A stretch of DNA of 62,716 bases, counting the filler, from Stramenopiles sp. TOSAG23-6 (taxonomy: Eukaryota), in the NCBI GenBank assembly GCA_900128565.1. It is 20 parts of 20 records of this genome, joined end to end, with 100 filler letters (N's around TTAATTAATTAA, not from the genome) between each part and the next. Parts side by side here need not be neighbours in the genome. Positions count along the whole stretch, not along the records: positions 9,457 to 12,507 come from LT637678.1; positions 12,608 to 15,655 come from LT637679.1; positions 15,756 to 18,801 come from LT637680.1; positions 18,902 to 21,947 come from LT637681.1; positions 22,048 to 25,091 come from LT637682.1; positions 25,192 to 28,233 come from LT637683.1; positions 28,334 to 31,374 come from LT637684.1; positions 31,475 to 34,514 come from LT637685.1; 12 more parts are not named here. The stretch is one strand, 5' to 3'. Shown here piece by piece: positions 1-62,716 of the stretch (the first letter of the stretch is position 1; each line of letters opens with the position of its first letter). Below the pieces are notes generated by a model. The model saw only the letters and a list, made by a program, of their open reading frames with translations. It did no database searches and was not told where the DNA came from. A program made the translations under genes and the position numbers.

Positions 1-2
1 AT

Positions 3-1828
3 GATAATTCAGCACCAAATACCAAAGTTACAGCAAAATCTGCAAAGACTAAGGAAACTATTCAGACTGCTCTAATGAAGCATTTTCTCTTCAAAGTCTT
101 GGATCAGCATTCAATGGATTCATTGATTAACGTAATGACACGAAAGGTAATGGCACCGGGTGATGTTGTTATTAAACAAGGTGATGCAGGGGATACATTT
201 TATGTCATGGAAAAAGGAGTTGTTGAAATAATTATTGGAGGGAAAACTCTTGGTGCTATCCAATCGCCTTCTGCGTTTGGAGAACTCGCATTAATGTATA
301 GCTCTCCGCGTGCAGCGACTTTAACATGTACCGACTATGGGGTACTATGGGTAGTTGACAGAGAAAATTTTAAGAAAACACTCGCTGTTGCAGCCCAATA
401 TGGCACAATCGGTAAATGTGAATTTTTACAGCAAATTCCAGAGTTGGCAGAACTGAGTAATATGCAGGTTACACGACTGGCAGAGAGTATATCTAGTTCA
501 GAGTATCGAGACGGGGAAGACATTTTAGTTCAAGGTGTACTAGGTGAATATTGGTATATAATAGTAGAAGGTGCAGTGCTCACTAGAAAACGTGAGTCTT
601 CAAAGGATGAATACAAAGATTTACTTCAACTTGAAGAAGGTGACTTTTTCGGTAAACTTTCGCTTTTACGCCGAGAGCCTTGTCATCTGGTTCTGTAACT
701 GTCTATAGATTAGATGCAAAACAATTTACAGCCCAAATAATATCAATTAAAAGCGTTCAAAATGCCTTAGTCAAAGCAGCACTGAGCAAAGAAGGGGATA
801 TGAAACATAAATTAGAAAGTCTTGCAAAAGGTGAAAAAATTGAAACTTCAAAACAACGTCGAAAAGAAAAAATAATTCCACGTATGCCGTTAAGCACCGT
901 AGAGATTTTACGTACGATTGGAGTGGGCACAATGGGTAAGGTCAAATTGGTTAGAGAAAAGAGTGGCGAACAAATTCTCACAGAAAGAAAGGCAATGTCT
1001 TTCATGGATCATCCATTTATTATTAATGTACTAGGTACAGAAATGGATAAATGTTCACTATATTTTTTTCTAGAACTTGTTCAAGGTGGTGAGGTATGGT
1101 CATTACTCTATGAACCCCTTTCTACTTCCCCACCTAAAACTCATATTGGGGGATTTAGCAACCACTGTGCCCGTTGGTTTGTCGCATGCGTTCTTCTAGG
1201 TCTTGAACATATACATGAATCAATGTGGATTTATCGCGATATCAAATTAGAAAATTTACTCGTTGACTCTGAGGGATATATTAAAATAGTTGATTTTGGT
1301 TTTGCAAAAAAATTGCCCAGAGGGAAGAAGACTAGAACGCTTTGTGGGACTCCTGAATACTTTGCACCTGAATTAGTTCTCGCGAAGGGTCACGATAAAG
1401 CTTGTGATTACTGGGCTTTAGGTGTTGTAATTTATGAATTACTAAGCGGTAAAACTCCCTTTGCTGATGCTGATCAGAGTAAAATATTTATGAAAATCGT
1501 TCAGTGTATGAAGTCACTTGAGTTTCCCAAGGGGTTTCCAAGAAAAGCACGAGATGTAGTAAAAGGTTTGCTACAAATGAAACCAGGCTCTAGACTAGGA
1601 ATGCTCCGTGGAGGCTGTGGTGATATTCTATCTGCAAGATGGTTTACTGGGATTCATTGGGAAACTCTCAAAAACAGACAATATGAAGCTCCTTGGAAAC
1701 CTAAACTTGCTGGAAATGAAGATATCTCCATGTTTGAAAAATTTGACGATGAAGGGATTGAAAGTGAACCTTATTATGGTGAAGATGATGTATTTGATGG
1801 GTTTGTCGTAGATGCTGCTTCTTCATAA
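3..1828 (+). CDS. cyclic-nucleotide-dependent protein kinase (PKG-like): two cNMP-binding domains plus AGC kinase; 5' partial, apparently disrupted
   Basis: cNMP motifs GDVVIKQGDAGDTFYV and FGELALMYSSPRAAT; kinase motifs GVGTMGKV, YRDIKLEN, DFG, TLCGTPEYFAPE. Frameshift near 680-698, and the subdomain II lysine segment is missing near 960. Confidence 0.85.
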
Positions 1829-2187
1829 GATCACCTCAAAACCACTAAATAAAATATTTTGTTATCATTTTATAGCTTATTTATTTGTGAGATACTACTA
1901 CGTTTCGATTTTTAAATTTTGCGTTTGGTTTCGGTTTGTTTGGTTTGCGGTCAAAATTGACAACTCGAACTCAAGACTCAACAACACTCTTCGTCCTCGA
2001 GTGTTTTATTTTCAATAACTATATTTATTTTTCCAGTACGTATTACTCAAAAATGTTTTTGCTAATTAAAGAACCATGCAGTCTTCTAAACGAGGAACAA
2101 GTCAACGCTGTACAATATCACTAACTTTTTTGACGTCTAGTAAATGCTAAATTAATTTTTTTATTCTTTAGGTGATTTTCTGAGCAG

Positions 2188-3001
2188 ATGCTGAATCGAA
2201 TTTTCTCTTCTTTAGGTGATCTTCTCAGCAGTTCTCACGAAGACTCTCCAAAGAAAAAAATGGTTCCAGTGGATAACAGCGCCGCATCGCCTAGCCTCAA
2301 GCGACGTAGTTTTAGAGTTGAAAATCCTGTTTCTCCAACATCTCCATTTTTAACCCCGTCAAAGCGATCGCGATTATTTTCAAACGAAACTACAGGATTA
2401 ACACCAGCAACAAAGAGTTTGTGTGTTGATACACAAAAGATATCCAATAATGAAAATGTTGAGTTGAATTTTCCGTCAAAGGACCTTGAAGACAATATTT
2501 CGGATTTCAATGATAGTATTTCGGATTTGGATGACAGTCTGGATTGGGAAGAAGTCATAAATTTAGAAAATAAACGAGAAAGTGCAGAAGTGTACGATGA
2601 TACCATAGAGAAAAATCTAGATGCAGCACAAAGACGAGCTTTAGCACTTGCAATTGATGGTTCAAATATATTTATCACTGGAAGTGGAGGAGTAGGCAAG
2701 AGTCATATCTTGAAATTGATTATTAGAAAATTGAAAGAGCAAAACAAACAAGTATGTGTATGTACGTTTTCGAATTTCAAATTTATTTTTTTGTACCAAA
2801 TTTCGTACCTAACGATTTTTTGTATGAGAAAAAACTTTTTTTTTTTCACAATAAATGTGCGCCAACTGGAATTGCCGCTAGTCATCTTGGGGGCACTACT
2901 ATACACACGGCTTTTGGTATTGGCAAGCCTACACAAGTATCAGATTTCCGAAAAATGTATGAGAAAGATAGGAAAACTGACCATTATTTAAGTAAGGGTA
3001 T
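2188..3001 (+). CDS. PIF1: PIF1-family 5'-3' DNA helicase, N-terminal part (3' partial, spliced)
   Basis: NIFITGSGGVGKS Walker A; after removing intron 2762-2856 it reads VCVCAPTGIAASHLGGTTIHTAFGIG (PIF1 motifs Ia/Ib). Confidence 0.85.
2762..2856 (+). other. non-canonical GT-AT intron (family member)
   Basis: GTACGTTTT...TTTCGTACCTAAC...CACAATAAAT; removal gives T+GT GCG CCA ACT GGA (CAPTG) in frame. Confidence 0.85.
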
Positions 3002-3746
3002 GTACGTTTCATATGAATTTCTAATTTAAGTTTTTTTTTCATACGAAATTTCGNNNNNNNNNNNNNNNNNNNNNNNNNNNNNNNNNNNNNNNNNNNNTTA
3101 ATTAATTAANNNNNNNNNNNNNNNNNNNNNNNNNNNNNNNNNNNNNNNNNNNNTTTTTAATTTTATCGCTTTCTTTCATTTTTTTTATTTTTAATCTACC
3201 AATTTTCTATTTTTATTTATATCTGAGTGTTGATTCCATATTTTTTAAGGCCTTTTTTCATTTTTAGTGTTTAATAAAACAACACAGAACTATCTTATAA
3301 TGATGTTATAATGATTTTATATATATATGCAACTGCTTCTATTTATATTATATTAATCATTGTGGCATTTCTATCCTCACGTATCAAATACTAAAGAATA
3401 CACTCTCTATAATAATTCAAATGAAAATTTTGAGATACCCGGTAACATATGATCAGCTTTGGATTTTCTCACCGGTCAGCAAGGCTCGTCACTAACTTTA
3501 TTTTTTTCGTACGAAAAACGTCCCATCATTACCGGCCAAACAAAGTCATTCAGATTTGTGTCGACTGTGTTGTTCGAGAGTGTGTCTTTGCTCTCTAAAA
3601 AGTCTCTCACAGAATAAGGCAGAATTTCATAAGAGAGATCGAGATAATTAATTTCAAGGCATTGTAGAGTAGTCTAGTAGGTATAGTATAACCTGGCGAA
3701 GGACTTGTTATTAGGGTAACTTATCAAGTGCGCTACTTTATTTATT

Positions 3747-5792
3747 ATGGACCTCTCTAGCATGAGTGGCGTGATTATGTAAGTACCATTATTACACAAC
3801 TCACATATTTATTTCTTTTAAAATTTTGAAGTAAAGGAAACACATCTCAACGTGTCTTCCGGTATTGATGAAAGCAATACACAAACTATTTCTTTTCTAT
3901 CATCATCATCCACAAATACTATCATCACTATCCACAAATACTATCATCACTGACCACAAATACCACTGACATATACAATCATTCATAGGGAGTATTCCGA
4001 TGACTCTACTGGAGAGCACGAATCAGATTATGAGCATGATATTGAGGATGATATGGGAAGTGGTGGAGGACCGCAGTCCCGCTCAGGAATGATGTCTTTG
4101 GATGAAACTCAGGACGCAAACGCCGGAGCCTCTCATCCTTCTACAGATGCTGCGGCACTGACAAGGGCAGCTCAAACGGCACTTTTGAGTGGAAACGGCG
4201 AAGGCTCTGTCAATATTACAGGTAATGGATGTGCCCAGACGTCGTCGAAAAAAAATTTCACTGTGTATATAATTAATGTTCATGCAGCAAATGGTGCAGT
4301 GTGGACAGTTTACAGAAGATACAGCCAGTTTAAGGCATTAAGTGAGAAAATACACATGAGGATGCACACAAGACTTGCTTTGCGAGTACGTGAGTCTTTA
4401 CCACCAAAAAAGATTATTGGTTCATTTGACCCTGTGTTTATTATTCAGAGACAAAAGGCGTTGTCAATTTGGTTAGGAGATTTAATGGATGCATTTCGCA
4501 ATATTTCTATGCCACCTTTTAATGACGAAGATTTACGTCTTTTTGTCACACACGATGCGAATAAGCCTCCAAAGGGTCTCCAAATATCGGTGAATAGTTC
4601 TACAGATAAATCTTCAGATAATATAGAAAACCAACAGCATGATAATGGTAATATGTGCCCAGATGGTCAAATGGAAGACGCATTATCTCAAGCGACTTCA
4701 ACGAATGTATCACGATCACGTGATGTTCGTACTGGTAAAGTAGTTTCTTTGGAAGATTTTGAAATGATTAAAGTAATTGGAAAGGGAAGTTTTGGTAAAG
4801 TTCTCCTTGTACGTAAACGTGAGGGTCGTAATTTATATGCGATGAAAGTGTTGGATAAAAAGAACATCATTCGGAGGAATCAAGTTGAACATACAAATAC
4901 GGAAAGGCGAGTGCTTGGTCAGATTCGTCATCCTTTTATTGTTACATTGCATTATGCATTTCAAACACGAACTCGTTTATATTTTGTGTTGGATTATTGT
5001 TCTGGAGGTGAATTGTTTTTCCACTTAGGTCGTTGCGGACGTCTTCGCGAATCACTCGCTTGTTTTTATGCTGCTGAAATCACTCTTGCATTAGCACATT
5101 TACATTCTTTGGGTATTGTATACCGAGATTTGAAACCGGAAAATATTCTTCTTGATGGTGACGGTCATGTACGACTTGCTGATTTTGGTTTATCAAAAGA
5201 AGGAATTACTACGGGAACATCTGGTACAGGATCATTTTGTGGTACTGCAGAATATCTAGCACCAGAAATTCTAAATCGCACAGGGCATGGTACAGGTGTA
5301 GATTGGTGGGCCCTTGGTATGGTTTTGTATGAAATGCTTACGGGTATGCCACCTTGGTATACTAAAGAACGTGAAGTTTTATTTGAACGCGTTCGTCGTT
5401 CACCTCTTGAATTTCCAAAACATGTCTCTCCCAATGCAAAATCAGTTATTCAAGGTTTTCTAGTACGTGATTCTGCTAAACGTATTGGAGTTCGACTTGG
5501 TGCACAGGAGGTAATGGCACAGCCGTTTTTTGCGCATATTGATTGGAAAGCTTTATACGAAAGGAGATTATCTCCACCTTTTCGACCCCGTAAAGATGTA
5601 GGTTCATTGGATGCCTCAAACTTTGACAAGGTATTTACTCGTATGAAAATTGAAGTACCTACAGGACCATCTTCCATTGCTGGATCAAATACATTTGCAG
5701 GATTTTCATTTGAGGGACATATTCAAGACAGACGTGCACGTGAATTAGAACGTATGGAGAGAGAGAGACAAAATGGGAATGGTATCCCATAA
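3747..5792 (+). CDS. PX-domain AGC Ser/Thr kinase (SGK/S6K-like); exons 3747-3778 and 3989-5792
   Basis: PX motif WTVYRRYSQF...LPPKK; kinase GKGSFGKV, YAMK, YRDLKPEN, DFG, FCGTAEYLAPE; hydrophobic motif FAGFSF. The upstream exon joins in frame through a GTAAGT...CATAG intron. Confidence 0.9.
3779..3988 (+). other. canonical GT-AG intron (not of the repeated family)
   Basis: GTAAGT donor, CACTGAC branch-like site, CATAG acceptor; restores the frame AT+G GAG TAT into ORF 4053. Confidence 0.75.
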
Positions 5793-6311
5793 CATTTTGT
5801 GAAGATCTATTGTATGTGTAGGGTAGTAACATTTTTTAAGTAAGTGATGAATACAGTGGAAATACTCCAATATTGTTTTATCTATAAACGAAGACATTTG
5901 TCAAATTATTTAAAATGTATATTTTTACTCCATCATTTAACATGTGTAAGAGTGTTTTCTTTAAAGTTTCTTTCTTTTAAAGTTTCTTTCTTTACAAATT
6001 TCTGTACAAGTCATATCTACTCGATACTTTAAGTCATATCCAGCCCATCCAGCCCCACCACCACCACATGCTACTCGATACTACACTAGATTTGAAAAAA
6101 TTACCAAGAGGACTAAATGTAGACACAACGACTGGTTGTTGAATTAAGTACATGTACACAGGACAAATCCATACTCATTACTTTTTTCATACCAGACTTT
6201 ACAGANNNNNNNNNNNNNNNNNNNNNNNNNNNNNNNNNNNNNNNNNNNNTTAATTAATTAANNNNNNNNNNNNNNNNNNNNNNNNNNNNNNNNNNNNNNN
6301 NNNNNATACAT

Positions 6312-6411
6312 GTATGTTTTTTTTTTTTTTAATTTTTTTTCTTAATTTTTTTTTCGGTCGAAATTCCCGTCCTAACAAATTTTTCAAATTTTTTTTTTTT
6401 TCACAATACAT
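6312..6411 (+). other. non-canonical GT-AT intron (family member)
   Basis: GTATGTTTT...GTCCTAAC...TCACAATACAT followed by the OGT exon GCA GCC CGT CGT ATT (AARRI). Confidence 0.7.
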
Positions 6412-7672
6412 GCAGCCCGTCGTATTTGGAGAGATCATGTCCATATTTTATATGATTTACAAGGACATACACTCGGAACTCGTGCAGAAATTCATTTATT
6501 ACGACCCGCCGTAATTCAAGTTAGTATGCTAGTGTATCCCGGTACCCATGGTTCAAAATGGACAGATTATCTTATTTCTGATCAGCTAGTTACTCCACCA
6601 GAACATCAACATTTTTTCACAGAAAAACTTGTTTTATTTCCAGACACGTACCAAGTGAATTTTTATCCACATCGAGATATTTCTAATTTAGGTGTGAGAG
6701 GAATTGATGAACGAAATTATTCTGTGGATTGTTTTTATAATGATGCTGGTGGGACGAATAATTGTGTGTATGTTTTTTTCATCATAATTTTAAAATTGTT
6801 TTTTTTTAGTAAAATTTAATAGTACATTTTGTACCTAACAAAAAAAAAAAAAAAAAAAAAAAAAAAATGAAAGATTTACTATAGAAAAAAAAGTCATTCA
6901 TTCTGGTTTATGGATGGAGAGATTTCAAAATATTGATAAGCGACTTATCTATGATAATGGCGAGTTATCACGAAATGTCCATAATCTACCATCAAAAGGT
7001 TTCGTGTTTTGTAATTTTAACAAAATCAACAAATTAGAGCCTGTTTCATTTTCTATTTGGATGAATGTTCTACGACGTGTTCCAAATTCAATATTATGGT
7101 TATTAAAACCATCTTCAAGAATTTCAGCGAATGGCGTTCGAGAAAGAATTGAACAAGAAGCAATTATGCGAGGCATTCATCCATCAAGATTGCGTTGGGC
7201 AGAAAGAGTTCCAAAACGGCCACATCTTGCACGTCATCAACATGCTGGTTTGTTCCTGGATAGTTTTGTATACAATGCACATTCAACAGCGACAGATGCA
7301 TTACGAGCAGGTTTGCCGGTATTAACAATCGCGCGTGAAACATTTGCTTCACGAGTCGGTGCAAGTTTACTACGATCTATTGATTTAACAGAATTAAGAG
7401 AATTTGATGTACGAAATTTTGAAAATCTTGCAGTTGAACTAGCTACGACAAAGATTCAAATACTTGCTGAACTAAGACGAAGACAGTTGAAAAAGCTTCG
7501 TGAAATGGAAACACAAAGCATGCAGGATATTCCACCTCTTTTTGATATTGCAAAATATACAAGAAATTTCGAAAGAAGTTCAAAATTAATGTGGGAGGTA
7601 AGAGCATCTGGCTACAGTCCAATGCAGATCATATTAGCCCCTAAAACATCAACGTATAGAAAGAGTAAATAA
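6412..7672 (+). CDS. O-GlcNAc/O-fucosyl transferase (GT41, OGT/SPINDLY family) C-terminal catalytic region; spliced, 5' partial
   Basis: ILYDLQGHT, RPAVIQV..YPGT, FVFCNFNKINKL, LFLDSFVYNAHSTATDALRAGLPVLT, FASRVGASLL. Confidence 0.9.
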
Positions 7673-7770
7673 ATTTTTGGGTTTCATACATTCTTACCTT
7701 TATTCATAATGACATAAATTGCAAGAATACCTGAAGAATACTCATTTTTCAATATTTCTTCAAGTTTTTT

Positions 7771-9356
7771 TTAAATTATTTCAGGAACTAAAAAAATAAT
7801 TGGAAACAATAGAATGATGAATAACACCAATAAACCTGTATACACAATGATGGGTGAAGATAAAATTGATACGTTTTGTCCACTTCGTTGGCTTTGAGGA
7901 CTATTCCGTTGAAGCAAGCACTTTTTCAAATCTTCATTAATAGCTCTTCTTATAAAATCACGTTTTTCTTTCATATTTTTACCTTTTGCAAGANNNNNNN
8001 NNNNNNNNNNNNNNNNNNNNNNNNNNNNNNNNNNNNNNNNNACGAAATCTTGGACTTTCATCTGTAGTTAGATGTTGCTGTATCCAGTCACGCATTTGAC
8101 ACATTTGCAATGATGGATTTTCCCCTCCATGTGCAATCTTATTTCGGCGTATGCATTCTTCATTTGTAGCTTCTGTGAGTCTTTGACTCGCTGTTGTACC
8201 ACTACCATCGTCATTTGATAAATTCGCAAACTTTTCTGCCACGTTTTTGATAATACGATCCTCTTCTTCTCTATTCACATTAACATTCTTTGAAGCAACT
8301 TTATTATTTTCATTTGTATCATCATTCGCAGTTGCATGACTAGCCTGTGAATCATCTACACTTGTACGAGTATTAGCCGTAGTTTTATCTGCATGTTCAG
8401 ATTCTTTTTTCAATTTATCTTTTATAGCATCTGCGACGAGTTTTGGCGTATTATCAGAAGGTCCTAAATTATTTTTATGTAGTTTATGTCGTTTATGTAT
8501 TGATGCAGTAAGCCGTCGTTTATGTGAATCAAAATTACATATCAAATGATCTTTTTTTGTTTCGCCCATGTTTTTTTGGATTTCTTCAAAAATTTCCTCC
8601 AGTTCATCGGGTACGTAAATGACAGGGTCTGTCATCCTAACACTACTCATGTAATGTCATGCTGTATTTCTGTACATAGCCCAAATATGATTCATCATGC
8701 CTCCAACATTTATACCTTCTCGATAATCGAACAAAAATTCGCTGTCTAATCCTGTTCCAAAGCTTTTGTTATTTGGTGTACCAAAAGCCTCAAACGATGT
8801 ACACCGATCAGTATCCTCAGCATCGTCCTCCCAGCTAAAAAGATGACCTCCTGGACAAGAATCATTCACATCAAAAATAATTTCATCCATATTATGACAA
8901 TCTTGCCACATGGCCCAAATACGATCCACTTGTGTGTGATGCATATAAAACAAAGGATCTGAAGGCGAGAGAAATGATCTCATATGACCACCTAATTGAT
9001 TATGTTGAGTATTATGAGGTACAGTTTCCAAAGCTGCACGAAATCCAGCTGAACCACCATACGTACTTCTATTATGAATAATATCCATTAATTCTAGATA
9101 AGAGACCAATGGTCGCTTAGAATCCCATTTGTCTTGTGCAAAATTCCAATTTGTACCACGAGACAAACAATATGTATTTTAGAAAAATATTTCAAAAGTT
9201 TTCTAAAAAAAATTGTTAGGTACAAAATGTCGTACGAAAAAAAATCGATTTTTTTTTTTTCGAAATTAAAAAAAAAATAAAACATACATCCTCCATGATC
9301 TACCCAGTCACTAAACGGTGATGTTTCACTCATACAACCAACATTTTTCTCTAGAC
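7771..9356 (-). CDS. tyrosinase (type-3 copper) domain protein with C-terminal TM segment; 5' partial
   Basis: PHNTQHNQLGGHM...SPSDPLFYMHHTQVDRIWAMWQ (CuB site); intron 9172-9287; one in-frame TGA at 8657-8659; N gap near 8000. Confidence 0.75.
9172..9287 (-). other. non-canonical GT-AT intron (family member)
   Basis: GGA T|GTATG...GTACCTAAC...AAAATACAT|AT TGT TTG TCT CGT gives GYCLSR in frame with the tyrosinase ORF. Confidence 0.8.
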
Positions 9357-9559
9357 NNNNNNNNNNNNNNNNNNNNNNNNNNNNNNNNNNNNNNNNNNNN
9401 TTAATTAATTAANNNNNNNNNNNNNNNNNNNNNNNNNNNNNNNNNNNNNNNNNNNNAAAAAATATTTTTTTTTTTTTTTTTTTTTTCGTTAGGTACAAAA
9501 TTTCGTACGAAAACCAAAAAAAAAAAAATTCCAATTTCAAAAAATGAAATGAAAACATA

Positions 9560-11238
9560 CTACCTCTCACCTTCTTTGATTTTTTATCTTTTAAAAATTG
9601 ACGTTTTTTCTTTTTTTCTCGTTTTTTTAAAATGGAATCGTTGATTGAACCTTCTTCATCCAATTTATTTGCTTCATTTTCAAGTTCTATCGTTTCAATT
9701 GTATCATCTTCAACTGCACCATGTATTTTGTAAAATATTTAAAAAAAAATTCTAAAAAATTTGTTAGGTACAAAATTTTTATAAAAAAAAAAATCGATTT
9801 TTTTTTTTTCGGTAAAAAAAAAAAATAAGACATACATCATTTTCGTCTATACTATTACTCTTTACATTTGCTTTTTCTTGGGCAAGTTCAGCAACAGTTT
9901 TACCTGCCATTAAAGCAGCTTTCTGATCTGCAATACGTTGCTCTTTTTTACTTAGTTTTTTTCGTCCAAATGTCATTTCTATTTTTCGTTTTTTACGTCC
10001 AATTAGAATATTCAATTCATCATTTATTGTTTTGCAAGTCAGACGAATGTATCGACGAAATTTCCAATTTAATTGCCAAAAAAAATTAAGTTTCCAACAA
10101 ATAAATGAAATTATAATAAATATCAAAAGGAATACAATACAAGGAAATAATAAAGGTAACCCAAACACATTCCAATAAGGAGCTGACAGTTTTGTTCCAC
10201 ATTGTAAACCTGTTGTGTTGGAAAAATATTTCAAAAAAAAAAAAAAAATCTTTTAGTTTAGGTACAAAATTTACTATAAAAAAAAATGTAGACTTTTTTG
10301 TAAAAAAAAAAAATAAAAACATACACCTCCGATAATAATAAAGAAAACCTAATTGTAAATCACAATGACCACATAGAGGACCAATATATCCAATAGAACA
10401 TGAATTATCTTGGACACCTAAAGTCTTTTCATCATTCATACTCATTATTGTATTGATTGGTCCAAATAATGTCGGTTTTACACCTGTATCCGGTGTCATA
10501 ACACCAAACTGTAATACCATGTATTTTGGAAAAATATTTCAAAAAAAAAAAAAAAATTGTTAGGTACAAAANNNNNNNNNNNNNNNNNNNNNNNNNNNNN
10601 NNNNNNNNNNNNNNNNNNNNNNNNNNNNNNNNNNNNNNNNNNNNNNNNNNNNNNNNNNNNNNNNNNNNNNNNNNNNNNNNNNNNNNNNNNNNNNNNNNNN
10701 NNNNNNNNNNNNNNNNNNNNNNNNNNNNNNNNNNNNNNNNNNNNNNNNNNNNNNNNNNNNNNNNNNNNNNNNNNNNNNNNNNNNNNNNNNNNNNNNAAAA
10801 TATTTCAAAATTTTCCAAAAAAAAAAATTTGTTAGGTAAAAAATTTTTTTACCAAAAAAAAAAATAAATTCGATTTTTTTTTTTAGTTTCAAAAAAAAAA
10901 AAAAAAAACATACATTGTTGTGTCACAATAACATTTGTCAAGGTGGATTTTGATTGAATCGTCCAGTCGTAATATCCTGGTAATATAGTGGGTACAATGA
11001 CACCAACAGTGGATAATCCACCATCAGTTAATTTTTGTCCAGTTGTACAATGCATTCCATCATCACAGGATGTACACATTGTATTATCATCATTATTATT
11101 ATTATTATTATTATCAGAGGTATCAGAGGTATCAGTATTATCCGTCTTTCTATTTAAAAAAGAATTAGGCTTACCTGTATTACTACAAAAATAAATAAAA
11201 AAAAACTGTTAGCTTAGGTATGAAATGTTGTAGTAAAC

Positions 11239-11280
<42 letters not shown>

Positions 11281-11673
11281 GGGAAAAAAATTCGTAAAAA
11301 AAAAAAAAATTTTTTCAAAAAAAAAAAAAAAAAAAAAAAAACATACATTGATTCTTCACGTCTTTTTTTTTGTAAATATTCATCTGGTGGTGCAATTTGT
11401 AAAAGACCATTTTCTAATGGAGTTTTTTTATTACTAATTGTGATGTTCTTTGCAGCGTTTTCCATTGGGGAAAGACAATTTTGAGTCAAATCTTGTTGTA
11501 ATGGACATATATTTTGGAAAAATATTTCAAAAAAAAAAAAAAAAATTGTTAGGTACAAAATTTTTTTACCAAAAAAAAAAAATATTCGTTTTTTTTTTTT
11601 TTTTTTTTTTCGGTAAATAATAAAAAAAATAAAACATACATTATTCCATGTAGATACGCAATTATATGGTGTC
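9560..11673 (-). CDS. multi-exon cysteine-rich membrane protein (receptor-like; CxxC modules, GPLCGHC, TM helix), partial
   Basis: Exon peptides CTSCDDGMHC, ILPGYY, CSIGYIGPLCGHC, RCLQCG plus a hydrophobic helix; interrupted by family introns and N gaps. Confidence 0.6.
9721..9835 (-). other. non-canonical GT-AT intron (family member), phase 0
   Basis: AAT GAT|GTATG...CAAAATACAT|GGT GCA GTT joins two ORFs in frame. Confidence 0.75.
10210..10324 (-). other. family intron with canonical AG end
   Basis: AGG T|GTATG...GTACCTAAAC...CCAACACAACAG|GT TTA CAA TGT gives RRCLQCG. Confidence 0.7.
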
Positions 11674-11867
11674 NNNNNNNNNNNNNNNNNNNNNNNNNNN
11701 NNNNNNNNNNNNNNNNNNNNNNNNNNNNNNNNNNNNNNNNNNNNNNNNNNNNNNNCATTTATTGTGAAAAATATATTTTTTTTTTGAAAATTTTTTTTTT
11801 TTTAGGTACAAAATTTACTATGAAATTTTTTTTTTTTTTTTTTTTTTTTTGAAAAAAATAAAATGTA

Positions 11868-12355
11868 CATCCCCGACTTTAAATATGACAATTTCTTTAG
11901 CAATTTTTCGTTTTGATTTGTTCTTAGGTAGTGATTTGCGTAATGATTTGCGTCGTGAAAGACCCATTGATTCACCATCAACCAAGCGGGAAAATTGAGC
12001 TTGATTTATTCTACCATTTTTTAAATGTTGACGAAGAATTTCAACATCTTGGCCTTGTAAATCTCTCAATGAATTTGTTGATAGTAGTGTTTTCACATCA
12101 CTTGAATTTGATTGATTGTGTACTGCCTCATTTGTTCTGTTTTGTTGTGAAGACAATTCATTAGCGTTAGGGTTTTCACTTTTCAAGTTTGCAGCAATTG
12201 CCGCATTGACTGTATCTTCATCAACGCCATGCGTTTCTAATAATGCAACGAAAGCTGATTTTGGAACTTTTCCGGATTGGACCAAATTTTGAACCATTTT
12301 AAGTTCTGCAATTGTTGCATCGGATACAACTTTTGGTGCAGGAATAGTTTCATAT
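11868..12355 (-). CDS. internal exon of a hypothetical protein
   Basis: Open non-repetitive frame bounded by family-type acceptor and donor signals. Confidence 0.5.
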
Positions 12356-12609
12356 AGTGTGAGAAAATATTTGAAAAAAAAAAAAATTGAAAACATTTTC
12401 ATAGAAAAAAAAAAAAATCATTGCAAAAAAAAAAAAAAAAAATTGAAAAAATTTTAAAAAAAAAAAAAAAAAAATCATTGCAAAAAAAAAAAAAAAAATA
12501 TATATAANNNNNNNNNNNNNNNNNNNNNNNNNNNNNNNNNNNNNNNNNNNNTTAATTAATTAANNNNNNNNNNNNNNNNNNNNNNNNNNNNNNNNNNNNN
12601 NNNNNNNGA

Positions 12610-12960
12610 CAATTAAATCTTGGTTATTGCTATTTTCATGGTCATGGTGTCGTTCAAGACAAAAAAGAAGCTTTCAAGTGGTTTACTAAATCTGCTAATT
12701 TAGGTAATAGCAAAGCACAATATGGTCTTGGTCGTTGCTATTATAATGGTCATGGTGTCGCTCAAGACAAAAAAGAAGCTATCAAGTGGTGTACTAAATC
12801 AGCTAATTTAGGTGATAGTGAAGCACAATATGATCTTGGTCGTTGCTATTTAAAAGGTAGTAATGGTGTTGCTAAAGACAAAAAAGAAGCTTTCAAGTGG
12901 TTGACTAAATCAGCGAATGCCGGAAATAGTAAAGCACAACAAATGTTAAGAGAAGTTTGA
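12610..12960 (+). CDS. SEL1-repeat (TPR-like) protein, C-terminal part
   Basis: Translated by eye: AQYGLGRCYYNGHGVAQDKKEAIKWCTKSANLG repeats ending at TGA 12958-12960; not in the ORF track because it lacks a start codon. Confidence 0.85.
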   Translation, partial: QLNLGYCYFHGHGVVQDKKEAFKWFTKSANLGNSKAQYGLGRCYYNGHGVAQDKKEAIKWCTKSANLGDSEAQYDLGRCYLKGSNGVAKDKKEAFKWLTKSANAGNSKAQQMLREV

Positions 12961-13181
12961 TGAAAGTCTTGAAATGTATTTCTACTTACCAAAGTTAAAT
13001 ATATTATAATTGTTGAATATATTATAATTTGATAATATACAGAATAAAAAAAGTATAAAAATCATTATCTATTGTATACCATTTTTTGTTTTTCCAATGA
13101 ATATTTTTATTTCAACAAAACCTAAAAATATCATTCTATAAATATCTGTTCAATACTCCTACTGTACTGCATACATCAATA

Positions 13182-14996
13182 CTACTGTACTGCTTGAAAA
13201 TCCAACTTTCTTCTTTGTAAGTCTGTTGCTTGTTTCCAATGATTCCGTAAATGTTGTTGTATTTTTTCTTTGTGTTGTTTTCTTTGTTGTCGATCTATTA
13301 TTAGATGTCTATGTACTTGATCTAGATAATATCTTTGATCTTTGATATCTCGATCTCTCATTCTTCTCTTTGCTCTTTCTTTGTCACGAACCTGTTTGTC
13401 AAGAGCACGCCGCAAACTTCTTTGAACTCGAGCTGCTTTTCGTTTATCTTTTTCGGTCACTTTAGATTTCATTGGCCTGTACTATAAGGAAAATACTACA
13501 AGTATGTTTTATTATGCAACGCCCAGGGTCCGGATCCGTCATAAAACGTCGTGAAGCATCCCGTTGTGCATCAATTTTAGCTTTGGCTTGTGCCTGTGCT
13601 ATTATATAATCACGATTTTCTTTTCTATTTTGACGTGACATTGCTAATTTTGATCTATGAGCAGCTTCCGATCGTTTACGTCTTCTCTGAATTTCCAAAT
13701 CGCTTTGTTGAAGCCTTTTTTTCTCTTCATCAAATGCTTTAGTCTGACGTTGGTATGCGATACTAATGGCATGATCTCTCAAATGAGAATTTCTATACAG
13801 TCTTTCCTGTGCATGTGATCTATGCTCGGGAATGAGAAATCGTGGTAGGACATCTCGGGCTGCTCTTGGACCTATTTTTTTAGGAAATATTTCAAAATGT
13901 TTTCATATATTAAGTTATGTTTCGTCCAACATAATTACATCTATAAAAAATTTAAAAAAAAAACCCATCAAGTCGTAAAAAACAAAAGTGTAAAGTGAAG
14001 AAAAGAAGAAGAAAAGAAGAAGAGAAAAACGTACAATGATCTGAAATTTTTGTATCTAAAATATTCAATAAATCACCTAATTGCATATCACTCATACTAT
14101 TTGTTATAGGCATTTTAGGTGTTTTTGTATACAGTTCTTGCGACATTTGATGTATATTATTCGAATTCTTGTTCAGGCCATTCTTACTTTTTGTTTTTTT
14201 CCTTTCTTTATATCCATTAGAACCATTAGTTGCACGAGATGATGTTCCATGAGCAGCTTCACGGACATCACTCAGAAAATGATCAGCAGTATCTACTTCT
14301 TTTTTTTTATCAAGCCCAGGAGTACCAAAATCATCCTCAGGTCCGTTTTTTGTCGTATTATCCCCTTTTGGTAATGGTAGTAAGCCAACCACTGGTTTAC
14401 CAGAAATCTCATAGCCATTCATATCTGCCTTGTCCTGAAAAAGTTGTGCAGTTGCCGACATGGAATGTGTTACTGGTCGATTTCGTGATGCTTCAGGATC
14501 CTGTTGGAACATATCTCGGGCATCTGCAACATTGAAACGAAATCCCATGAAACCTCGTTTCGCGAAAATAATACCAATACCAGGGAAATCAACTTGTAGG
14601 TGATGACCCTGACGTGCAAGACGACCAATGTGTTCAAGCATCCTACTTATTGCAATCCGTGCTTTATGCCATTAAAATTATGATTTTAATAGTAAATTTT
14701 ATTCGTACAACTACATAATTAGCATCAACAGAGGGAGCTTCTGAAGGAAGTGGATGTTCTCGTGTACGCAGGCCTCGTTTAAAAGTTGCGTCTAATCGGA
14801 AAACAAGTTTGTGAGTCTTTTTAATTATACAAAAACGACCAAAATTTGGAATTCGTACGCCTCTTCCGTTTCCGGTCTTTTCGCGTACAAATTCGGCTAA
14901 AGCATTCCATGCAGCTGCATTTGACTCTTCTACATCATTTATAAGGTCGGCTAAAGAATAATGTGTCTTTGATTCATTTTGTTGAGCGTCTGACAT
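13182..14996 (-). CDS. CCDC81-like protein (two HU-like domains plus coiled coil), multi-exon
   Basis: WNAL..FV...GRGVRIPNFGRF and second domain VDFPGIG, followed by long coiled coils; exon joins partly unresolved. Confidence 0.6.
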
Positions 14997-15314
14997 TGTA
15001 TATTTTCCCACACTTTTTGTATTAATGAAAAAAATGTCAGAAAGATCTTGAAGAGATACTAGTACTTTATATAATCCAGAAACGTAACGTTATTTTTTTT
15101 AAATGAAAAACACGAAATATTTTAAAAGAAAATTGGTACGTTAAACAATCAATGTTACAACAGATCCTTGTAGTACACTTCCCAATTGTTCGATCGACTG
15201 TACTTGCGCGCATAGGGTTTTACTGGCCTTTTGTTGCATCTCATAGAACTTTTATAATAGTTGACTTGAATTCCTGTTTATTTCACTTTTATTAATGCCA
15301 AAGATTCATAGACA

Positions 15315-15655
15315 ATGAATCATAAAGCTCCAGATCATCTGTATTGTCCACTGACAAAAAAAGTTTTCGTTGATCCTGTTCTTGCTTCAGATGGCAATAC
15401 ATACGAACGCGCTGCAATTGCAGAGCATATGCTTATCAATAACAAATCACCCCTTACGGGTAAAACCTTCTCGCATTCACATTTAACTCAAAATAATATG
15501 TGTAAAATGGAGTGTGAGTTATACCCCGCTACGTATACTATAGAAGAATTATGGCAACAAACGTCAAGAGCCAAAAACCCAACTAAACTTCTCGAAGTCT
15601 TGAACAGCATCACAAAAAAGGTCACCGAGTCCCGCAAAAATATTATTCATTTACC
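15315..15655 (+). CDS. U-box domain protein, 3' partial
   Basis: PDHLYCPLTKKVFVDPVLASDGNTYERAAI...SPLT. Confidence 0.9.
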
Positions 15656-16390
15656 NNNNNNNNNNNNNNNNNNNNNNNNNNNNNNNNNNNNNNNNNNNNT
15701 TAATTAATTAANNNNNNNNNNNNNNNNNNNNNNNNNNNNNNNNNNNNNNNNNNNNGTTGTTGTACGAAACCCTAACAATTCCAGATACTTTTTGTTAAGA
15801 AATTCTAGTCGGTTAAGAAATTCTAGTCGGTCATCTTTTTTTTTTTTAATGCATACAATACCACTACTGGATGTTTTAATTTTTCCTCATTTTACTACAA
15901 ATGTGACAGTGTATTTGAATGAAATTTCTGCAAAACATTGCAGAATAAACCAATACAATACTATATATAAAGGAATATTTTCTAAAAATTCATTTTTTAT
16001 TAAAAAAATATATATTTTTGTACTGATGCATCAAGAGGGTGGTCCAAAAACAGATAAATTTAATATCATCTTACTAATTGTCACACTTAAAACGTTTTAT
16101 ACCAAATTTTTTACCTAACAAAAAAAATGTCGAAAATGAAAAATTTCATGTCCCTGAAGATTATAAAAAGAATTATTCTATATTTATTTTGACACAAAAA
16201 TAAAAATACATCTACAATCCTCACATATCAAAACAAATAGCGGGTGTTCTACAAGCATATTCTCTTATTTATTTACAAAAAACAACTGTGTGGAAAACAC
16301 ACTGAAAACTAACATTCAGTGTTTTTAATAATAATCATATGCATGTCAGTCCAACAATTGGATATTTACAAACATATTATCTAAGCTACA

Positions 16391-18801
16391 TTAAAACCAT
16401 GTTCCTGTTGCATTATCAGCGTTGTCAGAATGTCCTTGCACAGTTATTTCTTTAGTTTCATTAGTTTCATTAGTTTCATTAGTTTCATTAGTTTCATCTT
16501 TTAATGAATTTTCACTTTTGGAACTATCAGTGTAATACTCCATGGATGAATCATTTTTCAGGTGGTATTCATGAATTTTTTCTCTTATATGAGGAATCAT
16601 CAAAAAGGTTACCAAACACCCGTATAAAAGGCCTAAACTATTTGACACTATCAAAACGGAACCTAGGCTATGTGATTCCGAACTCACCAAACCACCTGAT
16701 ATCAGTAAATTAGTATAAAATGTGAACAGCGTCAAAGAAAGTAGTAATATCTGGAGGCTTAAATCTCCCAAACGTTTAAATGGCATTACAAATGCGCATA
16801 TACTTAAAAACAACATACTAATACCAACAGAAACAGAATTACGATAGTGTAGAGGAATGCTTGTGAGAAAACCCGTCATCAATGCTTTTCTAAGCATTTC
16901 CACAAATTCATACCACCATACACGACTACGATAATTCAGAAACAATCCCCCGTATTGCTGTATGTAAACCCCATAAATATGACGCATCCCTGCATTACTT
17001 CGAAGAGCTAAATACATGTCGTCACTCATATCATCTTCAGAAATTAACCAATAACGAACTCGATAAAGCAGAAAAAAACCAAACATAGGGATACCAAAAA
17101 CGTAAAGCACTATACAAATCATTGATATTGTTGATAAAAGAACATAGTCATCTCCAAAACATTCGACACTAATGTCTGCGAAAAGGTACCCTTTCCCATT
17201 AATTGTTAAACAATTAAAAGCACTAAAACATTTCATACACAATCCAGGATACATTATAAAAATAATACTAGTCATTGCCCCTTTAGCTACAGTAAGAGTA
17301 CTATCCCTGGTAAACTTTGCTTTTTTTCCCAGACACAGCTTTAGGCAAATGGCATTGATGTATGCTAAAAAGATTATAATGCCAAGAGCTGGCAAAAGTG
17401 CCATATGGCTATAAAATTTATACTTGAAATCAGATTGTAATGCACATGGATCCAAAAGAGGAAAAAGTTCTGTGTAATCCAGATTTACAATTCCAAAAGA
17501 ATTCACCTGACTTTGAAACTCCTCAGGTTGCTCTTCACCGGAGGTGTGTTTCAATTGCGACATCACCTGTAAAAAGCTAATAATCAATTTCACCGTTGAT
17601 TGTAATTCTCCCCAGTACTGAGCGTGACTTTTCTCTCTACCACCCTTATTGGCCTTCTTACCAACAAGCTGGCGGCGACGCATTCGTTTAGCCTTTTCTT
17701 CTCGAGATATGTGTATACCTAGTGCTTGTTTTCTATAAAAGTGCTCCATAATTTTGTTTTCACCTTTGTTTTGCGAAAGTACTGTCTTAATACTGGAATG
17801 CAGTGACTTTGCCTTCTTTAAAGTTGTCAGTTTTCTTCTTATGGAACCCAATGCATGAGCACTATTTATATTCTGCTTCTTTTCAAAATTACTCATAATA
17901 AAGTTCTTTCGAATGGCTTTCTGCATTTTAAGCTTTAATTGTTGGCGCTTAAGCATAGCATCTTCATTGTAGATTTTGGGGTCCGCTTTTGAAGTCATTA
18001 GTAGCAACAGCATAATATAGGCACCAATGGCAAGTCCATAGAGAAGTATATTCGATGAATTTTCCTGTTGTGCATTATCTGTGCAATCCACGCATATAGG
18101 ATTGTTAAAGGCCCACTCTGCACCCGATTTACATCCATTCTTCCACTTTTCTGTACACGAATCTTTGCAGACATTATCAGCATCTTTACACTTGGCTAAA
18201 CATAAATCATATTTCTTCTGGGAACAGCATAATGCACATAGCGGACCAGTATGCCCTTCACGGCAATTTCTTCCATTTGGGTTTGGATGGGGTCTATCCA
18301 GTCCACCAAGGCACAAAGCAGTAGCATATTTTGGAGGTACNTAGTCTCCACAATAATATGGTGAAAAGTTTTCTGGTTTATCCTTAAAGTACTCTCTGAT
18401 TTGCCAATATCCAGGCTCTAAATGTACTTCACGTGCTGGATCATCTGTAAAGAGAGCCAAACCACCTGAACAATGTCCAACAGAGCTACAAGAAGATTCA
18501 AAACTATTGCATTTGCACATTGTTCCTTTTGGGCACTTTGTACACTGAATGGCAAATGTTTCTAAACCTTGAAGCATTTCAACTTTAACATCAACAGCAG
18601 AGGATAAGGAATGACGTGAAATTGCTGAAGTAATATATGATTGGGTTACTACTTCATTTACAACTGTAGTATTTTCACACTGTTGCTGTGTTACAACTCC
18701 TGTGGTCCCTACTTTCAAGTATCCAAAGAAAGTTGATGGACATTCACATCGATCGTGAGAACCAGTTGCCAAGGCTAAGTTGCCGGGACATTCAGATGGA
18801 G
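16391..18801 (-). CDS. cysteine-rich ectodomain multi-pass membrane protein (GCC2/Ephrin-receptor-like plus 7TM-like region), 5' partial
   Basis: CTKCPKG, LEPGYW, CREGHTGPLCALC, KLIISFLQV, YLFADISVEC, WWYEFVEMLRK; about 7-9 hydrophobic helices. Confidence 0.75.
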
Positions 18802-19001
18802 NNNNNNNNNNNNNNNNNNNNNNNNNNNNNNNNNNNNNNNNNNNNTTAATTAATTAANNNNNNNNNNNNNNNNNNNNNNNNNNNNNNNNNNNNNNNNNNN
18901 NTACGTTTCCATGATACATTTCAAATATTTTTTTTTCGTACGAAATTCCGTACCTAACGATTTTTTGTTTTACTAAAAAAAAATATTTTTTCACAATACA
19001 T

Positions 19002-19635
19002 CCAAAGTCTATAATTTTCCTTACATGTGATGCATTTGGTGTACTACCACCTGTTGCTAAATTATCAAATGGACAAGCTATGTATGTTTTTTTTTTCAAT
19101 TTCGAATTTTGTTTTCGTATGAAAATTTGTACCTAACAAATTTAAGTTTTTTTTTTGTATCTACTACAAGAAAAATTGGAGAAACATGATTCGAATGCTT
19201 ATCTAGTTAATACTGGATGGACAGGTGGTGCATATGGTGTCGGGGAGCGAATGTTCGTTTCCATGATACATTTCGAATATATATATTTTTTTTTTTTTAT
19301 AGTAAATTTTGTACCTAACAACTTTTTGTGTTTTTCGGTAAAAAAAAAATATTTTTTCACAATTTATGTCTATCAAAGAGACAAGAGCTTGTATTGATTC
19401 AATTCTTGATGGTTCAATTTCTAATTCGACTTTTGTAAATGATTCTATATTTGGTTTCCAAATCCCACAAGGTTTACCAGGCGTATCAGCTGATGTATGC
19501 AATCCTCGAAATGCATGGGATGATAAAAACTCATATGATGTTCAAGCTGCAAAATTGGCTGATATGTTTCGTGAAAATTTCAAAAAATATTCAGAACCTG
19601 GAGTCACTGATTATACTGAATTTGGACCAAAGTAA
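19002..19635 (+). CDS. PCK1: phosphoenolpyruvate carboxykinase (ATP), C-terminal exons
   Basis: [21 protein letters not shown]...[44 protein letters not shown]. Confidence 0.92.
19253..19367 (+). other. non-canonical GT-AT intron (family member)
   Basis: CGA AT|GTTCG...GTACCTAAC...CACAATTTAT|G TCT ATC restores conserved G-x-R-M-S-I. Confidence 0.85.
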
Positions 19636-19795
19636 AAGATATGCTTCGTACACTTTAGGTGGATGAATTCTTTATTTTAGATATTGGATGGAGAGCGTAA
19701 ATGAGAAAAAAGATATTTTATGCTCATGTATATAAATTTTTTCTAATTTTGGAATTTGAAACTTTATTTGAAATTTTATAATTGACAAAATAGAT

Positions 19796-20470
19796 TTACT
19801 TTGTTTTTATATTTTTGTTGTTCGCATCGTCTAGAAAATCGTATAGATAATGTTTTAATGTTCCACAGCTTGACACTAGTGCAACTGCAAATGCAATATA
19901 AATACCAAGATGAAACGTTGTATATGAATATTGAGTAATATTATATGTATTGTATGGATCACTAGAGACGATAAATTTGTAGAATTCACCATAAGCAATT
20001 GTCGAAAAGGCAGGGATAATATACTTTGACAATGTGTTACTGCCTCTATATATGCGAATAAAATATTTTTTGTGATTAAACAGATCAACCAAGTGAAATA
20101 AAACTGGAGCAACATGCATTAAAAAACTTCGAAGCCAGCCAAACCAGTGACCTAATTTATAGAAAGCAGCAATTGAGTTCTCTAAATCTGGATTACCTGA
20201 AAGAGTCCATATATATCCAAATAAAACACCGTACGATAATATAAAAGAAAATCCATGCATAAATCGTGAAACTGATTGTGGAGTAGACTTGAGGTCGAAC
20301 TCAAACCAAATGGAGTGGATTAAGAGACTCCATAGAGTAAAATGCGACACTGACCTTAGTTTTACATCTACTGAACTTTTGGTGAAAAGCGTGTCAAAAA
20401 TACCTATTCCTGCGAATAGGTAAAATGCAACGCGACGTGGCCGTGTAAAGTGCACCCAAAGGGAATTCAT
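19796..20470 (-). CDS. multi-pass membrane protein, FAR-17a/AIG1-like
   Basis: About 6 TM helices; HFTLWS and MHVAP motifs resemble the AIG1 Thr/His sites. Confidence 0.5.
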   Translation of the reverse strand: MNSLWVHFTRPRRVAFYLFAGIGIFDTLFTKSSVDVKLRSVSHFTLWSLLIHSIWFEFDLKSTPQSVSRFMHGFSFILSYGVLFGYIWTLSGNPDLENSIAAFYKLGHWFGWLRSFLMHVAPVLFHLVDLFNHKKYFIRIYRGSNTLSKYIIPAFSTIAYGEFYKFIVSSDPYNTYNITQYSYTTFHLGIYIAFAVALVSSCGTLKHYLYDFLDDANNKNIKTK

Positions 20471-20785
20471 TACTTAAAAATATTAGATTATAAATGTACT
20501 ATTTTAATTGGATCTCGATAGGTGTATATGTGTCAAGTTGTCAACTTCAAGTCACTCACTTCAAGTTGTCAACAACACGAAATCTTCATTAAAAAAAAAA
20601 AGTGAATGTTTATGATTTTTGTCATCTATAAAATAATAATTAAATCAAACATTCGAAAAATTCAAAATTATAAATGTAATGAGTACTTATCATTCCTCCC
20701 AAAAAAATAATAGATAAAAAATATTCCCACAATGATTTTATAATACTAGAATAAAAAAAAACTAAAAAAAACAAAAAAAAACGAA

Positions 20786-21894
20786 TCATGACGTTGTAGA
20801 TGATTCTGCGCAAGGAAGTTTTGACATAAAAATTCCCTTATCTTTTCGTTTCTTTTCAGCTTCAAACACGATTGAATTCACATAAATATCATCAAAACTT
20901 TCTCCCAACATGAAGACATCATGTCCTGACGACTGATTTGTGATTGAAATAACTTGTCGTGGTTGTACTCTAATATACCCATTTGTTCTCATCATTTGAC
21001 ATGTATTTTGGAAAAGAAATTCAAAAAAAACTAAAAAAAATTGTTAGGTACAAAATTTACTATATTACTATAAAAAAAAAATTTCAAATTAAAAAAAAAA
21101 AAAACGTACATAATAAAAAAAAAAAAACGTACATAATAAATCACGTTTAGGTTCCTCCCATGCGTGTTCTATCATCCAGACTCCCACAGTATGACTATGG
21201 AAAGGAAATTTTTTCAGAATTTCAAATTCACTGCCCTCCGTATCTATTGAAATGAAATCAATAAAGAAAGGTATGTTCAAATTGTTCTGATCTAATATTG
21301 TATCTATTGTTTCTGTCATCATTTTCTTTTTTCTGCCGTTTGCTTGTCTATTGGCTTCTTCCCGACGAGTTTGCCTTGACATCAAGTTTTCTATACCTCC
21401 CAAAGCATTAGCCATTGTGAAGAGAACCTCTTTTTTTTTGTCTGCTAAAACAATATGAAGTAGCGTACAGTGACGCTTGTCAAAATTATGTGGGAATGGT
21501 TCAATACAAATTCCTTGCCAACCTAGTTGTTCAAATAGTAAAGAATTTGAAAGATGTTGTCCATCATTTGCACCAATGTCAATAAAGAAATGTTGTATTT
21601 GACTTTCTATTTGTTGTTTCATGAGTATATTACGTGCTTCAGAAATAGAAGGCAGCAAACTTAACACACAAGCATCTTGTCCTACTTGGCTATGAATTGT
21701 AAGAACGTAATCAGTACGAATGTCACTACCAGAATAAAAATATTCTTTTCGACATGTTTCTGCAGATGTACAGGTTTTATCGCGTTTATCTATATCTATC
21801 TTTACCAAGTCAATATACTCTTGAACTATATGTAATACGTCACGTTGACACTGTGCTGTCCAATCTACAGTGGTCCCAGGACTATTAATATAAC
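20786..21894 (-). CDS. FkbM-family methyltransferase, 5' partial, spliced
   Basis: SQVGQD, FFIDIGANDG..SNS, GWQGICIEP, IDFISIDTEGSEFEIL; the last exon joins via intron 21001-21132. Confidence 0.85.
21001..21132 (-). other. non-canonical GT-AT intron with tandemly duplicated donor
   Basis: TTA T|GTACG...CCAAAATACAT|GT CAA ATG gives LLCQMMRTNGY; TTATTATGTACGTTT is repeated about 23 nt inside. Confidence 0.8.
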
Positions 21895-22047
21895 ATGTAT
21901 TTTGGAAAAATATTTCAAAAAAAAAAACTAAAATTTGTTAGGTACAANNNNNNNNNNNNNNNNNNNNNNNNNNNNNNNNNNNNNNNNNNNNTTAATTAAT
22001 TAANNNNNNNNNNNNNNNNNNNNNNNNNNNNNNNNNNNNNNNNNNNN

Positions 22048-22083
<36 letters not shown>

Positions 22084-22156
22084 TTTTTTTTTTTTATACC
22101 AAAATTTGTACCTAAGCCTAAAAGATTTTTTTTTTTTGAAATATTTCTCACAATAT

Positions 22157-22711
22157 TGTGTTGCACGTAAAACAGTCTATGATGATCAAGCAGATTACTA
22201 TGATATGTCACAATCCCATTGGTTATCAGAAAAAGAACAAATCGATGCAGCTCGTCAAGATACTATCAATAGAAAAAAATTACACACTAAAACACGAAAA
22301 AAAGTCGCTTTAGATTTAGCCTCTCGGAAATTTATAGAAATTGATGAAAATGATGATATAAACCCCAACCCTAGTCAAAACCCTAACCCTTCAAGTAAAG
22401 ATTATTTAGATTCAAATGTACAAATCGGTATTGGATTGCATAGACAAAATAATATACAATCAAATGTGTCATCTACAGTTGGTAATAGAAGAATATCAAA
22501 TATTCAAAATGCACCTATTACATTACGTAAAGTATACAAATTAATACGAAACCCTAACCCTAACCCTACTCAAGTGCAGGAAGAGAAACGAAATGTTATT
22601 GACAAGAATAGTAATAGTCATAAAACTAATGAGACTATTGTTGGTAATGAAACTATACGATCAAATCGTCTTCAACATGGTATGGAAAATGGTCCAAGTT
22701 TTTTGTGGTGA
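22157..22711 (+). CDS. activating signal cointegrator 1 (TRIP4/ASC-1)-like, last exon
   Basis: RKTVYDDQADYYD..SHWLSEKE...ALDL matches the TRIP4 post-zinc-finger motif. Confidence 0.7.
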   Translation, partial: CVARKTVYDDQADYYDMSQSHWLSEKEQIDAARQDTINRKKLHTKTRKKVALDLASRKFIEIDENDDINPNPSQNPNPSSKDYLDSNVQIGIGLHRQNNIQSNVSSTVGNRRISNIQNAPITLRKVYKLIRNPNPNPTQVQEEKRNVIDKNSNSHKTNETIVGNETIRSNRLQHGMENGPSFLW

Positions 22712-22799
22712 AATAAAAAAAAAAAAAAAAAAAATATGATTTTTTTTTTTTTTTTTTTATTATTTGTATTATTTTTTTGAATTCGTGTTTTGCTAAGGA

Positions 22800-25002
22800 C
22801 TAAAAATTATATCCAGCAGGCAAATATCGACTCAATATTTCATTATCTTGAATAGCTAATGCAACGTCTTCCACTTGACAACCTAATAAGAGACGTGGAA
22901 ATGGCATATATTGTATAAAAATTAAAAATTTCATTTTTTTTTAGTTAGGTACAAAATTTTGTATGAAAAAAAAAAAAATGTACATTCATCCTTACAACAA
23001 ACATTTTCGCTGGTTGTTGCAATTGTAATAATGAACTCTCAGCCAAGCGACGACTGATGCGAAGAACATCTTGAGGTCCTGGAATTTTTGATATTCCTTC
23101 CACACGCAACCTATCTTGTGAATATATATTTAGTGTTTTTACTGTTTTTTTAGTGTTTTTTTAGTATTTTTAGTGTTTTTAATATTTACAAAAAAAAAAA
23201 AAAAAATTTTTAATTTTACAAAATTTTACAAAATGTTACATTTTGGAAACACGTACAAGGTGTTAAATCGTCTCAATACACTCGTAAAATCAGCATAATC
23301 AACACCAGATTTTCGTAAATCAATGGCCAAGGCTACAATCCACATTTGTTCAAAATAAGGTGCCTCGGTAATGAATTTTGGAAAAATATTTCAAAAAAAT
23401 TATAAAAAAATTGTTAGGTACAAAATTTCGTACGAAAACCAAAAAAAAAAAATCGATTTTTTTTTTTTTTTGGTTTAAAAAAAAAAATTAAAAAATTTGA
23501 AAAAAAAAAAAATAAAACATACATATTCAGGATTTGCAGTTAGAAAGGAAAGAGATTTGTCCTGAATAACAAAATACCAAGATCCAGATGAAAGAGTACT
23601 AAATGGACTAGATCCAGAAGATAGATGAAAGTACAATGGAGTCCCATGTATTGTGAAAAAAACACGAATTTTACAAAAAAAAAAATATTGTTAGGTACGA
23701 AATTTTTTTACGAAATTTTTTTACGAAAAAAAAAAAAATAAATTAATAAATTCATGATGAAAACCGTACAGTACGTAAAGTCTTGAAATATTCTTTCTCA
23801 ACTGATATTGTATGTGTTGTAAAATTAATGTTTTTGTTTCTTTCAGGAAGACCTGCTTTAGTATCACCTATTTTGTGAAAAAATATTTCAAATTTTTTTT
23901 TTTTTTTTTTTTTTACCGAAAAAAAATCGTTAGGTACAAAATTTCGTACGAAAAAAAAAATTTGAAATCTGAAATATATTTAAAAAAAAAATAAACGTAC
24001 CAGGCATAGTTTCGTGGAATAATGGAATTACATTGTCAATTCCACCTGCAAGACCTTCAACAATATGTTCTAATTCTGAAGCGTTGTTGTCATACTCATG
24101 AACATTTAAATGGTGATGATTCACTTTTGTTATGGTTGGATGTGCATACCCAAAAGCAGCTGAGTAACCAACTTCGCACTTTGGTACTGACGTTTCAGTC
24201 CATGTATTGTGAAAAAAAAAAAAAAAAAAAATTTTGTTTAGGTACAAAATTTTTATAAAAAAAAAATTTAGACAAAAAATTGAAAAAAAAAAAAACATAC
24301 ATGTATCTGGAAGCCCATCAGGAGACTTGTATTGACATCCTCTAAAATTTGTACATACTTCATTTCCATCTTCATCATTGTAACAATGGGCACTAAACCC
24401 TCCAAATACAGTACAAGCCCAATATTCAGAGTTATACTGTTTATCTCCAGTCCCTCTTGTACTAATATGTATTTTGGAAAAATATTTAAAAAAAAAATTT
24501 TGAAAATTTGTTAGGTACAAAATTTTTATGAAAAACCAAAAAAAAAAAATTCGATTTTTTTTTTTTTTTTTTACCGAAAAAAAAAAAATAAAACATACAT
24601 ATGGAAACAATTTTTCTATACGACTACAGTTCGACGACTCATTTTCAATTTCTACCGTTACCCGGTTCATTCTTGGATGACAAGCTCCAATATCACATGA
24701 GCCACCTTCTCCTCTTTCACATGTATCACAATCTGAATCCCAACCAATGCAAGTATTGTGAAAAAATATTTTTTTTTTTTTGGATAATTTTTTTTTTGTT
24801 AGGTACGAAATTTCGTACGAAAAATTTTTTTTTTGATAAAAAATTTAATTTTGAAAATGTACAACACTTGGATGATTTTTTGAGTTGTGATTGATAGCAA
24901 GCACAGGAAGATTTGCAACCTTCTCGATTTGTTGCACAACTCCCCCAATGTGAGCTAGAATTATATTGCGGTAGTGTACACACTACTTTATTATTAGATA
25001 TC
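22800..25002 (-). CDS. intron-dense cysteine-rich hypothetical protein (about 9 exons), 5' partial
   Basis: A continuous peptide can be built across family introns (…KCCIGWDSDCDTC…LFPYISTRG…PDTWTE…MPGDTK…LRTGTP…RMNMPFP…YNF*); one junction near 23370 is unresolved. Confidence 0.6.
22908..22983 (-). other. GT-AT intron (family member)
   Basis: ATG AAT|GTACAT...GTACCTAAC...ACAATAT|ATG CCA TTT gives the longer, more protein-like last exon. Confidence 0.6.
23646..23769 (-). other. GT-AT intron (family member)
   Basis: CGT ACT|GTACGG...CACAATACAT|GGG ACT; the only stop-free frame in the following exon. Confidence 0.75.
23868..24000 (-). other. family intron with canonical AG end
   Basis: CCT G|GTACG...TTCGTACGAAATTTTGTACCTAAC...CACAAAATAG|GT GAT. 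Confidence 0.75.
24202..24300 (-). other. GT-AT intron (family member)
   Basis: ACA T|GTATG...CACAATACAT|GG ACT gives DTWTE. Confidence 0.75.
24467..24598 (-). other. GT-AT intron (family member)
   Basis: CCA TAT|GTATG...CCAAAATACAT|ATT AGT; 132 nt, in frame. Confidence 0.75.
24751..24862 (-). other. family intron with GT-TT ends
   Basis: TGT T|GTACAT...CACAATACTT|GC ATT GGT TGG; the nearby AT positions give out-of-frame stops. Confidence 0.65.
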
Positions 25003-25191
25003 CATATATTTTGGAAAAATATTTGAAAAAAAATCTAAAAAAATTGTTAGGTACAAAATTTCGTACGAAAAAAAAAATTCGATTTTTTTGTNNNNNNNNN
25101 NNNNNNNNNNNNNNNNNNNNNNNNNNNNNNNNNNNTTAATTAATTAANNNNNNNNNNNNNNNNNNNNNNNNNNNNNNNNNNNNNNNNNNNN

Positions 25192-27374
25192 AAGTTTTGG
25201 CGGCATTCATCGATAATCCCCCAAAATACCTGAATGTTGAAGCTCCTGACTTGGAAGTGGCTGGGCTGTATATAATGGAATCCAATTCAAATATCTTAGC
25301 ACCATCAGCAGCAGCAACAAATTCTCCATCACCAAAGTATAAACAGGTAGAAGGAAGCAATTATATATATCAACTAGCTGGATACACACATACAAACAAA
25401 AAAGACGAAGTTAGAAAAGCTTGGTGTATTGGAAATGAAAAAGATTCTCGAGGCTTTGGATTATATATGACTCTTAGTGAATCTCCTATAACACAGGATC
25501 AACTACAAGGGTATACACAATACAATCATTATCATTCATCTAGTTTTGGCGGTCCATTTGCAAGGTTTTCGTTTTCTATGAAAGAAATTCAAGTACTGGA
25601 GATAGATGACAAAGACGGTGATGCAGTAGTTGAGGAAATAAAGCAACGAAAGCTTCATGAAATACGACTCGAAGAAGAAACGAAAAGACTCGAAGAGGAA
25701 AAGGCACAAAATTATTTGCGCTTAGAAGAAGAGTGGAACCATTCAACACCCCGTTTTATCAACATTCCGGAACCTAATAATTCTACAATTATTGGGATTT
25801 ATGTGCTGATGCGAAATGATAGTTCCCAGTTCGGTACTGACGACTTGGGCATTGTCCCATGGAAAGAAAAAAGGTTCGTTCAGGTGAAACTCTACAACAC
25901 AATGTCTGGCGAATATGTGGTACCTGATGATCCTTATTTTCTTTATCCAATTTTTGAACCAATTGCCGGTCGTTTGATGTCGTGGCACATAGGTAGATGT
26001 GATCCTGTTTCCAGGCCGGTCAATAACCTCAATCATTGCGATATTACAGGAGATGGTGAATACATGACAACAGAAATACCAGATGATGCCGAAACAGTTT
26101 GGTTTGAAACTACCACGGATGTACGAAGAACAGGTATTTTTGGTAAGAGAATACATATTCCAATAATCCCCGGTAGACCTGTATTTTCAGATTCTCATTC
26201 ATTGAAGTGGGATACACCTTTTGCATCGAGTCTAAAAGCACATCAGGACGTACAAGGTCTACTGGATTTACATACTTGGGCATCATGGTATTCATATAAG
26301 CCTTCTGGGGATGAAACTTTTAAATATCTTAAAGTCGATGGCACAGCTGTAACAGAGGAGATGCGTGGCATATATGAAAGAAGACCTTATTATAGGCCTA
26401 CTAACGATCACCGGATATATACAAAAATTGGTGGAACTTTAGGAAAAACAAAATTTGACATCGTCAGCGGAAAGATGAAAACATCATCAGGGGATATACT
26501 GAAAACATATTCAATATATCCCTTCATCATGATCGATGGTCATGGTCCTTTAGAATTTGTCACACTTGGGAACAATCCTCTTTCGAAAAGCTGGTCTTCT
26601 ATTAATATAATGGAGGGCGAGGAGTTCGGCCGTTACTACAGTGAAGATGAAATGAATGTCTCGGTCGCTAGTTCTACTGATGCCCAAGTAGCTAAACTAA
26701 AGTACTATGGCAATGCTTCTATGAATATACCGGATATACCTACTGAAGTTGTAAGAGACAAAGTAGACGCTTTGGAGAACTGGCCACTGGAATCACCAGT
26801 TGAATCGGTTTGTACAGGAGGTGAATCCCGCGTAAACATGGACCTTATTTTTGGGTGTTCATTGTGTAATGCTGAACGAGATCCCGTCTCTTTGGAAAAC
26901 ATTGAAAAAGGTGTGTGCATCTTAGGTCAGTGTCATGATGCTGAATATTTGAAGAATGTTTATCTGAATTATCCAGGCGTGACAGTGTGGCCAACACACA
27001 AAAAAGAAATTTCTGCTAACCACAGAGACTTGGTACATTTTATTGCTGATAACTACGACGATGCAGATGCATGTAGAAGCAGTAACAAACGTCGCTTGGT
27101 AACCACAAACCTCCAGAAAATTTGGCGCGGTAAAAAGGGACGAGAACAAGCTGCCGGACTAGCTGAAGTTAAACAGGTTCAAAAGGCTGCTGAAAACGTT
27201 GTTGAATTAACTCTTGGGCCAATTTTCAGCAAAGTTCTTAAATCAGCCGCTGCTTATCGAACTGATAAAGACTCTGAAGAAGCTGCTGCTCTTGCTTCAA
27301 AAAGAAGAGCCCAACTAGCTAATGCTGCTGAAAACAGGAAAGCTGCTAATATGACTAGTAGGCTAAGACCATAA
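25192..27374 (+). CDS. intronless hypothetical protein with three repeated modules, a RING/U-box-like Cys cluster and an IQ motif; 5' partial
   Basis: 725 aa ORF; LQKIWRGKKGR is IQ-like. Confidence 0.65.
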
Positions 27375-27680
27375 GCGATTTACCTTTAATTGCTTATTGA
27401 ATAAAATTTATTAATAATTTTTCCTGTAGGTAATATAAAAAAATCTCCCGTAACTTGTTTTTATGTACACAATTTAGAAACCAATAGCAGATGCTCCGAA
27501 ACTACCATTGCTGCTCCTGACCCTGCATTTTCATCAAATGACAACTGATGCACTGAAGCAGGCTGTTCAAATACACATAGTATGTACATTAAATTCTACT
27601 ATCAAAATACATGTTTATTTCTTCAATAAAGTGTAACAAATATTGAATAATTCATATAATAGTGTGCTATCCTATACACT

Positions 27681-28233
27681 CTACAAGGCATTAATAATAT
27701 CAAGGAGGTCTTGAGCTTTTGTATTACCACTATTTGATGACTTGGTGTACCATTTAATCGCTTCATTTATGTCTTTGTTGACACCTTCACCCTTTTCATA
27801 GCAATAACCAAGGTTACATTGTGCTTTTGCATAACCTGCATTTGCGGCTTTAGTATACCACTTGAAAGCTTCGTTTTTGTCTTCAGCAACACCATTGCCA
27901 TAATAGTAGCAGTTGGCAAGTTCAGTTTGTGAAATTTCGTCACCTGCATTTGCGGCTTTAGTATACCATTTAAAGGCTTCATTCATATCCTGAATGACAC
28001 CTTCACCCTCTTTATAGCAATCACCAAGGTTACCTTGTGCAAACTTGTTACCTGCATTTGCAGCTTTAGTATACCATTTAATTGCTTCATTCACATCCTT
28101 AATGACACCATCACCATTTTTATAACAATAACCAAGGTTATTTTGTGCATTTGCATTACCTGCATTTGCGGCTTTAGTATACAATTTAAAAGTTTTTTTT
28201 AGATCCTTAATGACACCTTTACCAAAATGATAG
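27681..28233 (-). CDS. SEL1-repeat protein, C-terminal part
   Basis: 36-aa repeats AQNNLGYCYKNGDGVIKDVNEAIKWYTKAANAG. Confidence 0.92.
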
Positions 28234-28333
28234 NNNNNNNNNNNNNNNNNNNNNNNNNNNNNNNNNNNNNNNNNNNNTTAATTAATTAANNNNNNNNNNN
28301 NNNNNNNNNNNNNNNNNNNNNNNNNNNNNNNNN

Positions 28334-31300
28334 TATTACCAGCGCAGTAGCCACCAGCACTGCACACTTCACATGATGTAGCCGAATTTTTATCTTTATC
28401 TTGTGTNCCTTTTCTACAAGGCGTTTGTGGTGAATTCCCGCCAAGGCATTCTGTACCAACAGGACAGACAACACAATCACTAGCTGCATCGCCGTCATGG
28501 TCGAATCGACCTGCAGCGCAAGATTCACATGTATTGTTTTTTTTTGCTGATCCAGCTAAACATGATACACATTCAGTATGAGAAGCATTTGATATAGAAC
28601 TAGATGAACATTCAGTACAAACAGTAGCTGCTTCACCTGATACAAAACCATCGGCACAAGAATGGCACTGATTATCAGTACCATTATTATATTCACCCGC
28701 AAGACATGACACACACGTAGTTTGCATTGCCAATGGTTGTATACGACCTGCGGCACAATCTTGACATATATTAGATCCATTATCATACTTTCCACTCACG
28801 CAACTAGTACACGAAGTTGCACCAGACACTGCAATTTTTCCATTTGCACAATCTATACAATTACCACTATCAGCAAACGTCCCAGCTGGACATGCGTCAC
28901 AATACATCTTTTCTTCCTCTGAATTTGTTCCAGTACAATTAATACATGTAGTATTATTAGATTCATATTTTCCTTTGGAACAGGCAGTACATAATGATGA
29001 AGCGTCTGTTGAAATAAAACCAGAACTACAATCTACACATGTATTTGAAGAAGTATCTTGGTATTTACCGGCAATACATGCTGTACAACTAAAGCCACCT
29101 ANATCCGAAATATAACCACTTGCACATNGATCACATTTGGAAGAGCCTTCAGTAGTTGTAAATTTCCCTATAGGGCATAAATCACACACATTACTGCCAT
29201 TATCATATCTTCCTTTGGTACATTTCGAACAAGAGGTCTGTGCAACTAATGGTTGGATGTATCCACTTTCACAATTGCTGCATACAAAATCACCATTGAC
29301 TTGAGTAGCATATTTACCGCGCTCACATGCAACACATTGTGTACTATTTAATGGCTTATGTCCATCACTACAATATTGGCAAACTGTTTTTGGGTCAGAA
29401 TCTAAATCAACTTTTCCAGCATTACACGTCACCATTGGATGATTATTTCCAGCACAATATTGGCCAGCTTTACAGACAACACATGGTGTGCTTGCCACAT
29501 TGTCATCATCGTATGTACCTTTTTCACAAGGTTTAGCAAGAGCATTGATACCAGAACAGTAATTTCCAGCTGAGCATTTAGTACATGGAGTCGAAGCACT
29601 ATTTGATTGACTTTGATCTTCATCTTGATATCCAGCTAGGCATGGTAATTTTGGTTTATCGTTTCCCTCACAATAATACCCCTTTTCGCATTTAACACAT
29701 TTTGTTTTAGCATCCGAATCATCATCAAAATATCCTTTAGCACATGGAAGCTTCGGCTGACTACTTCCCTGACAATAATTACCTTTTGGACATTCAATGC
29801 AAGGTGTAGCGGGGTTTGAATCTGCATCGTAAAAACCGACTTCACATAAAAGCTTTGGCGCATTAAATCCGGCGCAGTATTCACCCACGCTACATGTTAC
29901 ACATGGACTTAATGCTGACTTGTCATGGTCCCACGACCCTTTACGGCAATCAGATTTGCGTGCATTTCCACCCCGACAAAATGTTCCAACATTGCAGACC
30001 TTGCATTTAGTCCCACTGTTGTCGTCGTGATCCCAAGTTCCTGGCGGGCAAGGTATAGCTGGATAAGAAGACCCTTCGCAAAATTGTCCAATTTCGCAGT
30101 CAATACAAGGTGTAATTGAGCTCTTGTCATGATCAACAGTTCCCGCAATACATTTCAACTTTTTCGCATTTCGTCCACTACAATACGAGCCTGCTTCACA
30201 TGAAACACATGGCGAAGAACTGTCTAAATCGTCATCATGAGTTCCAGGTAAACAAGGAGATATTTCAGACGACCCACCATTGCAGAAGTTTCCAATCGGG
30301 CATGTCATACATGGACTAGTGCTGTCTTTGTCATGATCATATGTACCGGCAATGCAAGACACACGAGTGTTTGATGCACCACCAGGGCAATAGGATCCAA
30401 TAGAGCATTCAATGCAAGGCGAAGATGTTGTATCATCATCATCAACATAGCCTTTCCCACAAAATAACCGCGTATTTTTCGAACCCCCGGGACAGTACCA
30501 TCCAGCTGAACATGTTTTACAGGGAGTGGTCGGGTTATCGTCATGGTCGTATGTAGATGGTTTACATTTAATTAATTCTTTATCAAGCCCTTCACAATAC
30601 GAACCTGGTTCACACGTCAGGCATTTTGTAGCGGAGTCTTTATCTGTATCTGCTGTTCCAGGGCTACAATCGACCGGTGGAATGTCACCGCCTTCGCAAA
30701 ATGTACCAACTTTAGTACATTCAACACATGGAGTCTCACTTGAGGAATCATGATCTGTATAACCTGCTGCGCACTTAACTTTCACTGCTGCTCCTCCTGC
30801 ACAATAGAAACCACTTGAACATTTGACACATTTTGTACTTGCATCAAAGTCATCATCCCATTCACCTTTTTCACAAGGTACTTTCTCTGTGCAATACCCA
30901 CTACCATTTTCACATGACAAAGACCCACCACAATATTCACCAGCAGAGCATGCGGCACATGGATAAGCTGATGTATTCGGTGTATTATCATACGTTCCAG
31001 CGGGACAAAGCTGTGATAAAATAGAACCACCGGGACAATAAATCCCTATGCCCATGCATTGGACACACGGTGTTGATGCATCCATATCTTGGTCTTGGGT
31101 ACCTGCAGGACACCATACAGGGATTGATGTACCACCAGCACAATAACTCCCTGCAGGACAATCTAAACATTTTGTCTTTGCATCATTATCATGATCCATT
31201 GTACCAACTCCACACGGCTCAGCTATGGTAGAACCAGTGTCACAGAAATGACCAGCTGTACATTTCTCACACGGCGTGGAACTATCGCTGTCAGAATCTA

Positions 31301-31374
31301 CTTCCCCTATAATACACATCACACGCGGACCACTTGTAGCAGTACCACCGGAACAAAAGCTACCGGGAGCACAT
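28334..31374 (-). CDS. large cysteine-rich repeat surface protein (GCC2/GCC3/Ephrin-receptor-like repeats), partial
   Basis: Many ~34-aa repeats CxxGxYCxGG....CxxGTxDxDxxxxTPC, then CxxG(K/Y) repeats. Confidence 0.85.
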
Positions 31375-31527
31375 NNNNNNNNNNNNNNNNNNNNNNNNNN
31401 NNNNNNNNNNNNNNNNNNTTAATTAATTAANNNNNNNNNNNNNNNNNNNNNNNNNNNNNNNNNNNNNNNNNNNNTGTACCTAACAATTTTTTTTAGATTT
31501 TTTTTGAAATATTTTTCCAAAATACAT

Positions 31528-32279
31528 GTGCTAGTGGTATTGGGTCTGGGACGTCATCCCGTCGCGATTGTAATATGTTAAGTTCTATCATTGATCATCA
31601 GTTTGCACATGCAATATCCTCTGAAAATTTGACTAGTCAAACTACTGTAATGACACTACTGCCTTATATGTTTGCTGCAGCCTTTACAAGCGATGGTTGG
31701 AAAGGTGCAGTATATATGCCTCAAATTGAAGCAATGGCGAATAGTGCACATGTCACATTGAAGACAATCATTCAGGTATGTGGCGCAATGGCATTCAATG
31801 CTACTAAACAAGGTAATACTGTAAAGGAATCTCCACCTGGGACATCAATGGACGAAACATTACGAAATGAATTAAAACATAATTTAAATACTTTTATGAA
31901 ATGTGGTTCTGGTGTAATTCTTGCAATGAAGTGTGAAGAAACAGAGGCTGGGGGTTCAGCATATATAAGTTATCCTATTCGTGCCATGTTTGAAATGATG
32001 CATAAATTTCCCGACATGTGTGGAAATATTTGTGAGCATTCTGAATTGGAAATGTATTTACCGAACGCACTTGCTTCTTCAGCTAATGTAGATATCGTCT
32101 TAGGTCGCCAAAGATCAGTCGATAAACCTGATCCTAATGCCCTTGCTGGACTTATTTCGAATGCGAGATGTCGCACAACATCATCAGGATTAGAACGGGC
32201 TCGGAAGACTTCTTCGGCATCAACAAATCAAAGAAATTCACTGAAAGAAATACAGACGAATAATAAATCTAGAAATTAG
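31528..32279 (+). CDS. NCKAP1: Nck-associated protein 1 (NAP1/HEM, WAVE complex), last exon
   Basis: LLPYMFAAAF..W...Y.P.IE..AN.AH....I...LNTFM...S..IL...LEMYLP resembles the NCKAP1 C-terminus. Confidence 0.65.
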
Positions 32280-32365
32280 TGTACACAATTGACTACGTAG
32301 TGTTTTTACAGACGAATAATAAATCTAGAAATTAGTGTACATAATTGACTACGTAGTGTTTTTAC
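32251..32365. repeat. 56-bp tandem duplication spanning the stop codon and 3' UTR
   Basis: TACAGACGAATAATAAATCTAGAAATTAGTGTACA(C/T)AATTGACTACGTAGTGTTTT occurs twice. Confidence 0.85.
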
Positions 32366-32732
32366 GTACAAATTTTTGATTTGAATAAAAAAAATAAGTT
32401 ACCCTGAATTTTTTAATGGCCATGGTGGCCGATTCAAGTGAATATTTTTTGATATATGTGTATGTACCTTTTTTGATTATGTTATGTATGTAAACTAAGT
32501 TAAAATGTCATAAAAATATAAATTTTTTTCTGCGGTGTGGACAAACCTGCTCCGATCCTTTTTTTCGGACGACGTGTTCACGAGTGTTGTTTTTGTTTTT
32601 TGACTTTTTGACCCGAGTTGAACGAACGAGGTAGCTGCAGCGAATACGCTTCTTACAACACAAACTTAAATTGCCCCATTAACAGGCCAACTCTGTACAT
32701 TTTAAAGCTAGTTCACTAGATAATAGAGTAAA

Positions 32733-33084
32733 ATGCCTATGCAATCTGTGCCTGCGATGGCGGCAATGTCCGTCTTAATCACATTAATCGGTGGTGGTCT
32801 CTATGCTGTGGACAAATATATCGACCCTAGAGTACGTGCCATTGTTCCATGTATTATCTAAGTTTCTTTTCGTGCTGATTTAATTTTTTTTTGTGTTTAT
32901 ACTCGTGCATTATATATCTCCATACACTAACTTTGTATTGATAATTGCTATATTTATACTATAACAGAACCTTCCTAATAATGCTCGTGGAAACGGTCAG
33001 TGGAATCACGAAATGTGGTTACGCGACATGCGCTTGGAAAAAGAAGCAGCGGAAGCACCTAGGAGACGCAAAGCTTTTGAATGA
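32733..33084 (+). CDS. small protein, NADH dehydrogenase subunit NDUFA1 (MWFE)-like; exons 32733-32831 and 32968-33084
   Basis: MPMQSVPAMAAMSVLITLIGGGLYAVDKYIDPR|NLPNNARGNGQWNHEMWLRDMRLEKE…; N-terminal TM plus W..M..RD.RL motif. Missed by the ORF track. Confidence 0.65.
32832..32967 (+). other. canonical GT-AG intron (not of the repeated family)
   Basis: GTACGT donor, CACTAAC branch, AACAG acceptor, phase 0. Confidence 0.8.
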
Positions 33085-33269
33085 CGCATTTTTATAGTAT
33101 AGCAAACAGGAGATTTATCAATGGTCTCCAAATTTATAAAACGTTGATTTAAATTAAGTTATGAAATTGAAAAAAGTCTTTCTTTGTATACACTTTTATA
33201 GTACTTATTATCACAAGTTACATTTTCCTGTACAATATGTCAACAGTAATAGATATATAAATATAATCA

Positions 33270-34449
33270 CTATGACAACTGACTCTTCAATATTTTGTAG
33301 ATAGCAGCACCTGCAACTTGACTTGAACTTCTCACAGTAAGTTGAAACGCATTCGCTTCAGGATTTTTTACAATGCGCAGGAGTGTTCCATATTGTGTTG
33401 ATTTACTATTTTTACCCATCTTCATCGTTTGTAGAATTCCAACACAAGTCATAGATAATGATGGATCAACGTCAATGTCCTCCACGATAGCAAATTTCAT
33501 CACACGTGTTTTATCATCACCATCTTTATAACAAATCAATTTTCGTATTTTGTCTAAATCGTTACAATTAGGTCCTATAGGGATTTGTCCTTCCGTTTGC
33601 TTCTCTTCACTTCCCAAAGATTTCCAAAGATGAGTGAATCTAGGCTTTGATAACTTAGATGTACCGACGAAATTCGTAAGAACAACAGGTAAGCGAAGAG
33701 GAAGCGTATATCGAATTCCATTGGCTACGAATTGAAGTGTAATACCTGGTGGCATTTCAAAAGGAGCATGTATTTTGGGAAAATATATATATATATTTAC
33801 CGAAATTTGTTAGGTACGAAATTTTCTATTAAATTTTTTTTTNAAATGTAGGTAAAACATTCAATTTTTGAAACGTACATAGCAAATCCATTTAATAATT
33901 TGCTTTTGTTGTTGACCAATACTGATATTTGATGGAACATCACCAACCTGAAACTTTAAAGCATTGTCTGATCCTTTCATATCCATTTTGACAGAAAATT
34001 CAACAAGATCTGAATTTGATTGGTTTCCATAGAATAATTGCATTCGTCCTTGTGCTCCTCGATATTCATGTAAGAGCCCAATTTGTATATTTTTATCTTG
34101 ATATAAAACAGAGCGAGACATGACAACTAGATTCTTGAACCAAGATAATAATTTTGGAGATAGTTCATTGGGTATACCACGTTCTTCAATTACTTTTGTT
34201 TCTGCAATATCGAGAAGATCATGTATTTTGGAAAAATATTTCAAAAAAAATTCGTTAGGTACAAAACTTCGTACGAAAAAAAATCGAATTTGAAAAAAAA
34301 AAAAAATACATCATTAGCACTCTTACCGCTAACCTCATCTCCACTATCTTCTTCATTACTATCATCTTCTCCGGACACATTATTTTGCTTAATACCAAGG
34401 ATACGGTGACTTTCTTTTCGTCTCAACTCTGAGGTTTCTCGATCAATCC
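33270..34449 (-). CDS. AP2A: AP-2 complex alpha subunit, hinge and appendage exons
   Basis: DLLD hinge motif, VLYQDKNIQIG...LFYGN, LRLPVVLTNF, F..LWKSL, LLRI..NP....LTVRS. Confidence 0.85.
33768..33878 (-). other. GT-AT intron (family member)
   Basis: TGC TAT|GTACG...CCCAAAATACAT|GCT CCT TTT gives ICYAPFEMPP. Confidence 0.85.
34221..34309 (-). other. GT-AT intron (family member)
   Basis: AAT GAT|GTATT...CCAAAATACAT|GAT CTT CTC gives SANDDLLD. Confidence 0.8.
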
Positions 34450-34614
34450 ATGCATTTAGGAAAAATATTTCAAAAAAAAAAAACTAAAATTTGTTAGGTA
34501 CAAAATTTCGTACGNNNNNNNNNNNNNNNNNNNNNNNNNNNNNNNNNNNNNNNNNNNNTTAATTAATTAANNNNNNNNNNNNNNNNNNNNNNNNNNNNNN
34601 NNNNNNNNNNNNNN

Positions 34615-35864
34615 CTATCAACATCGACTACACNANTGAATTCGATTTGATCAACTTCACCTATAGCCCTTTCAAAATTATTGATATTATCGATATTAAG
34701 TAATGGTTCAAGATGTTTTATCAATGGACTTTCCCATGAGTTTATCTGATATGGCTCAGCTGTTGCTTTTTCTGAAAATAATTTCAGGATTAATTTTTTG
34801 GAAACTTCGCGAAACGCACTTGTATTGGAGTGTTGTAACTCATTACATATGCGAAACAATTGTTTCGAGTCCAATTGCCATACAAGAAAGTTAAATAAGT
34901 CGCCAGTTTCAAAAGAATGCGCAAGCTCAATAATTATTGCCTGTTCCGAAAAAGGAAACTCTGAGAACTCACGTTTTCTTCTATCGAATAGCTGTTGTGT
35001 GGTAAGTTCAGGTTGAGGTTCAGGTTGAAGTTGAAGTTGAAGTTCAGGTTCAGGTTGAGGTTCAGGTTGAGGTTGAAGTTCAGGTTGAAGTTCAGTATCA
35101 CACTTCTTATTGTTTGGGTATAATTCAAACTGCAATGATAGTGCATAAGCAAGTCTTGTTTTTTCGATAATACGCTTTGCATGTTCTTTTTTTTCGTTTT
35201 CATCCATTGAGACTTCGACATGTTGTTGCTGTAAGATTGCAGTAAGTAGCTTCAGAAAATTCTCAACTTTTGTATCATCATCTGGCGAGTTCAATAGTTC
35301 TCTCTTGTAGCAGTCATTTCCGTCGGTGGAAAACATTTTACGAATTAAAAGGAGATCAATTTTGTAGAAATCACCATCATATTTAGTACACATATCAAAT
35401 AGCTTTTCAACACTAGGATCAATATCTACGATAACTTCAACAATGTNGGCAAGAACCTCATGTAATGCAAGATAGTTAGCAGCTTCGAGAAGTTGTGGCA
35501 GCGTGTTTTCTTCGTTCCTAATTATGTCCTTAATTGTCTCGTGAGCGTCATCTTTGTTTTCATCGTTTAGTTTCTTCTGAATGTCAAATAGGGTTTCAAG
35601 GTGCTCCGCGGATACCACTGGTAAAGGAATAGGCTTATCATCTTCAGTGTCATCGAGCATTTCGGATATCGTTTGACTCTTTAGAGCTACTGTTTCAAGG
35701 ACTTTGATTTCTTCGTTGTCACTTGATTGAACTGTAACACATGACTCGCCATTTGCAGTTCTTAAATTGTGTTTACCCTTTACTCCGTCGCGTGCAGTGT
35801 CTGCACCCATTCCTCCTATTCCTTGTGAAAGAAGTAGGATACTCAGTACAATAATATTAATCAT
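34615..35864 (-). CDS. signal-peptide-bearing SKP1/BTB-like domain protein, 3' partial
   Basis: Hydrophobic N-terminus; VTVQSSDNEEIKV..VALKSQTISEML....IPLPVVS...L...LLEAANYL is a SKP1 POZ signature. Confidence 0.75.
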
Positions 35865-36175
35865 GTTGAAGGATTAGAATTGTTAGTTTTTGTAAAGCAA
35901 ATCAGATTATATCAATGTAATCGTAGTATGCGATAAATTAAAATTACTGGCTGTTTCCGACTGGTGCTGTTCATTTGTGCTGTTCATTTTGAAATGAACA
36001 GTGACATTTTGCAGGTTTGTTCCTTTTTTTTGATTAAAAACTAAACCCTGGAGCCAAAGTCACAAAAACTAACAGATGACCGACGTAATTTACGTAAATC
36101 ATTAAATGCAATGCATGTAAATTTCTATTTCAAAGGCAATATATAATTGTTTCTTTTAGTATTTAGTTTTGTCAA

Positions 36176-37537
36176 ATGTCTGCGTCTATTGAAGCAACAA
36201 TGGGAATTGGTATTCGTTCTATAGTAGAATCTAAAACGTTTCACGCAATGTGCATGAATTTTGCGACATTATACGGCGCTTTGTTTACAATGAGTTTATT
36301 TTTGATCAACCCTTCAAAATTGACGTCCTCAAAGTCAAAGTCAACGTCTCGCTGGTTACCTCCATGTAGTTCATTCGGCAATGCAAAACGCGCCACAGAG
36401 ATATGGTTTCTTGGATACGGTTGTATTTGGATTACAGTTTTTGCATGTATAATTGGTGGAGGAATGTATAATTGGTTTGATTCTGAACACTACCTGATTG
36501 TTTGTATCGGTTTAGCTGCACCGCTGTTACTTCAGCCATTTATTTTCCCAGCTCTTACCAGTGAAGCCGATGTACCTCTCATTGAACGATATTCTTTTAA
36601 AGCAAATGTATGGATTGCTATATTTAGTTTTATTGGAAATTATTGGTATACTCATTACTTTTATAGTGTTCTAAAAGCAACCTATACATTTCCATCTCTA
36701 GATTTGAATGGTGTTCCCATCCCAATGTTTTTCGCAACCCATTTTTACTTTTCATTTTATCATACACTATCAAATTTGATATTACGTAAAATTGATACGA
36801 CATATGAAGCTGGAATTTGTCGTTTTTTATTTAGTATTGTTTTGATCATGGTAATGAGTTATACAACAGCATTTATGGAAACTTTGACAATTGCTGGATT
36901 TCCTTGTACGTTTTTGTTCACAAACCCTAACCCTAACATTTTTTTTCAAAAAAAAAATTCATAGGAAATTTTGTACCTAACAAAATAGTTTTACTTTTTT
37001 GAAATATTTTTTTAAAAAATATGTTATCAGTTTGAAGACTTTCATCAAGCATGTACTATTGGTTCTGCATTTTATGGTATTTATTTTCTTGTTAGTTTTC
37101 CAATGTTTCGAAGAATTGATGAAATTCATGTATGTTTTTTTTTGTTACTATGAAAATTGTGTACCTAACAAAATTTTTTTTTTTTTTTTTTTTGAATTTT
37201 TTTTTTGAATTTTTTTTTTGAATTTTTTTTTGATTTTTTAGAATGAATTTTTTTTTTTGGTAATCAATTCTGTACCTAACAAATTTCAAACTGTACTCCT
37301 ATTTTTTACAATACAACATATAAATGAAATTTGGATGATGACAGGTTTGTCCTCTACACCGAAGCAAAACACTGATAAAACGTGTATACAAAAAAATTCT
37401 TCATCTACCACACAATGGAAAGTACCATCGAATCTAAAATCAACAAAATCACGAAATCAAGAAATAAATTCACCTACAATAATTCAATGTAAATTCAGTG
37501 TATTTCAAGTGATTATGGAAGCTTTAGCTACGGGAAT
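36176..37537 (+). CDS. CPI1: cycloeucalenol cycloisomerase (cyclopropyl sterol isomerase), 3' partial
   Basis: RYSFKANVWIAIFSFIGNYWYTHYFY, GVPIPMFFATHFYF, TAFMET...FPCYQF...GSAFYGIYFLVSFPMF.RIDE. Confidence 0.9.
36906..37022 (+). other. GT-AT intron (family member)
   Basis: CCT T|GTACG...GTACCTAAC...AAAAATAT|GT TAT CAG TTT gives FPCYQF, matching the CPI1 FPYYEF region. Confidence 0.85.
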
Positions 37538-37558
37538 GTTTGTCTTCATGATGAATTT

Positions 37559-37595
<37 letters not shown>

Positions 37596-37752
37596 GAAAT
37601 TTTTTTCCTAAAAAATTTTTTTAAAATTTTTTTTTAAATTTTTTTTTAAAAANNNNNNNNNNNNNNNNNNNNNNNNNNNNNNNNNNNNNNNNNNNNTTAA
37701 TTAATTAANNNNNNNNNNNNNNNNNNNNNNNNNNNNNNNNNNNNNNNNNNNN

Positions 37753-39650
37753 CTAAATCATCACCTCCTCGAATTATTTCTGGATTGATGCCAAAATGAT
37801 TTGAATCTTCAAAAGTTAATTTTCGTTGAATATTTTGAGTTTTTTTGTTTTGTGTTTTTTGAAATGTTTCTTTTTCCTTTCTCTTTGATAATGTTCCAAT
37901 ATTTAAACGCTGTCGAGTCTTTTGAACTGCACCCCTAAAAATTTGTTTTTTATTCAAATATTGCCATCGATCACGAGCACTGCCATTAACCCACTTTTTA
38001 GATTTTGAATTATTTATATATTGAACCATATTTGCTACGGCTGCCGCTTGCTTCTCTGCTTTATTTAGTAAACGTGTACTTCGACCTGTTGTAGTTCTCC
38101 ATTTTGCACTTAAATGTCCAAAATCATTTGCCGTTTTTTCTTGTATTTCAATAAACGTGTTTAATTTCTCTTGCATTGCATCAAGTGAATCATCTTTATG
38201 CATTCTCAAATCACTTGGGTAAAAAATTTCCAAATCATCATGAACCACTTTATGNTCATTTTTTCTTGTATCTTGTGCTCTAGGACTACTCCTTCGTTTT
38301 GGTGATTTTGGTGATTTTGATCGTTTTTTCCCACTTCGAGGTAACGGGCTTCGAATTCTTTTCTTTTGTGCNGTTGGNGANATTCCAGTGCCACCAATCG
38401 AACCATAAAAATCACTTCCNTTACCAGGTTCACTTCTATGATTAGGACTGAATAGACGTTTACCTTGTTGTGCTATATGCATTTGTCTGTGAGATGGACT
38501 TTGAGAATGACGACTTCGGCTTCGTGGACGTTGAATCATATTTCGTTGAATATTTGATGGTGAACGAGAAGATGAATTTCGGTGTCGTGAATTTCGTGTT
38601 GGTGATTTGGAAGGNGATCGACCATTTCGTGATTTTCGTGATCCCTTACTTGTTGTTGAATGACTATTCCGTGGACTAAATGCTGATGCAGCTGCAGCAT
38701 TTTGAATAATTTCCATTGCTCTNGTATCGTTNCTCAATTGTCTCGCTTTTCTTGGCGACATTGAACCAACAATTGCATCGTCAATGGATGTCGAATAGTT
38801 CAAACCATTTTTTTGTTCAAATGTNGGTGGTGGTGGGATATCATTNACATTTTCAGTTTCATCATAGTAAGCAGATCCAAGACTATGTTTGCTGCCACTT
38901 CTTNTAAGACCTGGAATTGAATTTTGAAATTGTTTTTCCCGTTGGTTTAATTCTTTATCAAAGTCATCTGGAGCTTCTNCTATTTCATAATCTACTTCAG
39001 TTCTACAGTTCAAAGAGTTGGATATATTGTGAAGTATATGAATTGTATNGATNAAAAGGTTAGGAATGCANTTTTTGTACAGTTTCAATCAAAAAAAAAA
39101 TCAAAAAAAATCAAAAAAAAATCAAAAAAAATCAAAATTGAATTTCAAAATTGAATTTCAAAATTGAAAACGTACATGAAATTGTTCTCGTTAATCCTCT
39201 TCGTATTGGTGAACTTCTAGGAGAAACTTTGGGTGAATATCGCATATTAGTATTACGATTCGTATGGGGGGAATAGCAATCATGTTTTGGNCTATTTGTT
39301 GTAGTAGAGTTTGCATATATNTCNTTAACTCGATGTGGTGANTTACTACTCGGAGAAAAAAGAGGCCTAGATGTTGAATTAGACGTACGATAATTTCTCC
39401 TTGAGTTAGAGTTAGCTTTTGCGCTTGGTGAATTTGAACGACTTAAGTGTTCACTATATGATGTAAGTACACTGATGGGTGTTTCTTCCAACTCAGACTC
39501 AGTTTCTTCTTCCTCTTCCTCTTCGGAATATCGAGAACCTAACTCAAGTAGACTTGACGGTCTTTTTGATATTTTGTTTTGAATCACTGTTGACGCATGC
39601 TCTGCAGCATATTCTGTAGAATTTATTGGAGATGTCCCACCAGAACTCAT
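37753..39650 (-). CDS. low-complexity Ser/Arg/Pro-rich hypothetical protein, spliced, 3' partial
   Basis: Two long ORFs separated by a GTACGT-initiated T-rich intron; many ambiguous bases. Confidence 0.55.
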
Positions 39651-39957
39651 ATTGTTACTGTACTTAAGTTACAGTAATATTATATGAGAGTTCAAGGATG
39701 AGTTCAACTCTTGTATTTGTATTTGTATTGTATGATATTTGTGTTAAAATCTTTTTTTTTTCCATGGGTCCCAAACCAAACCGTTTTTTTTTGTAACGTC
39801 CAAAACATCGTTACCCGGGTCCCAGACCAAACCAAAACTTTTCGCTTATTTTGGATTATATTTTGTTTTCAAAGAATGAAATCGTCTTTTATATATACTC
39901 TTGAATATCAACCAGTTTTTAGAAAAGGACAACAATTAACACATATTATTTATATTC

Positions 39958-40506
39958 ATGCGGCGTATTCTTGACTTTATTAAAGAACCACTTAAAAAAA
40001 GAATACTTTTCCTGCGGCGCGTCGCTCTATTTTGCTTGAGAGGTCGTTTCTATGACGATGCAGTTGCATTTTTAGAAGACGAGAATCGTCGACAAGAATT
40101 TAGTCCACAGTGGAGTGAAACAAAAATAACACATACAAATCCAATGAAAAATGCAATACTAGTAGAAGAAAAAACAAAAAAGTATCAAGAAATATCTGAA
40201 CATAAACTTTGTTATACAACGATACATAATGAGTTTTGTGGGATATTTGAAAAAAAGTTGGAACATTTTATCATAAATGAAGGATATACTATTAAATCTT
40301 TATACAAATATCTAAAAATGTCAAAACAATATGATGCCTCAACTAGTCAAGTTTTAGAAGTATTTTTAAGTGTTTTTGAATATCAAATATTTCATGATCT
40401 AATGTCATCAAAGGAGAAATTGTTATATTGGAAAGGTATCATGAGAGGATTTAGTAGGGAAGTAGAAAATATGACTGAAGACGTTTACTTAAAGTATGGT
40501 AAATAG
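39958..40506 (+). CDS. BART (ARL2-binding / CFAP36-like) domain protein
   Basis: EHKLCYTTIHNEFCGIFEKKLEHFI..EG...Y..F..LM. Confidence 0.7.
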   Translation: MRRILDFIKEPLKKRILFLRRVALFCLRGRFYDDAVAFLEDENRRQEFSPQWSETKITHTNPMKNAILVEEKTKKYQEISEHKLCYTTIHNEFCGIFEKKLEHFIINEGYTIKSLYKYLKMSKQYDASTSQVLEVFLSVFEYQIFHDLMSSKEKLLYWKGIMRGFSREVENMTEDVYLKYGK

Positions 40507-40584
40507 TTAGTACTAGTAATAATACAAATAGTTTAATGATGTATACACGACAAAAAAAAACAAAAAAAACAAAAAAAAGTAACA

Positions 40585-40622
<38 letters not shown>

Positions 40623-40930
40623 AAAAATTTTTTTTTTTTTAAGTAAAAAAATTCCGAAAAAAAAAAAAAAAAAAAAAAAATATATATATAATTTTGAAAA
40701 CGTACATATACGATAATTGTACAATAAATTCTTTTGAATTGTTTTCACTTTCAATAGTATGTATACGANTCACAGGGATTCGATCAACAANNNNNNNNNN
40801 NNNNNNNNNNNNNNNNNNNNNNNNNNNNNNNNNNTTAATTAATTAANNNNNNNNNNNNNNNNNNNNNNNNNNNNNNNNNNNNNNNNNNNNCAAAAAAATT
40901 ACAAAAAAAAAAAAAAAAATCACAATACAT

Positions 40931-42223
40931 GTACGTCTTGGATCGTTACTTTTATTTCTTCGAAAAATGAAAAATATTTCATTATTTAAAGTAAAAAGAA
41001 ATGGAAATTGTTTTCAACAGATGTGGCAATATTGTTTTGCCAAAAGATATACAAATTTAAATCAAGGAAGAAGAGGAAAACAAAAAGGAAGAGCTAAAAA
41101 AAAGGCTAAAAAACAAAAAGCTCGAAAAACATCTTTTTATAATATCGATAAAAAAAAATTGAAATTATAAAAATATGGCAAATACTGATAGTATTGANNN
41201 NNNNNNNNNNNNNNNNNNNNNNNNNNNNNNNNNNNNNNNNNNNNNNNNNNNNNNNNNNNNNNNNNNNNNNNNNNNNNNNNNNNNNNNNNNNNNNNNNNNN
41301 NNNNNNNNNNNNNNNNNNNNNNNNNNNNNNNNNNNNNNAAATCGATAAAAAAAACAAACATGAAAATAAAATCGATAAAAAAAAACAAACATATCAATAA
41401 TAGCGATAAAAAAACGAAACATGAAACAAAAAATGTTTTCAAATCAGCATCACAAGTTGCATCTGCAGTTGCTTCAAGCTCAGCAAAAACAGCTTTAAGA
41501 GCTTCTCTTCGAGCTTCGTCTTTTGTATGTAAAGCTTTTAAAGTTAAACAACAAAATGTATCAAAATCAATTTCAAAAGCTGCAAAATGTGCATATTACG
41601 CAAGTGCAGCTGCAGCATCATATGAAGCAATAACTATATCATCTGTCGTTGATGTATGTTTTCGTCGTGTTCAAATTTATTTTTTTTCAAATTTGTCTTT
41701 TCAAATTTTTAAATGTTTTTTTTTTCAAACAATAATTCGAAGCTAACAAATTTCAAACAAAAATATATTTTTTCACGCTATATGCACAAGAAAACAAAAC
41801 AAATATGCTATTGCTTCAAGAGAGAATACTAATGAAAAAAAATAAAGCACTTTACTCTAGGGGCATGCAACAAAATCAACAAAATCAACAAAATCAACAA
41901 TCAAAAGACAAAAAACGTCTGTGAAATTTGGTTCAGATTTGAATGTTGAAAATACATTTCAGCAGTCATCTAAAACACATTGTAATATTCCAAAGGCATT
42001 TATATGTCCAATATCTGGCAAAATTTTTGAAGACCCGGTCATGCTCATTGGTGATGGAATATCGTATGAACGGACTGCGTTGCATAAGTGGTTTTCAGCA
42101 ACGAATCGTTGCCCAAGTTCATATGTGGAATTGAATAAGAGTCAACGGGAAATTCTGAATAATGTTGGTTTGAAACGAATTGTTTCTGCATGGAAGCAGA
42201 ATAATCCTAATTATTATGTTTAA
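40931..42223 (+). CDS. protein with C-terminal U-box, partial; exon structure uncertain
   Basis: IPKAFICPISGKIFEDPV..GDGISYER..L..W.....CP at 41921-42223; the upstream frame join is unresolved. Confidence 0.65.
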
Positions 42224-42716
42224 AATAAACAAATGATGTAAGATATATTCAGTAAGTATAGTACACCAAACCAAAGACACACTACTATTATTTTGTTAAT
42301 ATTCGGCTAACTTAATAAAGGTTGAAAGGGATCTTGAAAGGTCAAGAATGGTGCATGAACTTGAAATGAAAACAATGTAACTTGAATTGGAAAGGCTTAA
42401 GCAAGAGAGACCGTCAAAAATGGCGGAATTACAGGAGAAATTAAAACTACGCAAGGGTTCACAGGATAATGTCAATAGGGAATGGTGGGATGGACTTCTC
42501 GAATGATTTTGAGGATAATTAATGACAATTCTATATACGATAAGGTTGCAGATTACGTATTCTACCAAGGGAATAGTTACTATTCCCTTGATTCTTACAA
42601 GGCGAGGCTGAAAATGTTTATGAGACGAAATGCGAAGAATAAATATATAGCATTTTCTTCTTGATGAATGCAAAGTCAAGTCAAAAAGTACTTGCACCCT
42701 GTAAAATTAGTATTTA

Positions 42717-43410
42717 TTACCGGCTACTTTGTGTTTTAGATTTAGATTTTCCGCCTTGCATCGCATGTTCTGTCAACATAGCGTACGTGTAGCTCCGTTG
42801 GTCGGAGTTGTTGCTACTCAATGTGTTAGCAAACCTGTGGGCCTCATCTTGCAGTTTTTGCATTCCTTGACCCGGATTGAGGCATTCGGGGACTTTACCC
42901 GTAGCATACTCCCACGCCTTCTTGCACAAATGTCTTTCTTCTATTTCTTTTGCTGTCTTGGCATTATTCAATCTTGTGTTTGCTGCTGCTTCTGCTGTAC
43001 TGGCCAGATTCAACCTTGTGTTTGCTGCTGCTTCTACTCTTGCTGCTTCTTCTTTTGCTGTCTTNNNNNNNNNNNNNNNNNNNNNNNNNNNNNNNNNNNN
43101 NNNNNNNNNNNNNNNNNNNNNNNNNNNNNNNNNNNNNNNNNNNNNNNNNNNNNNNNNNNNNNNNNNNNNNNNNNNNNNNNNNNNNNNNNNNNNNNNNNNN
43201 NNNNNNNNNNNNNNNNNNNNNNNNATACTTCGTTGCCGCTGTATTCAACAGAATTTGCGCATTGTCTATTTTCTCACCTTGCGAGATTCCTTGCGCGAGT
43301 TGTTTCAGCCAGTTAGAAGTAAAAGCGTCTCCCCCAGCGTGTCCCAAAACGTTGGTTATTGCGAGTCCTGCAAACAGGATTGCTTTGGAAATTTTGCTCA
43401 TGTTTACCAT
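42717..43410 (-). CDS. putative secreted protein with Ala-rich tandem repeats (N gap inside)
   Basis: Signal-like MSKISKAILFAGLAITNVLG; 14-aa repeat TAEAAANTRLN. Confidence 0.5.
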
Positions 43411-44080
43411 TTTGAAATTGCTTTTTGTAAGAGTTTAGAGATTGGATTGTTGTATACCGTATAGTAGACACCAAGTTGGGTACCAGTACCTACGGGTAGT
43501 GATTGGCAAAATGTAACGGCATTCTTATAGGCTCTAACTTTCAAACGAGTTTATGCTAATTTCCGTTTTTTCAGAATTGCTTGAAAATTTCAGCTGTGAA
43601 AGTTATAGCCTATCATTCTTATGAACCAGAAATTTCACGGAATTCATGAAAATTTCAATGAAATTTTCAATGGAAAATGAGAATTTCCATTAGGTGTACT
43701 AGCTAATAGGATCATGTTGAAGGTTAAGGTTTGGGTTAATTATTTTTGCTTATTTTTGCATCACCCTTTCAAAAAGAGGGGAACCATCATTTTCACATTA
43801 AAGGAATAAAGCAATGAACCAACTAAGTACAATTGATGATGACAATATATTTGTTTAGACTATTGTGAGTCTTTAATATTTCATTCTAATGCATTATTAC
43901 ATCATTAATGCAAGGGGAAAGTAGGTTANNNNNNNNNNNNNNNNNNNNNNNNNNNNNNNNNNNNNNNNNNNNTTAATTAATTAANNNNNNNNNNNNNNNN
44001 NNNNNNNNNNNNNNNNNNNNNNNNNNNNTACAAATATTTGAATAATATATAATTCAGTACATATGGATATTTCAACATAC

Positions 44081-45749
44081 AATATTTTCAACTTTATTAG
44101 TTTATTAAACTCTGAAGGTAAAGTCGTTATTTGCGTGTTGCTGATATCTCAAGAATATAAGGAAATATACACAAAACAAAGATTATATGAGTAATAAAAT
44201 ATATAAATGTTTGCAAGTATATAATTCAGTAAATATTTCAACATACAATGTTTCCAAATTTGTTAGGCTGCCAATCTGTGTAGGTAAAGACGTTATTCCC
44301 GTGTTGCTGCTGATATCTAATATTTCTAATTTTGCTAGGGTACCAATTTCTGGAGGTAAAGACGTTATTCCCGTGTTGCTGATATCTAATGTTTCCAACA
44401 TTGTTAGTTTACCAATGTCAGTAGGAATTGAACTAAGATTGTTGTCACTAAAAAACCAGTACTTTCAAGTTTGTTAATAAACCAATATTTCCCATTGTCT
44501 TGAAATCATTACTGCTCAAATCTAATTGTGTCATCAAATCACCGAAACTCCACAAATAATTGACCCGCTTTTGAGTCAAGAAACTGTCTGTATAATTTAT
44601 TGATAATTCATGACTATTGCTAAAATGGATAAATTCGTCCAAGTTATTTGATGTTATAGGGCTCCATAGTGTACTAGTAGTATTATAATAATCAATTTGC
44701 ATATTCATTCTAGTATCCTCTCCAGCATTTAGAAATTTCTGATATAACTTGTTAAACAAATCCTCCCATTTTTGTTGTGGAACGCAGAAATGTTCCCATT
44801 TTGCACTAGGCAAACAAGTCTGAAAACTATCATACCCGACTTCACATTTAGTTCCATTTCGAGGAGAAGATGCACACGTGGTGTAAGTGACTGCGGAGTT
44901 TGCACATGTGGTGTTATCAGATAGTGTGCCACAATATTTTTTTATTTTGGTACATGGTGTTGTCACTTTCCATTTTTTGTCAAGACCACACCCAGCTTTC
45001 CCTCCACTGTATCCTGTTGCACATGAAACGTCACATGTTCCCAAAACTTTTACTTGACCACAATTGCTTCCCTTTATATAGTTTGACGCAGTCGTTGATG
45101 ATACAAGTGGACCGTTACAATAAAAATCCCCAGGGGAACACTCACGCTCTACGGTCCACTGTTCATCACTACCGCATAACAATTTACCATAGTAATATCC
45201 TTCATTACATATTAATGGACACGTCATATTCACTTCTGTAAAATTACAATCGTCTGATTTTGTATATTTTGATGGAACTGGCGAATTTTTACAATAGCCT
45301 GTATAGGGAAAGCAGTCACTCCAAACTTTACCATTCCAGTAAGGAGTCCCGATATAGCCTGTGTTCTCAGCACACCTACACTTTGATGTAGTTTTACCAT
45401 CTATGAGTTCGTCTTTGACTATTTGACCTGTAGCATTACAAGACTTTAAAGCATATGCTTCAGATGCTACATTTTCGGTTTCTACGGTGTATACATGTGT
45501 TACAAGTACTGCTGAAATACTAAATAGAAACATAGCAAGGACCATAATACTTATCACTACGACTTGCAATGTTAATTTCCGTTCACTTTCAAATTGAGTA
45601 ATCATTTGGGAGGATTTTCTCTTCCTTTTTTTCTTTCTTGAACGAGATGTTTTTCTTTGCGTCAAAGTATTTTCCTGGATGGGTTCAGAAATTTCTGTGT
45701 CTAGTTTCGTGTCAATTTTCGTATCTAGCTTCGTGTCCATGTCCATAGT
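44081..45749 (-). CDS. type II membrane protein with Cys-rich modules and C-terminal leucine-rich repeats, 3' partial
   Basis: Single TM near aa 65-85, Cys modules, LRRs LxxLDISNTGITSLPxEIGxL; a +1 T-homopolymer frameshift near 44450. Confidence 0.75.
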
Positions 45750-46311
45750 AAATGCCACGTAACTTTAATATTCAACTACGTTTTATGATTAAATTGTGAT
45801 CAGTTGTACATAAAAATTTCCTACAACAATGGAGTAAATACGAGAAGATATATAATAAAATCAAGTTATGTAGATTATGTCTTTTCTTTTGGAGAGAAGA
45901 AATTCTGGAAAGAAATTCTAACCAAGTGTAAGGACTTAGAGAGCTCAGAGGAGGAGCAACCTTTTTTTGTTTCTATCGCGCATGTTTAAATTTTTTTTTG
46001 ATGTGTGTGTGATGTCCTTCTTTTTTGTCAAACATTAAAAATGTAATGACGTCATACTAACACTAGTATAAAATTTCCATATATAAAAATTTTAATAGTC
46101 AGCATAATCTTGACACAAAAGTTCGAAAGAGAGAGAGAGAGATGTAGAGAGAATGTCTCATCTTATTTTACGTAGTACTAGGACCTATAGCTATATAGTA
46201 CACTAGCTAGTAGAATCTAATTATGTATAGTTAAACAGAAATTGTTTGTAACCAAATTTACCTGTATTGATTATACAACAAGAGTTTATACATCTCAATT
46301 TGAAAAGCAGT

Positions 46312-46765
46312 ATGATGTCAGATTATCTTCCTGTATCTCAGCGTGATTCAAAAGATGTTGACGTAAAATTGGAGGGTCACTGCGTCCTCGATCGCATAGC
46401 TTCACTCCAGCGTACTCTTGGTTTCATTTTTATCGTTTTTATACACAATGTATTTATCCTTCGTATCCAATATTGGATGTTGTTCATTGTGAGTAATTCA
46501 TTGATTGTATCTGCCGCTGTGTGTATCTTTTTTGCTGGAACAATATCACCTGGTACACGTGAGGAATGGAATAGCCATGTCCTCAAAACGAGTACAACCG
46601 ATACAACCGATAAACGCCTTGTTGTCTCCACACATTCAAAGGATATTGAGAATACTATTGGAAACAGTGAATATGCAAGGGAAAACAATTGGAAACACAA
46701 TTGCGACAAATGTAACCAACAAACGAGACCTAAGCGAGCTCATCACTGTCGGATTTGTGACACTT
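46312..46765 (+). CDS. DHHC palmitoyltransferase, first exon
   Basis: Two TM helices, SPG, then CDKCNQQTRPKRAHHCRICDTC. Confidence 0.85.
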
Positions 46766-46879
46766 GTATGTTTTTTGTAGGGTTTTTTTCAATTTTTTTT
46801 TTTTTTTTTTATAGTAAATTTTTTACCTAACAAAAAAAAAAAAAAAAAAAATTAAAAAAAATATTTTCTAAAAATACAT

Positions 46880-47030
46880 GCTATTCAATTGAGTGGTACA
46901 TTTCAATACTGTGTTCGATTGTCAGCATATGTGGAAACCATGATGACGTCATTTGAAAGAATTGTTCAATATGAAAATCTCCCATCGGAACCTGGTTTAC
47001 AATTACAATTGACAAAACACGAAAAAACGA
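46880..47030 (+). CDS. exon of an ABCC/MRP-type ABC transporter
   Basis: AIQLSGTFQYCVRLSAYVETMMTSFERIVQYENLPSE, the end of ABCC TMD2 (…E..M.S.ER..Y). Confidence 0.75.
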
Positions 47031-47164
47031 AAAAAAAAAAAAAAAAAAAAAAATTGAAAAAATTNNNNNNNNNNNNNNNNNNNNNNNNNNNNNNNNNNNN
47101 NNNNNNNNTTAATTAATTAANNNNNNNNNNNNNNNNNNNNNNNNNNNNNNNNNNNNNNNNNNNN

Positions 47165-47851
47165 CACAAATTGCATCTATTCCAATATCACCAATGTAAC
47201 ACGAATGTACGTCTAAAAATTGAATGTAGGGTTAGGGTTATAAAAGAAAAATTATATTTTAAATTTGTTAGGTACAAAATTTCGTACGAAAAAAAAAAAA
47301 AAATTCTGAAATATTTTGAATTGAATAAAACGCAAAACACTAATGAATAGAACAACGTACAGAGACTTATTTTCAGTTAAGAATTGGCTCAAGGCAACTG
47401 CACCATCATCAAGAATTGCATTTGCACTTAAATCTAAAGTTAACAATGTTGAGTTACGTGAAAGAGCTTTTGCAATATATTGAGTACCAATATTCGTAAT
47501 TGAGTTACAACTTAAATCAAGTTGTGTAATAGTTGTGTTGCATTGTAAACCTTCAACCAGAGCATTTATATGAGTACCAAGACCTTTAAAAGAAAATGAA
47601 GCAATCGATGACGATTTGTTATTCTCTTGTAACAAACGTATACAATCCTCCCATGTTTCAGGTTTTATTGTTTTTGTTGTTTTTGTTGTTTTTGTTGTTT
47701 TTGTTGTTTTTGTTGTTTTTGTTGATGTCCCGTTTGATGTCAAACTATTGTCCTGATTTTTTTCATCAAACTGCCTTGAAGAAAATGATTTTTCCTTTGA
47801 CTTTACCTTTGACTTTGATTTATTAAGAAAACCTCTTTTAAAACCAGACAT
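47165..47851 (-). CDS. RNI-like (NLRC3-type) leucine-rich repeat protein, 3' partial
   Basis: NTTITQLDLSCNSITNIG, NSTLLTLDLSANAILDDG, spliced NKSLQFLDVHSCYIGDIG. Confidence 0.85.
47224..47360 (-). other. GT-AT intron (family member)
   Basis: TCT CT|GTACG...TTCGTACGAAATTTTGTACCTAAC...CCCTACAT|T CAA restores the LRR consensus NxSLxxL. Confidence 0.8.
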
Positions 47852-48295
47852 GATTGTACAGCTTTATAGTACGTGCAGTGTGTTATAAATATGAAGTGCC
47901 AAGCTAGACAGAATGTAAGTCGTAATTATTGTTGTGTGTCAGGGTACGACTAGTTATCCACAACAGTCGCAGACTCTATGTGTTTATAATGTATTGTACA
48001 GAACAAGTAATGAGTTAATGGATAATTATGAATTCAATGTCTGGTCATTCACCAATCGTATTCGTAGCATCAATAAATAACAATGGATTTGTTGAGAAAT
48101 CGAAATTTATTACATACAGTTGTTTGTGTCAAAAAAGTTTTTCATCTCTCTCGATCTCATCTCGGACAAACCTGTTTAGTACGTACTATACTATACTAAA
48201 GAAAGTCAGTTCTTTTTGACTCATCCCCCAAACGACAAAAGAGTAAACGTGTGAAAATTTACTTAGAAACTAAAAGTTGCCGTCAACTTAATATA

Positions 48296-50066
48296 ATGGT
48301 TTCTGCTACAATACCTTCAGAGTTATCTGGATTTTCTCCCAATCGCGAGTTGTTTGCTTTGGTGACTTCTTCAAACCGTATTAAAATATGGGATACAGCA
48401 ACAGGTTCACTTAAAAGTGAGTTTGCAGAAGACAATCATTTACAGGTTCATGTCACGTCTTTTTGCTGGGGAACAACCACCACAACAACATCTTTAGAGA
48501 CGTCTAAGACTAAAAAAAAGTCACAAACATCACGCAAGAATAAGGCGACAAAGACATATATTGCCGTTGGTACATCTACAGGTGACGTCATTGTGTGGAA
48601 CGTTCAGAAAGGAGAACAGGTCTGCCGTTGTTCAGACAATGGCGCCGGGGGAACACAGCCCATTACTGATATTGCGTTTAATACAAAAGCATCCAAATTA
48701 TATTCATCAAACAAAGGTAAAGTTATCCATGAGTGGAGTATCCCAACCGGGAAGCTTATTCGTACTTTACAAGGACAAAAATATGGTACGACAAAACTAT
48801 CAGTCAGTCCAGATGGAACGAAACTGGTCATTGGGGGGGGAAATATTAAAATAATTGAAGTCTCGTCTGGTGAAGTTCAATGCTCAATGAAAGGTCATGG
48901 TTCTTCGCGTATATCTTGTTTATCATTTACACATGATTCACAATATATTGTATCCGCAGCTCAGAATGATCGTTTCATACTTGCTTGGAATATTAAAGAA
49001 GCAGAAGAAGCTCCTCATGCAACTCTTCATTCAACTGAGTCACAACTCATTCTCAAATCGTGTCCGATATCAATTGATATATCATTCTCACGTACAGTAG
49101 GGCAACAATGTCTTATTTCAGCAACTACTGTTAATGGAAGTGTATGTATTTGGGGTATGGATTCATTACATAACTCAGGTCAAGTGTATCCATCATCCGT
49201 TATATCTTCAAACAACATTGCTTCAAACAATGAAACCAAACAAATGAACAAAATGAAGAAAAACAATGACAAATCAGTTGAAAAAATGATACAAAAATCA
49301 TTACTTAATGATGGTGACATTGTCCGTTCATCATTTATCGTATCAAAACATAAACAACATACTGATTCAATCATTGTCGCAAGAGGATCGCCATCAGCTC
49401 CATTGTTTACAAAAGTCCCTATAACAAAAAACAATCAGTTAATTTCAGTCGAATTACCAAAAATCAACAAAACATCACTTTTTTTACAACCTACAAATTC
49501 AAACAATCTTAAAAATTCAACAACAACAANANATAATAATGTACATGTAATAACTGGTGCTGAATCAACATCATCTGGTGTTTTAAAAGCAATCAATAAA
49601 ATTGATGGAAAAACCAAATCAAATCAAAATTCACCAAAACGAAAACGAAATTCAACAAATGATGAAATTGTTGAAATTAATGAAAAAAATACAAAAAAAT
49701 ACAAAAAAATCCAAGGACAACAAAATTCACAGGAACACTTAACTAACCCTAACCCTAACACAAATACAACAAATAAATCATTGGAAGATTGTGCAAAAGA
49801 AGCAGCAAAAAGAGCAGCTCAACGGTTACAAAACATGACAGAATCTAACCCTAACCCTAATAACCCTAACCCTACTAACAACCCTAACCCTAATACAATG
49901 TGTTTGGATGCAGTGAAAGCAAATTCTTTAACAACAATGTTAGAACAAGGTTTACAAAGTGGAGATAATAATCTTATTGAAAATGTGTTAGTGGTACAAG
50001 ATTTGAAAATTATCGATGCAACTATTGATCAATTATCGATTTCGTGCATTGTACCATTACTTGAAT
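48296..50066 (+). CDS. WDR43: WD40 repeat protein WDR43/UTP5, 3' partial
   Basis: N-terminal WD40 repeats (RIKIWDTATG); C-terminal Utp12 domain SLTTMLEQGLQSGD..LIE.VL...I..TI. Confidence 0.8.
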
Positions 50067-50359
50067 GTAGGTTTTTTTTTTTTTTCAAAAAAAATTTTTT
50101 TTTTTTTTCAAAAAAATTTTTTTTCGTAGATAATTTTGTACCTAAGAAAAAAAATTCCAAATTTTTTTTTTTTTTTTTTTCCAAAATTTTTTTTTTTTNN
50201 NNNNNNNNNNNNNNNNNNNNNNNNNNNNNNNNNNNNNNNNNNTTAATTAATTAANNNNNNNNNNNNNNNNNNNNNNNNNNNNNNNNNNNNNNNNNNNNTT
50301 TTTTTCGTACGAAATTTTGTACCTAACGATTTTTTTTGAAATATTTTTTCAAACTACAT

Positions 50360-52217
50360 GCTTGTAGATTAAAATCGCTATTTTTGGAATGCAGTGAAAA
50401 TGATATGAGTGAATTAGAGGTAGATAATAACGAAGCGTTTTTTATGGGTGTAGCATTTTGTGGTGTCGCAGGAGAAACTAGTGAAAGTAACAATCCTCAA
50501 AATAATTATAATACACTAGAAAAGCGCCGATTTCGTGTATTAAAGAGTTGTTGTGGAATCATGTTATATATATTAGGAAAAGATCAGTATCATCATCGTG
50601 CTAGACATATGCTAGCCTTTGGGATTCGTAATGGTCGAGTATTGGCAGAAACCGCTGGAATTTCTTCATCAATTGTAGAAAAATTTGGTTTAGATCAAGC
50701 TGTTGAAATTTATTCACCTTTATTTGAACGTTCAAAACTTAGGCAAATTGTTGCTGTATGGATTCATGTACGTTTATTTTCCTATACATTTTCCTATACA
50801 TTTTTTTTATTATTTTTGTTTTTTCGTAAAAACATTTTGTACTTAACATTTGTTTTTTACCAAAAAAAAATATTATTTCACAGTATAGGATACTACTGCT
50901 ACTGGTTTTTTTGCATTGGAAAAACATCAAGCAAAATATGATTACTTGCGTAATAAGTACGTAACAACGTATATAAATATGTTGTGTAAACAAGATCCAA
51001 TAAAATGTCTTGTCCGTCTTGCTTCTCTTCAGAAAAATATCATGAACAAAACTTTCATGTCTTCTGAATCGAATCAAAATCTTCGAAAGTTGTGGTTGGA
51101 TTCTGTTTTTGTTGCCCGACTGAGTGTACTTGCACGTACTTTACCGACTAAAGAATCCAAAGTAATATCGAGGCTTTATGGTACGAATACAGCAGACACT
51201 CTTGCACAAGAATCTTTTGAGTTTCATAATAATAATGAAAAAGATGAAAAATTAGAAATTGTATATTCTTTATACATTTCCATCCTAAAGTCAACACATA
51301 TATTTAACCAAAGTCGCCGAATTATCCATGCAGATGTTTATATTTCCGATTTACCCGGTGTTTCTGCAATGTATCAAAAGATGAAAATAGAAAAAGAAGA
51401 ACGAAAACATAATGAATTAGTTCAAGCCGCAGAGCTTCTACTAGTTGGATTTTATGTAGGGTATAGAATGAAGTCATATTCTAAAATATTAACTAGCAAA
51501 GATTCTCTTGTTCAAGTACGTCTTTTTTGTGAAAACAAATGGCCTGAACAATTAAGCGGTGGAAGAGGGAAATGGATAAAATTATCAATGTCATACAAAT
51601 ATCCAGAGTTAGTCAAACCAACTGTACAAGGGTCAAAAATAAAAAATAAACAAGAAAAGAAAGTCAATGATACTCTATCAAATAAACAAGAAAAGAAAGT
51701 CAATGATACTCTATCAAATAAACACGAAAAGGAAGTCAATGATACTCNATCAAATAAACAAGAAGTCAATGATACTCTATCAAATAAACAAGAAAAGAAA
51801 GTCAATGATACTCAATCAAATAGTTTAGTTTTTAAAAGTAAGTTAAATAAAAACACTAATAATGCGGATGATGAAGCAACATTATCATGTGATGAAGGTT
51901 CGAAATCTGGTTGTACGAACTCAATTTTAAATTTACCAAGTGCTACCCCTCAGATTGCGATTGTACCAATTGCCAAGGATGATGTAGTTATTTGTGATGC
52001 TCAGAAAGACTCAGAAAAAGATGAAGTCAATGATAGTATGATTATAGAGGAAGAAGTTCCAAAAATGACGGATAGTACTACTAATTCACTACTTTGTGAT
52101 TCTAACCCAAATAACTTGAAATTAAAATCTCAGGCTGAAAAAGAATACAAAATTAGTGAAAATACAAAACTTTCGTGTAATAATAATATAATTACAACGA
52201 GTACTGTACCAATGTAA
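50360..52217 (+). CDS. hypothetical protein, last two exons (50360-50767, 50889-52217)
   Basis: ORFs join in frame through family intron 50768-50888 ending GTATAG. Confidence 0.6.
51645..51818 (+). repeat. coding 33-bp tandem repeat (NKQEKKVNDTLS)
   Basis: About 5 copies of AAATAAACAAGAAAAGAAAGTCAATGATACTCTATC-like units. Confidence 0.85.
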
Positions 52218-52570
52218 TAAACTCTTTTTTACTGTTTACTTTACTGTAATAAATATAAATAGACGACGTTTTTATTGTTTCAATTTCGAATGTTTTTTTT
52301 TCTTTGATCCCAGAAAAGATGGAAAAAGCTAAAGAACTAGACGAATTAAGAAGATTTCCCTCCATATCTACCTTCGAAATATTTTTTGAGTTTAGTCAGT
52401 TTTAGTGATGTCCATATCCAGGACCTGGTGAAGAGAAATTCTAAAAAAAAAAAAAAGAATTTCGAAATTTTCGATTTGAGATTTTCGTTTCAAAAGTCAA
52501 AATAATGTCGATCCGGGGCCGCTGCTGGCACACCATATCCGAAAAATAAAATTGAAATATCCAAAGAAGA

Positions 52571-53263
52571 ATGTTCTTGCGATTCAATGTGCTCGTTTAT
52601 ACTTCCTTAATATTGAGTGCTCAATATGTAGCTGAATGTGCAGCTATGCCAAAGAAAGCTCGGCGTCATCGGCAATTTGAAATAAATAATGATGAAGACC
52701 TTGGCTTTGAAGATGAAGATGATGATGATGACTGGGGTGAAGATTGGATAGAACCTGAAAAGTCTATTGACGTTGTAAACTCTACATTGCCGGATGAAAT
52801 AGAGAAAGCACGTTTATTGTATGATCTTGACTTGACTTCAGATTTTATGTCTTTTGCAAATAATGATGGTGAGTATGATAAGGAACTCAGTTTTCGAGAG
52901 AAACAGTTACCTCGTTACATGAAGTGGGCAAAAAAACACGGTGCAATTATAAACCCTAATGTTGACTTGAGTAGGATCGATAACTTTAGAAGTCTTGGAG
53001 TAAAAGCGACGGGCAGTATAGATGCGGGTGAAGAAATTTTCTTTATTCCAAATATTTTACATATGGGTGTTAAAAAAGCGCATGAAAGCGAACTTAATGA
53101 AGCTTTAATGTCACCCATTGCTCAATATGATGAAGAATATCTGACAAAACATTTTGCATTGATGGTATATTTGATACATAATCGATCTCTTGGCAAATCG
53201 TCTTTCTTTGGACCATTTATAAGGACAATTCCGCGTTCCTATCCTAATCATCCGCTGTTTTAT
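52571..53263 (+). CDS. SET-domain lysine methyltransferase (SETD3/Rubisco-LSMT-like) with signal-like N-terminus, 3' partial
   Basis: W.KKHGA, LGVKATGSIDAGEEIFFIP, LMVYLI....S.FGPFI..IP..Y..PLF. Confidence 0.75.
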
Positions 53264-53429
53264 GTATGTTTTATTTTTTTTTCAATTCGAAGTTTTTTTC
53301 GTACGAAATTTTGTACCTAACGATTTTTTNNNNNNNNNNNNNNNNNNNNNNNNNNNNNNNNNNNNNNNNNNNNTTAATTAATTAANNNNNNNNNNNNNNN
53401 NNNNNNNNNNNNNNNNNNNNNNNNNNNNN

Positions 53430-55369
53430 TTTTGGAGTCAATTAAACAATAACAAACAAGGTGGAATGATTCCTCCTTGTGGTGTTGTTCCTTTTAGTGT
53501 ACGTTAAAAAAAAAAAAAAAAAAAAAAATTAAACATACATTGTATCACAATCAACCACGTAATCATCATCAACTTCATTTTCAATTTTTTTTTTTCTTCA
53601 TTGTGTCATTTATTTCACAAATATTGTCATTAGGGTTAACCCTATCATTACTTTGTATAGAATGTTTCTCAATAGATGTATCAATGTCAAAAGATGCCAC
53701 AAAAGTGTCTTTTTTGTCATTTTTGTCTGTTTGTATTTCGTGTTTTTTTTTATCTTTGTCTGGAATGGATAAATTCTGTTTTGTTGATATTTCGTGTTTT
53801 TTGTTGTTTGCATTGAAATCATTATAATGAAGCCATCGTGGGCATGCTGAACATATCCGATATGGTGTATCATTTTGAATTTCTATTCGAGCAACTAAAT
53901 TATTATACGCAAAACAACGAACATATATTTTAAGAAAATATTTTTTCCAAAAAAAAAAAAAAATTTTGTTAGGTACAAAATTTCGTATGAAAATATATTT
54001 TGAAAAAATATTTTTTCCAAAAAAAAAAAAATTTTTGTTAGGTACAAATTTTTCATAGTAAACAATAAAAAAAAAATGTACTATGGAATACATCAAACCA
54101 AATTATGAGAAAATTAAAAATTAAAAATTTAAAAAAAAAAAAAAATCCATAATTTTTGTTAGGTACAAATTTTACTATGAAAAATATAATGTAAAAAAAA
54201 AACGTACATGATGTTTGTATACAGAATGTGTACATTGTTTTGTACCATTTTCTTGACCTAATACATTAGGGTTAGGGTTACATGGAAGTACTGTAGAATT
54301 TGAAAAACATAATTCTAAAAAAAATGCAAAAGATAAATTCCATTCCAATCCATTTAAACACACTGTAGGCAAGACGTTCTTCTGACATTTCGTGCAATAT
54401 GAATTTTAAAAAAAATATTTAAAAAAAAAAAAAAATTTTGTTAGGTATGAAATTTGCTACGAAAAAAAAATTAAAATTTGAAATTAAAATTTGAAATTAA
54501 AATCACATACAAGACCATGTAATTATCGTATTGCGTATAGAAACAGGTTTGTCCAGAGGATCGACTGCGATGTGAACTCTAGTATTCCCTCTTGCATAGT
54601 AATGTCTGTGCTCAAAACATTTTTTTTTGCACAGTTTATCACCACATAATTGAATATATACAGTGAAATAATATTTAAAATTTTATTTTTGTATTAGGTA
54701 CGAAAATCTCTAGGAAAAAAAAAAATTTTTTAAAATTAAAATTTTTAAAATTAAAATTTTTAAAATTAAAATTAAAATTTTTTTTTGTTAGGTACGAAAT
54801 TTACTATGAAAATTATTATTATTATTTTTTTTTTTGTGAGATGGAAACAAACTTTACGTGACGATCCTCTAGAGCTCGAACCAACTAAACCTGCCGCAGC
54901 GGCTAACTCTCGCGAAGGATTTGATCCATTTCGTGACGAAAAAATTCTTTCCCCAAAGCAGTTTTGTAACAAATATGGTTTGTAAAAAAATATTTCAAAT
55001 ATTTCAAATATTTTTGTTAGGTACAAAAAAAAAAAAAATTCGAAATTTTTTTTTTTTGTACAAAAATAATAAAAAAATACATTCACCAATGGTGACGTCA
55101 TTTCCCATATAGCATTGTACTGATTTAACTTCAGGTGGATGGCATTGTGCTTCTTCTGCTGGAATATTACGTTTTAGACAACATTGAGCATATTTAATTA
55201 TAGAGTGTAAATTATTTTCATTTTTTTCAAAAAACATTTTTTTTGTATTTTTTGTATTTTTTGTATTTTTTGTATTTTTATCATTATTTCGTGTATTTAG
55301 TGTTAAACTAGTAGCATCAGCAATATCACTTGTACTACAACTTCTACTTCTCATCAAGCGAGGCTTGAG

Positions 55370-55412
<43 letters not shown>

Positions 55413-56300
55413 GAATTTTCATTATTTTTTGATAAAGACACGAAATCATTATTTTCTAAATGACTATTCAAATGTTTAGTATTTCGTGTTGAATCAAAGC
55501 TACCTGATAAAATTGAATCAATTGCGTTTGCACATCCTAAAACACGAAATTCACCAAATTCTCGAAATAATTCTTTAAACACTCGTTGTCGCTCTTTTTC
55601 CCGCTGCATTAATTTTTCACTCACTTCTTTCCCTACCCCGGTACCCGGTGCACTACTTAAATGACTGAATTGATTTTTTTCTTCCAAAAATTTTGGACTT
55701 AAAAAATCTCGATGAAATGAAGTGTTAGGGTTAGGGCTATTAGGGTTAGGGGTAGTTGAATCATATCCTAATAATAAAGAATCAATCGGTGAATTTCGTT
55801 GGGAATTGTTTGTACTTAATTTTGTACTTAAATGATATATATGGTTGGATGTTTTTGAAGTTTTTGAGGTTTCACCTAATTCGTATAATGAACCACTACT
55901 ACTAGAACGCAAAAAAGGATTTTTTTTTTTTTTCTTTTTTTTTGTGAATATTGTTTTTTCATTGTTTTTTTTTATTTTTTTTGTTTTGTTGTTTTTTTTT
56001 GTTTTGTTGTTTTTCATTGTTTTGTTGTTTTTGTTGTTTTTGTTTTTTTTCATTGTTTTGTATTTGTTGTTGTTTTTCATTGTTTTGTATTTTTTGTTGT
56101 TTTTCATTGTTTTGTATTTTTTGTATTTTTGGTTTTCGTAATAAATCAAGAATTTGTCTTTTTCGTGTTTTTTCTACAATATTTTCATTTTTATCAACTA
56201 TACAAAAATCCAAACGTGAAGTACTCTGAGAATGTTGACGACCAATGCCACGTGTCAATAATTTACGAAAACTTCTAGCCCTGGATTATTCGACAATACT
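53430..56300 (-). CDS. FAB1: FAB1/PIKfyve-like PtdIns3P 5-kinase, internal exons (conserved CCR region)
   Basis: Spliced: CHPPEVKSVQCYMGNDVTIGEYLLQNCF; C...CFEHRHYYARG..RVHI.V; WSYCTKC...P....WNLSFAFFLELCF; CTHSV..H. Confidence 0.75.
54399..54510 (-). other. GT-AT intron (family member)
   Basis: TGG TCT T|GTATG...CATACCTAAC...AAAATTCAT|AT TGC restores WSYC. Confidence 0.85.
54975..55080 (-). other. GT-AT intron (family member)
   Basis: GAA T|GTATT...GTACCTAAC...ACAAACCAT|AT TTG gives IGEYLLQNCF. Confidence 0.8.
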
Positions 56301-56345
56301 TTCAAAGAAAAAATAATTGTTAGGTATGAAATTTCGTACGAAACC

Positions 56346-56376
<31 letters not shown>

Positions 56377-56652
56377 ACTATAAAAAATTTTTAAAAAAAA
56401 TTTAAAAAAAAAATTTAAAAAAAAATTTAAAAAAAAATTTAAAAAAAAATTTAAAAAAANNNNNNNNNNNNNNNNNNNNNNNNNNNNNNNNNNNNNNNNN
56501 NNNTTAATTAATTAANNNNNNNNNNNNNNNNNNNNNNNNNNNNNNNNNNNNNNNNNNNNCATCTGAAGAACACATGAAAAGAAGACGGCAAGAAACGAAG
56601 AATCTTTAGAAGAGCATAGAGCTGCTGCAAGAAACAACCAGTAGAAACAATA

Positions 56653-57580
56653 ATGTTTTCCCGTGTATCATCTCGGGTTGTTGCTAATTTATCAGCGACT
56701 CATACATCTGGTATCCATCCAATTGGAATGTTGCCTCTGGGTTTCATGCGTTCGCAAACCATTTGTTCAGCTTTTACGAGGGGATTTAGCGCGTATGCTC
56801 GAAAATCAAACGGTTGGTGAATCACTTGTCGGAGGTTCTGCTATTTTAGGAGTTGGAGCTCTTTGTTACTATGGTGCTGGGCTCGGTTCGCAAGCTGGTG
56901 CAATCGACACGGCCCAATTTTGGCCAGCTTTTGCGCGTGAACGTGTATCATCTACTTTCACAGCATTTGGTGCTGGCATTGCTATGACTGCAGCACAAGC
57001 ATATGCTATCTACCAATCTGGATTTGCAGCGCGTATGATGAGAATGAGCCCTTGGGTTGTGCTTGGCGGTACTTTAGTGGCTTGCATTGGAAGTCAAGTC
57101 CTAGTTCATTCTGTGAGTTATGAAAATAAGTTTCTCAAATTTTGTGCATATTCTCTCTTCACTGGATGTACTGCAGCAATGATAAGTCCTATTGTTGGTC
57201 TCGGTGGCGCTATTGTTTACAAAGCAGCTGCTTATACTTCAGTGGTTGTAGGTTCAATGTGTGCTGTTGCAGCTTGTGCTCCAAGTGACAAATTTCTCTA
57301 TATGGGAGGACCTCTTGCGTGTGGTCTTGGTATTGTTGTTTGTGCATCTTTTGGAGGAATGTTTTTCCCTGCTAACGCAATGTTACACAGTATCTCTATG
57401 TATGGAGGTCTTGTTCTTTTCAGTGGATTTGTTCTTTATGACGTACAAAAATTCGTTCATAAAGCTCAAATTCGACAATATTATTATGACCCAGTGAACG
57501 AATGCATAGGTATATATTTAGATACTGTAAATATATTCATCAGAATTGCGTCGATTTTGGGTAATCAAAAAAACAAATAA
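56653..57580 (+). CDS. GHITM: GHITM/MICS1 (Bax inhibitor-1 family) mitochondrial membrane protein; apparent frameshift near 56810
   Basis: GALCYYG, WP...ERV, AAAYT, VAACAPSDKFLYMGGPL, LYDVQK, DPVN..IYLDTVNIFIR; transit-peptide-like MFSRVSSR… lies in a different frame from 56653. Confidence 0.88.
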
Positions 57581-57701
57581 TTATTATTTCTTGTTACTCT
57601 ATATCAAAAATAAAAAAATATTTGCATCCTTTGAAGTTTGTTTTGTAGATTTATTTGTAAAAGCTAAAAAGATGACGTTTTATATGTCACATAAACATAC
57701 C

Positions 57702-59126
57702 CTAATTATACTTTTCCATAAAATTACTATGAAACTTTTTCAGTCTATTCATAACTTCGTCCATCTCATCTTCAGGTGGAAGAAACGTTGTCCGAAAATG
57801 CCATGTACCAGTCTCTTGACCAAATCCTGAACCAGGTACAACAACAATACCAGTATTTTTTAACAATTCCATGCAATAAAACGCATCAGGAGCTACATCA
57901 TCTTTTGCAGCAGCTACACACGCTTTCGTAGGAATAGTAATTCTAGGAAAAGCATACATTGCACCATCACTTTTATTGCATGATACGCCATCTAATTCAT
58001 TGAGCTTCTGTGTGACATTAGCAGCACGCTTCTTAAGCGATTTTAATATTGTATCACGTTCAAGTTGATACACTGAAAAAGATGCCTCGCCAGGTTTTGG
58101 TGGATTAACCATAAGACCAGTTGAAAGTTGACCAACCGTATTACTACAAAGTGAAATAGATGCCAGTTTTATCATTTGTTGTTTAACATCGTCATCAAAA
58201 CCATGTACTTCCATATATCCTCCCCGAAGACCACATTCTCCTGAAAAGCCCTTTGACGTAGAATGAAATGAAACTAGCTGAAAATTTTTGTTGTCATCTG
58301 TATAACCCATATCACATGCCACTTTTTTAAATGAACAAAAAGGCCTTGCATCATTCCAAATATTTTCCTGGTACACTTCATCTGCACAAAGAACAAGCTT
58401 CTCCTTGGAACAAAATGTAATAATATCTTTCATGCTCTCTTCGGGAAGTGTTTGGCCAGTTGGATTCCCCGGATTAATCACGACAAGACTTCTCACAGTA
58501 ATGCCATTCTCTCGAGCTGTATCAAGTGAGCTTTGAAGTTTGTCCACTGATAAACCCCATCCTTTATCTTCATTGAGGTAATAGGGAACTAACTTACTCT
58601 CTAGGACTGTAGATAACGCCGAATAAAGTGGGTACTGTGGAATGGGACATAATATACCGTCCTGAAATCCAGAGGTAGGAGGTCTTAATAAAAGTTGCAT
58701 AACCAACTTGACGCCTGCACTTGCCCCATCTGTCAAAAATATATTACACGGGTCAGAATGATGACCATCACGAGTACTGATAAACTTGGCAACCTCATTA
58801 CGTATCACATCTATTCCTTGTGAAGCAGTGTAAGCTCCTATTCCACTCGCAGGTGCAACAGCCGCAAGGTATTTTTCAGCCCGATTGATCGCATCAACCT
58901 GAAACCCAAGAGATTTAGCACGATCAAGCAGAGAAGGACAAATCACGAGTGAAAGAACTTCACGACTAAACGATATAGGCTTTTGCTTCAACGCCTGCGG
59001 GTTACCGATATTACATGCGACGATACTTTCAAAAGGGAGAGAACCTGGTGTTTCCTTCAACTGTTTTTCAAGACGAGTAGCCTCTTCGAGAATGGGACCA
59101 CGGACAGCATACTTTGCCTCGACTAC
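57702..59126 (-). CDS. GPT: alanine aminotransferase (PLP-dependent); N-terminus in gap
   Basis: YAVRGPI, CNIGNPQ, PIPQYPLYSA, INPGNPTG, DEVYQEN, SFHSTSKG, GECGLRGGY, VPGSGFGQ. Confidence 0.93.
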   Translation of the reverse strand, partial: VVEAKYAVRGPILEEATRLEKQLKETPGSLPFESIVACNIGNPQALKQKPISFSREVLSLVICPSLLDRAKSLGFQVDAINRAEKYLAAVAPASGIGAYTASQGIDVIRNEVAKFISTRDGHHSDPCNIFLTDGASAGVKLVMQLLLRPPTSGFQDGILCPIPQYPLYSALSTVLESKLVPYYLNEDKGWGLSVDKLQSSLDTARENGITVRSLVVINPGNPTGQTLPEESMKDIITFCSKEKLVLCADEVYQENIWNDARPFCSFKKVACDMGYTDDNKNFQLVSFHSTSKGFSGECGLRGGYMEVHGFDDDVKQQMIKLASISLCSNTVGQLSTGLMVNPPKPGEASFSVYQLERDTILKSLKKRAANVTQKLNELDGVSCNKSDGAMYAFPRITIPTKACVAAAKDDVAPDAFYCMELLKNTGIVVVPGSGFGQETGTWHFRTTFLPPEDEMDEVMNRLKKFHSNFMEKYN

Positions 59127-59785
59127 NNNNNNNNNNNNNNNNNNNNNNNNNNNNNNNNNNNNNNNNNNNNNNNNNNNNNNNNNNNNNNNNNNNNNNNNNN
59201 NNNNNNNNNNNNNNNNNNNNNNNNNNNNNNNNNNNNNNNNNNNNNNNNNNNNNNNNNNNNNNNNNNNNNNNNNNNNNNNNNNNNNNNNNNNNNNNNNNNN
59301 NNNNNNCGTGATAATCATATATAGAGGGTGGCAAATTTTGTGAAAAAACCCTAACCCTAACATTTCCCTTTGGTTAAAACAACAACAACAAAAAAGACAA
59401 CTTCTCGAACGAACAAACATTAATTAAAAGGAATGATAAATCTTTGAAAATTTCATTCTTCTGGGATGCTCATTCACATCAAGTATAAATGACACATGCT
59501 TTCGTCAAAGAGTATAAAATCACACATAAAATTAATTTCAACTGTTTTTTATAGTTTGATGTTTTTTAAAGCATTTACACTATACAATNNNNNNNNNNNN
59601 NNNNNNNNNNNNNNNNNNNNNNNNNNNNNNNNTTAATTAATTAANNNNNNNNNNNNNNNNNNNNNNNNNNNNNNNNNNNNNNNNNNNNCTGTGAAAAAAT
59701 ATTTCAAAAAAAAAAAAAAAAAAAAATTGTTAGGTACAAAATTTTGTACGAAAAAAAAAATCTGAAATTCATGATGAAAACGTAC

Positions 59786-60846
59786 ATTTTATTTGGAGTG
59801 AGCTGAAGAGCACGAGATCGAGCTTGTATGCGTTGTGAAAAAATATTCTTTGAATAAAAAAAAACGTTAGGTACGAAACATTTGGATTAGACACAAAAAA
59901 AATATTTGAAATTGATTTAAAAAAAAACTCCTTAGGTACAAAATTTCGTATGAAATGTTGTTTTGAAATTGCTGATAAAAACGTACATGCGTTGTGGACA
60001 GAAATCACTTTCAGTCGTATGTACAACTGTTTTAATTGGACTGTTATTTGCTTCAATTTTTCCAGCAATATTTGTATTAATTGCGTTTATGCGCCATTCG
60101 CGTTCCCTAGCTTCAAGACTAGAAGTAAAGGCCGTTGAGGCTCGCCGTCGCTTCAATCGAACATCTGACGGCGGTAGTCGATAGTCAACGTCAAAGATCC
60201 GTTGCTGACGGAGCCGCTCTGCTTCAAAAAGTAAACGAGTATCTACAGGAAATGCATTTTTCGTTTTATTTGACGCTTTATTTATCTGTGTACGAGCATC
60301 GGGAGTTGTGGTACATTGGCGTTTATTTCTGTTTCTCTGTGAGCATCGCTGCGCTTCATGAGCATTGAGACGACGAATGACTTTATGCCACTCCTTTTTA
60401 TCTGCCGAACTTTCGGGCGGTCTGTACGTATTTCGAGAATTCGTTGTAACAAGTAATGCAGGTGTACGATAGGTTATACCGCATCCATGGCAGCAATGTA
60501 TAAAGACGTCTTTGGTGCCCGAGATTGGAGTAAAAGTTCTTTCCTTTGCCGATCCGCGACCACGCTGACCTATTGATGTGCCACGTTTGCGTGGTGGTGG
60601 AGGAGGTGCTTGTTCCCTATGCATATTTTTTGGATGTTCCAATTTCACATTCCTGGAAATATTTGATCCATTATAATTTTTGGATCCTTCAAATGGTTCC
60701 TTCATATCATACTGCCCCGTTGAAATGTTACTTTGAAAGAATCTACTCGAAGAAGAAGGCCTTGTACTACTACGCATCATAGTAGGTTGGGAAACCCTCA
60801 TATTAGATTGAGAAGTCTCGCGGTACCCATGATGTGGCGCATGCAT
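59786..60846 (-). CDS. hypothetical basic protein, first exons (including a 42-nt exon 59786-59827)
   Basis: 304 aa ORF continued in frame across intron 59828-59986. Confidence 0.55.
59828..59986 (-). other. GT-AT intron with 10-nt direct repeat and two branch modules
   Basis: CACAACGCAT|GTACG...CACAACGCAT|ACAAGC. Confidence 0.7.
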
Positions 60847-61227
60847 TGTCGTAGATCGACCAATAATAGGAATGTATTTGTGTTGCTGAGTTGTTTTGCT
60901 TTTGCTCGAAAATAATGTAATTTGATTTGATTTGATTTCACGTGAATAGACACAAAGGTCAAAAGGAGAGCGATTTTGCTACCATAATAAAAAAAAGTAG
61001 CAGATATCGATGTTCGAATATATGACATTTTCGAAAAATACTACGGAAATTTCTACTTGATGGAGATTTTCGGTGCATTTTTGGTGTTGTCAATCCAATT
61101 ATCTCTCAAATGAGTCAAATCTGAAAATTTAATGATTGAATCGACTTTGCTTTGTTGAATCACGCACGGAAAGAAAAAATGATTCAGAAGCAACATGTGT
61201 TAAGTATATGATTGAGCAATTACTGAA

Positions 61228-62626
61228 ATGGCCCGACCTAGAAAACTAAGCTTTCAACATGCAGTGGAATCAGAGATCGATTTTCTATTGGAGCAGCAGT
61301 ACTATAAGCAAATACATTTCTGTCACGATAATCCTCCACTTGTCAATCTGAAGTGGAATAAAGAGATACGGTGGAATCCAGATGATAGAACAATAGTATG
61401 TGTATGTGCAAATCCAAATTATTTATTCTACGCTCCTATGGCAATAACAATTGTCGTTCCCTTTGAACAAATGCAAGTTCCTCTTTGTTTTAGTGTAATC
61501 AATGGCCATGAGACTACTCAAAGATTACGAGTCAATGAAGTTTTAATAAAACAATTAAATGATGAATTAAGGAGTGACACATCGGAATCTATATCCTCTA
61601 TACGTGTAGTTGGACTAATCACGGAACTCATAGAAAAATATCAAAATACTTTATGGCCACCTGTACCAACTAAGACTGAACAAAAACGTGCTCTATGGGA
61701 ATGTGTTTGTCGCGAGTTAGTTCAACTTGAAAACCCAGGTATTGGTATTGAAAACACAATCAATGAGTGGGATATTTTAATTACATTGTTTTCTGCAGCA
61801 CTGTATTCATCACGGCGTTCTTCTCTCTGTGACCCATGTACGTTTTCATTTCAATTTTGAATTTTTTTTTTTTTTATAAAAATTTTGTACCTAACAAATT
61901 TTAGTTTTTTTTTTTCGAAATATTTTTTCATAATCCATTCCCAAGAACTAAAAGTTTCAGAGACCAGAATAATAATTGTTTGTACCAGTCAGCTTTTGAT
62001 GCTTTTTTAAATCTTCCAAGTCTGCAAACTATTTTACAGTGTGTTAAAAGTTCAAAAATATCTAGAATATCAGGAGATGACGAAACGAAAAACAGTGGGA
62101 TTGACTGTCTGTTGACTTTACCTCAGTTGGAACTTTTACAATGGATCATTGGAGGATTTGCTTTTTGTGGTATGAGACTCAGAAAAAAAAAAAAAAAACA
62201 TTCCAATTTTAAACAACCTTTAGTGACTGAAGAATATACAATACACTACACTTCAGCGGATCCACCAATGTTTACAAAACTTGAAGAACAATATGGAACA
62301 GTGACTGCATTCCACGGAACTCATATAGAAAATGTTTTCAGTGTACTGACTCATGGATTGAAGAGTATGTCTGGGACAAAATTTCAGCGTACCGGTGCTG
62401 CATTTGGCACAGGTGTATATCTTGCTGGTGATGTAACTGTTGCATCTAACTTTTCATTTAGCGGATCTCGGATTTGGGCTCAATCGAAATCAAATTCATC
62501 AGCTTGGAAAAGTTCTTTTAATAATTATAGTAAGAGTGATGATGGTACTGTTAGTGGTACTATTTTAGATGCACACGTCCCACCGAAACCAACTACATTT
62601 AGATGTGTTTTTGTTTGTAGTGTTAT
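61228..62626 (+). CDS. mono-ADP-ribosyltransferase, PARP16/PARP6-8-like, 3' partial
   Basis: LFSAALYSSRR..LCDPFP; AFHGTHIENVFSVL..GL; AAFGTGVYLA......FS. Confidence 0.85.
61838..61938 (+). other. GT-AT intron (family member)
   Basis: CCA T|GTACG...TGTACCTAAC...CATAATCCAT|TC CCA gives DPFP, in frame with ORF 61980. Confidence 0.85.
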
Positions 62627-62716
62627 GTATGTTTTATTTTTTTTAAATTTTTTTGCCTAAATTTTTTTTCGTACGCAATTTTGTACCTAACAAATTTAAG
62701 TTTTTTTTTTTGAAAT

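What the first reader, a model, noticed from the sequence alone, without database searches (positions are those of the whole stretch)
2762..61938. Abundant family of non-canonical GT-AT introns in conserved housekeeping genes
Seen: dozens of ~75-160 nt T-rich inserts start GTAYGT (also GTTCGT, GTATTT), contain TGTACCTAAC and end ...CA(A/C)AATACAT or a variant, without an in-frame AG. In PIF1 (CAPTG), PEPCK (ERMSI), CPI1 (FPCYQF), AP2A, FAB1 (WSYC), PARP (DPFP), FkbM, tyrosinase and an LRR gene, conserved motifs and frames are restored by removing GT...AT. Across cases, the only register with invariant terminal dinucleotides is GT...AT. Known: major-spliceosome acceptors are almost always AG. 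Lineage-wide non-canonical introns are known from a few groups (e.g. euglenids, Fritillaria, Amoebophrya), and I do not recall a GT-AT-dominated family. Inference: this organism routinely splices at AU acceptors, implying an altered or parallel 3' splice-site recognition system.
Basis: partly seen in the sequence, partly recalled or inferred. Interest (0 to 1): 0.95.

Follow-up and report, generated by a model that had tools for sequence, protein, structure and literature searches.

The report
Repeated introns that end in AT
A marine protist's genes are interrupted by a high-copy family of short look-alike introns that start normally (GT) but mostly end in AT instead of the near-universal AG, which, if RNA data confirm it, means its splicing machinery picks the intron's end in an unusual way.

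Summary
The branch-site-like word TACCTAAC occurs 43 times in the window against 1.15 expected. It marks a family of T-rich inserts of about 80-160 nt with three shared parts: a GTAYGT start, a conserved branch region and a conserved 3' block. Of 26 complete copies, 21 end AT, 4 AG and 1 TT at the same aligned position.

Removing GT...AT keeps the reading frame in 17 of 21 tested copies (P = 1e-5). It restores exact collinearity with homologues at three junctions: PEPCK, PIF1 and CPI1. The assembly's own GT-AG gene models break conserved motifs.

- The copies form an introner-like repeat family.
- AG is still used by a minority of copies.
- The upstream exon ends in the same letter or letters as the intron, usually AT. 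The cut register is therefore ambiguous, and the AT may be a duplicated target site.

No spliced transcript could be found, so splicing at AU is inferred, not shown. I found no publication of such a family. The best reading is major-type spliceosomal introners with AT 3' ends (confidence 0.6).

The parts
2762..2856 (+). Family intron in the PIF1 helicase gene, GTACGT...AAAT, 95 nt, phase 1
   Evidence: Pfam PIF1 profile: exon 1 residue 194 sits at position 54 and the first residue of exon 2 at position 57, with one residue and the split codon between them.
19253..19367 (+). Family intron in PEPCK, GTTCGT...TTAT, 115 nt, phase 2
   Evidence: HMM of homologues scores best for a 115-nt removal, 186.1 against at most 182.5. 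Pfam positions run 422, split codon, 424. Intronless relatives L001 and L002 read [11 protein letters not shown] / GERMSIEQTR.
36906..37022 (+). Family intron in CPI1 (cycloeucalenol cycloisomerase-like), GTACGT...ATAT, 117 nt, phase 1; contains CCCTAA repeats
   Evidence: HMM of 20 homologues: 373.8 bits for the GT..AT removal, next best 368.7, in-frame AG at +15 scores 353.8.
37130..37319 (+). Composite family intron with two branch motifs; an in-frame AT end lies at 37319
   Evidence: Homology cannot fix the 3' end.
41654..41783 (+). Family intron with branch variant GCTAAC, ends TATAT, phase 0
46766..46879 (+). Family intron-like stretch joining a DHHC-type exon to an unrelated-looking exon; frames disagree; probable assembly chimera
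50768..50888 (+). Family intron with branch variant TACTTAAC, ends TATAG (AG) at the family's aligned end
61838..61938 (+). Family intron in a PARP16-like gene, GTACGT...CCAT; exon 1 also ends CCAT
   Evidence: Frames of 207 and 239 codons agree. Pfam ARTD15_N and PARP. Slide of 4.
59828..59986 (-). Family intron with two branch motifs; the last 10 nt of the intron equal the last 10 nt of exon 1
54975..55080 (-). Family intron, GTATTT...CCAT
   Evidence: Frames of 364 and 66 codons agree.
54399..54510 (-). Family intron, GTATGT...TCAT
53923..54207 (-). Composite 285-nt intron with three branch motifs (internal tandem copies), ends ATAT
34221..34309 (-). Family intron in the alpha-adaptin gene, GTATTT...ACAT, phase 0
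33768..33878 (-). Family intron in the alpha-adaptin gene, GTACGT...ACAT, phase 0
   Evidence: Frames of 144 and 165 codons agree. Pfam domains lie roughly collinear across it.
24751..24862 (-). Family intron ending ACTT (TT); exon 1 also ends TT
   Evidence: Frames of 57 and 272 codons agree. Slide of 2.
24467..24598 (-). Family intron, GTATGT...ACAT, 132 nt, open in frame
24202..24300 (-). Family intron with branch variant TACCTAAA, ends ATACAT; exon 1 also ends ATACAT
23868..24000 (-). Family intron ending ATAG (AG); exon 1 ends G
   Evidence: The frame chains to the next donor (sequence read).
23646..23769 (-). Family intron, GTACGG...ACAT
23371..23522 (-). Family intron whose flanking frames are off by one under GT..AT
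22906..22983 (-). Family intron; frames fit an AT two nt upstream, within ATATAT
21001..21132 (-). Family intron in the FkbM methyltransferase gene with a duplicated 5' end, ends ACAT
   Evidence: Frames of 268 and 70 codons agree. Pfam Methyltransf_21.
13872..14034 (-). Intron with the family's 3' block but no TACCTAAC, ends ATAG (AG)
11507..11639 (-). Family intron; the upstream exon is too short (11 codons) to test the frame
10210..10324 (-). Family intron ending ACAG (AG)
9721..9835 (-). Family intron, GTATGT...ACAT, phase 0
   Evidence: Frames of 139 and 88 codons agree.
9172..9287 (-). Family intron in the tyrosinase gene, GTATGT...ACAT
   Evidence: Pfam Tyrosinase in exon 2.
19082..19170 (+). 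Hybrid of two PEPCK introns: about 50 residues of PEPCK are missing between them; the 3' half ends ...GTAT before CTACTACAA (LLQ)
   Evidence: Compared with L001 and L002. Sequence.

Best explanation
The window holds pieces of a marine protist genome. A source's name for one of its annotated proteins carries a MAST-3-type marine-stramenopile label; I did not verify this by phylogeny.

Its genes are interrupted by a high-copy family of short, T-rich, introner-like major-type (U2-type) spliceosomal introns. Each copy brings four signals:
- a yeast-like 5' splice site, GTAYGT;
- a branch region, ...TTTTGTACCTAAC;
- a T tract;
- a conserved 3' block ending ...A(C/T)AT.

The intron is removed from its first G to the T of that last AT.

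The last two letters most likely began as a copy of the target dinucleotide. The upstream exon ends AT in 18 of 26 copies and T in 25 of 26. The intron would then equal the element plus one copy of a 2-nt duplication, and its removal restores the original coding sequence.

AG (4 of 26) and TT (1 of 26) sit at the same aligned place. I therefore infer that the 3' cut is placed by position relative to the conserved 3' block or T tract and by the A at -2, with little demand on the last letter.

Shown: the family, its borders, frame restoration, and exact protein collinearity at three junctions. Inferred: that the spliceosome does the removal, the exact cut register, the origin by target duplication, and how the 3' site is chosen.
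For: 1. Family and abundance.
- TACCTAAC: 43 hits against 1.15 expected.
- The 3' block is shared across copies.
- Median pairwise identity is 0.67 against 0.49 for shuffled copies.
- On one 3-kb contig, 8770 (X1), 5355 (X4) and 964 (X7) contigs of public runs pile up, with depth peaks at the intron copies. This points to a very high copy number.

2. Frames. 17 of 21 copies are frame-consistent under GT..AT: 15 by the longest-ORF rule and 2 by chaining or homology. The binomial P is 1.0e-5.

3. Exact junctions.
- PEPCK: Pfam positions run 422, split codon, 424. The HMM gives 186.1 bits against at most 182.5. The closest intronless relatives read [14 protein letters not shown].
- PIF1: Pfam positions 54 and 57, with one residue and the split codon between.
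- CPI1: 373.8 bits against 368.7 for the next best and 353.8 for the in-frame AG.

4. Canonical models fail. The assembly's own GT-AG models give GERMF-TRACID, losing SIKE, and a wrong-frame CPI1 tail. 12 of 21 copies have no usable in-frame AG.

5. Spliceosomal signals. GTACGT or GTATGT starts 20 of 26 copies. A CTAAC-type branch motif lies 34-62 nt from the 3' end, median 43. Both resemble the yeast consensus GUAUGU / UACUAAC, which I recall rather than computed.

6. Duplication-like ends. The last exon letter equals the last intron letter in 23 of 26 copies and the last two in 18 of 26. Locus-specific matches are TT/TT, G/G, and 4, 6 and 10 nt.

7. Precedent. Introner families that carry their 5' site and take the 3' site from the duplication are in print (passages of 10.1101/2022.06.06.494994).
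Against: - No spliced transcript was found.
- The one RNA-library contig on an exon of this stretch (X7 record 29, depth 2.3) runs 26 nt into the 3' end of intron 24751-24862 instead of being spliced. That is below the tool's 31-letter rule for bridging, and the contig may be DNA or pre-mRNA.
- 4 of 21 copies do not fit at the aligned AT: 23371-23522 is off by one; 22906-22983 fits an AT 2 nt upstream; 11507-11639 is untestable; 46766-46879 joins unrelated exons.
- The target-duplication reading is weak. 3 of 4 AG-ending copies follow an exon ending in T. 5 of 26 copies (slide 1) share only the last letter, not the last two. A fixed exon consensus AT|GT would give the same picture.
- Terminal inverted repeats are weak: end-to-end duplex energy is -3.3 against -2.0 kcal/mol for shuffles.
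- Copies are only about 67% alike, so the conserved blocks could be splicing signals rather than marks of recent mobility.
- In known spliceosomes a 3' U after a 5' G is a poor second-step substrate (recalled from yeast genetics, not tested).
Confidence: 0.6

Rival explanations
1. The same inserts are removed precisely, but the chemical cuts lie in another register that gives the same mRNA. One option is AT...AC (two letters to the left), handled like the known AT-AC intron class. The other is TG...CA (one letter to the left).
For: In 23 of 26 copies the border can slide one letter left without changing the mRNA, and in 18 of 26 it can slide two. With a shift of -2, 15 of 21 copies start AT and 9 of 21 end AC, the classical AT-AC pair. 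GT-AT borders are a known minority among Physarum U12-type introns: 17% of its non-canonical U12-type introns (passages of 10.1101/2020.10.12.336362).
Against: - Ends are far less uniform in those registers.
- The 5' end would read ATGTAYGT, not the U12 word RTATCCTT.
- The branch motif lies 34-62 nt from the 3' end, outside the short spacing given for U12-type introns (up to about 45 nt; 10-26 nt is recalled).
- Copies whose exon ends TT or CT cannot be AT-AC.
- The perfect major-type GTAYGT would be unexplained.
Confidence: 0.12
2. The inserts are removed by something other than the spliceosome. Either an RNA endonuclease plus ligase cuts at the shared AT|G at both borders, or the DNA is excised as with eliminated sequences or excising miniature transposons flanked by short direct repeats.
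For: Both borders read AT|G in most copies: exon 1 ends AT in 18 of 26 and exon 2 starts G in 19 of 26. Short direct repeats of variable length (1-10 nt) flank the inserts, as with pointers or duplications of DNA elements. Non-spliceosomal removal is discussed for Amoebophrya and euglenid introns (passages of PMC7789003; abstract of PMC6221363 in the listing).
Against: - The inserts carry strong 5' splice-site and branch-site words and a T tract, which an endonuclease or a DNA excisase would not need.
- There is no stable hairpin bringing the ends together.
- Among the joints shown for DNA runs X1 and X4, none removes an insert precisely. All link different intron copies (15 were shown and 470 were not).
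- Long ORFs read with the standard stop codons, unlike most ciliates with eliminated sequences.
Confidence: 0.08
3. The genes are spliced canonically at nearby GT-AG pairs, as in the existing annotation, and the apparent GT...AT fit is a coincidence of a T-rich sequence.
For: 9 of 21 copies have a stop-free in-frame AG with the same donor. The annotated coding sequences P0016 and P0019 use such models. 4 of 26 family members do end in AG.
Against: - Those models delete or garble conserved residues. PEPCK loses SIKE, which both nearest relatives have.
- CPI1 scores 20 bits lower with the in-frame AG, and the annotated tail is in the wrong frame.
- 12 of 21 copies have no such AG.
- The frame statistics favour the aligned AT.
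Confidence: 0.05
4. The inserts are not removed at all. They are transposon insertions or artefacts of a fragmented single-cell assembly, and the interrupted genes are broken or mis-assembled.
For: The assembly is a chain of ~3 kb contigs that often end inside these repeats. At least two joins between different copies exist. One RNA-library contig keeps the 3' part of an insert.
Against: - Frames are preserved far more often than chance allows.
- Housekeeping genes such as PEPCK, PIF1 and CPI1 would all be dead.
- The same repeats pile up in independent seawater metagenome runs (X4), so they are not an amplification artefact.
Confidence: 0.05

Closest known systems
Introners that carry their own 5' splice site and take the 3' splice site from the target-site duplication (for example the Chrysochromulina family in Gozashti et al., 10.1101/2022.06.06.494994; passages read)
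   Same: One repeated short element in many unrelated genes. The 5' site lies at the element's first base. The upstream exon end is repeated at the intron's 3' end. Removing the element plus one repeat restores the coding sequence.
   Different: Those families use AG at the 3' end and were found in annotations built on GT/GC-AG or AT-AC rules. Here the repeated letters are AT, so the 3' end is non-canonical in 21 of 26 copies. The duplication here is only 1-2 nt and is not proven.
Non-canonical introns and introner elements of Amoebophrya (PMC7789003; passages read)
   Same: A marine protist with invasive repeated introns. Short direct repeats overlap the exon/intron borders, so the borders are ambiguous. 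The existing splicing rules fail.
   Different: Amoebophrya has no dominant terminal dinucleotides and has 8-20 nt inverted repeats that form a hairpin. Here the 5' GT, a branch word and one dominant 3' AT are kept, and end pairing is weak.
Physarum polycephalum expanded U12-type introns with non-canonical ends (10.1101/2020.10.12.336362; passages read)
   Same: GT-AT borders occur there: 17% of its non-canonical U12-type introns. Intron numbers rose massively in one lineage.
   Different: The Physarum motifs are RTATCCTT and TTTGA 10-12 nt from the 3' end. GT-AT is a small minority there (non-canonical introns are 0.8% of all). Here the 5' site is major-type and AT is the majority.
Non-canonical introns of the tunicate Fritillaria and relatives (PMC13326754; only the abstract in the search listing seen)
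   Same: A lineage where most introns escape GT-AG yet the major spliceosome is thought to act.
   Different: By that abstract both ends depart from GT/AG and the changes lie in U1, U6 and U2AF. Here the 5' end is fully canonical and only the last letter differs.
Nonconventional introns of euglenids and hemistasiid diplonemids (PMC12621601 section 5 read; PMC6221363 abstract in the listing)
   Same: Abundant non-GT-AG introns in marine protists.
   Different: Those have variable, GC-rich ends, no U1-complementary 5' site, few branch motifs, and rely on end-to-end pairing. None of this holds here.

Membership tests
Major (U2-type) spliceosomal introns | 5' splice site GT with extended consensus | tested here: met
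   GTACGT in 10, GTATGT in 10 and other GT-hexamers in 6 of 26. GT itself was required by my donor search.
Major (U2-type) spliceosomal introns | Branch-site motif (YTRAY / CTAAC type) upstream of a pyrimidine tract | tested here: met
   TACCTAAC: 43 hits against 1.15 expected. It lies 34-62 nt from the 3' end in 24 of 26 copies. The introns are 49% T.
Major (U2-type) spliceosomal introns | 3' terminal AG | tested here: not met
   AG in 4 of 26, AT in 21 and TT in 1.
Major (U2-type) spliceosomal introns | Removed from mRNA through a lariat | not testable with these tools
   No spliced read or contig was found. No lariat data exist.
Minor (U12-type) introns | 5' word RTATCCTT | tested here: not met
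   No copy has it in any register.
Minor (U12-type) introns | Branch word TCCTTRAC close to the 3' end | tested here: not met
   The word here is TACCTAAC at 34-62 nt, median 43. The consensus and the 'up to about 45 nt' limit come.
Minor (U12-type) introns | AT-AC or GT-AG ends | tested here: inconclusive
   A shift of -2 gives AT in 15 of 21 and AC in 9 of 21.
Introners (transposon-like intron families) | Many similar copies in unrelated genes of one genome | tested here: met
   Copies lie in PIF1, PEPCK, CPI1, FkbM, alpha-adaptin, tyrosinase, PARP and other genes. Identity is 0.67 against 0.49 for shuffled copies. Thousands of run contigs pile up on the copies.
Introners (transposon-like intron families) | Target-site duplication with locus-specific matches | tested here: inconclusive
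   The last letter matches in 23 of 26 and the last two in 18 of 26. Locus-specific cases are TT/TT, G/G, and 4, 6 and 10 nt. But 3 of 4 AG-ending copies follow an exon ending in T.
Introners (transposon-like intron families) | Terminal inverted repeats or other transposon marks | tested here: inconclusive
   Only GTAT/ATAC-type short complementarity: -3.3 against -2.0 kcal/mol.
Introners (transposon-like intron families) | Presence/absence differences between strains or species at single sites | not tested
   The nearest relatives found (56-60% identity) lack the PEPCK intron, but they are too distant to date an insertion.
Hairpin-type nonconventional introns (euglenids, Amoebophrya introners) | Stable pairing that brings both intron ends together; no conserved ends | tested here: not met
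   Weak end pairing. Ends are conserved.
Eliminated DNA sequences of ciliate type | Precise loss from DNA of the expressed nucleus | tested here: inconclusive
   None of the 15 joints shown for DNA runs removes an insert precisely; 470 joints were not shown. The standard stop codons are in use.

The most novel reading that the evidence does not exclude
In this marine protist lineage the major spliceosome routinely finishes introns at AU, in about four of five members of an intron family that appears to be very high-copy. It also accepts AG and even UU at the same place.

The AU would be the duplicated target dinucleotide of a mobile intron that brings its own 5' site, branch site and a 3' 'ruler' block. 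The element could then colonise any AT in a coding sequence without needing a pre-existing AG.

This would be the first intron family, and perhaps the first organism, in which 3' splice-site choice is largely freed from the AG rule while the 5' site and branch site stay canonical. It would also be a living example of the old idea that the exon-end and intron-end consensus arises from target duplication.
Probability: 0.5. Interest if true: 0.9.

Novelty: new variant of a known kind. Interest (0 to 1): 0.8.

Why it matters
The AG at the 3' end of introns is among the most constant signals in eukaryotic genes. Structural work explains it by contacts with the first intron G and the branch A (recalled).

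A natural system with a canonical 5' site and branch site, in which the last letter is usually U, would be a ready-made test of how the second splicing step selects its site.

It would also show that mobile introns can spread without needing an AG at the target, which widens the sites open to intron gain.

There is a practical side too. The public gene models of this organism are wrong at these junctions. Protein sets and comparative analyses that use this assembly therefore inherit truncated and frame-shifted proteins. Gene finders restricted to GT-AG will fail on this lineage.

Tried and rejected
RNA evidence.
- The look-up of sequencing runs gave one RNA run (X7, a seawater metatranscriptome, share 0.05) and several runs of 'organism B'.
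- Read laying on 22048-25091 showed no spliced joint for X7, almost no exon cover, and only low-complexity matches for X10. This neither supports nor refutes splicing.
- All contigs that touch an intron border stop 10-28 nt inside the repeat, below the tool's 31-letter rule, so none counts as bridging.

Transcript-derived proteins.
- A near-length search with the last PEPCK exon found only the assembly's own annotated coding sequence.
- The longer-length search found nothing above 68% identity.
- The metagenome scan found no same-species locus; the best was 60%.

Dead ends.
- No whole genome is held and Rfam has no hit in the window. snRNAs and splicing factors could not be inspected.
- A generic 'earliest in-frame acceptor' scan was too noisy, because T/A-rich introns are often open in frame.
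- The third CPI1 exon has no homology that would fix the 3' end of intron 37130.
- The OGT-like junction at 6768 falls in a variable region of the Pfam profile.
- The alpha-adaptin junction is only roughly collinear.
- The protein atlas gave a function (alanine aminotransferase) but no lineage.
- Earlier findings of the scan held nothing on this genome or this family.

Ideas considered and dropped.
- Nested (stwintron-like) two-step GT-AG splicing: the internal AG after the branch site is absent from many copies, and no register ends in AG.
- Hairpin-guided excision.
- A diplonemid origin: their non-canonical introns are GC-rich without a consensus.

Literature. Searches found no report of a GT-AT-dominated intron family. 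The main text of PMC5778133 has no word on splice sites, and PMC12614181 has none on introns.

Full report
**What the window is.**
The 62,716-base window is not one locus. It is a chain of contigs of about 3 kb in descending length (3053, 3052, 3048 ...), joined by runs of N around the word TTAATTAATTAA. Gene neighbourhood across gaps therefore means nothing.

Composition is 33% G+C. No whole genome is held.

Public runs that hold the DNA are three small DNA runs of one organism (X1-X3, shares 0.38-0.46) and seawater metagenomes (X4-X6). One seawater metatranscriptome (X7) has a share of 0.05.

The assembly's own annotated PEPCK fragment is in a public protein set, under a name with a MAST-3-type marine-stramenopile label. 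I use this only as a hint of lineage and did not test it by phylogeny.

**The observation.**
The word TACCTAAC occurs 43 times on both strands against 1.15 +/- 1.16 expected (0 of 100 shuffles reach 43). Around it lies a recognisable family:
- a 5' end GTAYGT followed by T runs;
- often a TCGAAT/TCAAAT word;
- a 20-nt branch region, ...TTTCGTACGAAATTTTG-TACCTAAC;
- more T/A runs;
- a 3' block, GAAATATTTTT(T/C)CA(C/A)AATACAT.

A MAFFT alignment of the parts downstream of the branch word puts that block in one column range. I took the column after it as the family's 3' end, without using reading frames.

With the obvious GTAYGT donors this gave 21 complete copies. A donor-first search then added five complete copies with variant branch words.

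In the 26 copies:
- the 3' dinucleotide is AT in 21, AG in 4 and TT in 1;
- the 5' hexamer is GTACGT in 10, GTATGT in 10 and another GT-hexamer in 6;
- the branch A lies 34-62 nt (median 43) from the end.

Copies are 78-163 nt long, plus composites with two or three branch regions. They are 49% T and 34% A. Median pairwise identity is 0.67, against 0.49 for shuffled copies.

**Are they removed from GT to AT?**
Three kinds of evidence bear on this.

*Frames.* The phase of the longest upstream ORF and that of the downstream ORF agree with removal of exactly GT...AT in 15 of 21 copies by the plain longest-ORF rule.
- Two more copies (36906-37022 and 23868-24000) agree once the downstream frame is fixed by homology or by chaining to the next donor.
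- 17 of 21 against a chance rate of one third gives P = 1.0e-5.
- The four others: 23371-23522 is off by one letter. 22906-22983 fits an AT two letters upstream in ATATAT. 11507-11639 has only 11 upstream codons. 46766-46879 joins a DHHC-type exon to an unrelated-looking exon and is probably an assembly chimera.

*Exact junctions.*
- PEPCK: the last complete codon before 19253 aligns to position 422 of the Pfam profile, and the first complete codon after 19367 aligns to position 424. The split codon AT|G fills 423.
- An HMM of the full-length homologues scores the 115-nt removal at 186.1 bits. Every variant with another length or protein scores 182.5 or less.
- The two closest relatives in marine metagenomes have no intron there. 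They read ...[16 protein letters not shown]... and ...GVGERMSIEQTRCC..., which is the window's product, [16 protein letters not shown].
- PIF1: exon 1 residue 194 sits at profile position 54 and the first residue of exon 2 at position 57, with one more residue and the split codon T|GT between.
- CPI1: an HMM of 20 homologues gives 373.8 bits for the 117-nt removal (AGFPC|YQFEDF). The next best variant scores 368.7, and the in-frame AG 15 nt downstream scores 353.8.

*Failure of canonical models.*
- The assembly's own annotated proteins use GT-AG. The PEPCK model reads GERMF-TRACID and loses SIKE. The CPI1 model continues in the wrong frame.
- With the same donor, 12 of 21 copies have no stop-free in-frame AG up to 60 nt downstream. 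Most of the rest would lose four or more codons.

1. AG is not abolished. Four family members end in AG and one in TT, at the same aligned position as AT.

2. The border is repeated. The last letter of the upstream exon equals the last letter of the intron in 23 of 26 copies, and the last two letters match in 18 of 26.
   - The exon ends T in 25 of 26 and AT in 18 of 26. The downstream exon starts G in 19 of 26.
   - There are locus-specific matches. The one TT-ending intron follows an exon ending TT. One AG-ending intron follows the only exon ending G. Three copies share 4, 6 and 10 letters.
   - Hence a mature mRNA cannot distinguish GT-AT from TG-CA or AT-AC. Only uniformity of the ends speaks for GT-AT: GT 21 of 21 by construction and AT 19 of 21, against AT 15 / AC 9 at shift -2. 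Likeness of GTAYGT to a major-type 5' site speaks for it too.
   - The pattern is what a 2-nt target duplication would give. Introner families that carry the 5' site and take the 3' site from the duplication are described. That paper also notes that a fixed exon-end consensus gives the same picture and cannot be told apart. Three of the four AG-ending copies follow an exon ending in T. I therefore rate the duplication as likely, not shown.

3. It is a very high-copy repeat family. On one 3-kb contig, 8770, 5355 and 964 contigs of runs X1, X4 and X7 were laid. Depth peaks fall exactly at the intron copies.
   - Contigs of the assembly often end inside copies.
   - The repeats have caused mis-joins. 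Between ...LSNGQAM| and |LLQEKLEKH the window lacks about 50 PEPCK residues that both relatives have. The 'intron' at 19082-~19170 is therefore a hybrid of two introns. Its 3' half ends ...GTAT before CTA CTA CAA, which is again AT.

**RNA.**
I could not obtain a spliced transcript.
- In the one RNA library, cover of exons is almost nil. Its single exon contig (record 29, depth 2.3) runs 26 letters into the 3' end of intron 24751-24862, as the DNA contigs do. This is under the tool's 31-letter rule, and the contig may be DNA or pre-mRNA.
- None of the 15 joints shown removes an insert precisely; 470 joints were not shown.
- Protein and metagenome searches found no same-species transcript.
- Splicing is thus inferred from frames and homology.

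**Mechanism.**
Shown:
- a canonical major-type 5' site;
- a CTAAC-type branch word at a usual distance;
- a T tract;
- a conserved 3' block;
- a cut placed so that the element plus one copy of the exon-end letters is removed.

Inferred:
- The major spliceosome acts.
- The A at -2 is kept, in 25 of 26 copies.
- The last letter is only weakly read (T, G and T-after-T all occur).
- The site is set by position relative to the 3' block or T tract rather than by scanning for the first AG. Many copies have an AG, and several ATs, between branch site and end that are not used.

Pairing of the two intron ends is weak: -3.3 against -2.0 kcal/mol for shuffles. A hairpin-guided mechanism as in Amoebophrya or euglenids is therefore unlikely.

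U12-type membership fails on the 5' word and on branch spacing.

**Comparison and novelty.**
The closest known things are:
- TSD-co-opting introners;
- Amoebophrya introner elements with direct repeats over the borders;
- the minority GT-AT borders among Physarum U12-type introns.

None combines a canonical 5' site and branch site with a dominant AT 3' end.

Six full-text searches and look-ups in two papers on the likely lineage found no report.

I rate it a new variant of a known kind: an introner or spliceosomal intron family with a non-AG 3' end. Interest is high, tempered by the missing RNA proof.

Noticed in passing
whole window, e.g. 3054-3153, 6206-6305, 21948-22047: The window is a concatenation of ~3 kb contigs sorted by falling length, separated by N runs around TTAATTAATTAA. 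Adjacent genes are not neighbours in the genome.
   Followed up: yes
19082-19170 (+): The PEPCK gene lacks about 50 conserved residues (YHFLSGYTAK...YAD in relatives L001 and L002) between two intron halves. This is probably an assembly collapse between two copies of the intron family.
   Followed up: yes
46252-47064 (+): A DHHC-type zinc-finger exon (..RAHHCRICDT) is joined through a family intron to an exon that reads like a different protein (..ERIVQYENLPSE..), with frames that disagree. This is probably a chimeric contig.
   Followed up: partly
36925-36945 (+), about 47215-47235 (-), about 54230-54250 (-): Telomere-like CCCTAA repeats (2-3 units) lie inside two introns and in one exon.
   Followed up: no
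21001-21132 (-), 53923-54207 (-), 59828-59986 (-), 37130-37319 (+): Some copies carry internal tandem duplications: a repeated 5' end, or two to three branch regions. The family therefore also grows by internal duplication.
   Followed up: partly
P0016 and P0019 (public annotated proteins of this assembly; window 19082-19635 and 36167-37200): The public gene models force GT-AG. They yield proteins that start inside introns, lose conserved residues or shift frame.
   Followed up: yes
22048-25091, run X7: A seawater RNA library holds 964 contigs matching the intron copies, while exons are almost uncovered. The source could be unspliced RNA, excised introns or DNA carry-over.
   Followed up: partly
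24467-24598 (-): This 132-nt family intron is open in frame, so an ORF scan reads straight through it (304-aa ORF 23930-24844).
   Followed up: no
6768-6882 (+), OGT-like gene (Glyco_transf_41): The in-frame 3' end is ...ACTAT, and an out-of-frame AG follows two letters later (TATAG). This would be a good test case for AT against AG choice.
   Followed up: partly

Follow-up and report, generated by a model that had tools for sequence, protein, structure and literature searches.

Putative introns of one family ending in AT, AG or TT at about the same position in an assembly labelled Stramenopiles sp. TOSAG23-6

How is the 3' end of an intron chosen when members of a single family terminate in AT, AG or TT at about the same position? 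This question is raised by a 62,716-nucleotide stretch of DNA (the window) composed of 20 short contigs of an AT-rich eukaryote, in which about 45 copies of a 78-159-nt element were found in 13 of the 20 contigs. A first-pass annotation had placed family members at 10210-10324, 23868-24000, 50768-50888 and 24751-24862, all four of which were recovered, and had proposed that the acceptor is defined by context and distance with no scanning to the first AG. All junctions described here are predicted from reading frames and homology.

Architecture of the family and homology-validated junctions

The copies conform to the consensus GTAYGTTTT ... TGTACCTAAC ... GAAATATTTTTYCAMAATAY followed by two nucleotides. 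The 11-mer TTGTACCTAAC occurs exactly 28 times in the window and, when up to two mismatches are allowed, 64 times, compared with 18.4 matches expected and 26 in the richest shuffle. The same modules are present in all 19 complete copies aligned, and donor modules start with GT without exception (30/30). A putative branch site lies within the motif TACCTAAC, and the branch module GTACCTAAC sits 33-62 nt before the intron 3' end. The earlier estimate of about 34-49 nt between the branch A and the 3' end proved slightly too narrow; this distance also spans 33-62 nt, with 30 of 31 copies falling within 33-49 nt. The ends carry an inverted repeat only as GTAT...ATAC (ATGTAT...ATACAT with the flanks). 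No autonomous element of the family was seen in the window, and Rfam and tRNA searches of the window gave no matches. GT-AG introns of 46-48 nt are also present in the window.

As in introners, near-identical copies occupy unrelated positions in unrelated genes (those for PEPCK, PIF1, alpha-adaptin, OGT, tyrosinase and a methyltransferase, together with orphan genes), are inserted in sense within coding sequence and restore the frame on removal. The 20 complete copies are without exception sense-oriented, with longer abutting open frames on the element's own strand. Sixteen of them join the best flanking frames in phase, one is out of phase and three are uninformative. The long reading frames remain open under the standard genetic code.

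Judged from Pfam or PDB continuity across the joins, three AT-ending copies in conserved genes must be removed exactly at the AT end. In the PEPCK (ATP) gene, the copy at 19253-19367 (plus strand; GAAT/GTTCGT ... CACAATTTAT/GTC, slashes marking the borders) follows an exon that matches the PEPCK_ATP profile up to position 422 and precedes one that matches from 424, codon 423 being split. The copy in the PIF1-like helicase gene at 2762-2856 (plus; GTAT/GTACGT ... CACAATAAAT/GTG) separates an upstream exon reaching profile position 54 plus one residue from a downstream match that starts at 57, with codon 56 split. For the alpha-adaptin appendage copy at 33768-33878 (minus; CTAT/GTACGT ... CCCAAAATACAT/GCT), compared with chain 1w80_A, upstream residue 119 corresponds to position 103 and downstream residue 3 to position 107, and the AP-2 alpha appendage alignment is gapless across chain positions 103-107.

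The assembly is unreliable at family repeats. Across the intron at 19082-19166, 39 PEPCK profile positions are absent; the exon that a join at 46766-46879 attaches to a DHHC-type exon is unrelated to it; and a frameshift lies inside a cNMP domain near 670. Public sequencing runs were matched to positions 22048-25091, yielding 11 runs that each held 5% (0.05 share) of the sampled words. Read contigs from these low-share (0.05) runs contained no joints at intron borders in 22048-25091, a result uninformative for or against splicing. A seawater metatranscriptome run included many pieces of the intron 3' module and a 196-nt contig over 24604-24776 that passes unspliced from exon into intron, and three further runs covered only low-complexity or repeat parts of 22048-25091. 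A metagenome scan with TGTACCTAAC N{10,40} AAATATTTTT returned at least 116 loci; none of the 116 listed is a family member, all being chance matches in unrelated DNA.

Terminal dinucleotides and acceptor choice

Among the 31 copies with a readable 3' module (rows 61937 and 34451 of the tally being assigned to AT by eye), the terminal dinucleotide is AT in 27, AG in three and TT in one. Of the 27 AT copies, 25 close with the triplet CAT or TAT and two with AAT. The sequences support the view that most family copies cannot use an AG, because in 18 of the 24 AT or TT copies tested the first AG downstream of the end is not in frame; in the other six, the TT copy among them, it is. Upstream AGs occur only 8-19 nt after the branch A, with 12 of the 31 copies having one and 19 having none. 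The spread of branch-to-end distances suggests that the acceptor is not fixed by distance, and the ATs bypassed inside GAAATATTTTT suggest that it is not simply the first AT, which together point to a role for context. Of the original proposal, context and the dispensability of first-AG scanning are thus retained, most copies having no usable AG, whereas distance as a determinant is not.

The TT-ending copy (24751-24862, minus; GTT/GTACAT ... CACAATACTT/GCA) lies in phase 1 between open stretches of 57 codons (upstream) and 272 codons (downstream), and its preceding exon also ends in TT. This copy had been held to end necessarily in TT. TT does occupy the family position, in phase, but an AG 18 nt downstream is equally in frame and TT is therefore not proven obligatory. 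The three AG-ending copies had been described as carrying AG in place of AT at the same position, which agrees with the sequence in two cases, 23868-24000 and 50768-50888 (7 nt after TTTCAC). The former (minus; TTTCACAAAATAG/G; phase 1) has AG exactly at the AT position and the longest branch-to-end distance of the set, 62 nt; the 98-nt exon after it (23867-23770) closes in phase 0, which is what the next intron requires. In the latter (plus; TTTCACAGTATAG/G; phase 0; preceding exon ending in AT), it is the terminal AG that joins open stretches of 147 and 286 codons, so that CACAG, 5 nt upstream, is out of frame, just as first noted. The third copy (10210-10324, minus; CCAACACAACAG/G; phase 1; 71 and 142 open codons) departs from the description, its AG lying one base further from the T-run than the AT within its subfamily. 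The Cys-rich gene that carries TT and AG copies gave no Pfam match and no matches to transcript-derived proteins of near or shorter lengths.

Other copies vary in structure. For instance, the AT-ending copy at 24467-24598 (minus; phase 0) contains an A-run/T-run palindrome, that at 24202-24300 (minus; phase 1) has ATACAT at both the exon end and the intron end, and that in an FkbM-type methyltransferase gene (21001-21132, minus; phase 1; 268 and 70 open codons) bears a tandem duplication of the intron 5' end. A composite copy with two branch modules (59828-59986, minus; phase 2; 330 and 40 open codons) has the 10-nt repeat CACAACGCAT at the exon end and the intron end. The copy at 23371-23522 (minus) does not keep the frame when cut at the family AT position; an end one base further on (CATT/) or at the AG lying 7 nt downstream (TACCGAG/) would restore it, the latter suggesting that AG is still used when available. 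The last exon follows the shortest copy (78 nt; 22906-22983, minus), and the tail there has 20 codons in the family register or 35 if the intron ends two bases earlier (CAATAT/). The extra-base (TT, +1) end in 23522-23371 and the AT at -2 in 22983-22906 are to be taken as possibilities, because of the frameshifts and chimeric joins in the assembly. Two decayed relatives also end in AG. In the one at 23111-23256 (minus; GTACGT ... TTCACAAGATAG/G), which is without the branch module, AG stands at the family position and use of the first AG (CACAAG) would introduce a stop codon; the other lies in a CCDC81-like gene (13872-14034, minus; TT/GTACGT ... GAAATATTTCCTAAAAAAATAG/G).

Putative target-site repeat, splice register and rival explanations

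Thirty-four donors were curated from 59 listed pattern matches after secondary GTTTTT matches, one internal duplicate and three non-family matches had been dropped. The preceding exon ends in AT in 25 of the 34 (the motif before the donor being NAT, with Y as its third base in about half), and the TT copy has TT at either border. The terminal intron dinucleotide is accordingly best read, from these flanks, as a copy of the 2-bp target-site duplication of a mobile element. With AT before the donor in 25/34 and at the intron end in 27/31, one TT/TT pair and no empty site found, it also matters that AT is its own reverse complement, so that the AT may be part of an inverted repeat, ATGTAT...ATACAT, rather than of a duplication. 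Neither a duplication of 3 nt nor a more extended inverted repeat was accepted, as the third base matches in few copies only (24300, 59986), not above chance.

Matching flanks make the register unreadable from mRNA at the copies concerned, and the idea that AG members independently anchor the GT...AT register had to be abandoned, since the AT repeat on the flanks removes such anchoring at the mRNA level. Copies with unlike flanks include 36906-37022 and the AT-ending copy at 23646-23769 (minus; phase 0); the upstream exon of the latter ends in CT, so there is no flanking repeat and the two registers give different mRNA. The same element could be spliced two bases to the left (AT-GTAYGT ... CAMAATAC, with AT...AC termini), giving identical mRNA in most copies. 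A first-position A and a last-position C are compatible with splicing, as known from yeast suppressor work and AT-AC introns, and this pairing would accommodate both the AT at exon ends (25/34) and the AC at the element's end (16/31). We consider this reading unlikely. The supposed terminal AC is the least conserved part of the 3' module (AC 16, AT 7, the rest AA, TT, TC, GC and CC), whereas the two bases that follow are AT in 27/31; GT opens every one of the 30 donor modules; the donor does not resemble the minor-intron motif ATATCCTT; the upstream dinucleotide is other than AT in 9 of 34 copies; and AG copies are compatible with GT...AG only. The unequal conservation of the terminal bases thus fits GT...AT better.

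Ordinary GT-AG splicing at nearby AGs (TTTTAG 8-19 nt after the branch, or the first AG within the exon that follows), with the AT ends an artefact of arguing from reading frames in a poor assembly, appears highly improbable. The three homology-validated junctions allow no missing or added residues, and an upstream AG, lacking altogether in 19 of 31 copies, would put about 30 nt of poly-U-rich sequence into conserved domains. The 18 out-of-frame downstream AGs among 24 copies speak against it as well, even if the other six, including that of the TT copy, are in frame, 12 of 31 copies have an AG soon after the branch, 23522-23371 is in frame only via the AG at +7 or one extra base, and the assembly contains frameshifts and chimeric joins. 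Removal by other means, either DNA-level excision in expressed nuclei, as for ciliate eliminated sequences, or through an end-pairing fold, as for Euglena nonconventional introns, is barely credible. The elements are short, AT-rich and bounded by a repeated dinucleotide and inverted ends, and in three of the four copies subjected to folding the minimum-energy structure has the donor junction paired to the last 8-9 intron bases; however, fold z-scores are weak (-0.3 to -2.8), the PEPCK copy, necessarily removed, forms no terminal stem, and compensatory change is absent, the TT copy having TT at both ends and not TT with AA. The canonical donor, strong branch motif and U-tract, none of which DNA excision needs, are always on the coding strand (20/20 complete copies), unlike the strand-independent excision of ciliate-type eliminated sequences, and long frames are open under the standard genetic code. 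We give next to no credence to transposon insertions in dead genes or assembly artefacts with nothing spliced: 16 of 20 copies are in phase where one third is expected by chance, insertion is in sense only, and conserved domains run on intact to either side of the validated copies, although the assembly is fragmented, with contig ends within copies at 13 of 40 ends, and has chimeric joins.

We therefore regard the family as probably one of introners, that is, a small non-autonomous DNA element whose acceptor comes from a target-site duplication and which is removed by the major (U2-type) spliceosome. One such element would copy into coding exons, supplying the donor GTAYGTTTT, the strong branch site TGTACCTAAC, a U-rich tract and the final context bases CAMAATAY, while the final two intron bases would be the downstream copy of the 2-bp duplication, usually AT. 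Loss of the element with one duplication copy would restore the original reading frame. The major (U2-type) spliceosome would remove the element from the transcript, its second step ligating after A-pyrimidine (CAT or TAT) in a fixed context with no scan to the first AG. The AG copies would have had their last T changed to G. They tend to be more decayed, which suggests a slow conversion of copies towards canonical ends. The AT flank is missing from most AG copies (it closes the exon in one of the three named, and in one of five when the two decayed relatives are counted), so that a simple T-to-G account would need extra changes.

The host and comparison with known systems

The window holds an ATP-type PEPCK (PEPCK_ATP) and an FkbM-type methyltransferase, and every organism-named eukaryotic match among the 120 listed for the OGT fragment is a stramenopile, none being an animal. 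A larvacean tunicate host, suggested by the Fritillaria parallel, the 46-48-nt introns and animal-like Atlas neighbours, is rejected on these OGT matches. The animal-like Atlas neighbours of two proteins are feature-based leads only. The named best matches of a GHITM-like protein are an ostracod record or an ancyromonad and are not decisive for the host. The accessible text of the MAST papers PMC5269757 and PMC5778133 contains no mention of non-canonical splice sites, and our literature search found no paper combining introners with GT-AT introns.

A broader reading is offered tentatively, as one that could well turn out otherwise. In a marine protist, either uncultured or seldom studied, which may be a stramenopile and would not be a tunicate, the major spliceosome may independently have come to join exons after A-T as a matter of routine. 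The cause would be an active introner whose 2-bp target duplication is AT and which flooded the genes, older copies drifting to AG and the whole class being missed by standard callers and surveys. If so, the window captures the path from transposon insertion to canonical intron, and gene callers and introner surveys restricted to AG/AC would have missed an entire intron class in the lineage. If RNA confirms the junctions, the family would be a natural experiment on acceptor choice, in which one position is occupied by AT, by AG and perhaps by TT while the donor stays canonical and the branch site yeast-like, so that only the acceptor varies. It would also show that Fritillaria-style duplication-derived acceptors arose independently outside animals. 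Gene prediction limited to GT-AG would mis-annotate most genes of the host genome, and assemblies break and mis-join at family copies.

Introners of Micromonas, Aureococcus, dinoflagellates and others are said to have been described by Huff in 2016 and Gozashti in 2022. They are short DNA elements, non-autonomous, that carry inverted ends and target-site duplications, as is probable for the present family; in contrast to it, they end in canonical AG (or AC). Known introners are described as bringing one splice site and co-opting the other from the duplication, and as commonest in aquatic protists (PMC12130899; PMC11282704), splice sites co-opted from target-site duplications being reviewed in PMC11282704. 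The survey pipeline accepts only AG and AC as 3' ends and discards families with unfamiliar ends unless they are RNA-supported (Gozashti 2025, PMC12130899), and a GT...AT family in an unannotated genome would consequently be missed.

In Physarum polycephalum, where minor (U12-type) introns are expanded, GT-AT makes up 17% of non-canonical introns and a transposon with TA duplication was proposed as an intron source (10.1101/2020.10.12.336362). The Physarum donor is [GA]TATC[CT]TT and its branch TTTGA lies 9-12 nt from the 3' end, whereas the donor here is GTAYGT and the distance 33-62 nt. Neither the minor (U12-type) donor [GA]TATCCTT nor the branch TTCCTTRAC near the 3' end was found in the family, its donor being GTAYGTTTT, or ATGTAYGT in the shifted register. 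Amoebophrya, as covered in the accessible text of a review (Farhat 2021, via PMC11282704), is likewise a marine protist with many non-canonical introns bearing duplications and inverted repeats. Its duplications are variable, of 3-5 nt, neither intron end is canonical and U1 snRNA appears to be lacking (PMC11282704), whereas the donor here is fully canonical.

In Fritillaria, 3'AT outnumbers every other intron end (44% for F. pellucida, 34% for F. borealis), and one and the same YAY triplet precedes the donor and closes the intron (Soo et al. 2026, PMC13326754). A YAY triplet at the intron end with the same motif before the donor was found here as well. Fritillariidae have multicopy intron families of transposon origin, as is probable here, and share with the present family an A-pyrimidine 3' end, a U-rich tract before the 3'AT, and a short motif before the donor that equals the last intron bases, the acceptor coming from the duplication there and probably here too. 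Henriet et al. are said to have shown in 2019 that the non-canonical introns of this group derive from small mobile elements. In contrast, the donor here is canonical GTAYGT (30/30 GT) with no non-GT donors of the Fritillariid type, whereas the major Fritillaria classes are AG/AC and AG/AT, and a GT/AT class may exist in F. pellucida too; the repeat here is 2 nt (AT), and the family has a strong branch motif. The Fritillaria introns are the closest precedent for the GT...AT family, whose host here looks like a protist, perhaps a stramenopile.

Modular structure of the repeated element

The 62,716 bases of the window are made up of 20 contigs of 3,028-3,053 bp, arranged longest first and representing more than one locus. 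The contigs are separated by 19 linkers of the form N44-TTAATTAATTAA-N44 (e.g., 3054-3153, 6206-6305 and 9357-9456), across which no feature is to be read. GC content per 2 kb ranges from 20% to 40%, the standard genetic code leaves long frames open, and Rfam and tRNA searches of the window returned no matches. Nine exact (CCCTAA)2/(TTAGGG)2 12-mers, along with additional 11-mers, were noted both in introns and within coding regions, in which they give rise to NPNPN runs (22552-22563, 36925-36936, 49747-49758, 49849-49860, 49882-49893, 54266-54277, 55725-55751 and 59349-59360); for a telomere-like repeat, this count is far above chance.

Copies of the GT...AT intron family were found in 13 of the 20 contigs. 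Its branch-like 11-mer, TTGTACCTAAC, has 28 exact occurrences in the window and 64 matches when up to two mismatches are allowed, compared to 18.4 expected and a shuffle maximum of 26; the candidate branch A is the A in TACCTAAC. Oriented flanks and the alignment of 19 complete copies define one element of 78-152 nt, and a composite copy outside this alignment measures 159 nt. The element consists of six modules. GTAYGTTTT followed by a T-run stands at the 5' end; an A-run/T-run palindrome around TCGA comes next in some copies, then (TTCGTACGAAA)TTTTGTACCTAAC, a spacer rich in U and GAAATATTTTT; the last module is CCAAAATAY or TCACAATAY, after which come the two terminal bases. In a subset of copies the palindrome is long and centred on TCGA or CGAA, e.g. 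CCAAAAAAAAAAAAAAATCGATTTTTTTTTTTTGG (23430-23480, 24535-24580, 11570-11620 (-)), and may form a hairpin within the element or have arisen by nested insertion. Three composite introns with two branch modules each, 59828-59986 (-), 53923-54081 (-) and 37130-37320 (+), stem from element copies lying nested or in tandem; in the first of these, the 10-nt repeat CACAACGCAT is common to the exon end and the intron end. In the minimum-energy folds of three of the four copies folded, the final 8-9 bases of the intron pair with the donor junction; the PEPCK copy lacks this stem, and the z-scores are only -0.3 to -2.8. No compensatory variation was seen in the terminal pairing of family copies, which we read as a relic of inverted ends.

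A branch module lies within 130 nt of 13 of the 40 contig ends, so that the assembly breaks at the family repeat. Of the two PEPCK exons on either side of the apparent intron 19082-19166 (+), the first matches profile positions 321-353 and the second begins at 393, leaving about 39 residues absent; here two family introns have probably been collapsed in assembly with loss of the exon between them. At 46586-47062 (+), a family intron separates a DHHC-type zinc-finger exon, whose sequence closes with ...HHCRICDTC, from a second exon in which the DHHC motif should appear but does not; judged by eye, this second exon looks like the terminal part of an ABC-transporter membrane domain. The repeat has probably given rise to a chimeric join here. 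An apparent frameshift at 650-700 (+) in the second cNMP-binding domain of a PKG-like kinase (FFGKLSLL in one frame, PRALSSGSVTV in the next), where intron signals are absent, is either an assembly error or a real defect.

Predicted intron borders from frame and homology

Abutting open frames are longer on the element's own strand than on the opposite strand in all 20 complete copies. When introns are taken from the donor GTAYGT to the conserved family end point, the best flanking frames join in phase in 16 of these 20 copies. Only 23522-23371 fails, alternative ends for it lying one base later and at an AG 7 nt downstream, phase being uninformative for 46766-46879 (which leads from the DHHC-type exon to an unrelated exon), 11639-11507 (which abuts Ns) and 22983-22906 (which precedes a last exon). 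Homology pins the exact junctions of three AT-ending copies. In PEPCK_ATP the exon ends at profile position 422, codon 423 is split and the next exon runs from 424; in PIF1 the exon extends to position 54 plus one residue, codon 56 is split and the next exon runs from 57; and for the AP-2 alpha appendage, the upstream exon's residue 119 corresponds to position 103 and the downstream exon's residue 3 to 107 (chain 1w80_A). No AG would be able to yield these predicted joins.

AGs between the branch and the intron end occur in 12 of 31 copies, all of them 8-19 nt past the branch A. Reading on beyond the intron end, the first AG is out of frame in 18 of 24 scored copies that end in AT or TT, none of which is followed by N. 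For the OGT-gene copy at 6768-6886 (+), which carries the family donor in phase 2 and ends in ...TTTACTATAG, the frame fits an AT end at ACTAT, not an AG end at the overlapping ATAG. In 50768-50888 the first AG (CACAG) is out of frame, as the first-pass annotation had stated, and in the decayed relative 23256-23111 CACAAG is bypassed and ATAG taken. The CCDC81-like gene contains two canonical GT-AG introns of about 46-48 nt that are unrelated to the family (14670-14720, 13483-13530 (-)), indicating a second, ordinary intron class in this genome.

Repeated flanks, register and probable acceptor origin

Among 31 readable 3' modules, the terminal dinucleotide is AT in 27 (two assigned by eye), AG in three (10210-10324, 23868-24000 and 50768-50888) and TT in one (24751-24862 (-)). 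The first exon base, counted on the same basis, is G in 24 of the 31. At 25 of 34 donors the last two bases of the preceding exon are AT, a point overlooked by the first-pass annotation; the remaining flanks are TT (3), GT (2), TA (2), TG (1) and CT (1). These curated donors are what remained of 59 pattern matches once secondary GTTTTT matches, an internal duplicate and three sites outside the family had been removed. In the TT copy, both borders carry TT. Together with the AT flanks, this gives the structure AT/GTAY...ATAC-AT/G (slashes marking intron borders), which on sequence grounds looks like what an element GTAT...ATAC would leave if its insertion duplicates a 2-bp target site. The intron would thus comprise the element plus one copy of the duplication, and its acceptor dinucleotide would derive from the duplication made by a mobile element.

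Wherever the flanks match, the registers GT...AT, TG...CA and AT...AC yield identical mRNA; 23646-23769 and 36906-37022 are copies whose flanks differ. The AG copies had been taken to anchor GT...AT independently, which is not strictly the case, since an AT...AC intron would become GT...AG, with its mRNA unchanged, if T mutated to G in the downstream copy of the duplication. We nevertheless favour GT...AT from the pattern of base conservation, because all 30 donor modules open with GT and 27 of 31 copies retain the terminal AT, compared to 16 of 31 that have AC as the preceding two bases. In late spliceosomes it is the branch adenosine that reads the intron's penultimate A, and the first G of the intron that reads its last base. 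An end in A-pyrimidine is thus a smaller departure than TT, which gives one ground for doubt about a TT acceptor. Nor must 24751-24862 end in TT, as had been claimed, because an in-frame AG lies 18 nt downstream. The 18 bases between them resemble exon sequence in their composition, and the repeat of TT on both sides argues for a precise removal, so that we lean slightly towards the TT acceptor being really used.

The earlier observation of three AG copies and one TT copy largely stands, all four being located and ending as described, with reservations on TT use and on 10210-10324, whose AG lies one base farther from the T-run than the AT of its subfamily. The distance from branch A to the 3' end spans 33-62 nt, and 30 of 31 copies fall between 33 and 49 nt; the 34-49 nt reported before came from seven introns. 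Of the proposal that acceptors are set by context and distance, context is retained and distance is not, and the underlying cause would be the duplication-derived acceptor.

RNA data, host and known parallels

The sequencing runs compared with 22048-25091 shared at most 5% of sampled words, and reads of four runs, each at or below this share, contained no joint at an intron border. One seawater metatranscriptome yielded many short contigs of the family 3' module at 95-99% likeness, as well as one unspliced piece spanning the 3' border of the TT copy, which points to the organism or a close relative living in the sea. An OGT fragment (6887-7669) has 721 relatives; among the 120 listed, all eukaryote-named matches are stramenopiles at 44-52% identity (Chrysophaeum, Leptocylindrus, Lagenidium, Phytophthora and Pythium), with no animals. 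A PEPCK of the ATP type and a methyltransferase of the FkbM type are encoded in the window as well. For the PX-kinase and the GHITM-like protein, a feature-based Atlas search biased to well-sampled groups gave animal clusters as neighbours, and the best sequence matches of the GHITM-like protein include an ostracod record and an ancyromonad. We tentatively regard the host as a marine protist, possibly a stramenopile.

Our literature search found no paper combining 'introner' and 'GT-AT'. A large introner survey accepted AG and AC only as 3' ends (PMC12130899), introners co-opting a splice site from target duplication are covered in a review (PMC11282704), and GT-AT is described among the minor introns of Physarum (10.1101/2020.10.12.336362). 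In Fritillariidae, introns end in 3'AT more often than in any other dinucleotide (F. pellucida 44%, F. borealis 34%); a U-rich tract precedes this end, one and the same YAY triplet stands just ahead of the donor and closes the intron, and non-AG ends are bound by divergent U2AF paralogues (PMC13326754). The GT...AT family described here would be a further case of a known phenomenon, in a host that seems unrelated to Fritillaria.

Follow-up and report, generated by a model that had tools for sequence, protein, structure and literature searches.

The closest described counterparts of the introns reported here are the introners of Micromonas pusilla and Aureococcus anophagefferens, MITE-like DNA transposons which create introns (PMC11282704, PMC12130899). 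According to the sections of these reports which bear on the present case, introners occur as hundreds to thousands of similar short introns in unrelated genes and in sense orientation. Short inverted repeats mark their termini and direct repeats of 2-3 nt their junctions, and their splice signals are derived partly from the element and partly from the duplicated target. The family presented here is probably alike in kind. It differs in two respects. The introners have GT-AG or GC-AG boundaries, whereas about 80% of our copies end in AT as far as can be told from sequence alone, and in our family the branch module is more prominent than the inverted repeat of 4-7 nt.

Repeated, transposon-derived introns with non-GT-AG boundaries are also reported for Amoebophrya (PMC7789003), Fritillaria borealis and euglenids (PMC11282704). 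There, too, direct repeats a few nt long at the junctions blur the exact cut and inverted repeats can join the ends. In the cited parts of these studies both ends vary, in Fritillaria (AG-AC, AG-AT) as in Amoebophrya (many pairs), and donor and branch signals are weak or absent (PMC11282704, PMC7789003). In contrast, donor and branch site of the present family are rigid, as in yeast, and the deviation is confined to the last base. [quoted passage not shown] As far as the consulted portion of that report goes, donors are RTATC(C/T)TT, the branch motif TTTGA is located 10-12 nt from the 3' end and GT-AT introns are a small minority (10.1101/2020.10.12.336362). The family here is U2-like by comparison: its donor is GTAYGT, TACCTAAC is about 43 nt from the 3' end, and there is a U tract. 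Introns of Saccharomyces have the form GTATGT...TACTAAC. These strict-signal introns are similar in that the donor and branch consensus hardly vary and the 3' site is chosen mainly by way of the branch site. They are, however, not homologous copies and their last two bases are AG; relative to TACTAAC, TACCTAAC contains an additional C.

The window, i.e., the whole stretch of DNA analysed, comprises 62,716 nt of the genome of Stramenopiles sp. TOSAG23-6, filler included. The conserved block from which the analysis started reads GTTAGGTACAAAATTTCGTACGAA on the plus strand at 23413-23436 and TTCGTACGAAATTTTGTACCTAAC on the minus strand. The sequence-only reading had described it correctly. With Y allowed at position 15, the 24-mer is matched 23 times in the window when up to 3 mismatches are tolerated; 8 of these matches are exact, and 100 shuffles yielded an expectation of 0. 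The core GTACCTAAC occurs exactly 38 times against 0.19 expected. Both are far above chance. The module is located in about 47 short, sense-oriented introns which form a single family. The count of 47 was obtained at E<=1e-4 with a sequence-only model extending from the branch module to the 3' end, and it includes 25 copies which are the model's own training rows. Genes are interrupted by the family about once per 1.3 kb, and the 47 model matches are similar introns at non-homologous positions in unrelated genes. Host genes code for phosphoenolpyruvate carboxykinase (PEPCK), a PIF1-like helicase, a cycloisomerase, a tyrosinase, a PARP-domain protein, alpha-adaptin and an FkbM methyltransferase. 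A copy in the tyrosinase-domain gene (9172-9287, minus strand), found by the model, carries the 24-mer with 1 mismatch.

The extent of the conserved sequence had been given as about 25 nt in nearly all family introns. This has to be narrowed. The full 24-mer is present in only about half of the 47 model-found copies, and the near-universal part is a core of about 18 nt from position -8 to +9, AAATTTYG TACCTAAC AA (n=45). It consists of the putative branch-site octamer TACCTAAC (23413-23420, minus strand), followed by AA and with its second A as the likely branch A, and of the flank AAATTTTG immediately 5' of it (23421-23428, minus strand). The column frequencies of this flank are A.93, A.86, A.90, T.90, T 1.0 and T.91, followed by Y (T.73, C.27) and G.89 (n=42-45). 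The octamer columns of the 45-copy set are biased because the set was chosen at no more than one mismatch to the octamer.

The order of elements is uniform. A donor GTAYGTTTT is followed by (A)AATTTYG-TACCTAAC-AA, a T-rich tract and a 3' block ending in CA(A/C)AATACAT, with the consensus GAAATATTTTT(C/T)CA(A/C)AATACAT. The donor columns are G 31/31, T 31/31, A 30/31, C 16 and T 15, G 26/31 and T 30/31; in the upstream exon the base at -1 is T in 29 of 31 and that at -2 is A in 21 of 31 copies. The octamer lies 32-126 nt downstream of the GTAYGT donor and typically 41-48 nt upstream of the 3' end, i.e., in the position of a branch site, as had been proposed. The donor is U2-like, again as proposed.

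For comparison the window offers ordinary introns, only three to four in number. One, in frame as judged from the sequence, extends from 32832 to 32967 on the plus strand with GTACGT, CACTAAC (32925-32931), 36 nt and AG. An ordinary first intron (3779-3988, plus strand) has the donor GTAAGT, CACTGAC twice (at 3948 and 3964) and AG at 3987-3988. The branch sequences of these two had been read correctly. In these two and in an intron at about 2036 the donor is GTACGT or GTAAGT, and the AG follows CACTAAC or CACTGAC at a distance of 18-46 nt. The host branch grammar is thus written (C/T)ACT(A/G)AC, and the family module differs from it, as far as these few ordinary introns tell.

It is conceivable that the species simply enforces a strict splice grammar, as yeasts do, and that the shared sequence does not denote a mobile family. 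The ordinary introns do possess strong donors and branch sites at similar spacing, and no pair of family copies exceeds 86% identity. However, the copies share sequences which are not splice signals, i.e., TTCGTACGAA, palindromes of an A-run, TCGA and a T-run, and the 22-nt 3' block, and none of these shared features is found in the ordinary introns. The copies further fall into discrete subfamilies, contain tandemly duplicated modules and have direct repeats at the junctions. We regard a mere grammar as very improbable.

The position of the module between the U2 and U12 consensus, which the sequence-only reading had suggested, stands only in part. The module does differ from the ordinary branch sites, yet its kernel CTAAC is the U2-type core, and the U12 features fail with respect to donor, T tract and the distance of about 43 nt. 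A GTAYGT donor and CTAAC upstream of a pyrimidine tract are what is found in the family introns. The donor is GTAYGTTTT and not RTATCCTT; the latter is not enriched in the window (5 against 4.06 expected) and none is situated at a family intron. Likewise, TACCTAAC lies about 43 nt from the 3' end with a T-rich tract after it, and TCCTTRAC is not enriched in the window (1 against 3.37 expected). A minor, or transformed minor, spliceosome that splices the family would account for the tolerance of AT, since a minority of U12-type introns is known to have GT-AT boundaries. In its favour, the family's motifs are extended and rigid, and the donor GTATGTTTT differs from GTATCTTT of Physarum at +5 only. 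Against this stand G at +5 and T at +6 of the donor, C at +4 in half of the copies, the use of GTACGT also by an ordinary GT-AG intron, a branch motif which is not TCCTTRAC and lies about 43 nt from the 3' end before a long T tract, and RTATCCTT and TCCTTRAC at background frequency in the window. Such a spliceosome has in our view a very slight chance of being the agent.

Two copies are informative in a different way. A copy at 6312-6411 (plus strand), found by the model and by donor ascertainment, has a diverged branch site, CGTCCTAAC, with an intact 3' block. In a family-like copy at 41654-41783 (plus strand, end approximate), found by donor ascertainment, the branch site is reduced to AAGCTAAC. 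These are the two most diverged family copies and CTAAC alone is retained in them. Taken together with CACTAAC and CACTGAC at similar spacing in ordinary introns this argues for a U2-type branch site. The best reading of the module is that it would be the family's normal U2-type branch site, for which a special snRNA would not be needed.

The 3' ends are unusual. A terminal AG is near-universal in introns, and we know of no standard U2-type second step which accepts AT. Among 37 copies aligned at their end column, 31 terminate with T, 4 with G and 2 with A, and the penultimate base is A in 35. A terminal AG is thus not what the family has; about 80% of the copies end in AT, and most copies appear to be removed as GT...AT. 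For two copies the AT end is fixed by protein alignment. The PEPCK intron (19253-19367, plus strand; GTTCGT...TACCTAAC...CAATTTAT) is an exact GT-AT case. Its flanking exons align with residues 409-438 and 443-527 of 1j3b_A. As query residue 4 corresponds to residue 443, query residue 1 is 440 and the split Met codon is 439; therefore the junction is gapless. The second case is the intron at 36906-37022 (plus strand) in a cycloeucalenol cycloisomerase-like gene, GTACGT...TACCTAAC...AAAAATAT with TT as the 5' flank. Its spliced product, TLTIAGFP joined to CYQFEDFHQACTIGSAFYG, is gapless across the junction when aligned with 9 of 9 homologues. The public cycloisomerase gene model P0123 equals the window's protein over the exon-encoded stretches compared; the model imposes a canonical-looking splice, and its tail is frameshifted. 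In the PIF1-like helicase gene the intron at 2762-2856 (plus strand; GT...AAAT) separates exons which align with residues 4-41 and 53-91 of 5o6b_A, and the junction length is within 2 residues of yeast and human PIF1.

Other placements of the boundaries were considered. A shift by 2 nt would yield AT-AC introns; as a general rule this is rejected, with C at -3 in only 24 and A at -4 in 29 of 37 copies, and with a 5' flank which differs from AT in several copies (TT, CT). The PEPCK copy would become AT-TT. For the cycloisomerase copy AT-AC is impossible because its 5' flank is TT. An AG between branch site and end as the acceptor is absent in 22 of 37 copies; where internal AGs are present they are 8-21 nt from the branch A and mostly break the frame. 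By an automatic frame rule, the frame was kept at 14 of 23 unambiguous junctions against 7.7 expected by chance. The other 9 of the 23 junctions were explained individually, by an AG close by, by another donor or by an exon frame which had been misjudged.

The gene which harbors the starting block illustrates both types of ends. Its family intron of 159 nt extends from 23364 to 23522 on the minus strand, with GT at 23522-23521 and the AG used at 23365-23364. The donor is GTATGT (23517-23522, minus strand), where the family has GTAYGTTTT after an exonic AT. The 3' block GAAATATTTTTCCAAAATTCAT (23371-23392, minus strand) matches the family consensus, and going by the frame its CAT is unused here; the AG lies 7 nt beyond the usual AT end column. 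Ending the intron at the usual AT (23371) results in a frameshift and stops. When it is removed together with five neighbours one open frame of about 340 aa emerges. The neighbours, all on the minus strand and placed by this frame, are 23646-23769 (donor GTACGG, GT...AT, 5' flank CT), 23868-24000 (full 24-mer, AG at the usual end column), 24202-24300 (octamer TACCTAAA, GT...AT), 24467-24598 (GT...AT) and 24751-24862 (donor GTACAT, end ...ATACTT, TT in the 5' flank as well). The exons of this gene match no Pfam family and no relatives were found for its 66-aa exon, so the ends of the 159-nt intron are set by the frame alone. In PEPCK, in the cycloisomerase and in this six-intron frame, removal of the predicted elements restores the host frame or protein.

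How strongly the octamer is conserved was assessed in copies ascertained by other means. In copies found via the 3' block, with the octamer unused in the search, TACCTAAC is exact in 23 of 26. Starting from GTAYGTTT donors, 27 sites could be assessed; the octamer is exact at 17 of them and differs by one base at 4. Whole introns are much less alike: in 325 pairs from 26 copies the pairwise identity has its median at 0.63 and reaches at most 0.86, and the mean column identity across family introns is 62%. Thus, the module is better conserved than the remainder of the element. At a median copy identity of 63% an octamer intact in 23 of 26 copies must be selected and does not merely reflect recent copying. 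Recent copy expansion had been named beforehand as the explanation which would overturn the idea of a recognized module; it explains the palindromic 5' half but fails for the octamer. Conservation reaches 100% and 98% at the two Cs of TACC, compared with 36-73% at the other C/G positions of the element. The TAC before CTAAC is as strongly conserved as CTAAC itself. Where the octamer ends in G or A instead, a second CTAAC or CTAAA comes after it. The variant TACTTAAC which had been noticed near 50840 is indeed present at 50840-50847, in a family intron (50768-50888, plus strand) with an AG end.

The branch-binding sequence of U2 is GUAGUA. Canonical pairing with it leaves the conservation of TAC unexplained unless one C bulges out. 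One may therefore ask whether a co-evolved or extra snRNA, e.g., a U2 with GUAGGUA in place of GUAGUA, or an altered branch-binding protein (SF1/BBP) reads the module, which would make the family dependent on a lineage-specific change of the spliceosome. All eight positions of TACCTAAC are constrained, plus the G at -1 (89%). The constraint is independent of palindrome and hairpin, as GTACC is intact in 19 of 21 copies which are unable to form a local hairpin. The non-AG 3' ends of most copies hint at an altered machinery. Precedents, as presented in the pertinent parts of the sources, are the co-evolution of the Physarum U12 with the TTTGA branch motif (10.1101/2020.10.12.336362) and of U1 with donors in Entamoeba and Mastigamoeba (10.1101/2022.06.08.495308). 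On the other hand, the same part of the latter source indicates that lineages with odd signals mostly keep standard snRNAs, i.e., 69 yeasts, Giardia, Thecamonas and Micromonas (10.1101/2022.06.08.495308). Further, CACTAAC and CACTGAC in ordinary introns of the same genes imply that a standard U2 must exist, and two copies function with only CTAAC as judged by the host frames. A search of the window with Rfam returned no snRNA gene. On balance we consider this proposal unlikely.

The 5' half of the module, TTCGTACGAA, is a perfect 10-nt palindrome (23427-23436, minus strand). It is exact in 9 of 40 N-free copies, has 1-2 mismatches in 8, 3 in 3 and four or more in 20; its CpG positions are only 36-52% conserved. 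Replacements at this site are common to several copies, i.e., TATAGT (4), TTATAA (3) and GTAAAA (3). Judged by this distribution the palindrome is a probable mark of subfamilies and would not be required. A second palindrome, A-run/TCGA/T-run (23438-23474, minus strand; ACC A12 TCGA T15 GGT on the plus strand), is present in some copies only, and in the 159-nt intron it folds into a long A:U hairpin. CG-centred palindromes, ATCGAT and TTCGAA, recur within the elements.

Does the module, or its palindromic half with the GTAC...GTAC inverted repeat, serve transposition as a dimeric transposase site or as a DNA or RNA hairpin? The palindrome TTCGTACGAA is perfect, CG-centred palindromes are recurrent, and GUACGA/UUGUAC form a 6-bp hairpin which ends exactly at CUAAC in the 159-nt intron and two other copies. 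However, a hairpin of at least 5 of 6 pairs can be formed in only 15 of 40 copies, and among these 40 no compensating changes were seen. Folding energies are no better than those of shuffles in 5 of 7 folded introns (z -1.0 to +0.5); the two exceptions have z -2.9 and -1.55. An intact octamer in old copies which no longer transpose would be left unexplained. A transposition site is accordingly a decidedly improbable role for the module.

The ends of the elements carry a putative terminal inverted repeat of only 4-7 nt, GTAT(G)TTT against AAAATAC; its GTAT and ATAC are paired in 3 of the 6 folds. At the junctions of 15 of 19 clean copies there are direct repeats which measure 2-4 nt and mostly read AT(G); in two copies they are 7 and 10 nt. 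These repeats fit a target duplication and a TG...CA element inserted into A^T alike. The longest, CACAACGCAT, is found at both junctions of a composite intron (59828-59986, minus strand) which contains TACCTAAG at 59931-59938 and TACCTAAC at 59866-59873. Another composite intron (37130-37316, plus strand) has two branch modules, 37162-37169 and 37273-37280. No transposase domain was detected in 40 reading frames scanned.

Short, AT-rich elements within coding sequence, bounded by a repeated dinucleotide and precisely removed, are reminiscent of the internal eliminated sequences of ciliates, which are excised from DNA and not from RNA. Yet 43 of 45 copies are on the coding strand according to a crude comparison of flanking open frames. 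The elements have the textbook signals of spliceosomal introns, donor, branch site and U tract, in their proper order, and in five of the copies AG stands at the family's end column. Excision from DNA is hence extremely improbable.

Public sequence data were searched for the family. A seawater metatranscriptome was the only RNA-labelled run with family-like sequence, mostly short, deep contigs on intron blocks (e.g., 23375-23431); one contig of 196 nt, 24604-24776, reaches 26 nt into an intron. No splice joints were present in the contigs of this run, and DNA carry-over is possible. In three other public runs only low-complexity or telomere-like stretches matched, and the best runs shared only 5%. 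A metagenome scan with AAATTTYGTACCTAAC gave at least 117 loci, none with family context among the matches listed; these are chance 16-mer matches. Viral contigs scanned with the 24-mer had 0 matches. A literature search, with subscription journals outside its scope, turned up neither TACCTAAC nor any family of GT-AT introns, and it gave no report of intron families from uncultured marine stramenopiles. In the consulted part of a report on single-cell genomes from uncultured marine stramenopile lineages introns are mentioned in the methods only (PMC5778133).

We consider it probable that the module constitutes the branch-site segment of an introner, a transposon-like intron family in high copy number, and that U2-type machinery reads it. 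The host is an uncultured, AT-rich marine stramenopile in which each copy would bring along its own splice signals, in the order GTAYGTTTT donor, TACCTAAC with the kernel CTAAC and the second A as the branch, a U-rich tract and, last, a 3' block with CAT at its end. The octamer would then contain the branch point, and U2 would read it, perhaps with one bulged C. The family presumably spread by transposition, and its copies interrupt coding exons in sense orientation. The signals match the grammar of host introns, and ordinary U2-type machinery may well read them. The octamer and its nearest flanks would be under purifying selection because loss of the branch site would break the host gene, while the rest of the element drifts. 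The palindrome TTCGTACGAA may be inherited from one master lineage.

A more far-reaching proposal is that the spliceosome itself changed and co-evolved with the invading introns, such that an altered U2 or branch-binding protein reads UACCUAAC and its flanks and that the spacing of about 43 nt and the ...CAAAAUACAU block permit the second step to cut after AU rather than AG at numerous sites across the genome. We advance this tentatively and consider it rather doubtful. If true, most introns of a free-living eukaryote would belong to the GU-AU class.

Bursts of intron gain are at present best explained by introners. In the present family, old and diverged, the branch site is the most protected part, which would make it an element-borne signal the host cannot lose. 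This bears on the question of how newly inserted elements get spliced well enough to be tolerated. The AG rule for the last bases seems to be broken while donor and branch site are textbook, so that the choice of the 3' site would be separated from the other signals, a separation not seen in the known non-canonical systems. If the gene model P0123 is typical, annotation which assumes AG would misread the genes interrupted by this family throughout the lineage.

The window is eukaryotic, gene-dense and has about 31% G+C. At 23413-23436 the + strand reads GTTAGGTACAAAATTTCGTACGAA, as the sequence-only reading had reported, and the - strand TTCGTACGAAATTTTGTACCTAAC. This 24-nt module sits within a 159-nt intron-like segment (23364-23522) of a - strand gene. 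Over the whole window the 24-mer has 23 matches at up to 3 mismatches, 8 of them exact, versus none in 100 shuffles; the octamer GTACCTAAC, the putative branch site, has 38 exact matches versus 0.19 expected.

All segments with such matches are short and have one plan in common. An exonic AT precedes the donor GTAYGTTTT, and next comes a T/A stretch of low complexity that often contains CG-centred palindromes (A-run TCGA T-run). The module follows, then a T-rich tract and a 3' block with the consensus GAAATATTTTT(C/T)CA(A/C)AATACAT, after which the exon usually resumes with G. With a covariance model built solely from sequence, on the module-to-end segment of 25 copies, E<=1e-4 retrieved 47 copies, 17 of them on the + and 30 on the - strand, or one per about 1.3 kb; another two true copies have E-values from 1e-4 to 1e-3. 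A crude comparison of the open frames on either side puts 43 of 45 copies in the direction of the coding strand. In three composite introns the branch module is doubled in tandem, 37130-37316 (+), 59828-59986 (-) and 53923-54081 (-); the second has CACAACGCAT, a direct repeat of 10 nt, at each of its junctions. Several family introns are cut by 100-nt blocks (44 N, TTAATTAATTAA, 44 N) which recur every ~3.14 kb (3054-3153, 6206-6305, 9357-9456 etc.) and look like masking or assembly joiners, not biology. Irregular N runs are at 10572-10796, 41198-41338, 43065-43224 and 59127-59306.

In the PEP carboxykinase gene the exon 5' of 19253 aligns to residues 409-438 of the structure chain 1j3b_A, and the exon 3' of 19367 corresponds to the chain from residue 440 onwards (its residue 4 being 443). 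Residue 439 is absent from both exons and corresponds to a Met codon split AT|G. Since the exons meet with this Met as residue 439, the removed segment is exactly 19253-19367, GTTCGT...CAATTTAT; an equal-length cut shifted by -2 to +1 yields an identical mRNA. The same gene lacks about 60 residues between ...NGQAMY and YLLQEKL... at 19082-19157 (+), where an intron has the family 5' half and branch module and lacks the 3' block. The pattern resembles two family introns that have collapsed together or lost the stretch between them, either through assembly or in the genome itself.

Removal of 36906-37022 from a cycloeucalenol cycloisomerase-like gene (36167-37640, +) gives ...TLTIAGFP|CYQFEDFHQACTIGSAFYGIYFLVSFPMFRRIDE, a junction gapless against 9 of 9 homologues. 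The public database model of this gene, P0123, labelled as from a marine-stramenopile single-cell assembly, is identical to the window's exon over the stretches compared. It runs into the intron (...AGFPCTF...) and on in the wrong frame as a frameshifted tail; the family intron was overlooked by the public model of this one gene. P0123 also omits 26 residues encoded by the window's open frame within exon A. In a PIF1-like helicase the junction length is at most 2 residues off yeast and human PIF1. With six consecutive family introns removed at their aligned ends, the gene hosting the 23364-23522 intron reads through seven exons as a single open frame of about 340 aa. Under an automatic frame rule the frame is kept at 14 of 23 unambiguous junctions versus 7.7 expected; the other nine, the weaker part of this comparison, were attributed one at a time on inspection to an AG close by, to a second copy of the donor or to an exon whose frame had been misjudged.

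What surprises more about the family is its AT 3' end. Of 37 copies, 31 have T in the last aligned column, 4 have G and 2 have A, and in 35 the preceding base is A; in the AG-ending copies G occupies the very column of the T. The majority of copies thus are GT...AT and a few GT...AG; one is GT...TT, with TT in its 5' flank too. From branch site to end 22 of 37 copies contain no AG. Protein alignment pins two AT ends exactly, 19253-19367 and 36906-37022. An AT-AC reading of the latter is impossible, its 5' flank being TT. The intron at 23364-23522 is an exception: its block ...AAAATTCAT is followed by TACCGAG, and the frame is kept solely with the AG at 23364.

AT(G) stands at both junctions, which leaves a 1-3 nt ambiguity in the position of the cut: exon -1 is T in 29 of 31, exon -2 is A in 21 of 31 and exon +1 is G in 25 of 37 copies. 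Of 19 clean copies, 15 have a total junction repeat of 2-4 nt. These repeats fit a GTAT...ATAC element with a target duplication of 2 nt around it and, equally well, insertion of a TG...CA element into A^T.

The window's alanine aminotransferase is nearest to stramenopile proteins, 57-58% identical to those of Fibrocapsa and chrysophytes. The portions of the openly accessible literature covered, including PMC12130899, PMC11282704, PMC7789003 and PMC5778133, hold no description of this intron family or of GT-AT intron families. In the seawater metatranscriptome run X1 short, deep contigs match the family module and 3' block at 23375-23431 and 25007-25070; a 196-nt contig with 4 differences lies on an exon of the same - strand gene (24604-24776) and continues 26 nt into the upstream intron. 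Therefore, a close relative occurs in the X1 sample; the material may be RNA or DNA. The telomere-like CCCTAACCCTAA occurs 9 times versus 0 expected (22552, 36925, 49747, 49849, 49882, 54266, 55725, 55740, 59349), in introns and in exons encoding NPNPN runs; going by the listed strands and frames, most copies appear to be on the local gene's sense strand.

How far does the conservation of the module extend? An anchored logo of 45 copies shows near-invariant positions from -8 to +9, AAATTTYG TACCTAAC AA. The unit of about 25 nt proposed in the sequence-only reading is real as a module; as a conserved unit it shrinks to about 18 nt. The module's 5' half, the palindrome TTCGTACGAA, is 36-52% conserved at its four CpG positions in the logo; among 40 copies free of N it is exact in 9 and has at least 4 mismatches in 20. 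The alternatives TATAGT (4 copies), TTATAA (3) and GTAAAA (3) each recur and so mark subfamilies. Some palindrome changes are CpG transitions (CA, TG), likewise at donor +4/+5 (CG 13, TG 13, CA 3); the YG ahead of TACC in family modules is CG in 8, TG in 32 and CA in 4. Such variants are compatible with some CpG-specific decay; CpG observed/expected across the window is 0.89.

Because the logo's copies were picked via the octamer, copies were re-ascertained in two other ways. Via the 3' block the octamer is exact in 23 of 26 copies, the other three having GTCCTAAC, TACCTAAA and no match. Via the donor GTAYGTTT, 27 assessable sites gave 17 exact octamers, 4 with one mismatch and 6 without; the last six include two family copies, which read CGTCCTAAC and AAGCTAAC. 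Over whole introns pairwise identity has a median of 0.63 and a maximum of 0.86. Recent copy expansion, the counter-explanation named beforehand, can explain the palindromic half of the module; with identity so low it cannot account for the almost unchanged octamer.

Introns without family features are few and near gene starts: 32832-32967 (+; GTACGT, CACTAAC 36 nt before AG, in frame), 3779-3988 (+; GTAAGT, CACTGAC twice) and ~2036-2171 (CACTAAC 46 nt before an AG). Inspection of the first two upheld the branch motifs previously ascribed to them. Judged against these few introns, the family follows host grammar: its donor is of the GTAYGT type, its xCTAAC branch site is strong, and the acceptor lies roughly 20-45 nt further on. 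Three things set it apart, namely C instead of A ahead of CTAAC, a TAC prefix and an end in AT. In the kinase gene, if ATG at 3748 is the start, the first ordinary intron is in frame only with its end at ...ATTCAT (3986); ending it at the AG 2 nt further on loses the frame. Thus, the AT end may not be confined to the family; alternatively, intron 3779-3988 could be in the 5' UTR.

A U12-type assignment fails on its defining features. The family donor is not RTATCCTT and has C at +4 in half of the copies; the branch motif lies about 43 nt from the intron end, with a T tract after it. U12 motifs are not enriched in the window (RTATCCTT 5 versus 4.06 expected; TCCTTRAC 1 versus 3.37). One trait is shared with U12-type introns, tolerance of a non-AG end; a report on Physarum describes GT-AT as a minority boundary of its U12-type introns and co-evolution of U12 with the branch motif (10.1101/2020.10.12.336362).

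It had further been proposed that a special snRNA or protein reads the module. The evidence on this is mixed. In its favour, the constraint spans the whole octamer and the G at -1, beyond CTAAC, and is independent of the adjoining GUACGA/UUGUAC hairpin, GTACC being intact in 19 of 21 copies unable to form it. The canonical branch-pairing site of U2 is GUAGUA, and full pairing of UACCUAAC with it requires one C to bulge. Against it, the ordinary introns must be served by a standard U2, just CTAAC is kept in two family copies, and lineages with odd signals mostly retain standard snRNAs (10.1101/2022.06.08.495308). A dedicated reader is improbable, and a special snRNA is not needed to account for the module. 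The best reading of the conserved unit is a U2-type-like branch site, kept by selection, in a family of introner-like elements.

Follow-up and report, generated by a model that had tools for sequence, protein, structure and literature searches.

A high-copy family of GT-AT introns and a complementary U1 snRNA in the genome of Stramenopiles sp. TOSAG23-6

The genome of Stramenopiles sp. TOSAG23-6 (GCA_900128565.1) contains a high-copy family of introns of about 100 nt which begin with GT and mostly end with AT, and the 5' end of the only U1 snRNA found in the assembly is the exact complement of CAT|GTACGTTT, the family donor together with the exonic bases before it. These introns are probably non-autonomous mobile elements which insert with a 2-bp duplication and are removed by a U2-type spliceosome with a matching, altered U1. 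A wider reading is more tentative: one mobile element may have supplied essentially all introns of this genome, with the major spliceosome re-tuned to it and the acceptor chosen by distance from a motif, with no requirement for AG. The assembly is incomplete (21.1 Mb in 6,236 contigs). The window analyzed here is a stretch of 62,716 nt, in which contigs of ~3.1 kb are strung together with N spacers. Sequencing runs containing DNA of this genome originate from seawater samples, and the organism is regarded here as a marine protist.

Both introns flagged in the earlier note on the minus strand are present, and Pfam places them in an AP-2 alpha-adaptin gene (Table 1). Each follows an exonic AT, starts with GT, includes the box TACCTAAC, and ends with AAAATACAT. 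The exons flanking them are whole-codon pieces of the Alpha_adaptinC2 and Alpha_adaptin_C domains; an adaptin exon used as a query returned no homologue. In the 89-nt intron, the 5' junction ATGTATTTT and the intron end are reverse complements of each other without a mismatch (9/9), and in the 111-nt intron 5 of the 6 outer bases are complementary between the ends. The junction ATGTA(T/C)GTTTT quoted in the earlier note is a motif of the family, although neither adaptin intron has exactly these letters. Interior palindromes (TTTCGTACGAAA; GAAATATTT..C) are seen in the 89-nt intron and in other family introns, and the antisense of the branch box reads TTAG-GTAC. Elsewhere in the window, a Nckap1-like gene contains a tandem duplication of ~50 nt spanning its stop codon (32248-32347), and telomere-like CCCTAA repeats occur as internal sequence near 36920 and 49873 and in several introns.

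Table 1. Features of the family introns and neighbouring exons, in positions of the window.
Feature	Positions	Strand	Basis
AP-2 alpha-adaptin last exon, Alpha_adaptin_C, stop at end	33270..33767	-	PF02296 E=3e-9; open frame
Family intron, 111 nt, GT...AT; putatively spliced	33768..33878	-	Frame between two adaptin domains survives removal
3' end AAAATACAT of the 111-nt intron; final AT (33769-33768) is a copy of the exon end	33768..33776	-	
Branch-site-like box TACCTAAC in the 111-nt intron	33809..33816	-	CTAAC core suggests a branch-point role
5' junction of the 111-nt intron, 3 exon and 8 intron bases, including exonic AT 33880-33879	33871..33881	-	Complementary to the U1 5' end of this genome
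Adaptin middle exon, Alpha_adaptinC2	33879..34220	-	PF02883 E=2e-9
Family intron, 89 nt, GT...AT; putatively spliced	34221..34309	-	Ends complementary over 9 nt, exonic AT included
Branch-site-like box TACCTAAC in the 89-nt intron	34254..34261	-	Sequence
Adaptin upstream exon, AT at its end	34310..34449	-	Sequence, open frame
Third family intron, 3' part, cut by the contig end; GCAT at its end	34450..34514	-	
PEPCK family intron, 115 nt	19253..19367	+	RNA joint in runs X5, X7, and X11; Pfam for the gene
Family intron, 132 nt	21001..21132	-	Skipped in one RNA contig (run X7, record 26)
Family intron, 3' part	21895..21945	-	Three RNA contigs match the exon to 21894, then stop

A strict branch-plus-end pattern has at least 1,685 matches genome-wide, some of them on contigs that are duplicates or fold-backs, and 0 in the reversed control. 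Loose branch boxes number 64 in 150 kb of blindly chosen contigs, which scales up to ~9,000. The family is not an amplification artefact, because in an independent seawater DNA run the summed contig depth reached 22,000-62,000 over the elements (strongest bins), compared with 1-5 over exons. The survey DNA comprised 852 kb, namely the window and 80 stretches, many of which were selected for containing matches, and yielded 388 distinct branch-box hits. From these, 174 copies with clear, unambiguous ends and no adjacent box, N, or edge were retained. Donors were scored on intron bases only, with a bias to GT and with exon bases unscored, and the scoring of acceptors left out the last two intron bases.

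When a copy is removed along with one flanking AT, the resulting sense frame is open in 171 of the 174 copies. In an earlier set of 111 copies, 107 frames were open after exact removal, 45 and 48 when one base more or less was removed, and 41 on the antisense strand. The 171 copies consist of 139 GT-AT, 6 GT-AG, 5 GC-AT, 4 GT-TT, 4 GT-GT, 3 AT-AT, and 10 others. GT donors (160/171) were favoured by the donor scoring. Acceptors are AT in 148 and AG in 6 copies, so that the AG acceptor of U2-type introns is the exception in this family. Similarity of at least 0.9 to a copy at another locus was seen for 44/171, while run-shuffled controls did not exceed 0.61. Clustering, as the earlier note had proposed, therefore confirms a high-copy copied intron family, and the resemblance is not limited to short splice signals but is end-to-end near-identity across unrelated genes. 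By its many highly similar introns in unrelated genes and by exact splicing, seen in the RNA joints of two copies and in the frames, this family counts as an introner. Tandem copies, in which ACAT is followed by GTATG and which would make a recursive splice site, were observed at L074:+2550, L043 (minus, offset ~4932), and L028 (minus, offset ~331).

Old introns homogenised by selection on long splice signals in a drifted spliceosome, with no mobility, could also resemble each other. Diverged family copies do exist in which only the donor, branch, and end are retained (orphans), and the U1 matches all of them; yet the near-identity just described, the heritable subfamily ends, and the absence of introns from a close paralogue argue against this explanation. 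The intron phases (64/34/32) likewise fit those expected for insertion at AT sites (44/27/30%). An origin by selection alone is highly improbable.

PolyA metatranscriptome contigs precisely skip two family members, the PEPCK intron and the 132-nt intron; this RNA evidence comes from assembled contigs with a depth of 2-8 rather than from raw reads. The PEPCK joint comes from three runs of two studies, the shorter flank measuring 33, 47, and 92 bases, and was not seen in the DNA run X4. It slides over four bases (AT..TT, TG..TA, GT..AT, TT..TG, and TC..GT), and none of these readings is GT-AG, GC-AG, or AT-AC. In the same gene, an apparent mis-assembly between two element copies lies at 19082-19158, where an RNA contig (X11 record 1) has 124 extra bases. 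A YAG between the branch and the intron end is found in 29/171 copies; the 132-nt intron is one such copy, and in its RNA an internal TAG 13 nt past the branch A is bypassed. The distance from the branch A to the intron end is 31-47 nt in 168/171 copies. Since three RNA contigs stop at 21894, the acceptor of the family intron at 21895..21945 lies directly after ACAT.

The register of the splice sites can be slid in many copies: 99 of the 171 can be read as AT-AC and 7 as GT/GC-AG, and 65 have no canonical reading. A true register two bases upstream would make these AT-AC introns of U12 or hybrid type, and the fixed extended branch box would suit such introns. The RNA-proven PEPCK intron is nevertheless among the 65 copies, and the shift to AT-AC introduces stops in two copies. 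In an XPC-like gene, it turns a Val that is aligned with an Ile of human XPC into Asp. The end of the RNA contigs at 21894 also contradicts the shift. Donor words of U12-type introns are ATATCCTT/GTATCCTT; the family donor differs from them, and U1 pairs with it in the GT register. U6atac gave no match, and the control was equally silent. Genome-wide, 102 family copies have a YAG end at the same position, which fixes the register. The AT-AC register is thus largely refuted and hardly credible; the family register is GT...AT, and the clean GT...AT excision proposed in the earlier note agrees with the two RNA joints and the restored frames.

The U1 snRNA starts with AAACGUACAUGG, in place of the standard AUACUUACCUGG, with three changes, U2>A, U5>G, and C9>A. 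Its Rfam match (54.1 bits, E 7.5e-12) is below the cut-off of 69.5 and extends over the full model length, with the stems and the Sm site present. The changes face the donor positions -1 (T in 159/171), +4 (T in 122 and C in 47; G pairs with both), and +7 (T in 168), with C9>A facing the exonic base at -1. Over the 171 donors, the mean number of pairs of 11 is 10.25 with this U1 and 7.41 with the standard U1. The mean duplex energies are -9.4 and -1.9 kcal/mol, respectively, and this U1 is the stronger in 170/171. The main point overlooked in the earlier note is that the altered U1 is exactly complementary to the 5' arm of its inverted repeat, counted with the exonic AT. The altered U1 would thus read the family donors in the cell. 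Because the recognition sequence of U1 has changed to match the introns, the complementarity suggests that the mobile element and the splicing machinery have adapted to each other.

A standard U1 did not turn up in the assembly (a 12-mer search gave 6 hits, versus 7 in the control, none of them U1 by Rfam); one may exist outside the incomplete assembly. Among 80 metagenome U2 loci, 10 adjoin U1-like starts, and all are standard under a pattern variable only at positions 3, 5, and 9. The U5, U2, U1, and U4 genes recognized with Rfam are tightly clustered, and U6 is elsewhere. They lie head to tail (L088:9-645; G000:C1146, also C6122) with their Rfam matches only 2, 23, and 5 nt apart, possibly as one polycistronic transcript, the spacing being too small for separate promoters. 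The U1-bearing cluster is identical on two contigs, which diverge just past it, and a family intron is found on one of them. The U2 GUAGUA, U5 loop 1, and U6 ACAGAGA are all standard. The GT donor pairs with U1 and with the U6 ACAGAGA (computed pairing), and the branch is of the CTAAC type, as in U2-type introns.

Prp8 is unchanged over the residues that correspond to human 1184-1861, among them the functionally relevant Q1522 region, and its gene (L091, G000:C84) is intronless in the part covered, with no family introns. The best named matches of Prp8 and of a U2AF large-subunit-like protein are mostly from stramenopiles. Like its counterparts in other stramenopiles, the latter contains two RRM1-like domains; it lacks the usual Trp motif, which is likewise absent in stramenopile relatives; the covered part of its gene (L243, G000:C433) contains no family introns. 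A U2AF small subunit, the protein that reads the AG, was not seen among 9/12 CCCH contigs of the incomplete assembly. Standard donor words occur about as often as expected (AGGTAAG 60 vs 46, GGTAAGT 48 vs 45, GGTGAGT 44 vs 48), and few of them precede AT-rich sequence, while family-type donors number 254. The actin-family loci examined after splitting contain family introns or contig breaks. Most introns of the genome appear to belong to this family. One candidate ordinary intron was observed at L020:+8179, with an AG-GTAAGT donor, a TACTAAC box, and a later CAG.

The inverted repeat at the intron ends reported in the earlier note does exist, although it is short and shows no compensatory changes. 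With the AT left off it reads GTAT...ATAC (4 bp), extended by T/A runs past a bulged G, and all six outer positions are complementary in 68/171 copies. Pairing of the ends in RNA, as in euglenid introns, could bring the splice sites together, and the 89-nt adaptin intron is indeed predicted to fold with paired ends (probability ~0.99), as one of 36/171 copies with a probability above 0.5. The median probability is nevertheless 0.012, and no covariation was found at the pairing positions. C at +4, present in 47 copies, breaks the inverted repeat, and the opposing A is kept in 46 of these 47. Copies with TT/TT and GT/GT retain the direct repeat yet break the pairing. The mean duplex energy of the donor with the 3' end of its own intron is -3.6 kcal/mol, and in 170/171 copies the computed pairing of the donor is stronger with U1 than with the 3' end. 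Juxtaposition of splice sites by end pairing, the alternative offered in the earlier note, is thus very unlikely, and an obligatory pairing of the RNA ends is unlikely; a transient role in acceptor choice is possible. The inverted repeat may be a relic of a transposon. The intron 3' end resembles the U1 5' end because it is complementary to the donor, and no evidence was found for a use of this resemblance.

The direct repeat is a sharp duplication of 2 nt. The exon end and the intron end are identical at -1 in 156/171 copies (146.3 in shuffled pairings) and at -2 in 145/171 (125.2; both p=0.0002), an excess anticipated in the earlier note, and at -3 to -6 there is no excess. At -2, exonic A faces intronic A in 133/134 copies, exonic G (n=19) faces G in 7 and A in 12, and exonic T (n=17) faces T in 5 and A in 12. 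Variants of the last two intron bases away from AT copy the exon base in 17/27 cases, versus 1.8 expected, while variants at -3 to -5 do so in 16/58, versus 15 expected. Of the repeat of 2-4 nt described earlier, therefore, the 2-nt part holds and the cases of 3-4 nt are chance. The junctions comprise 124 AT/AT, 10 other duplicates, 24 x/AT, and 13 others. Besides AT/AT, the TT/TT match listed in the earlier note is genuine, as is GT/GT (4 copies each), but its CCAT/CCAT reflects a subfamily trait, with CCAT at the exon end in 1/7 copies ending in CCAT. The fixed length of 2 nt is as in MITE/DDE elements, and the 37/171 unduplicated copies are older on average.

Since 24/171 copies end in AT without an exonic AT, duplication is not the whole story. 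The proposal that a target-site duplication supplies the non-AG acceptor is supported by the 2-nt covariation and the excision at AT, but does not by itself account for these copies. Their divergence exceeds that of AT/AT copies (median 0.71 vs 0.79, p=1.5e-4), as expected if mismatches come with age, although some are near the consensus. Later drift, or selection favouring A at -2, would agree with this greater divergence. At third codon positions, x/AT copies are not significantly enriched (10/42 vs 14/106, p=0.14), and in the XPC-like x/AT copy a Val codon is required at the exon end. Two causes could lie behind the exonic AT, a duplication of the target and pairing with U1.

Enrichment at AT targets, also suggested earlier, is seen in an approximately palindromic C-AT-G context, with C before AT in 53/130 (16% expected) and G after it in 70/130 (24%); U1 pairing and the usual exonic G could also produce this context. 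A paralogue on another contig lacks three adjacent introns of its sister gene; two of the three empty sites carry a single AT, and the third differs at a silent position. A gain in the sister gene and a loss through a retrocopy could be read equally from this pair. A TA-type duplication was rejected by the same empty-site comparison.

The introner/MITE origin proposed in the earlier note gains from the copied family, the 2-nt duplication, the single-AT empty sites, the palindromic C-AT-G context, and the excision, but is weakened by the 4-bp terminal repeat, the missing partner, and the few copies outside sense frames. The intergenic or antisense copies it called for are almost absent: only 3/174 copies fail the sense-frame test, in which decayed intergenic copies could be missed, and such a number is unexpected for random DNA insertion. 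Nor did a PF13358 family search of the genome reveal a transposase with matching ends. Two intact IS630/Tc1-mariner-type DDE frames of 432 and 446 aa were found (L251:796-2094 and L252:757-2097), with no clear TIRs or shared ends, and no autonomous element was seen among 29 orphan 5' motifs read by eye. The family pattern had 0 matches in viral contigs and 0 in JGI metagenome contigs, where no relative with the family was found.

The near-absence of non-coding copies and the lack of a detected partner enzyme therefore leave room for a route through RNA. The family would then have spread by reverse splicing or RNA-templated break repair, with the exonic AT as a filter set by U1 pairing, and junction repeats would reflect microhomology during end joining or the staggered core of a recombinase-type reaction, not a DDE transposase. 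A hexamer strand classifier gave 252 sense, 25 antisense, and 36 non-coding calls among 313 (random ~40/39/21%), consistent with sense-only, coding-only placement; it is noisy and miscalled one RNA-proven intron. U1 accounts for the positions -3, -2, and -1, and all four junction classes are present. In the XPC/Rad4-like gene (L056 minus, offset 8897), the intron opens with the same 9 bases as the downstream exon, no duplication is present at its 3' side, and a weak trend to 5'-side duplication exists (12/32 vs 7.9 expected, p=0.07). Pure reverse splicing, however, predicts no covariation between the exon and intron ends, which is strong and confined to 2 nt, and introners with TSDs and TIRs are likewise enriched in genes, according to the accessible text of PMC9860276. 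Spread through RNA is a serious contender, but rather unlikely.

In the preferred explanation, DNA-level insertion of a mobile element, the introns would be copies of one non-autonomous element of ~85-135 nt with the core GTAY...ATAC, which duplicates 2 bp on insertion and mostly enters at AT in the C-AT-G context. The element would supply the donor GT, the putative branch box, and the fixed 3' motif, and the duplicated dinucleotide would become the last two intron bases, so that excision by the major (U2-type) spliceosome restores the mRNA exactly. The altered U1 would read the element start and the AT target together. Counted from the branch A, the acceptor probably lies at 31-47 nt, two bases past the terminal motif TTTT-YCA-NAA-TAC, and would not be the first YAG. 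Insertions in a sense frame after (C)AT would survive through good U1 reading and exact excision. Either the element or the U1 change may have come first.

Few features of eukaryotic gene expression are as conserved as the AG acceptor and the U1 5' end. AT-ended introns spliced past nearer YAGs, with a matched U1, provide a natural test of 3' splice site choice, and the same genome a natural test of whether intron-making elements drive spliceosome evolution. Should one element indeed have re-tuned the spliceosome, the result would amount to a natural GT-AT spliceosome, and a transposon would have driven change in a core snRNA. GT-AG gene finders will mis-model these genes, and surveys accepting only AG or AC acceptors would miss the family.

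Separate precedents exist in the consulted parts of the literature for AT acceptors from duplicated targets (Fritillaria) and for U1 compensation (Entamoeba and Mastigamoeba), and their combination was not found described there. Neither a GT-AT intron family with an altered U1 nor an exon-facing U1 change appears in these parts, and the supplementary family tables of PMC9860276 and PMC12130899 could list the family. The accessible portions of PMC5778133 and bioRxiv 10.64898/2026.04.17.719054 contain nothing on splice sites.

Introners are described from Micromonas (IE1), Chrysochromulina, Symbiodinium, and Aureococcus (PMC9860276, PMC11282704, PMC12130899). As far as the accessible text of these sources goes, the present family resembles them as high-copy similar introns in unrelated genes that leave the mRNA length unchanged, and probably also in an element that brings the donor and co-opts the acceptor from the target duplication. 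It differs in the 2-nt duplication (3-9 bp are quoted for known families), in the AT or other non-AG acceptor, where a 2025 survey lists only AG and AC, and in a host U1 that matches the element. Introns of Amoebophrya and euglenids bear TIRs and TSDs and, as here, have unusual ends, in the available part of PMC11282704. Amoebophrya is apparently without U1, which is present here, and the introns of euglenids depend on the pairing of their ends and are released as circles, whereas the pairing here is uncompensated.

The introns of Fritillaria borealis and F. pellucida share the major spliceosome and a MITE-like origin, which is probable for the present family, and their YAY before the donor is repeated at the intron end (PMC13326754, accessible part). 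There, 3' AT is the commonest acceptor (44% and 34%), and the non-canonical splicing is credited to duplicated U2AF and m6A, with no diversification of the U1 5' end. Those animals have mostly AG donors and many classes, in contrast to the one family, the GT donors, and the altered U1 here. Co-evolved U1 is reported from Entamoeba (AACAAAC) and Mastigamoeba (ACGUAC), such compensation is called rare, and no U1 change was found for Micromonas, Thecamonas, or 69 yeasts in the accessible part of bioRxiv 10.1101/2022.06.08.495308. In both amoebae, as here, an altered U1 5' end matches a donor that is itself atypical; Mastigamoeba has the same ACGUAC core, and Entamoeba the same pairing at +7. Their changes face intron positions, as far as that text describes them, whereas C9>A faces the exon at -1, and in the present genome the donors come from a repeat family and the acceptor is non-AG.
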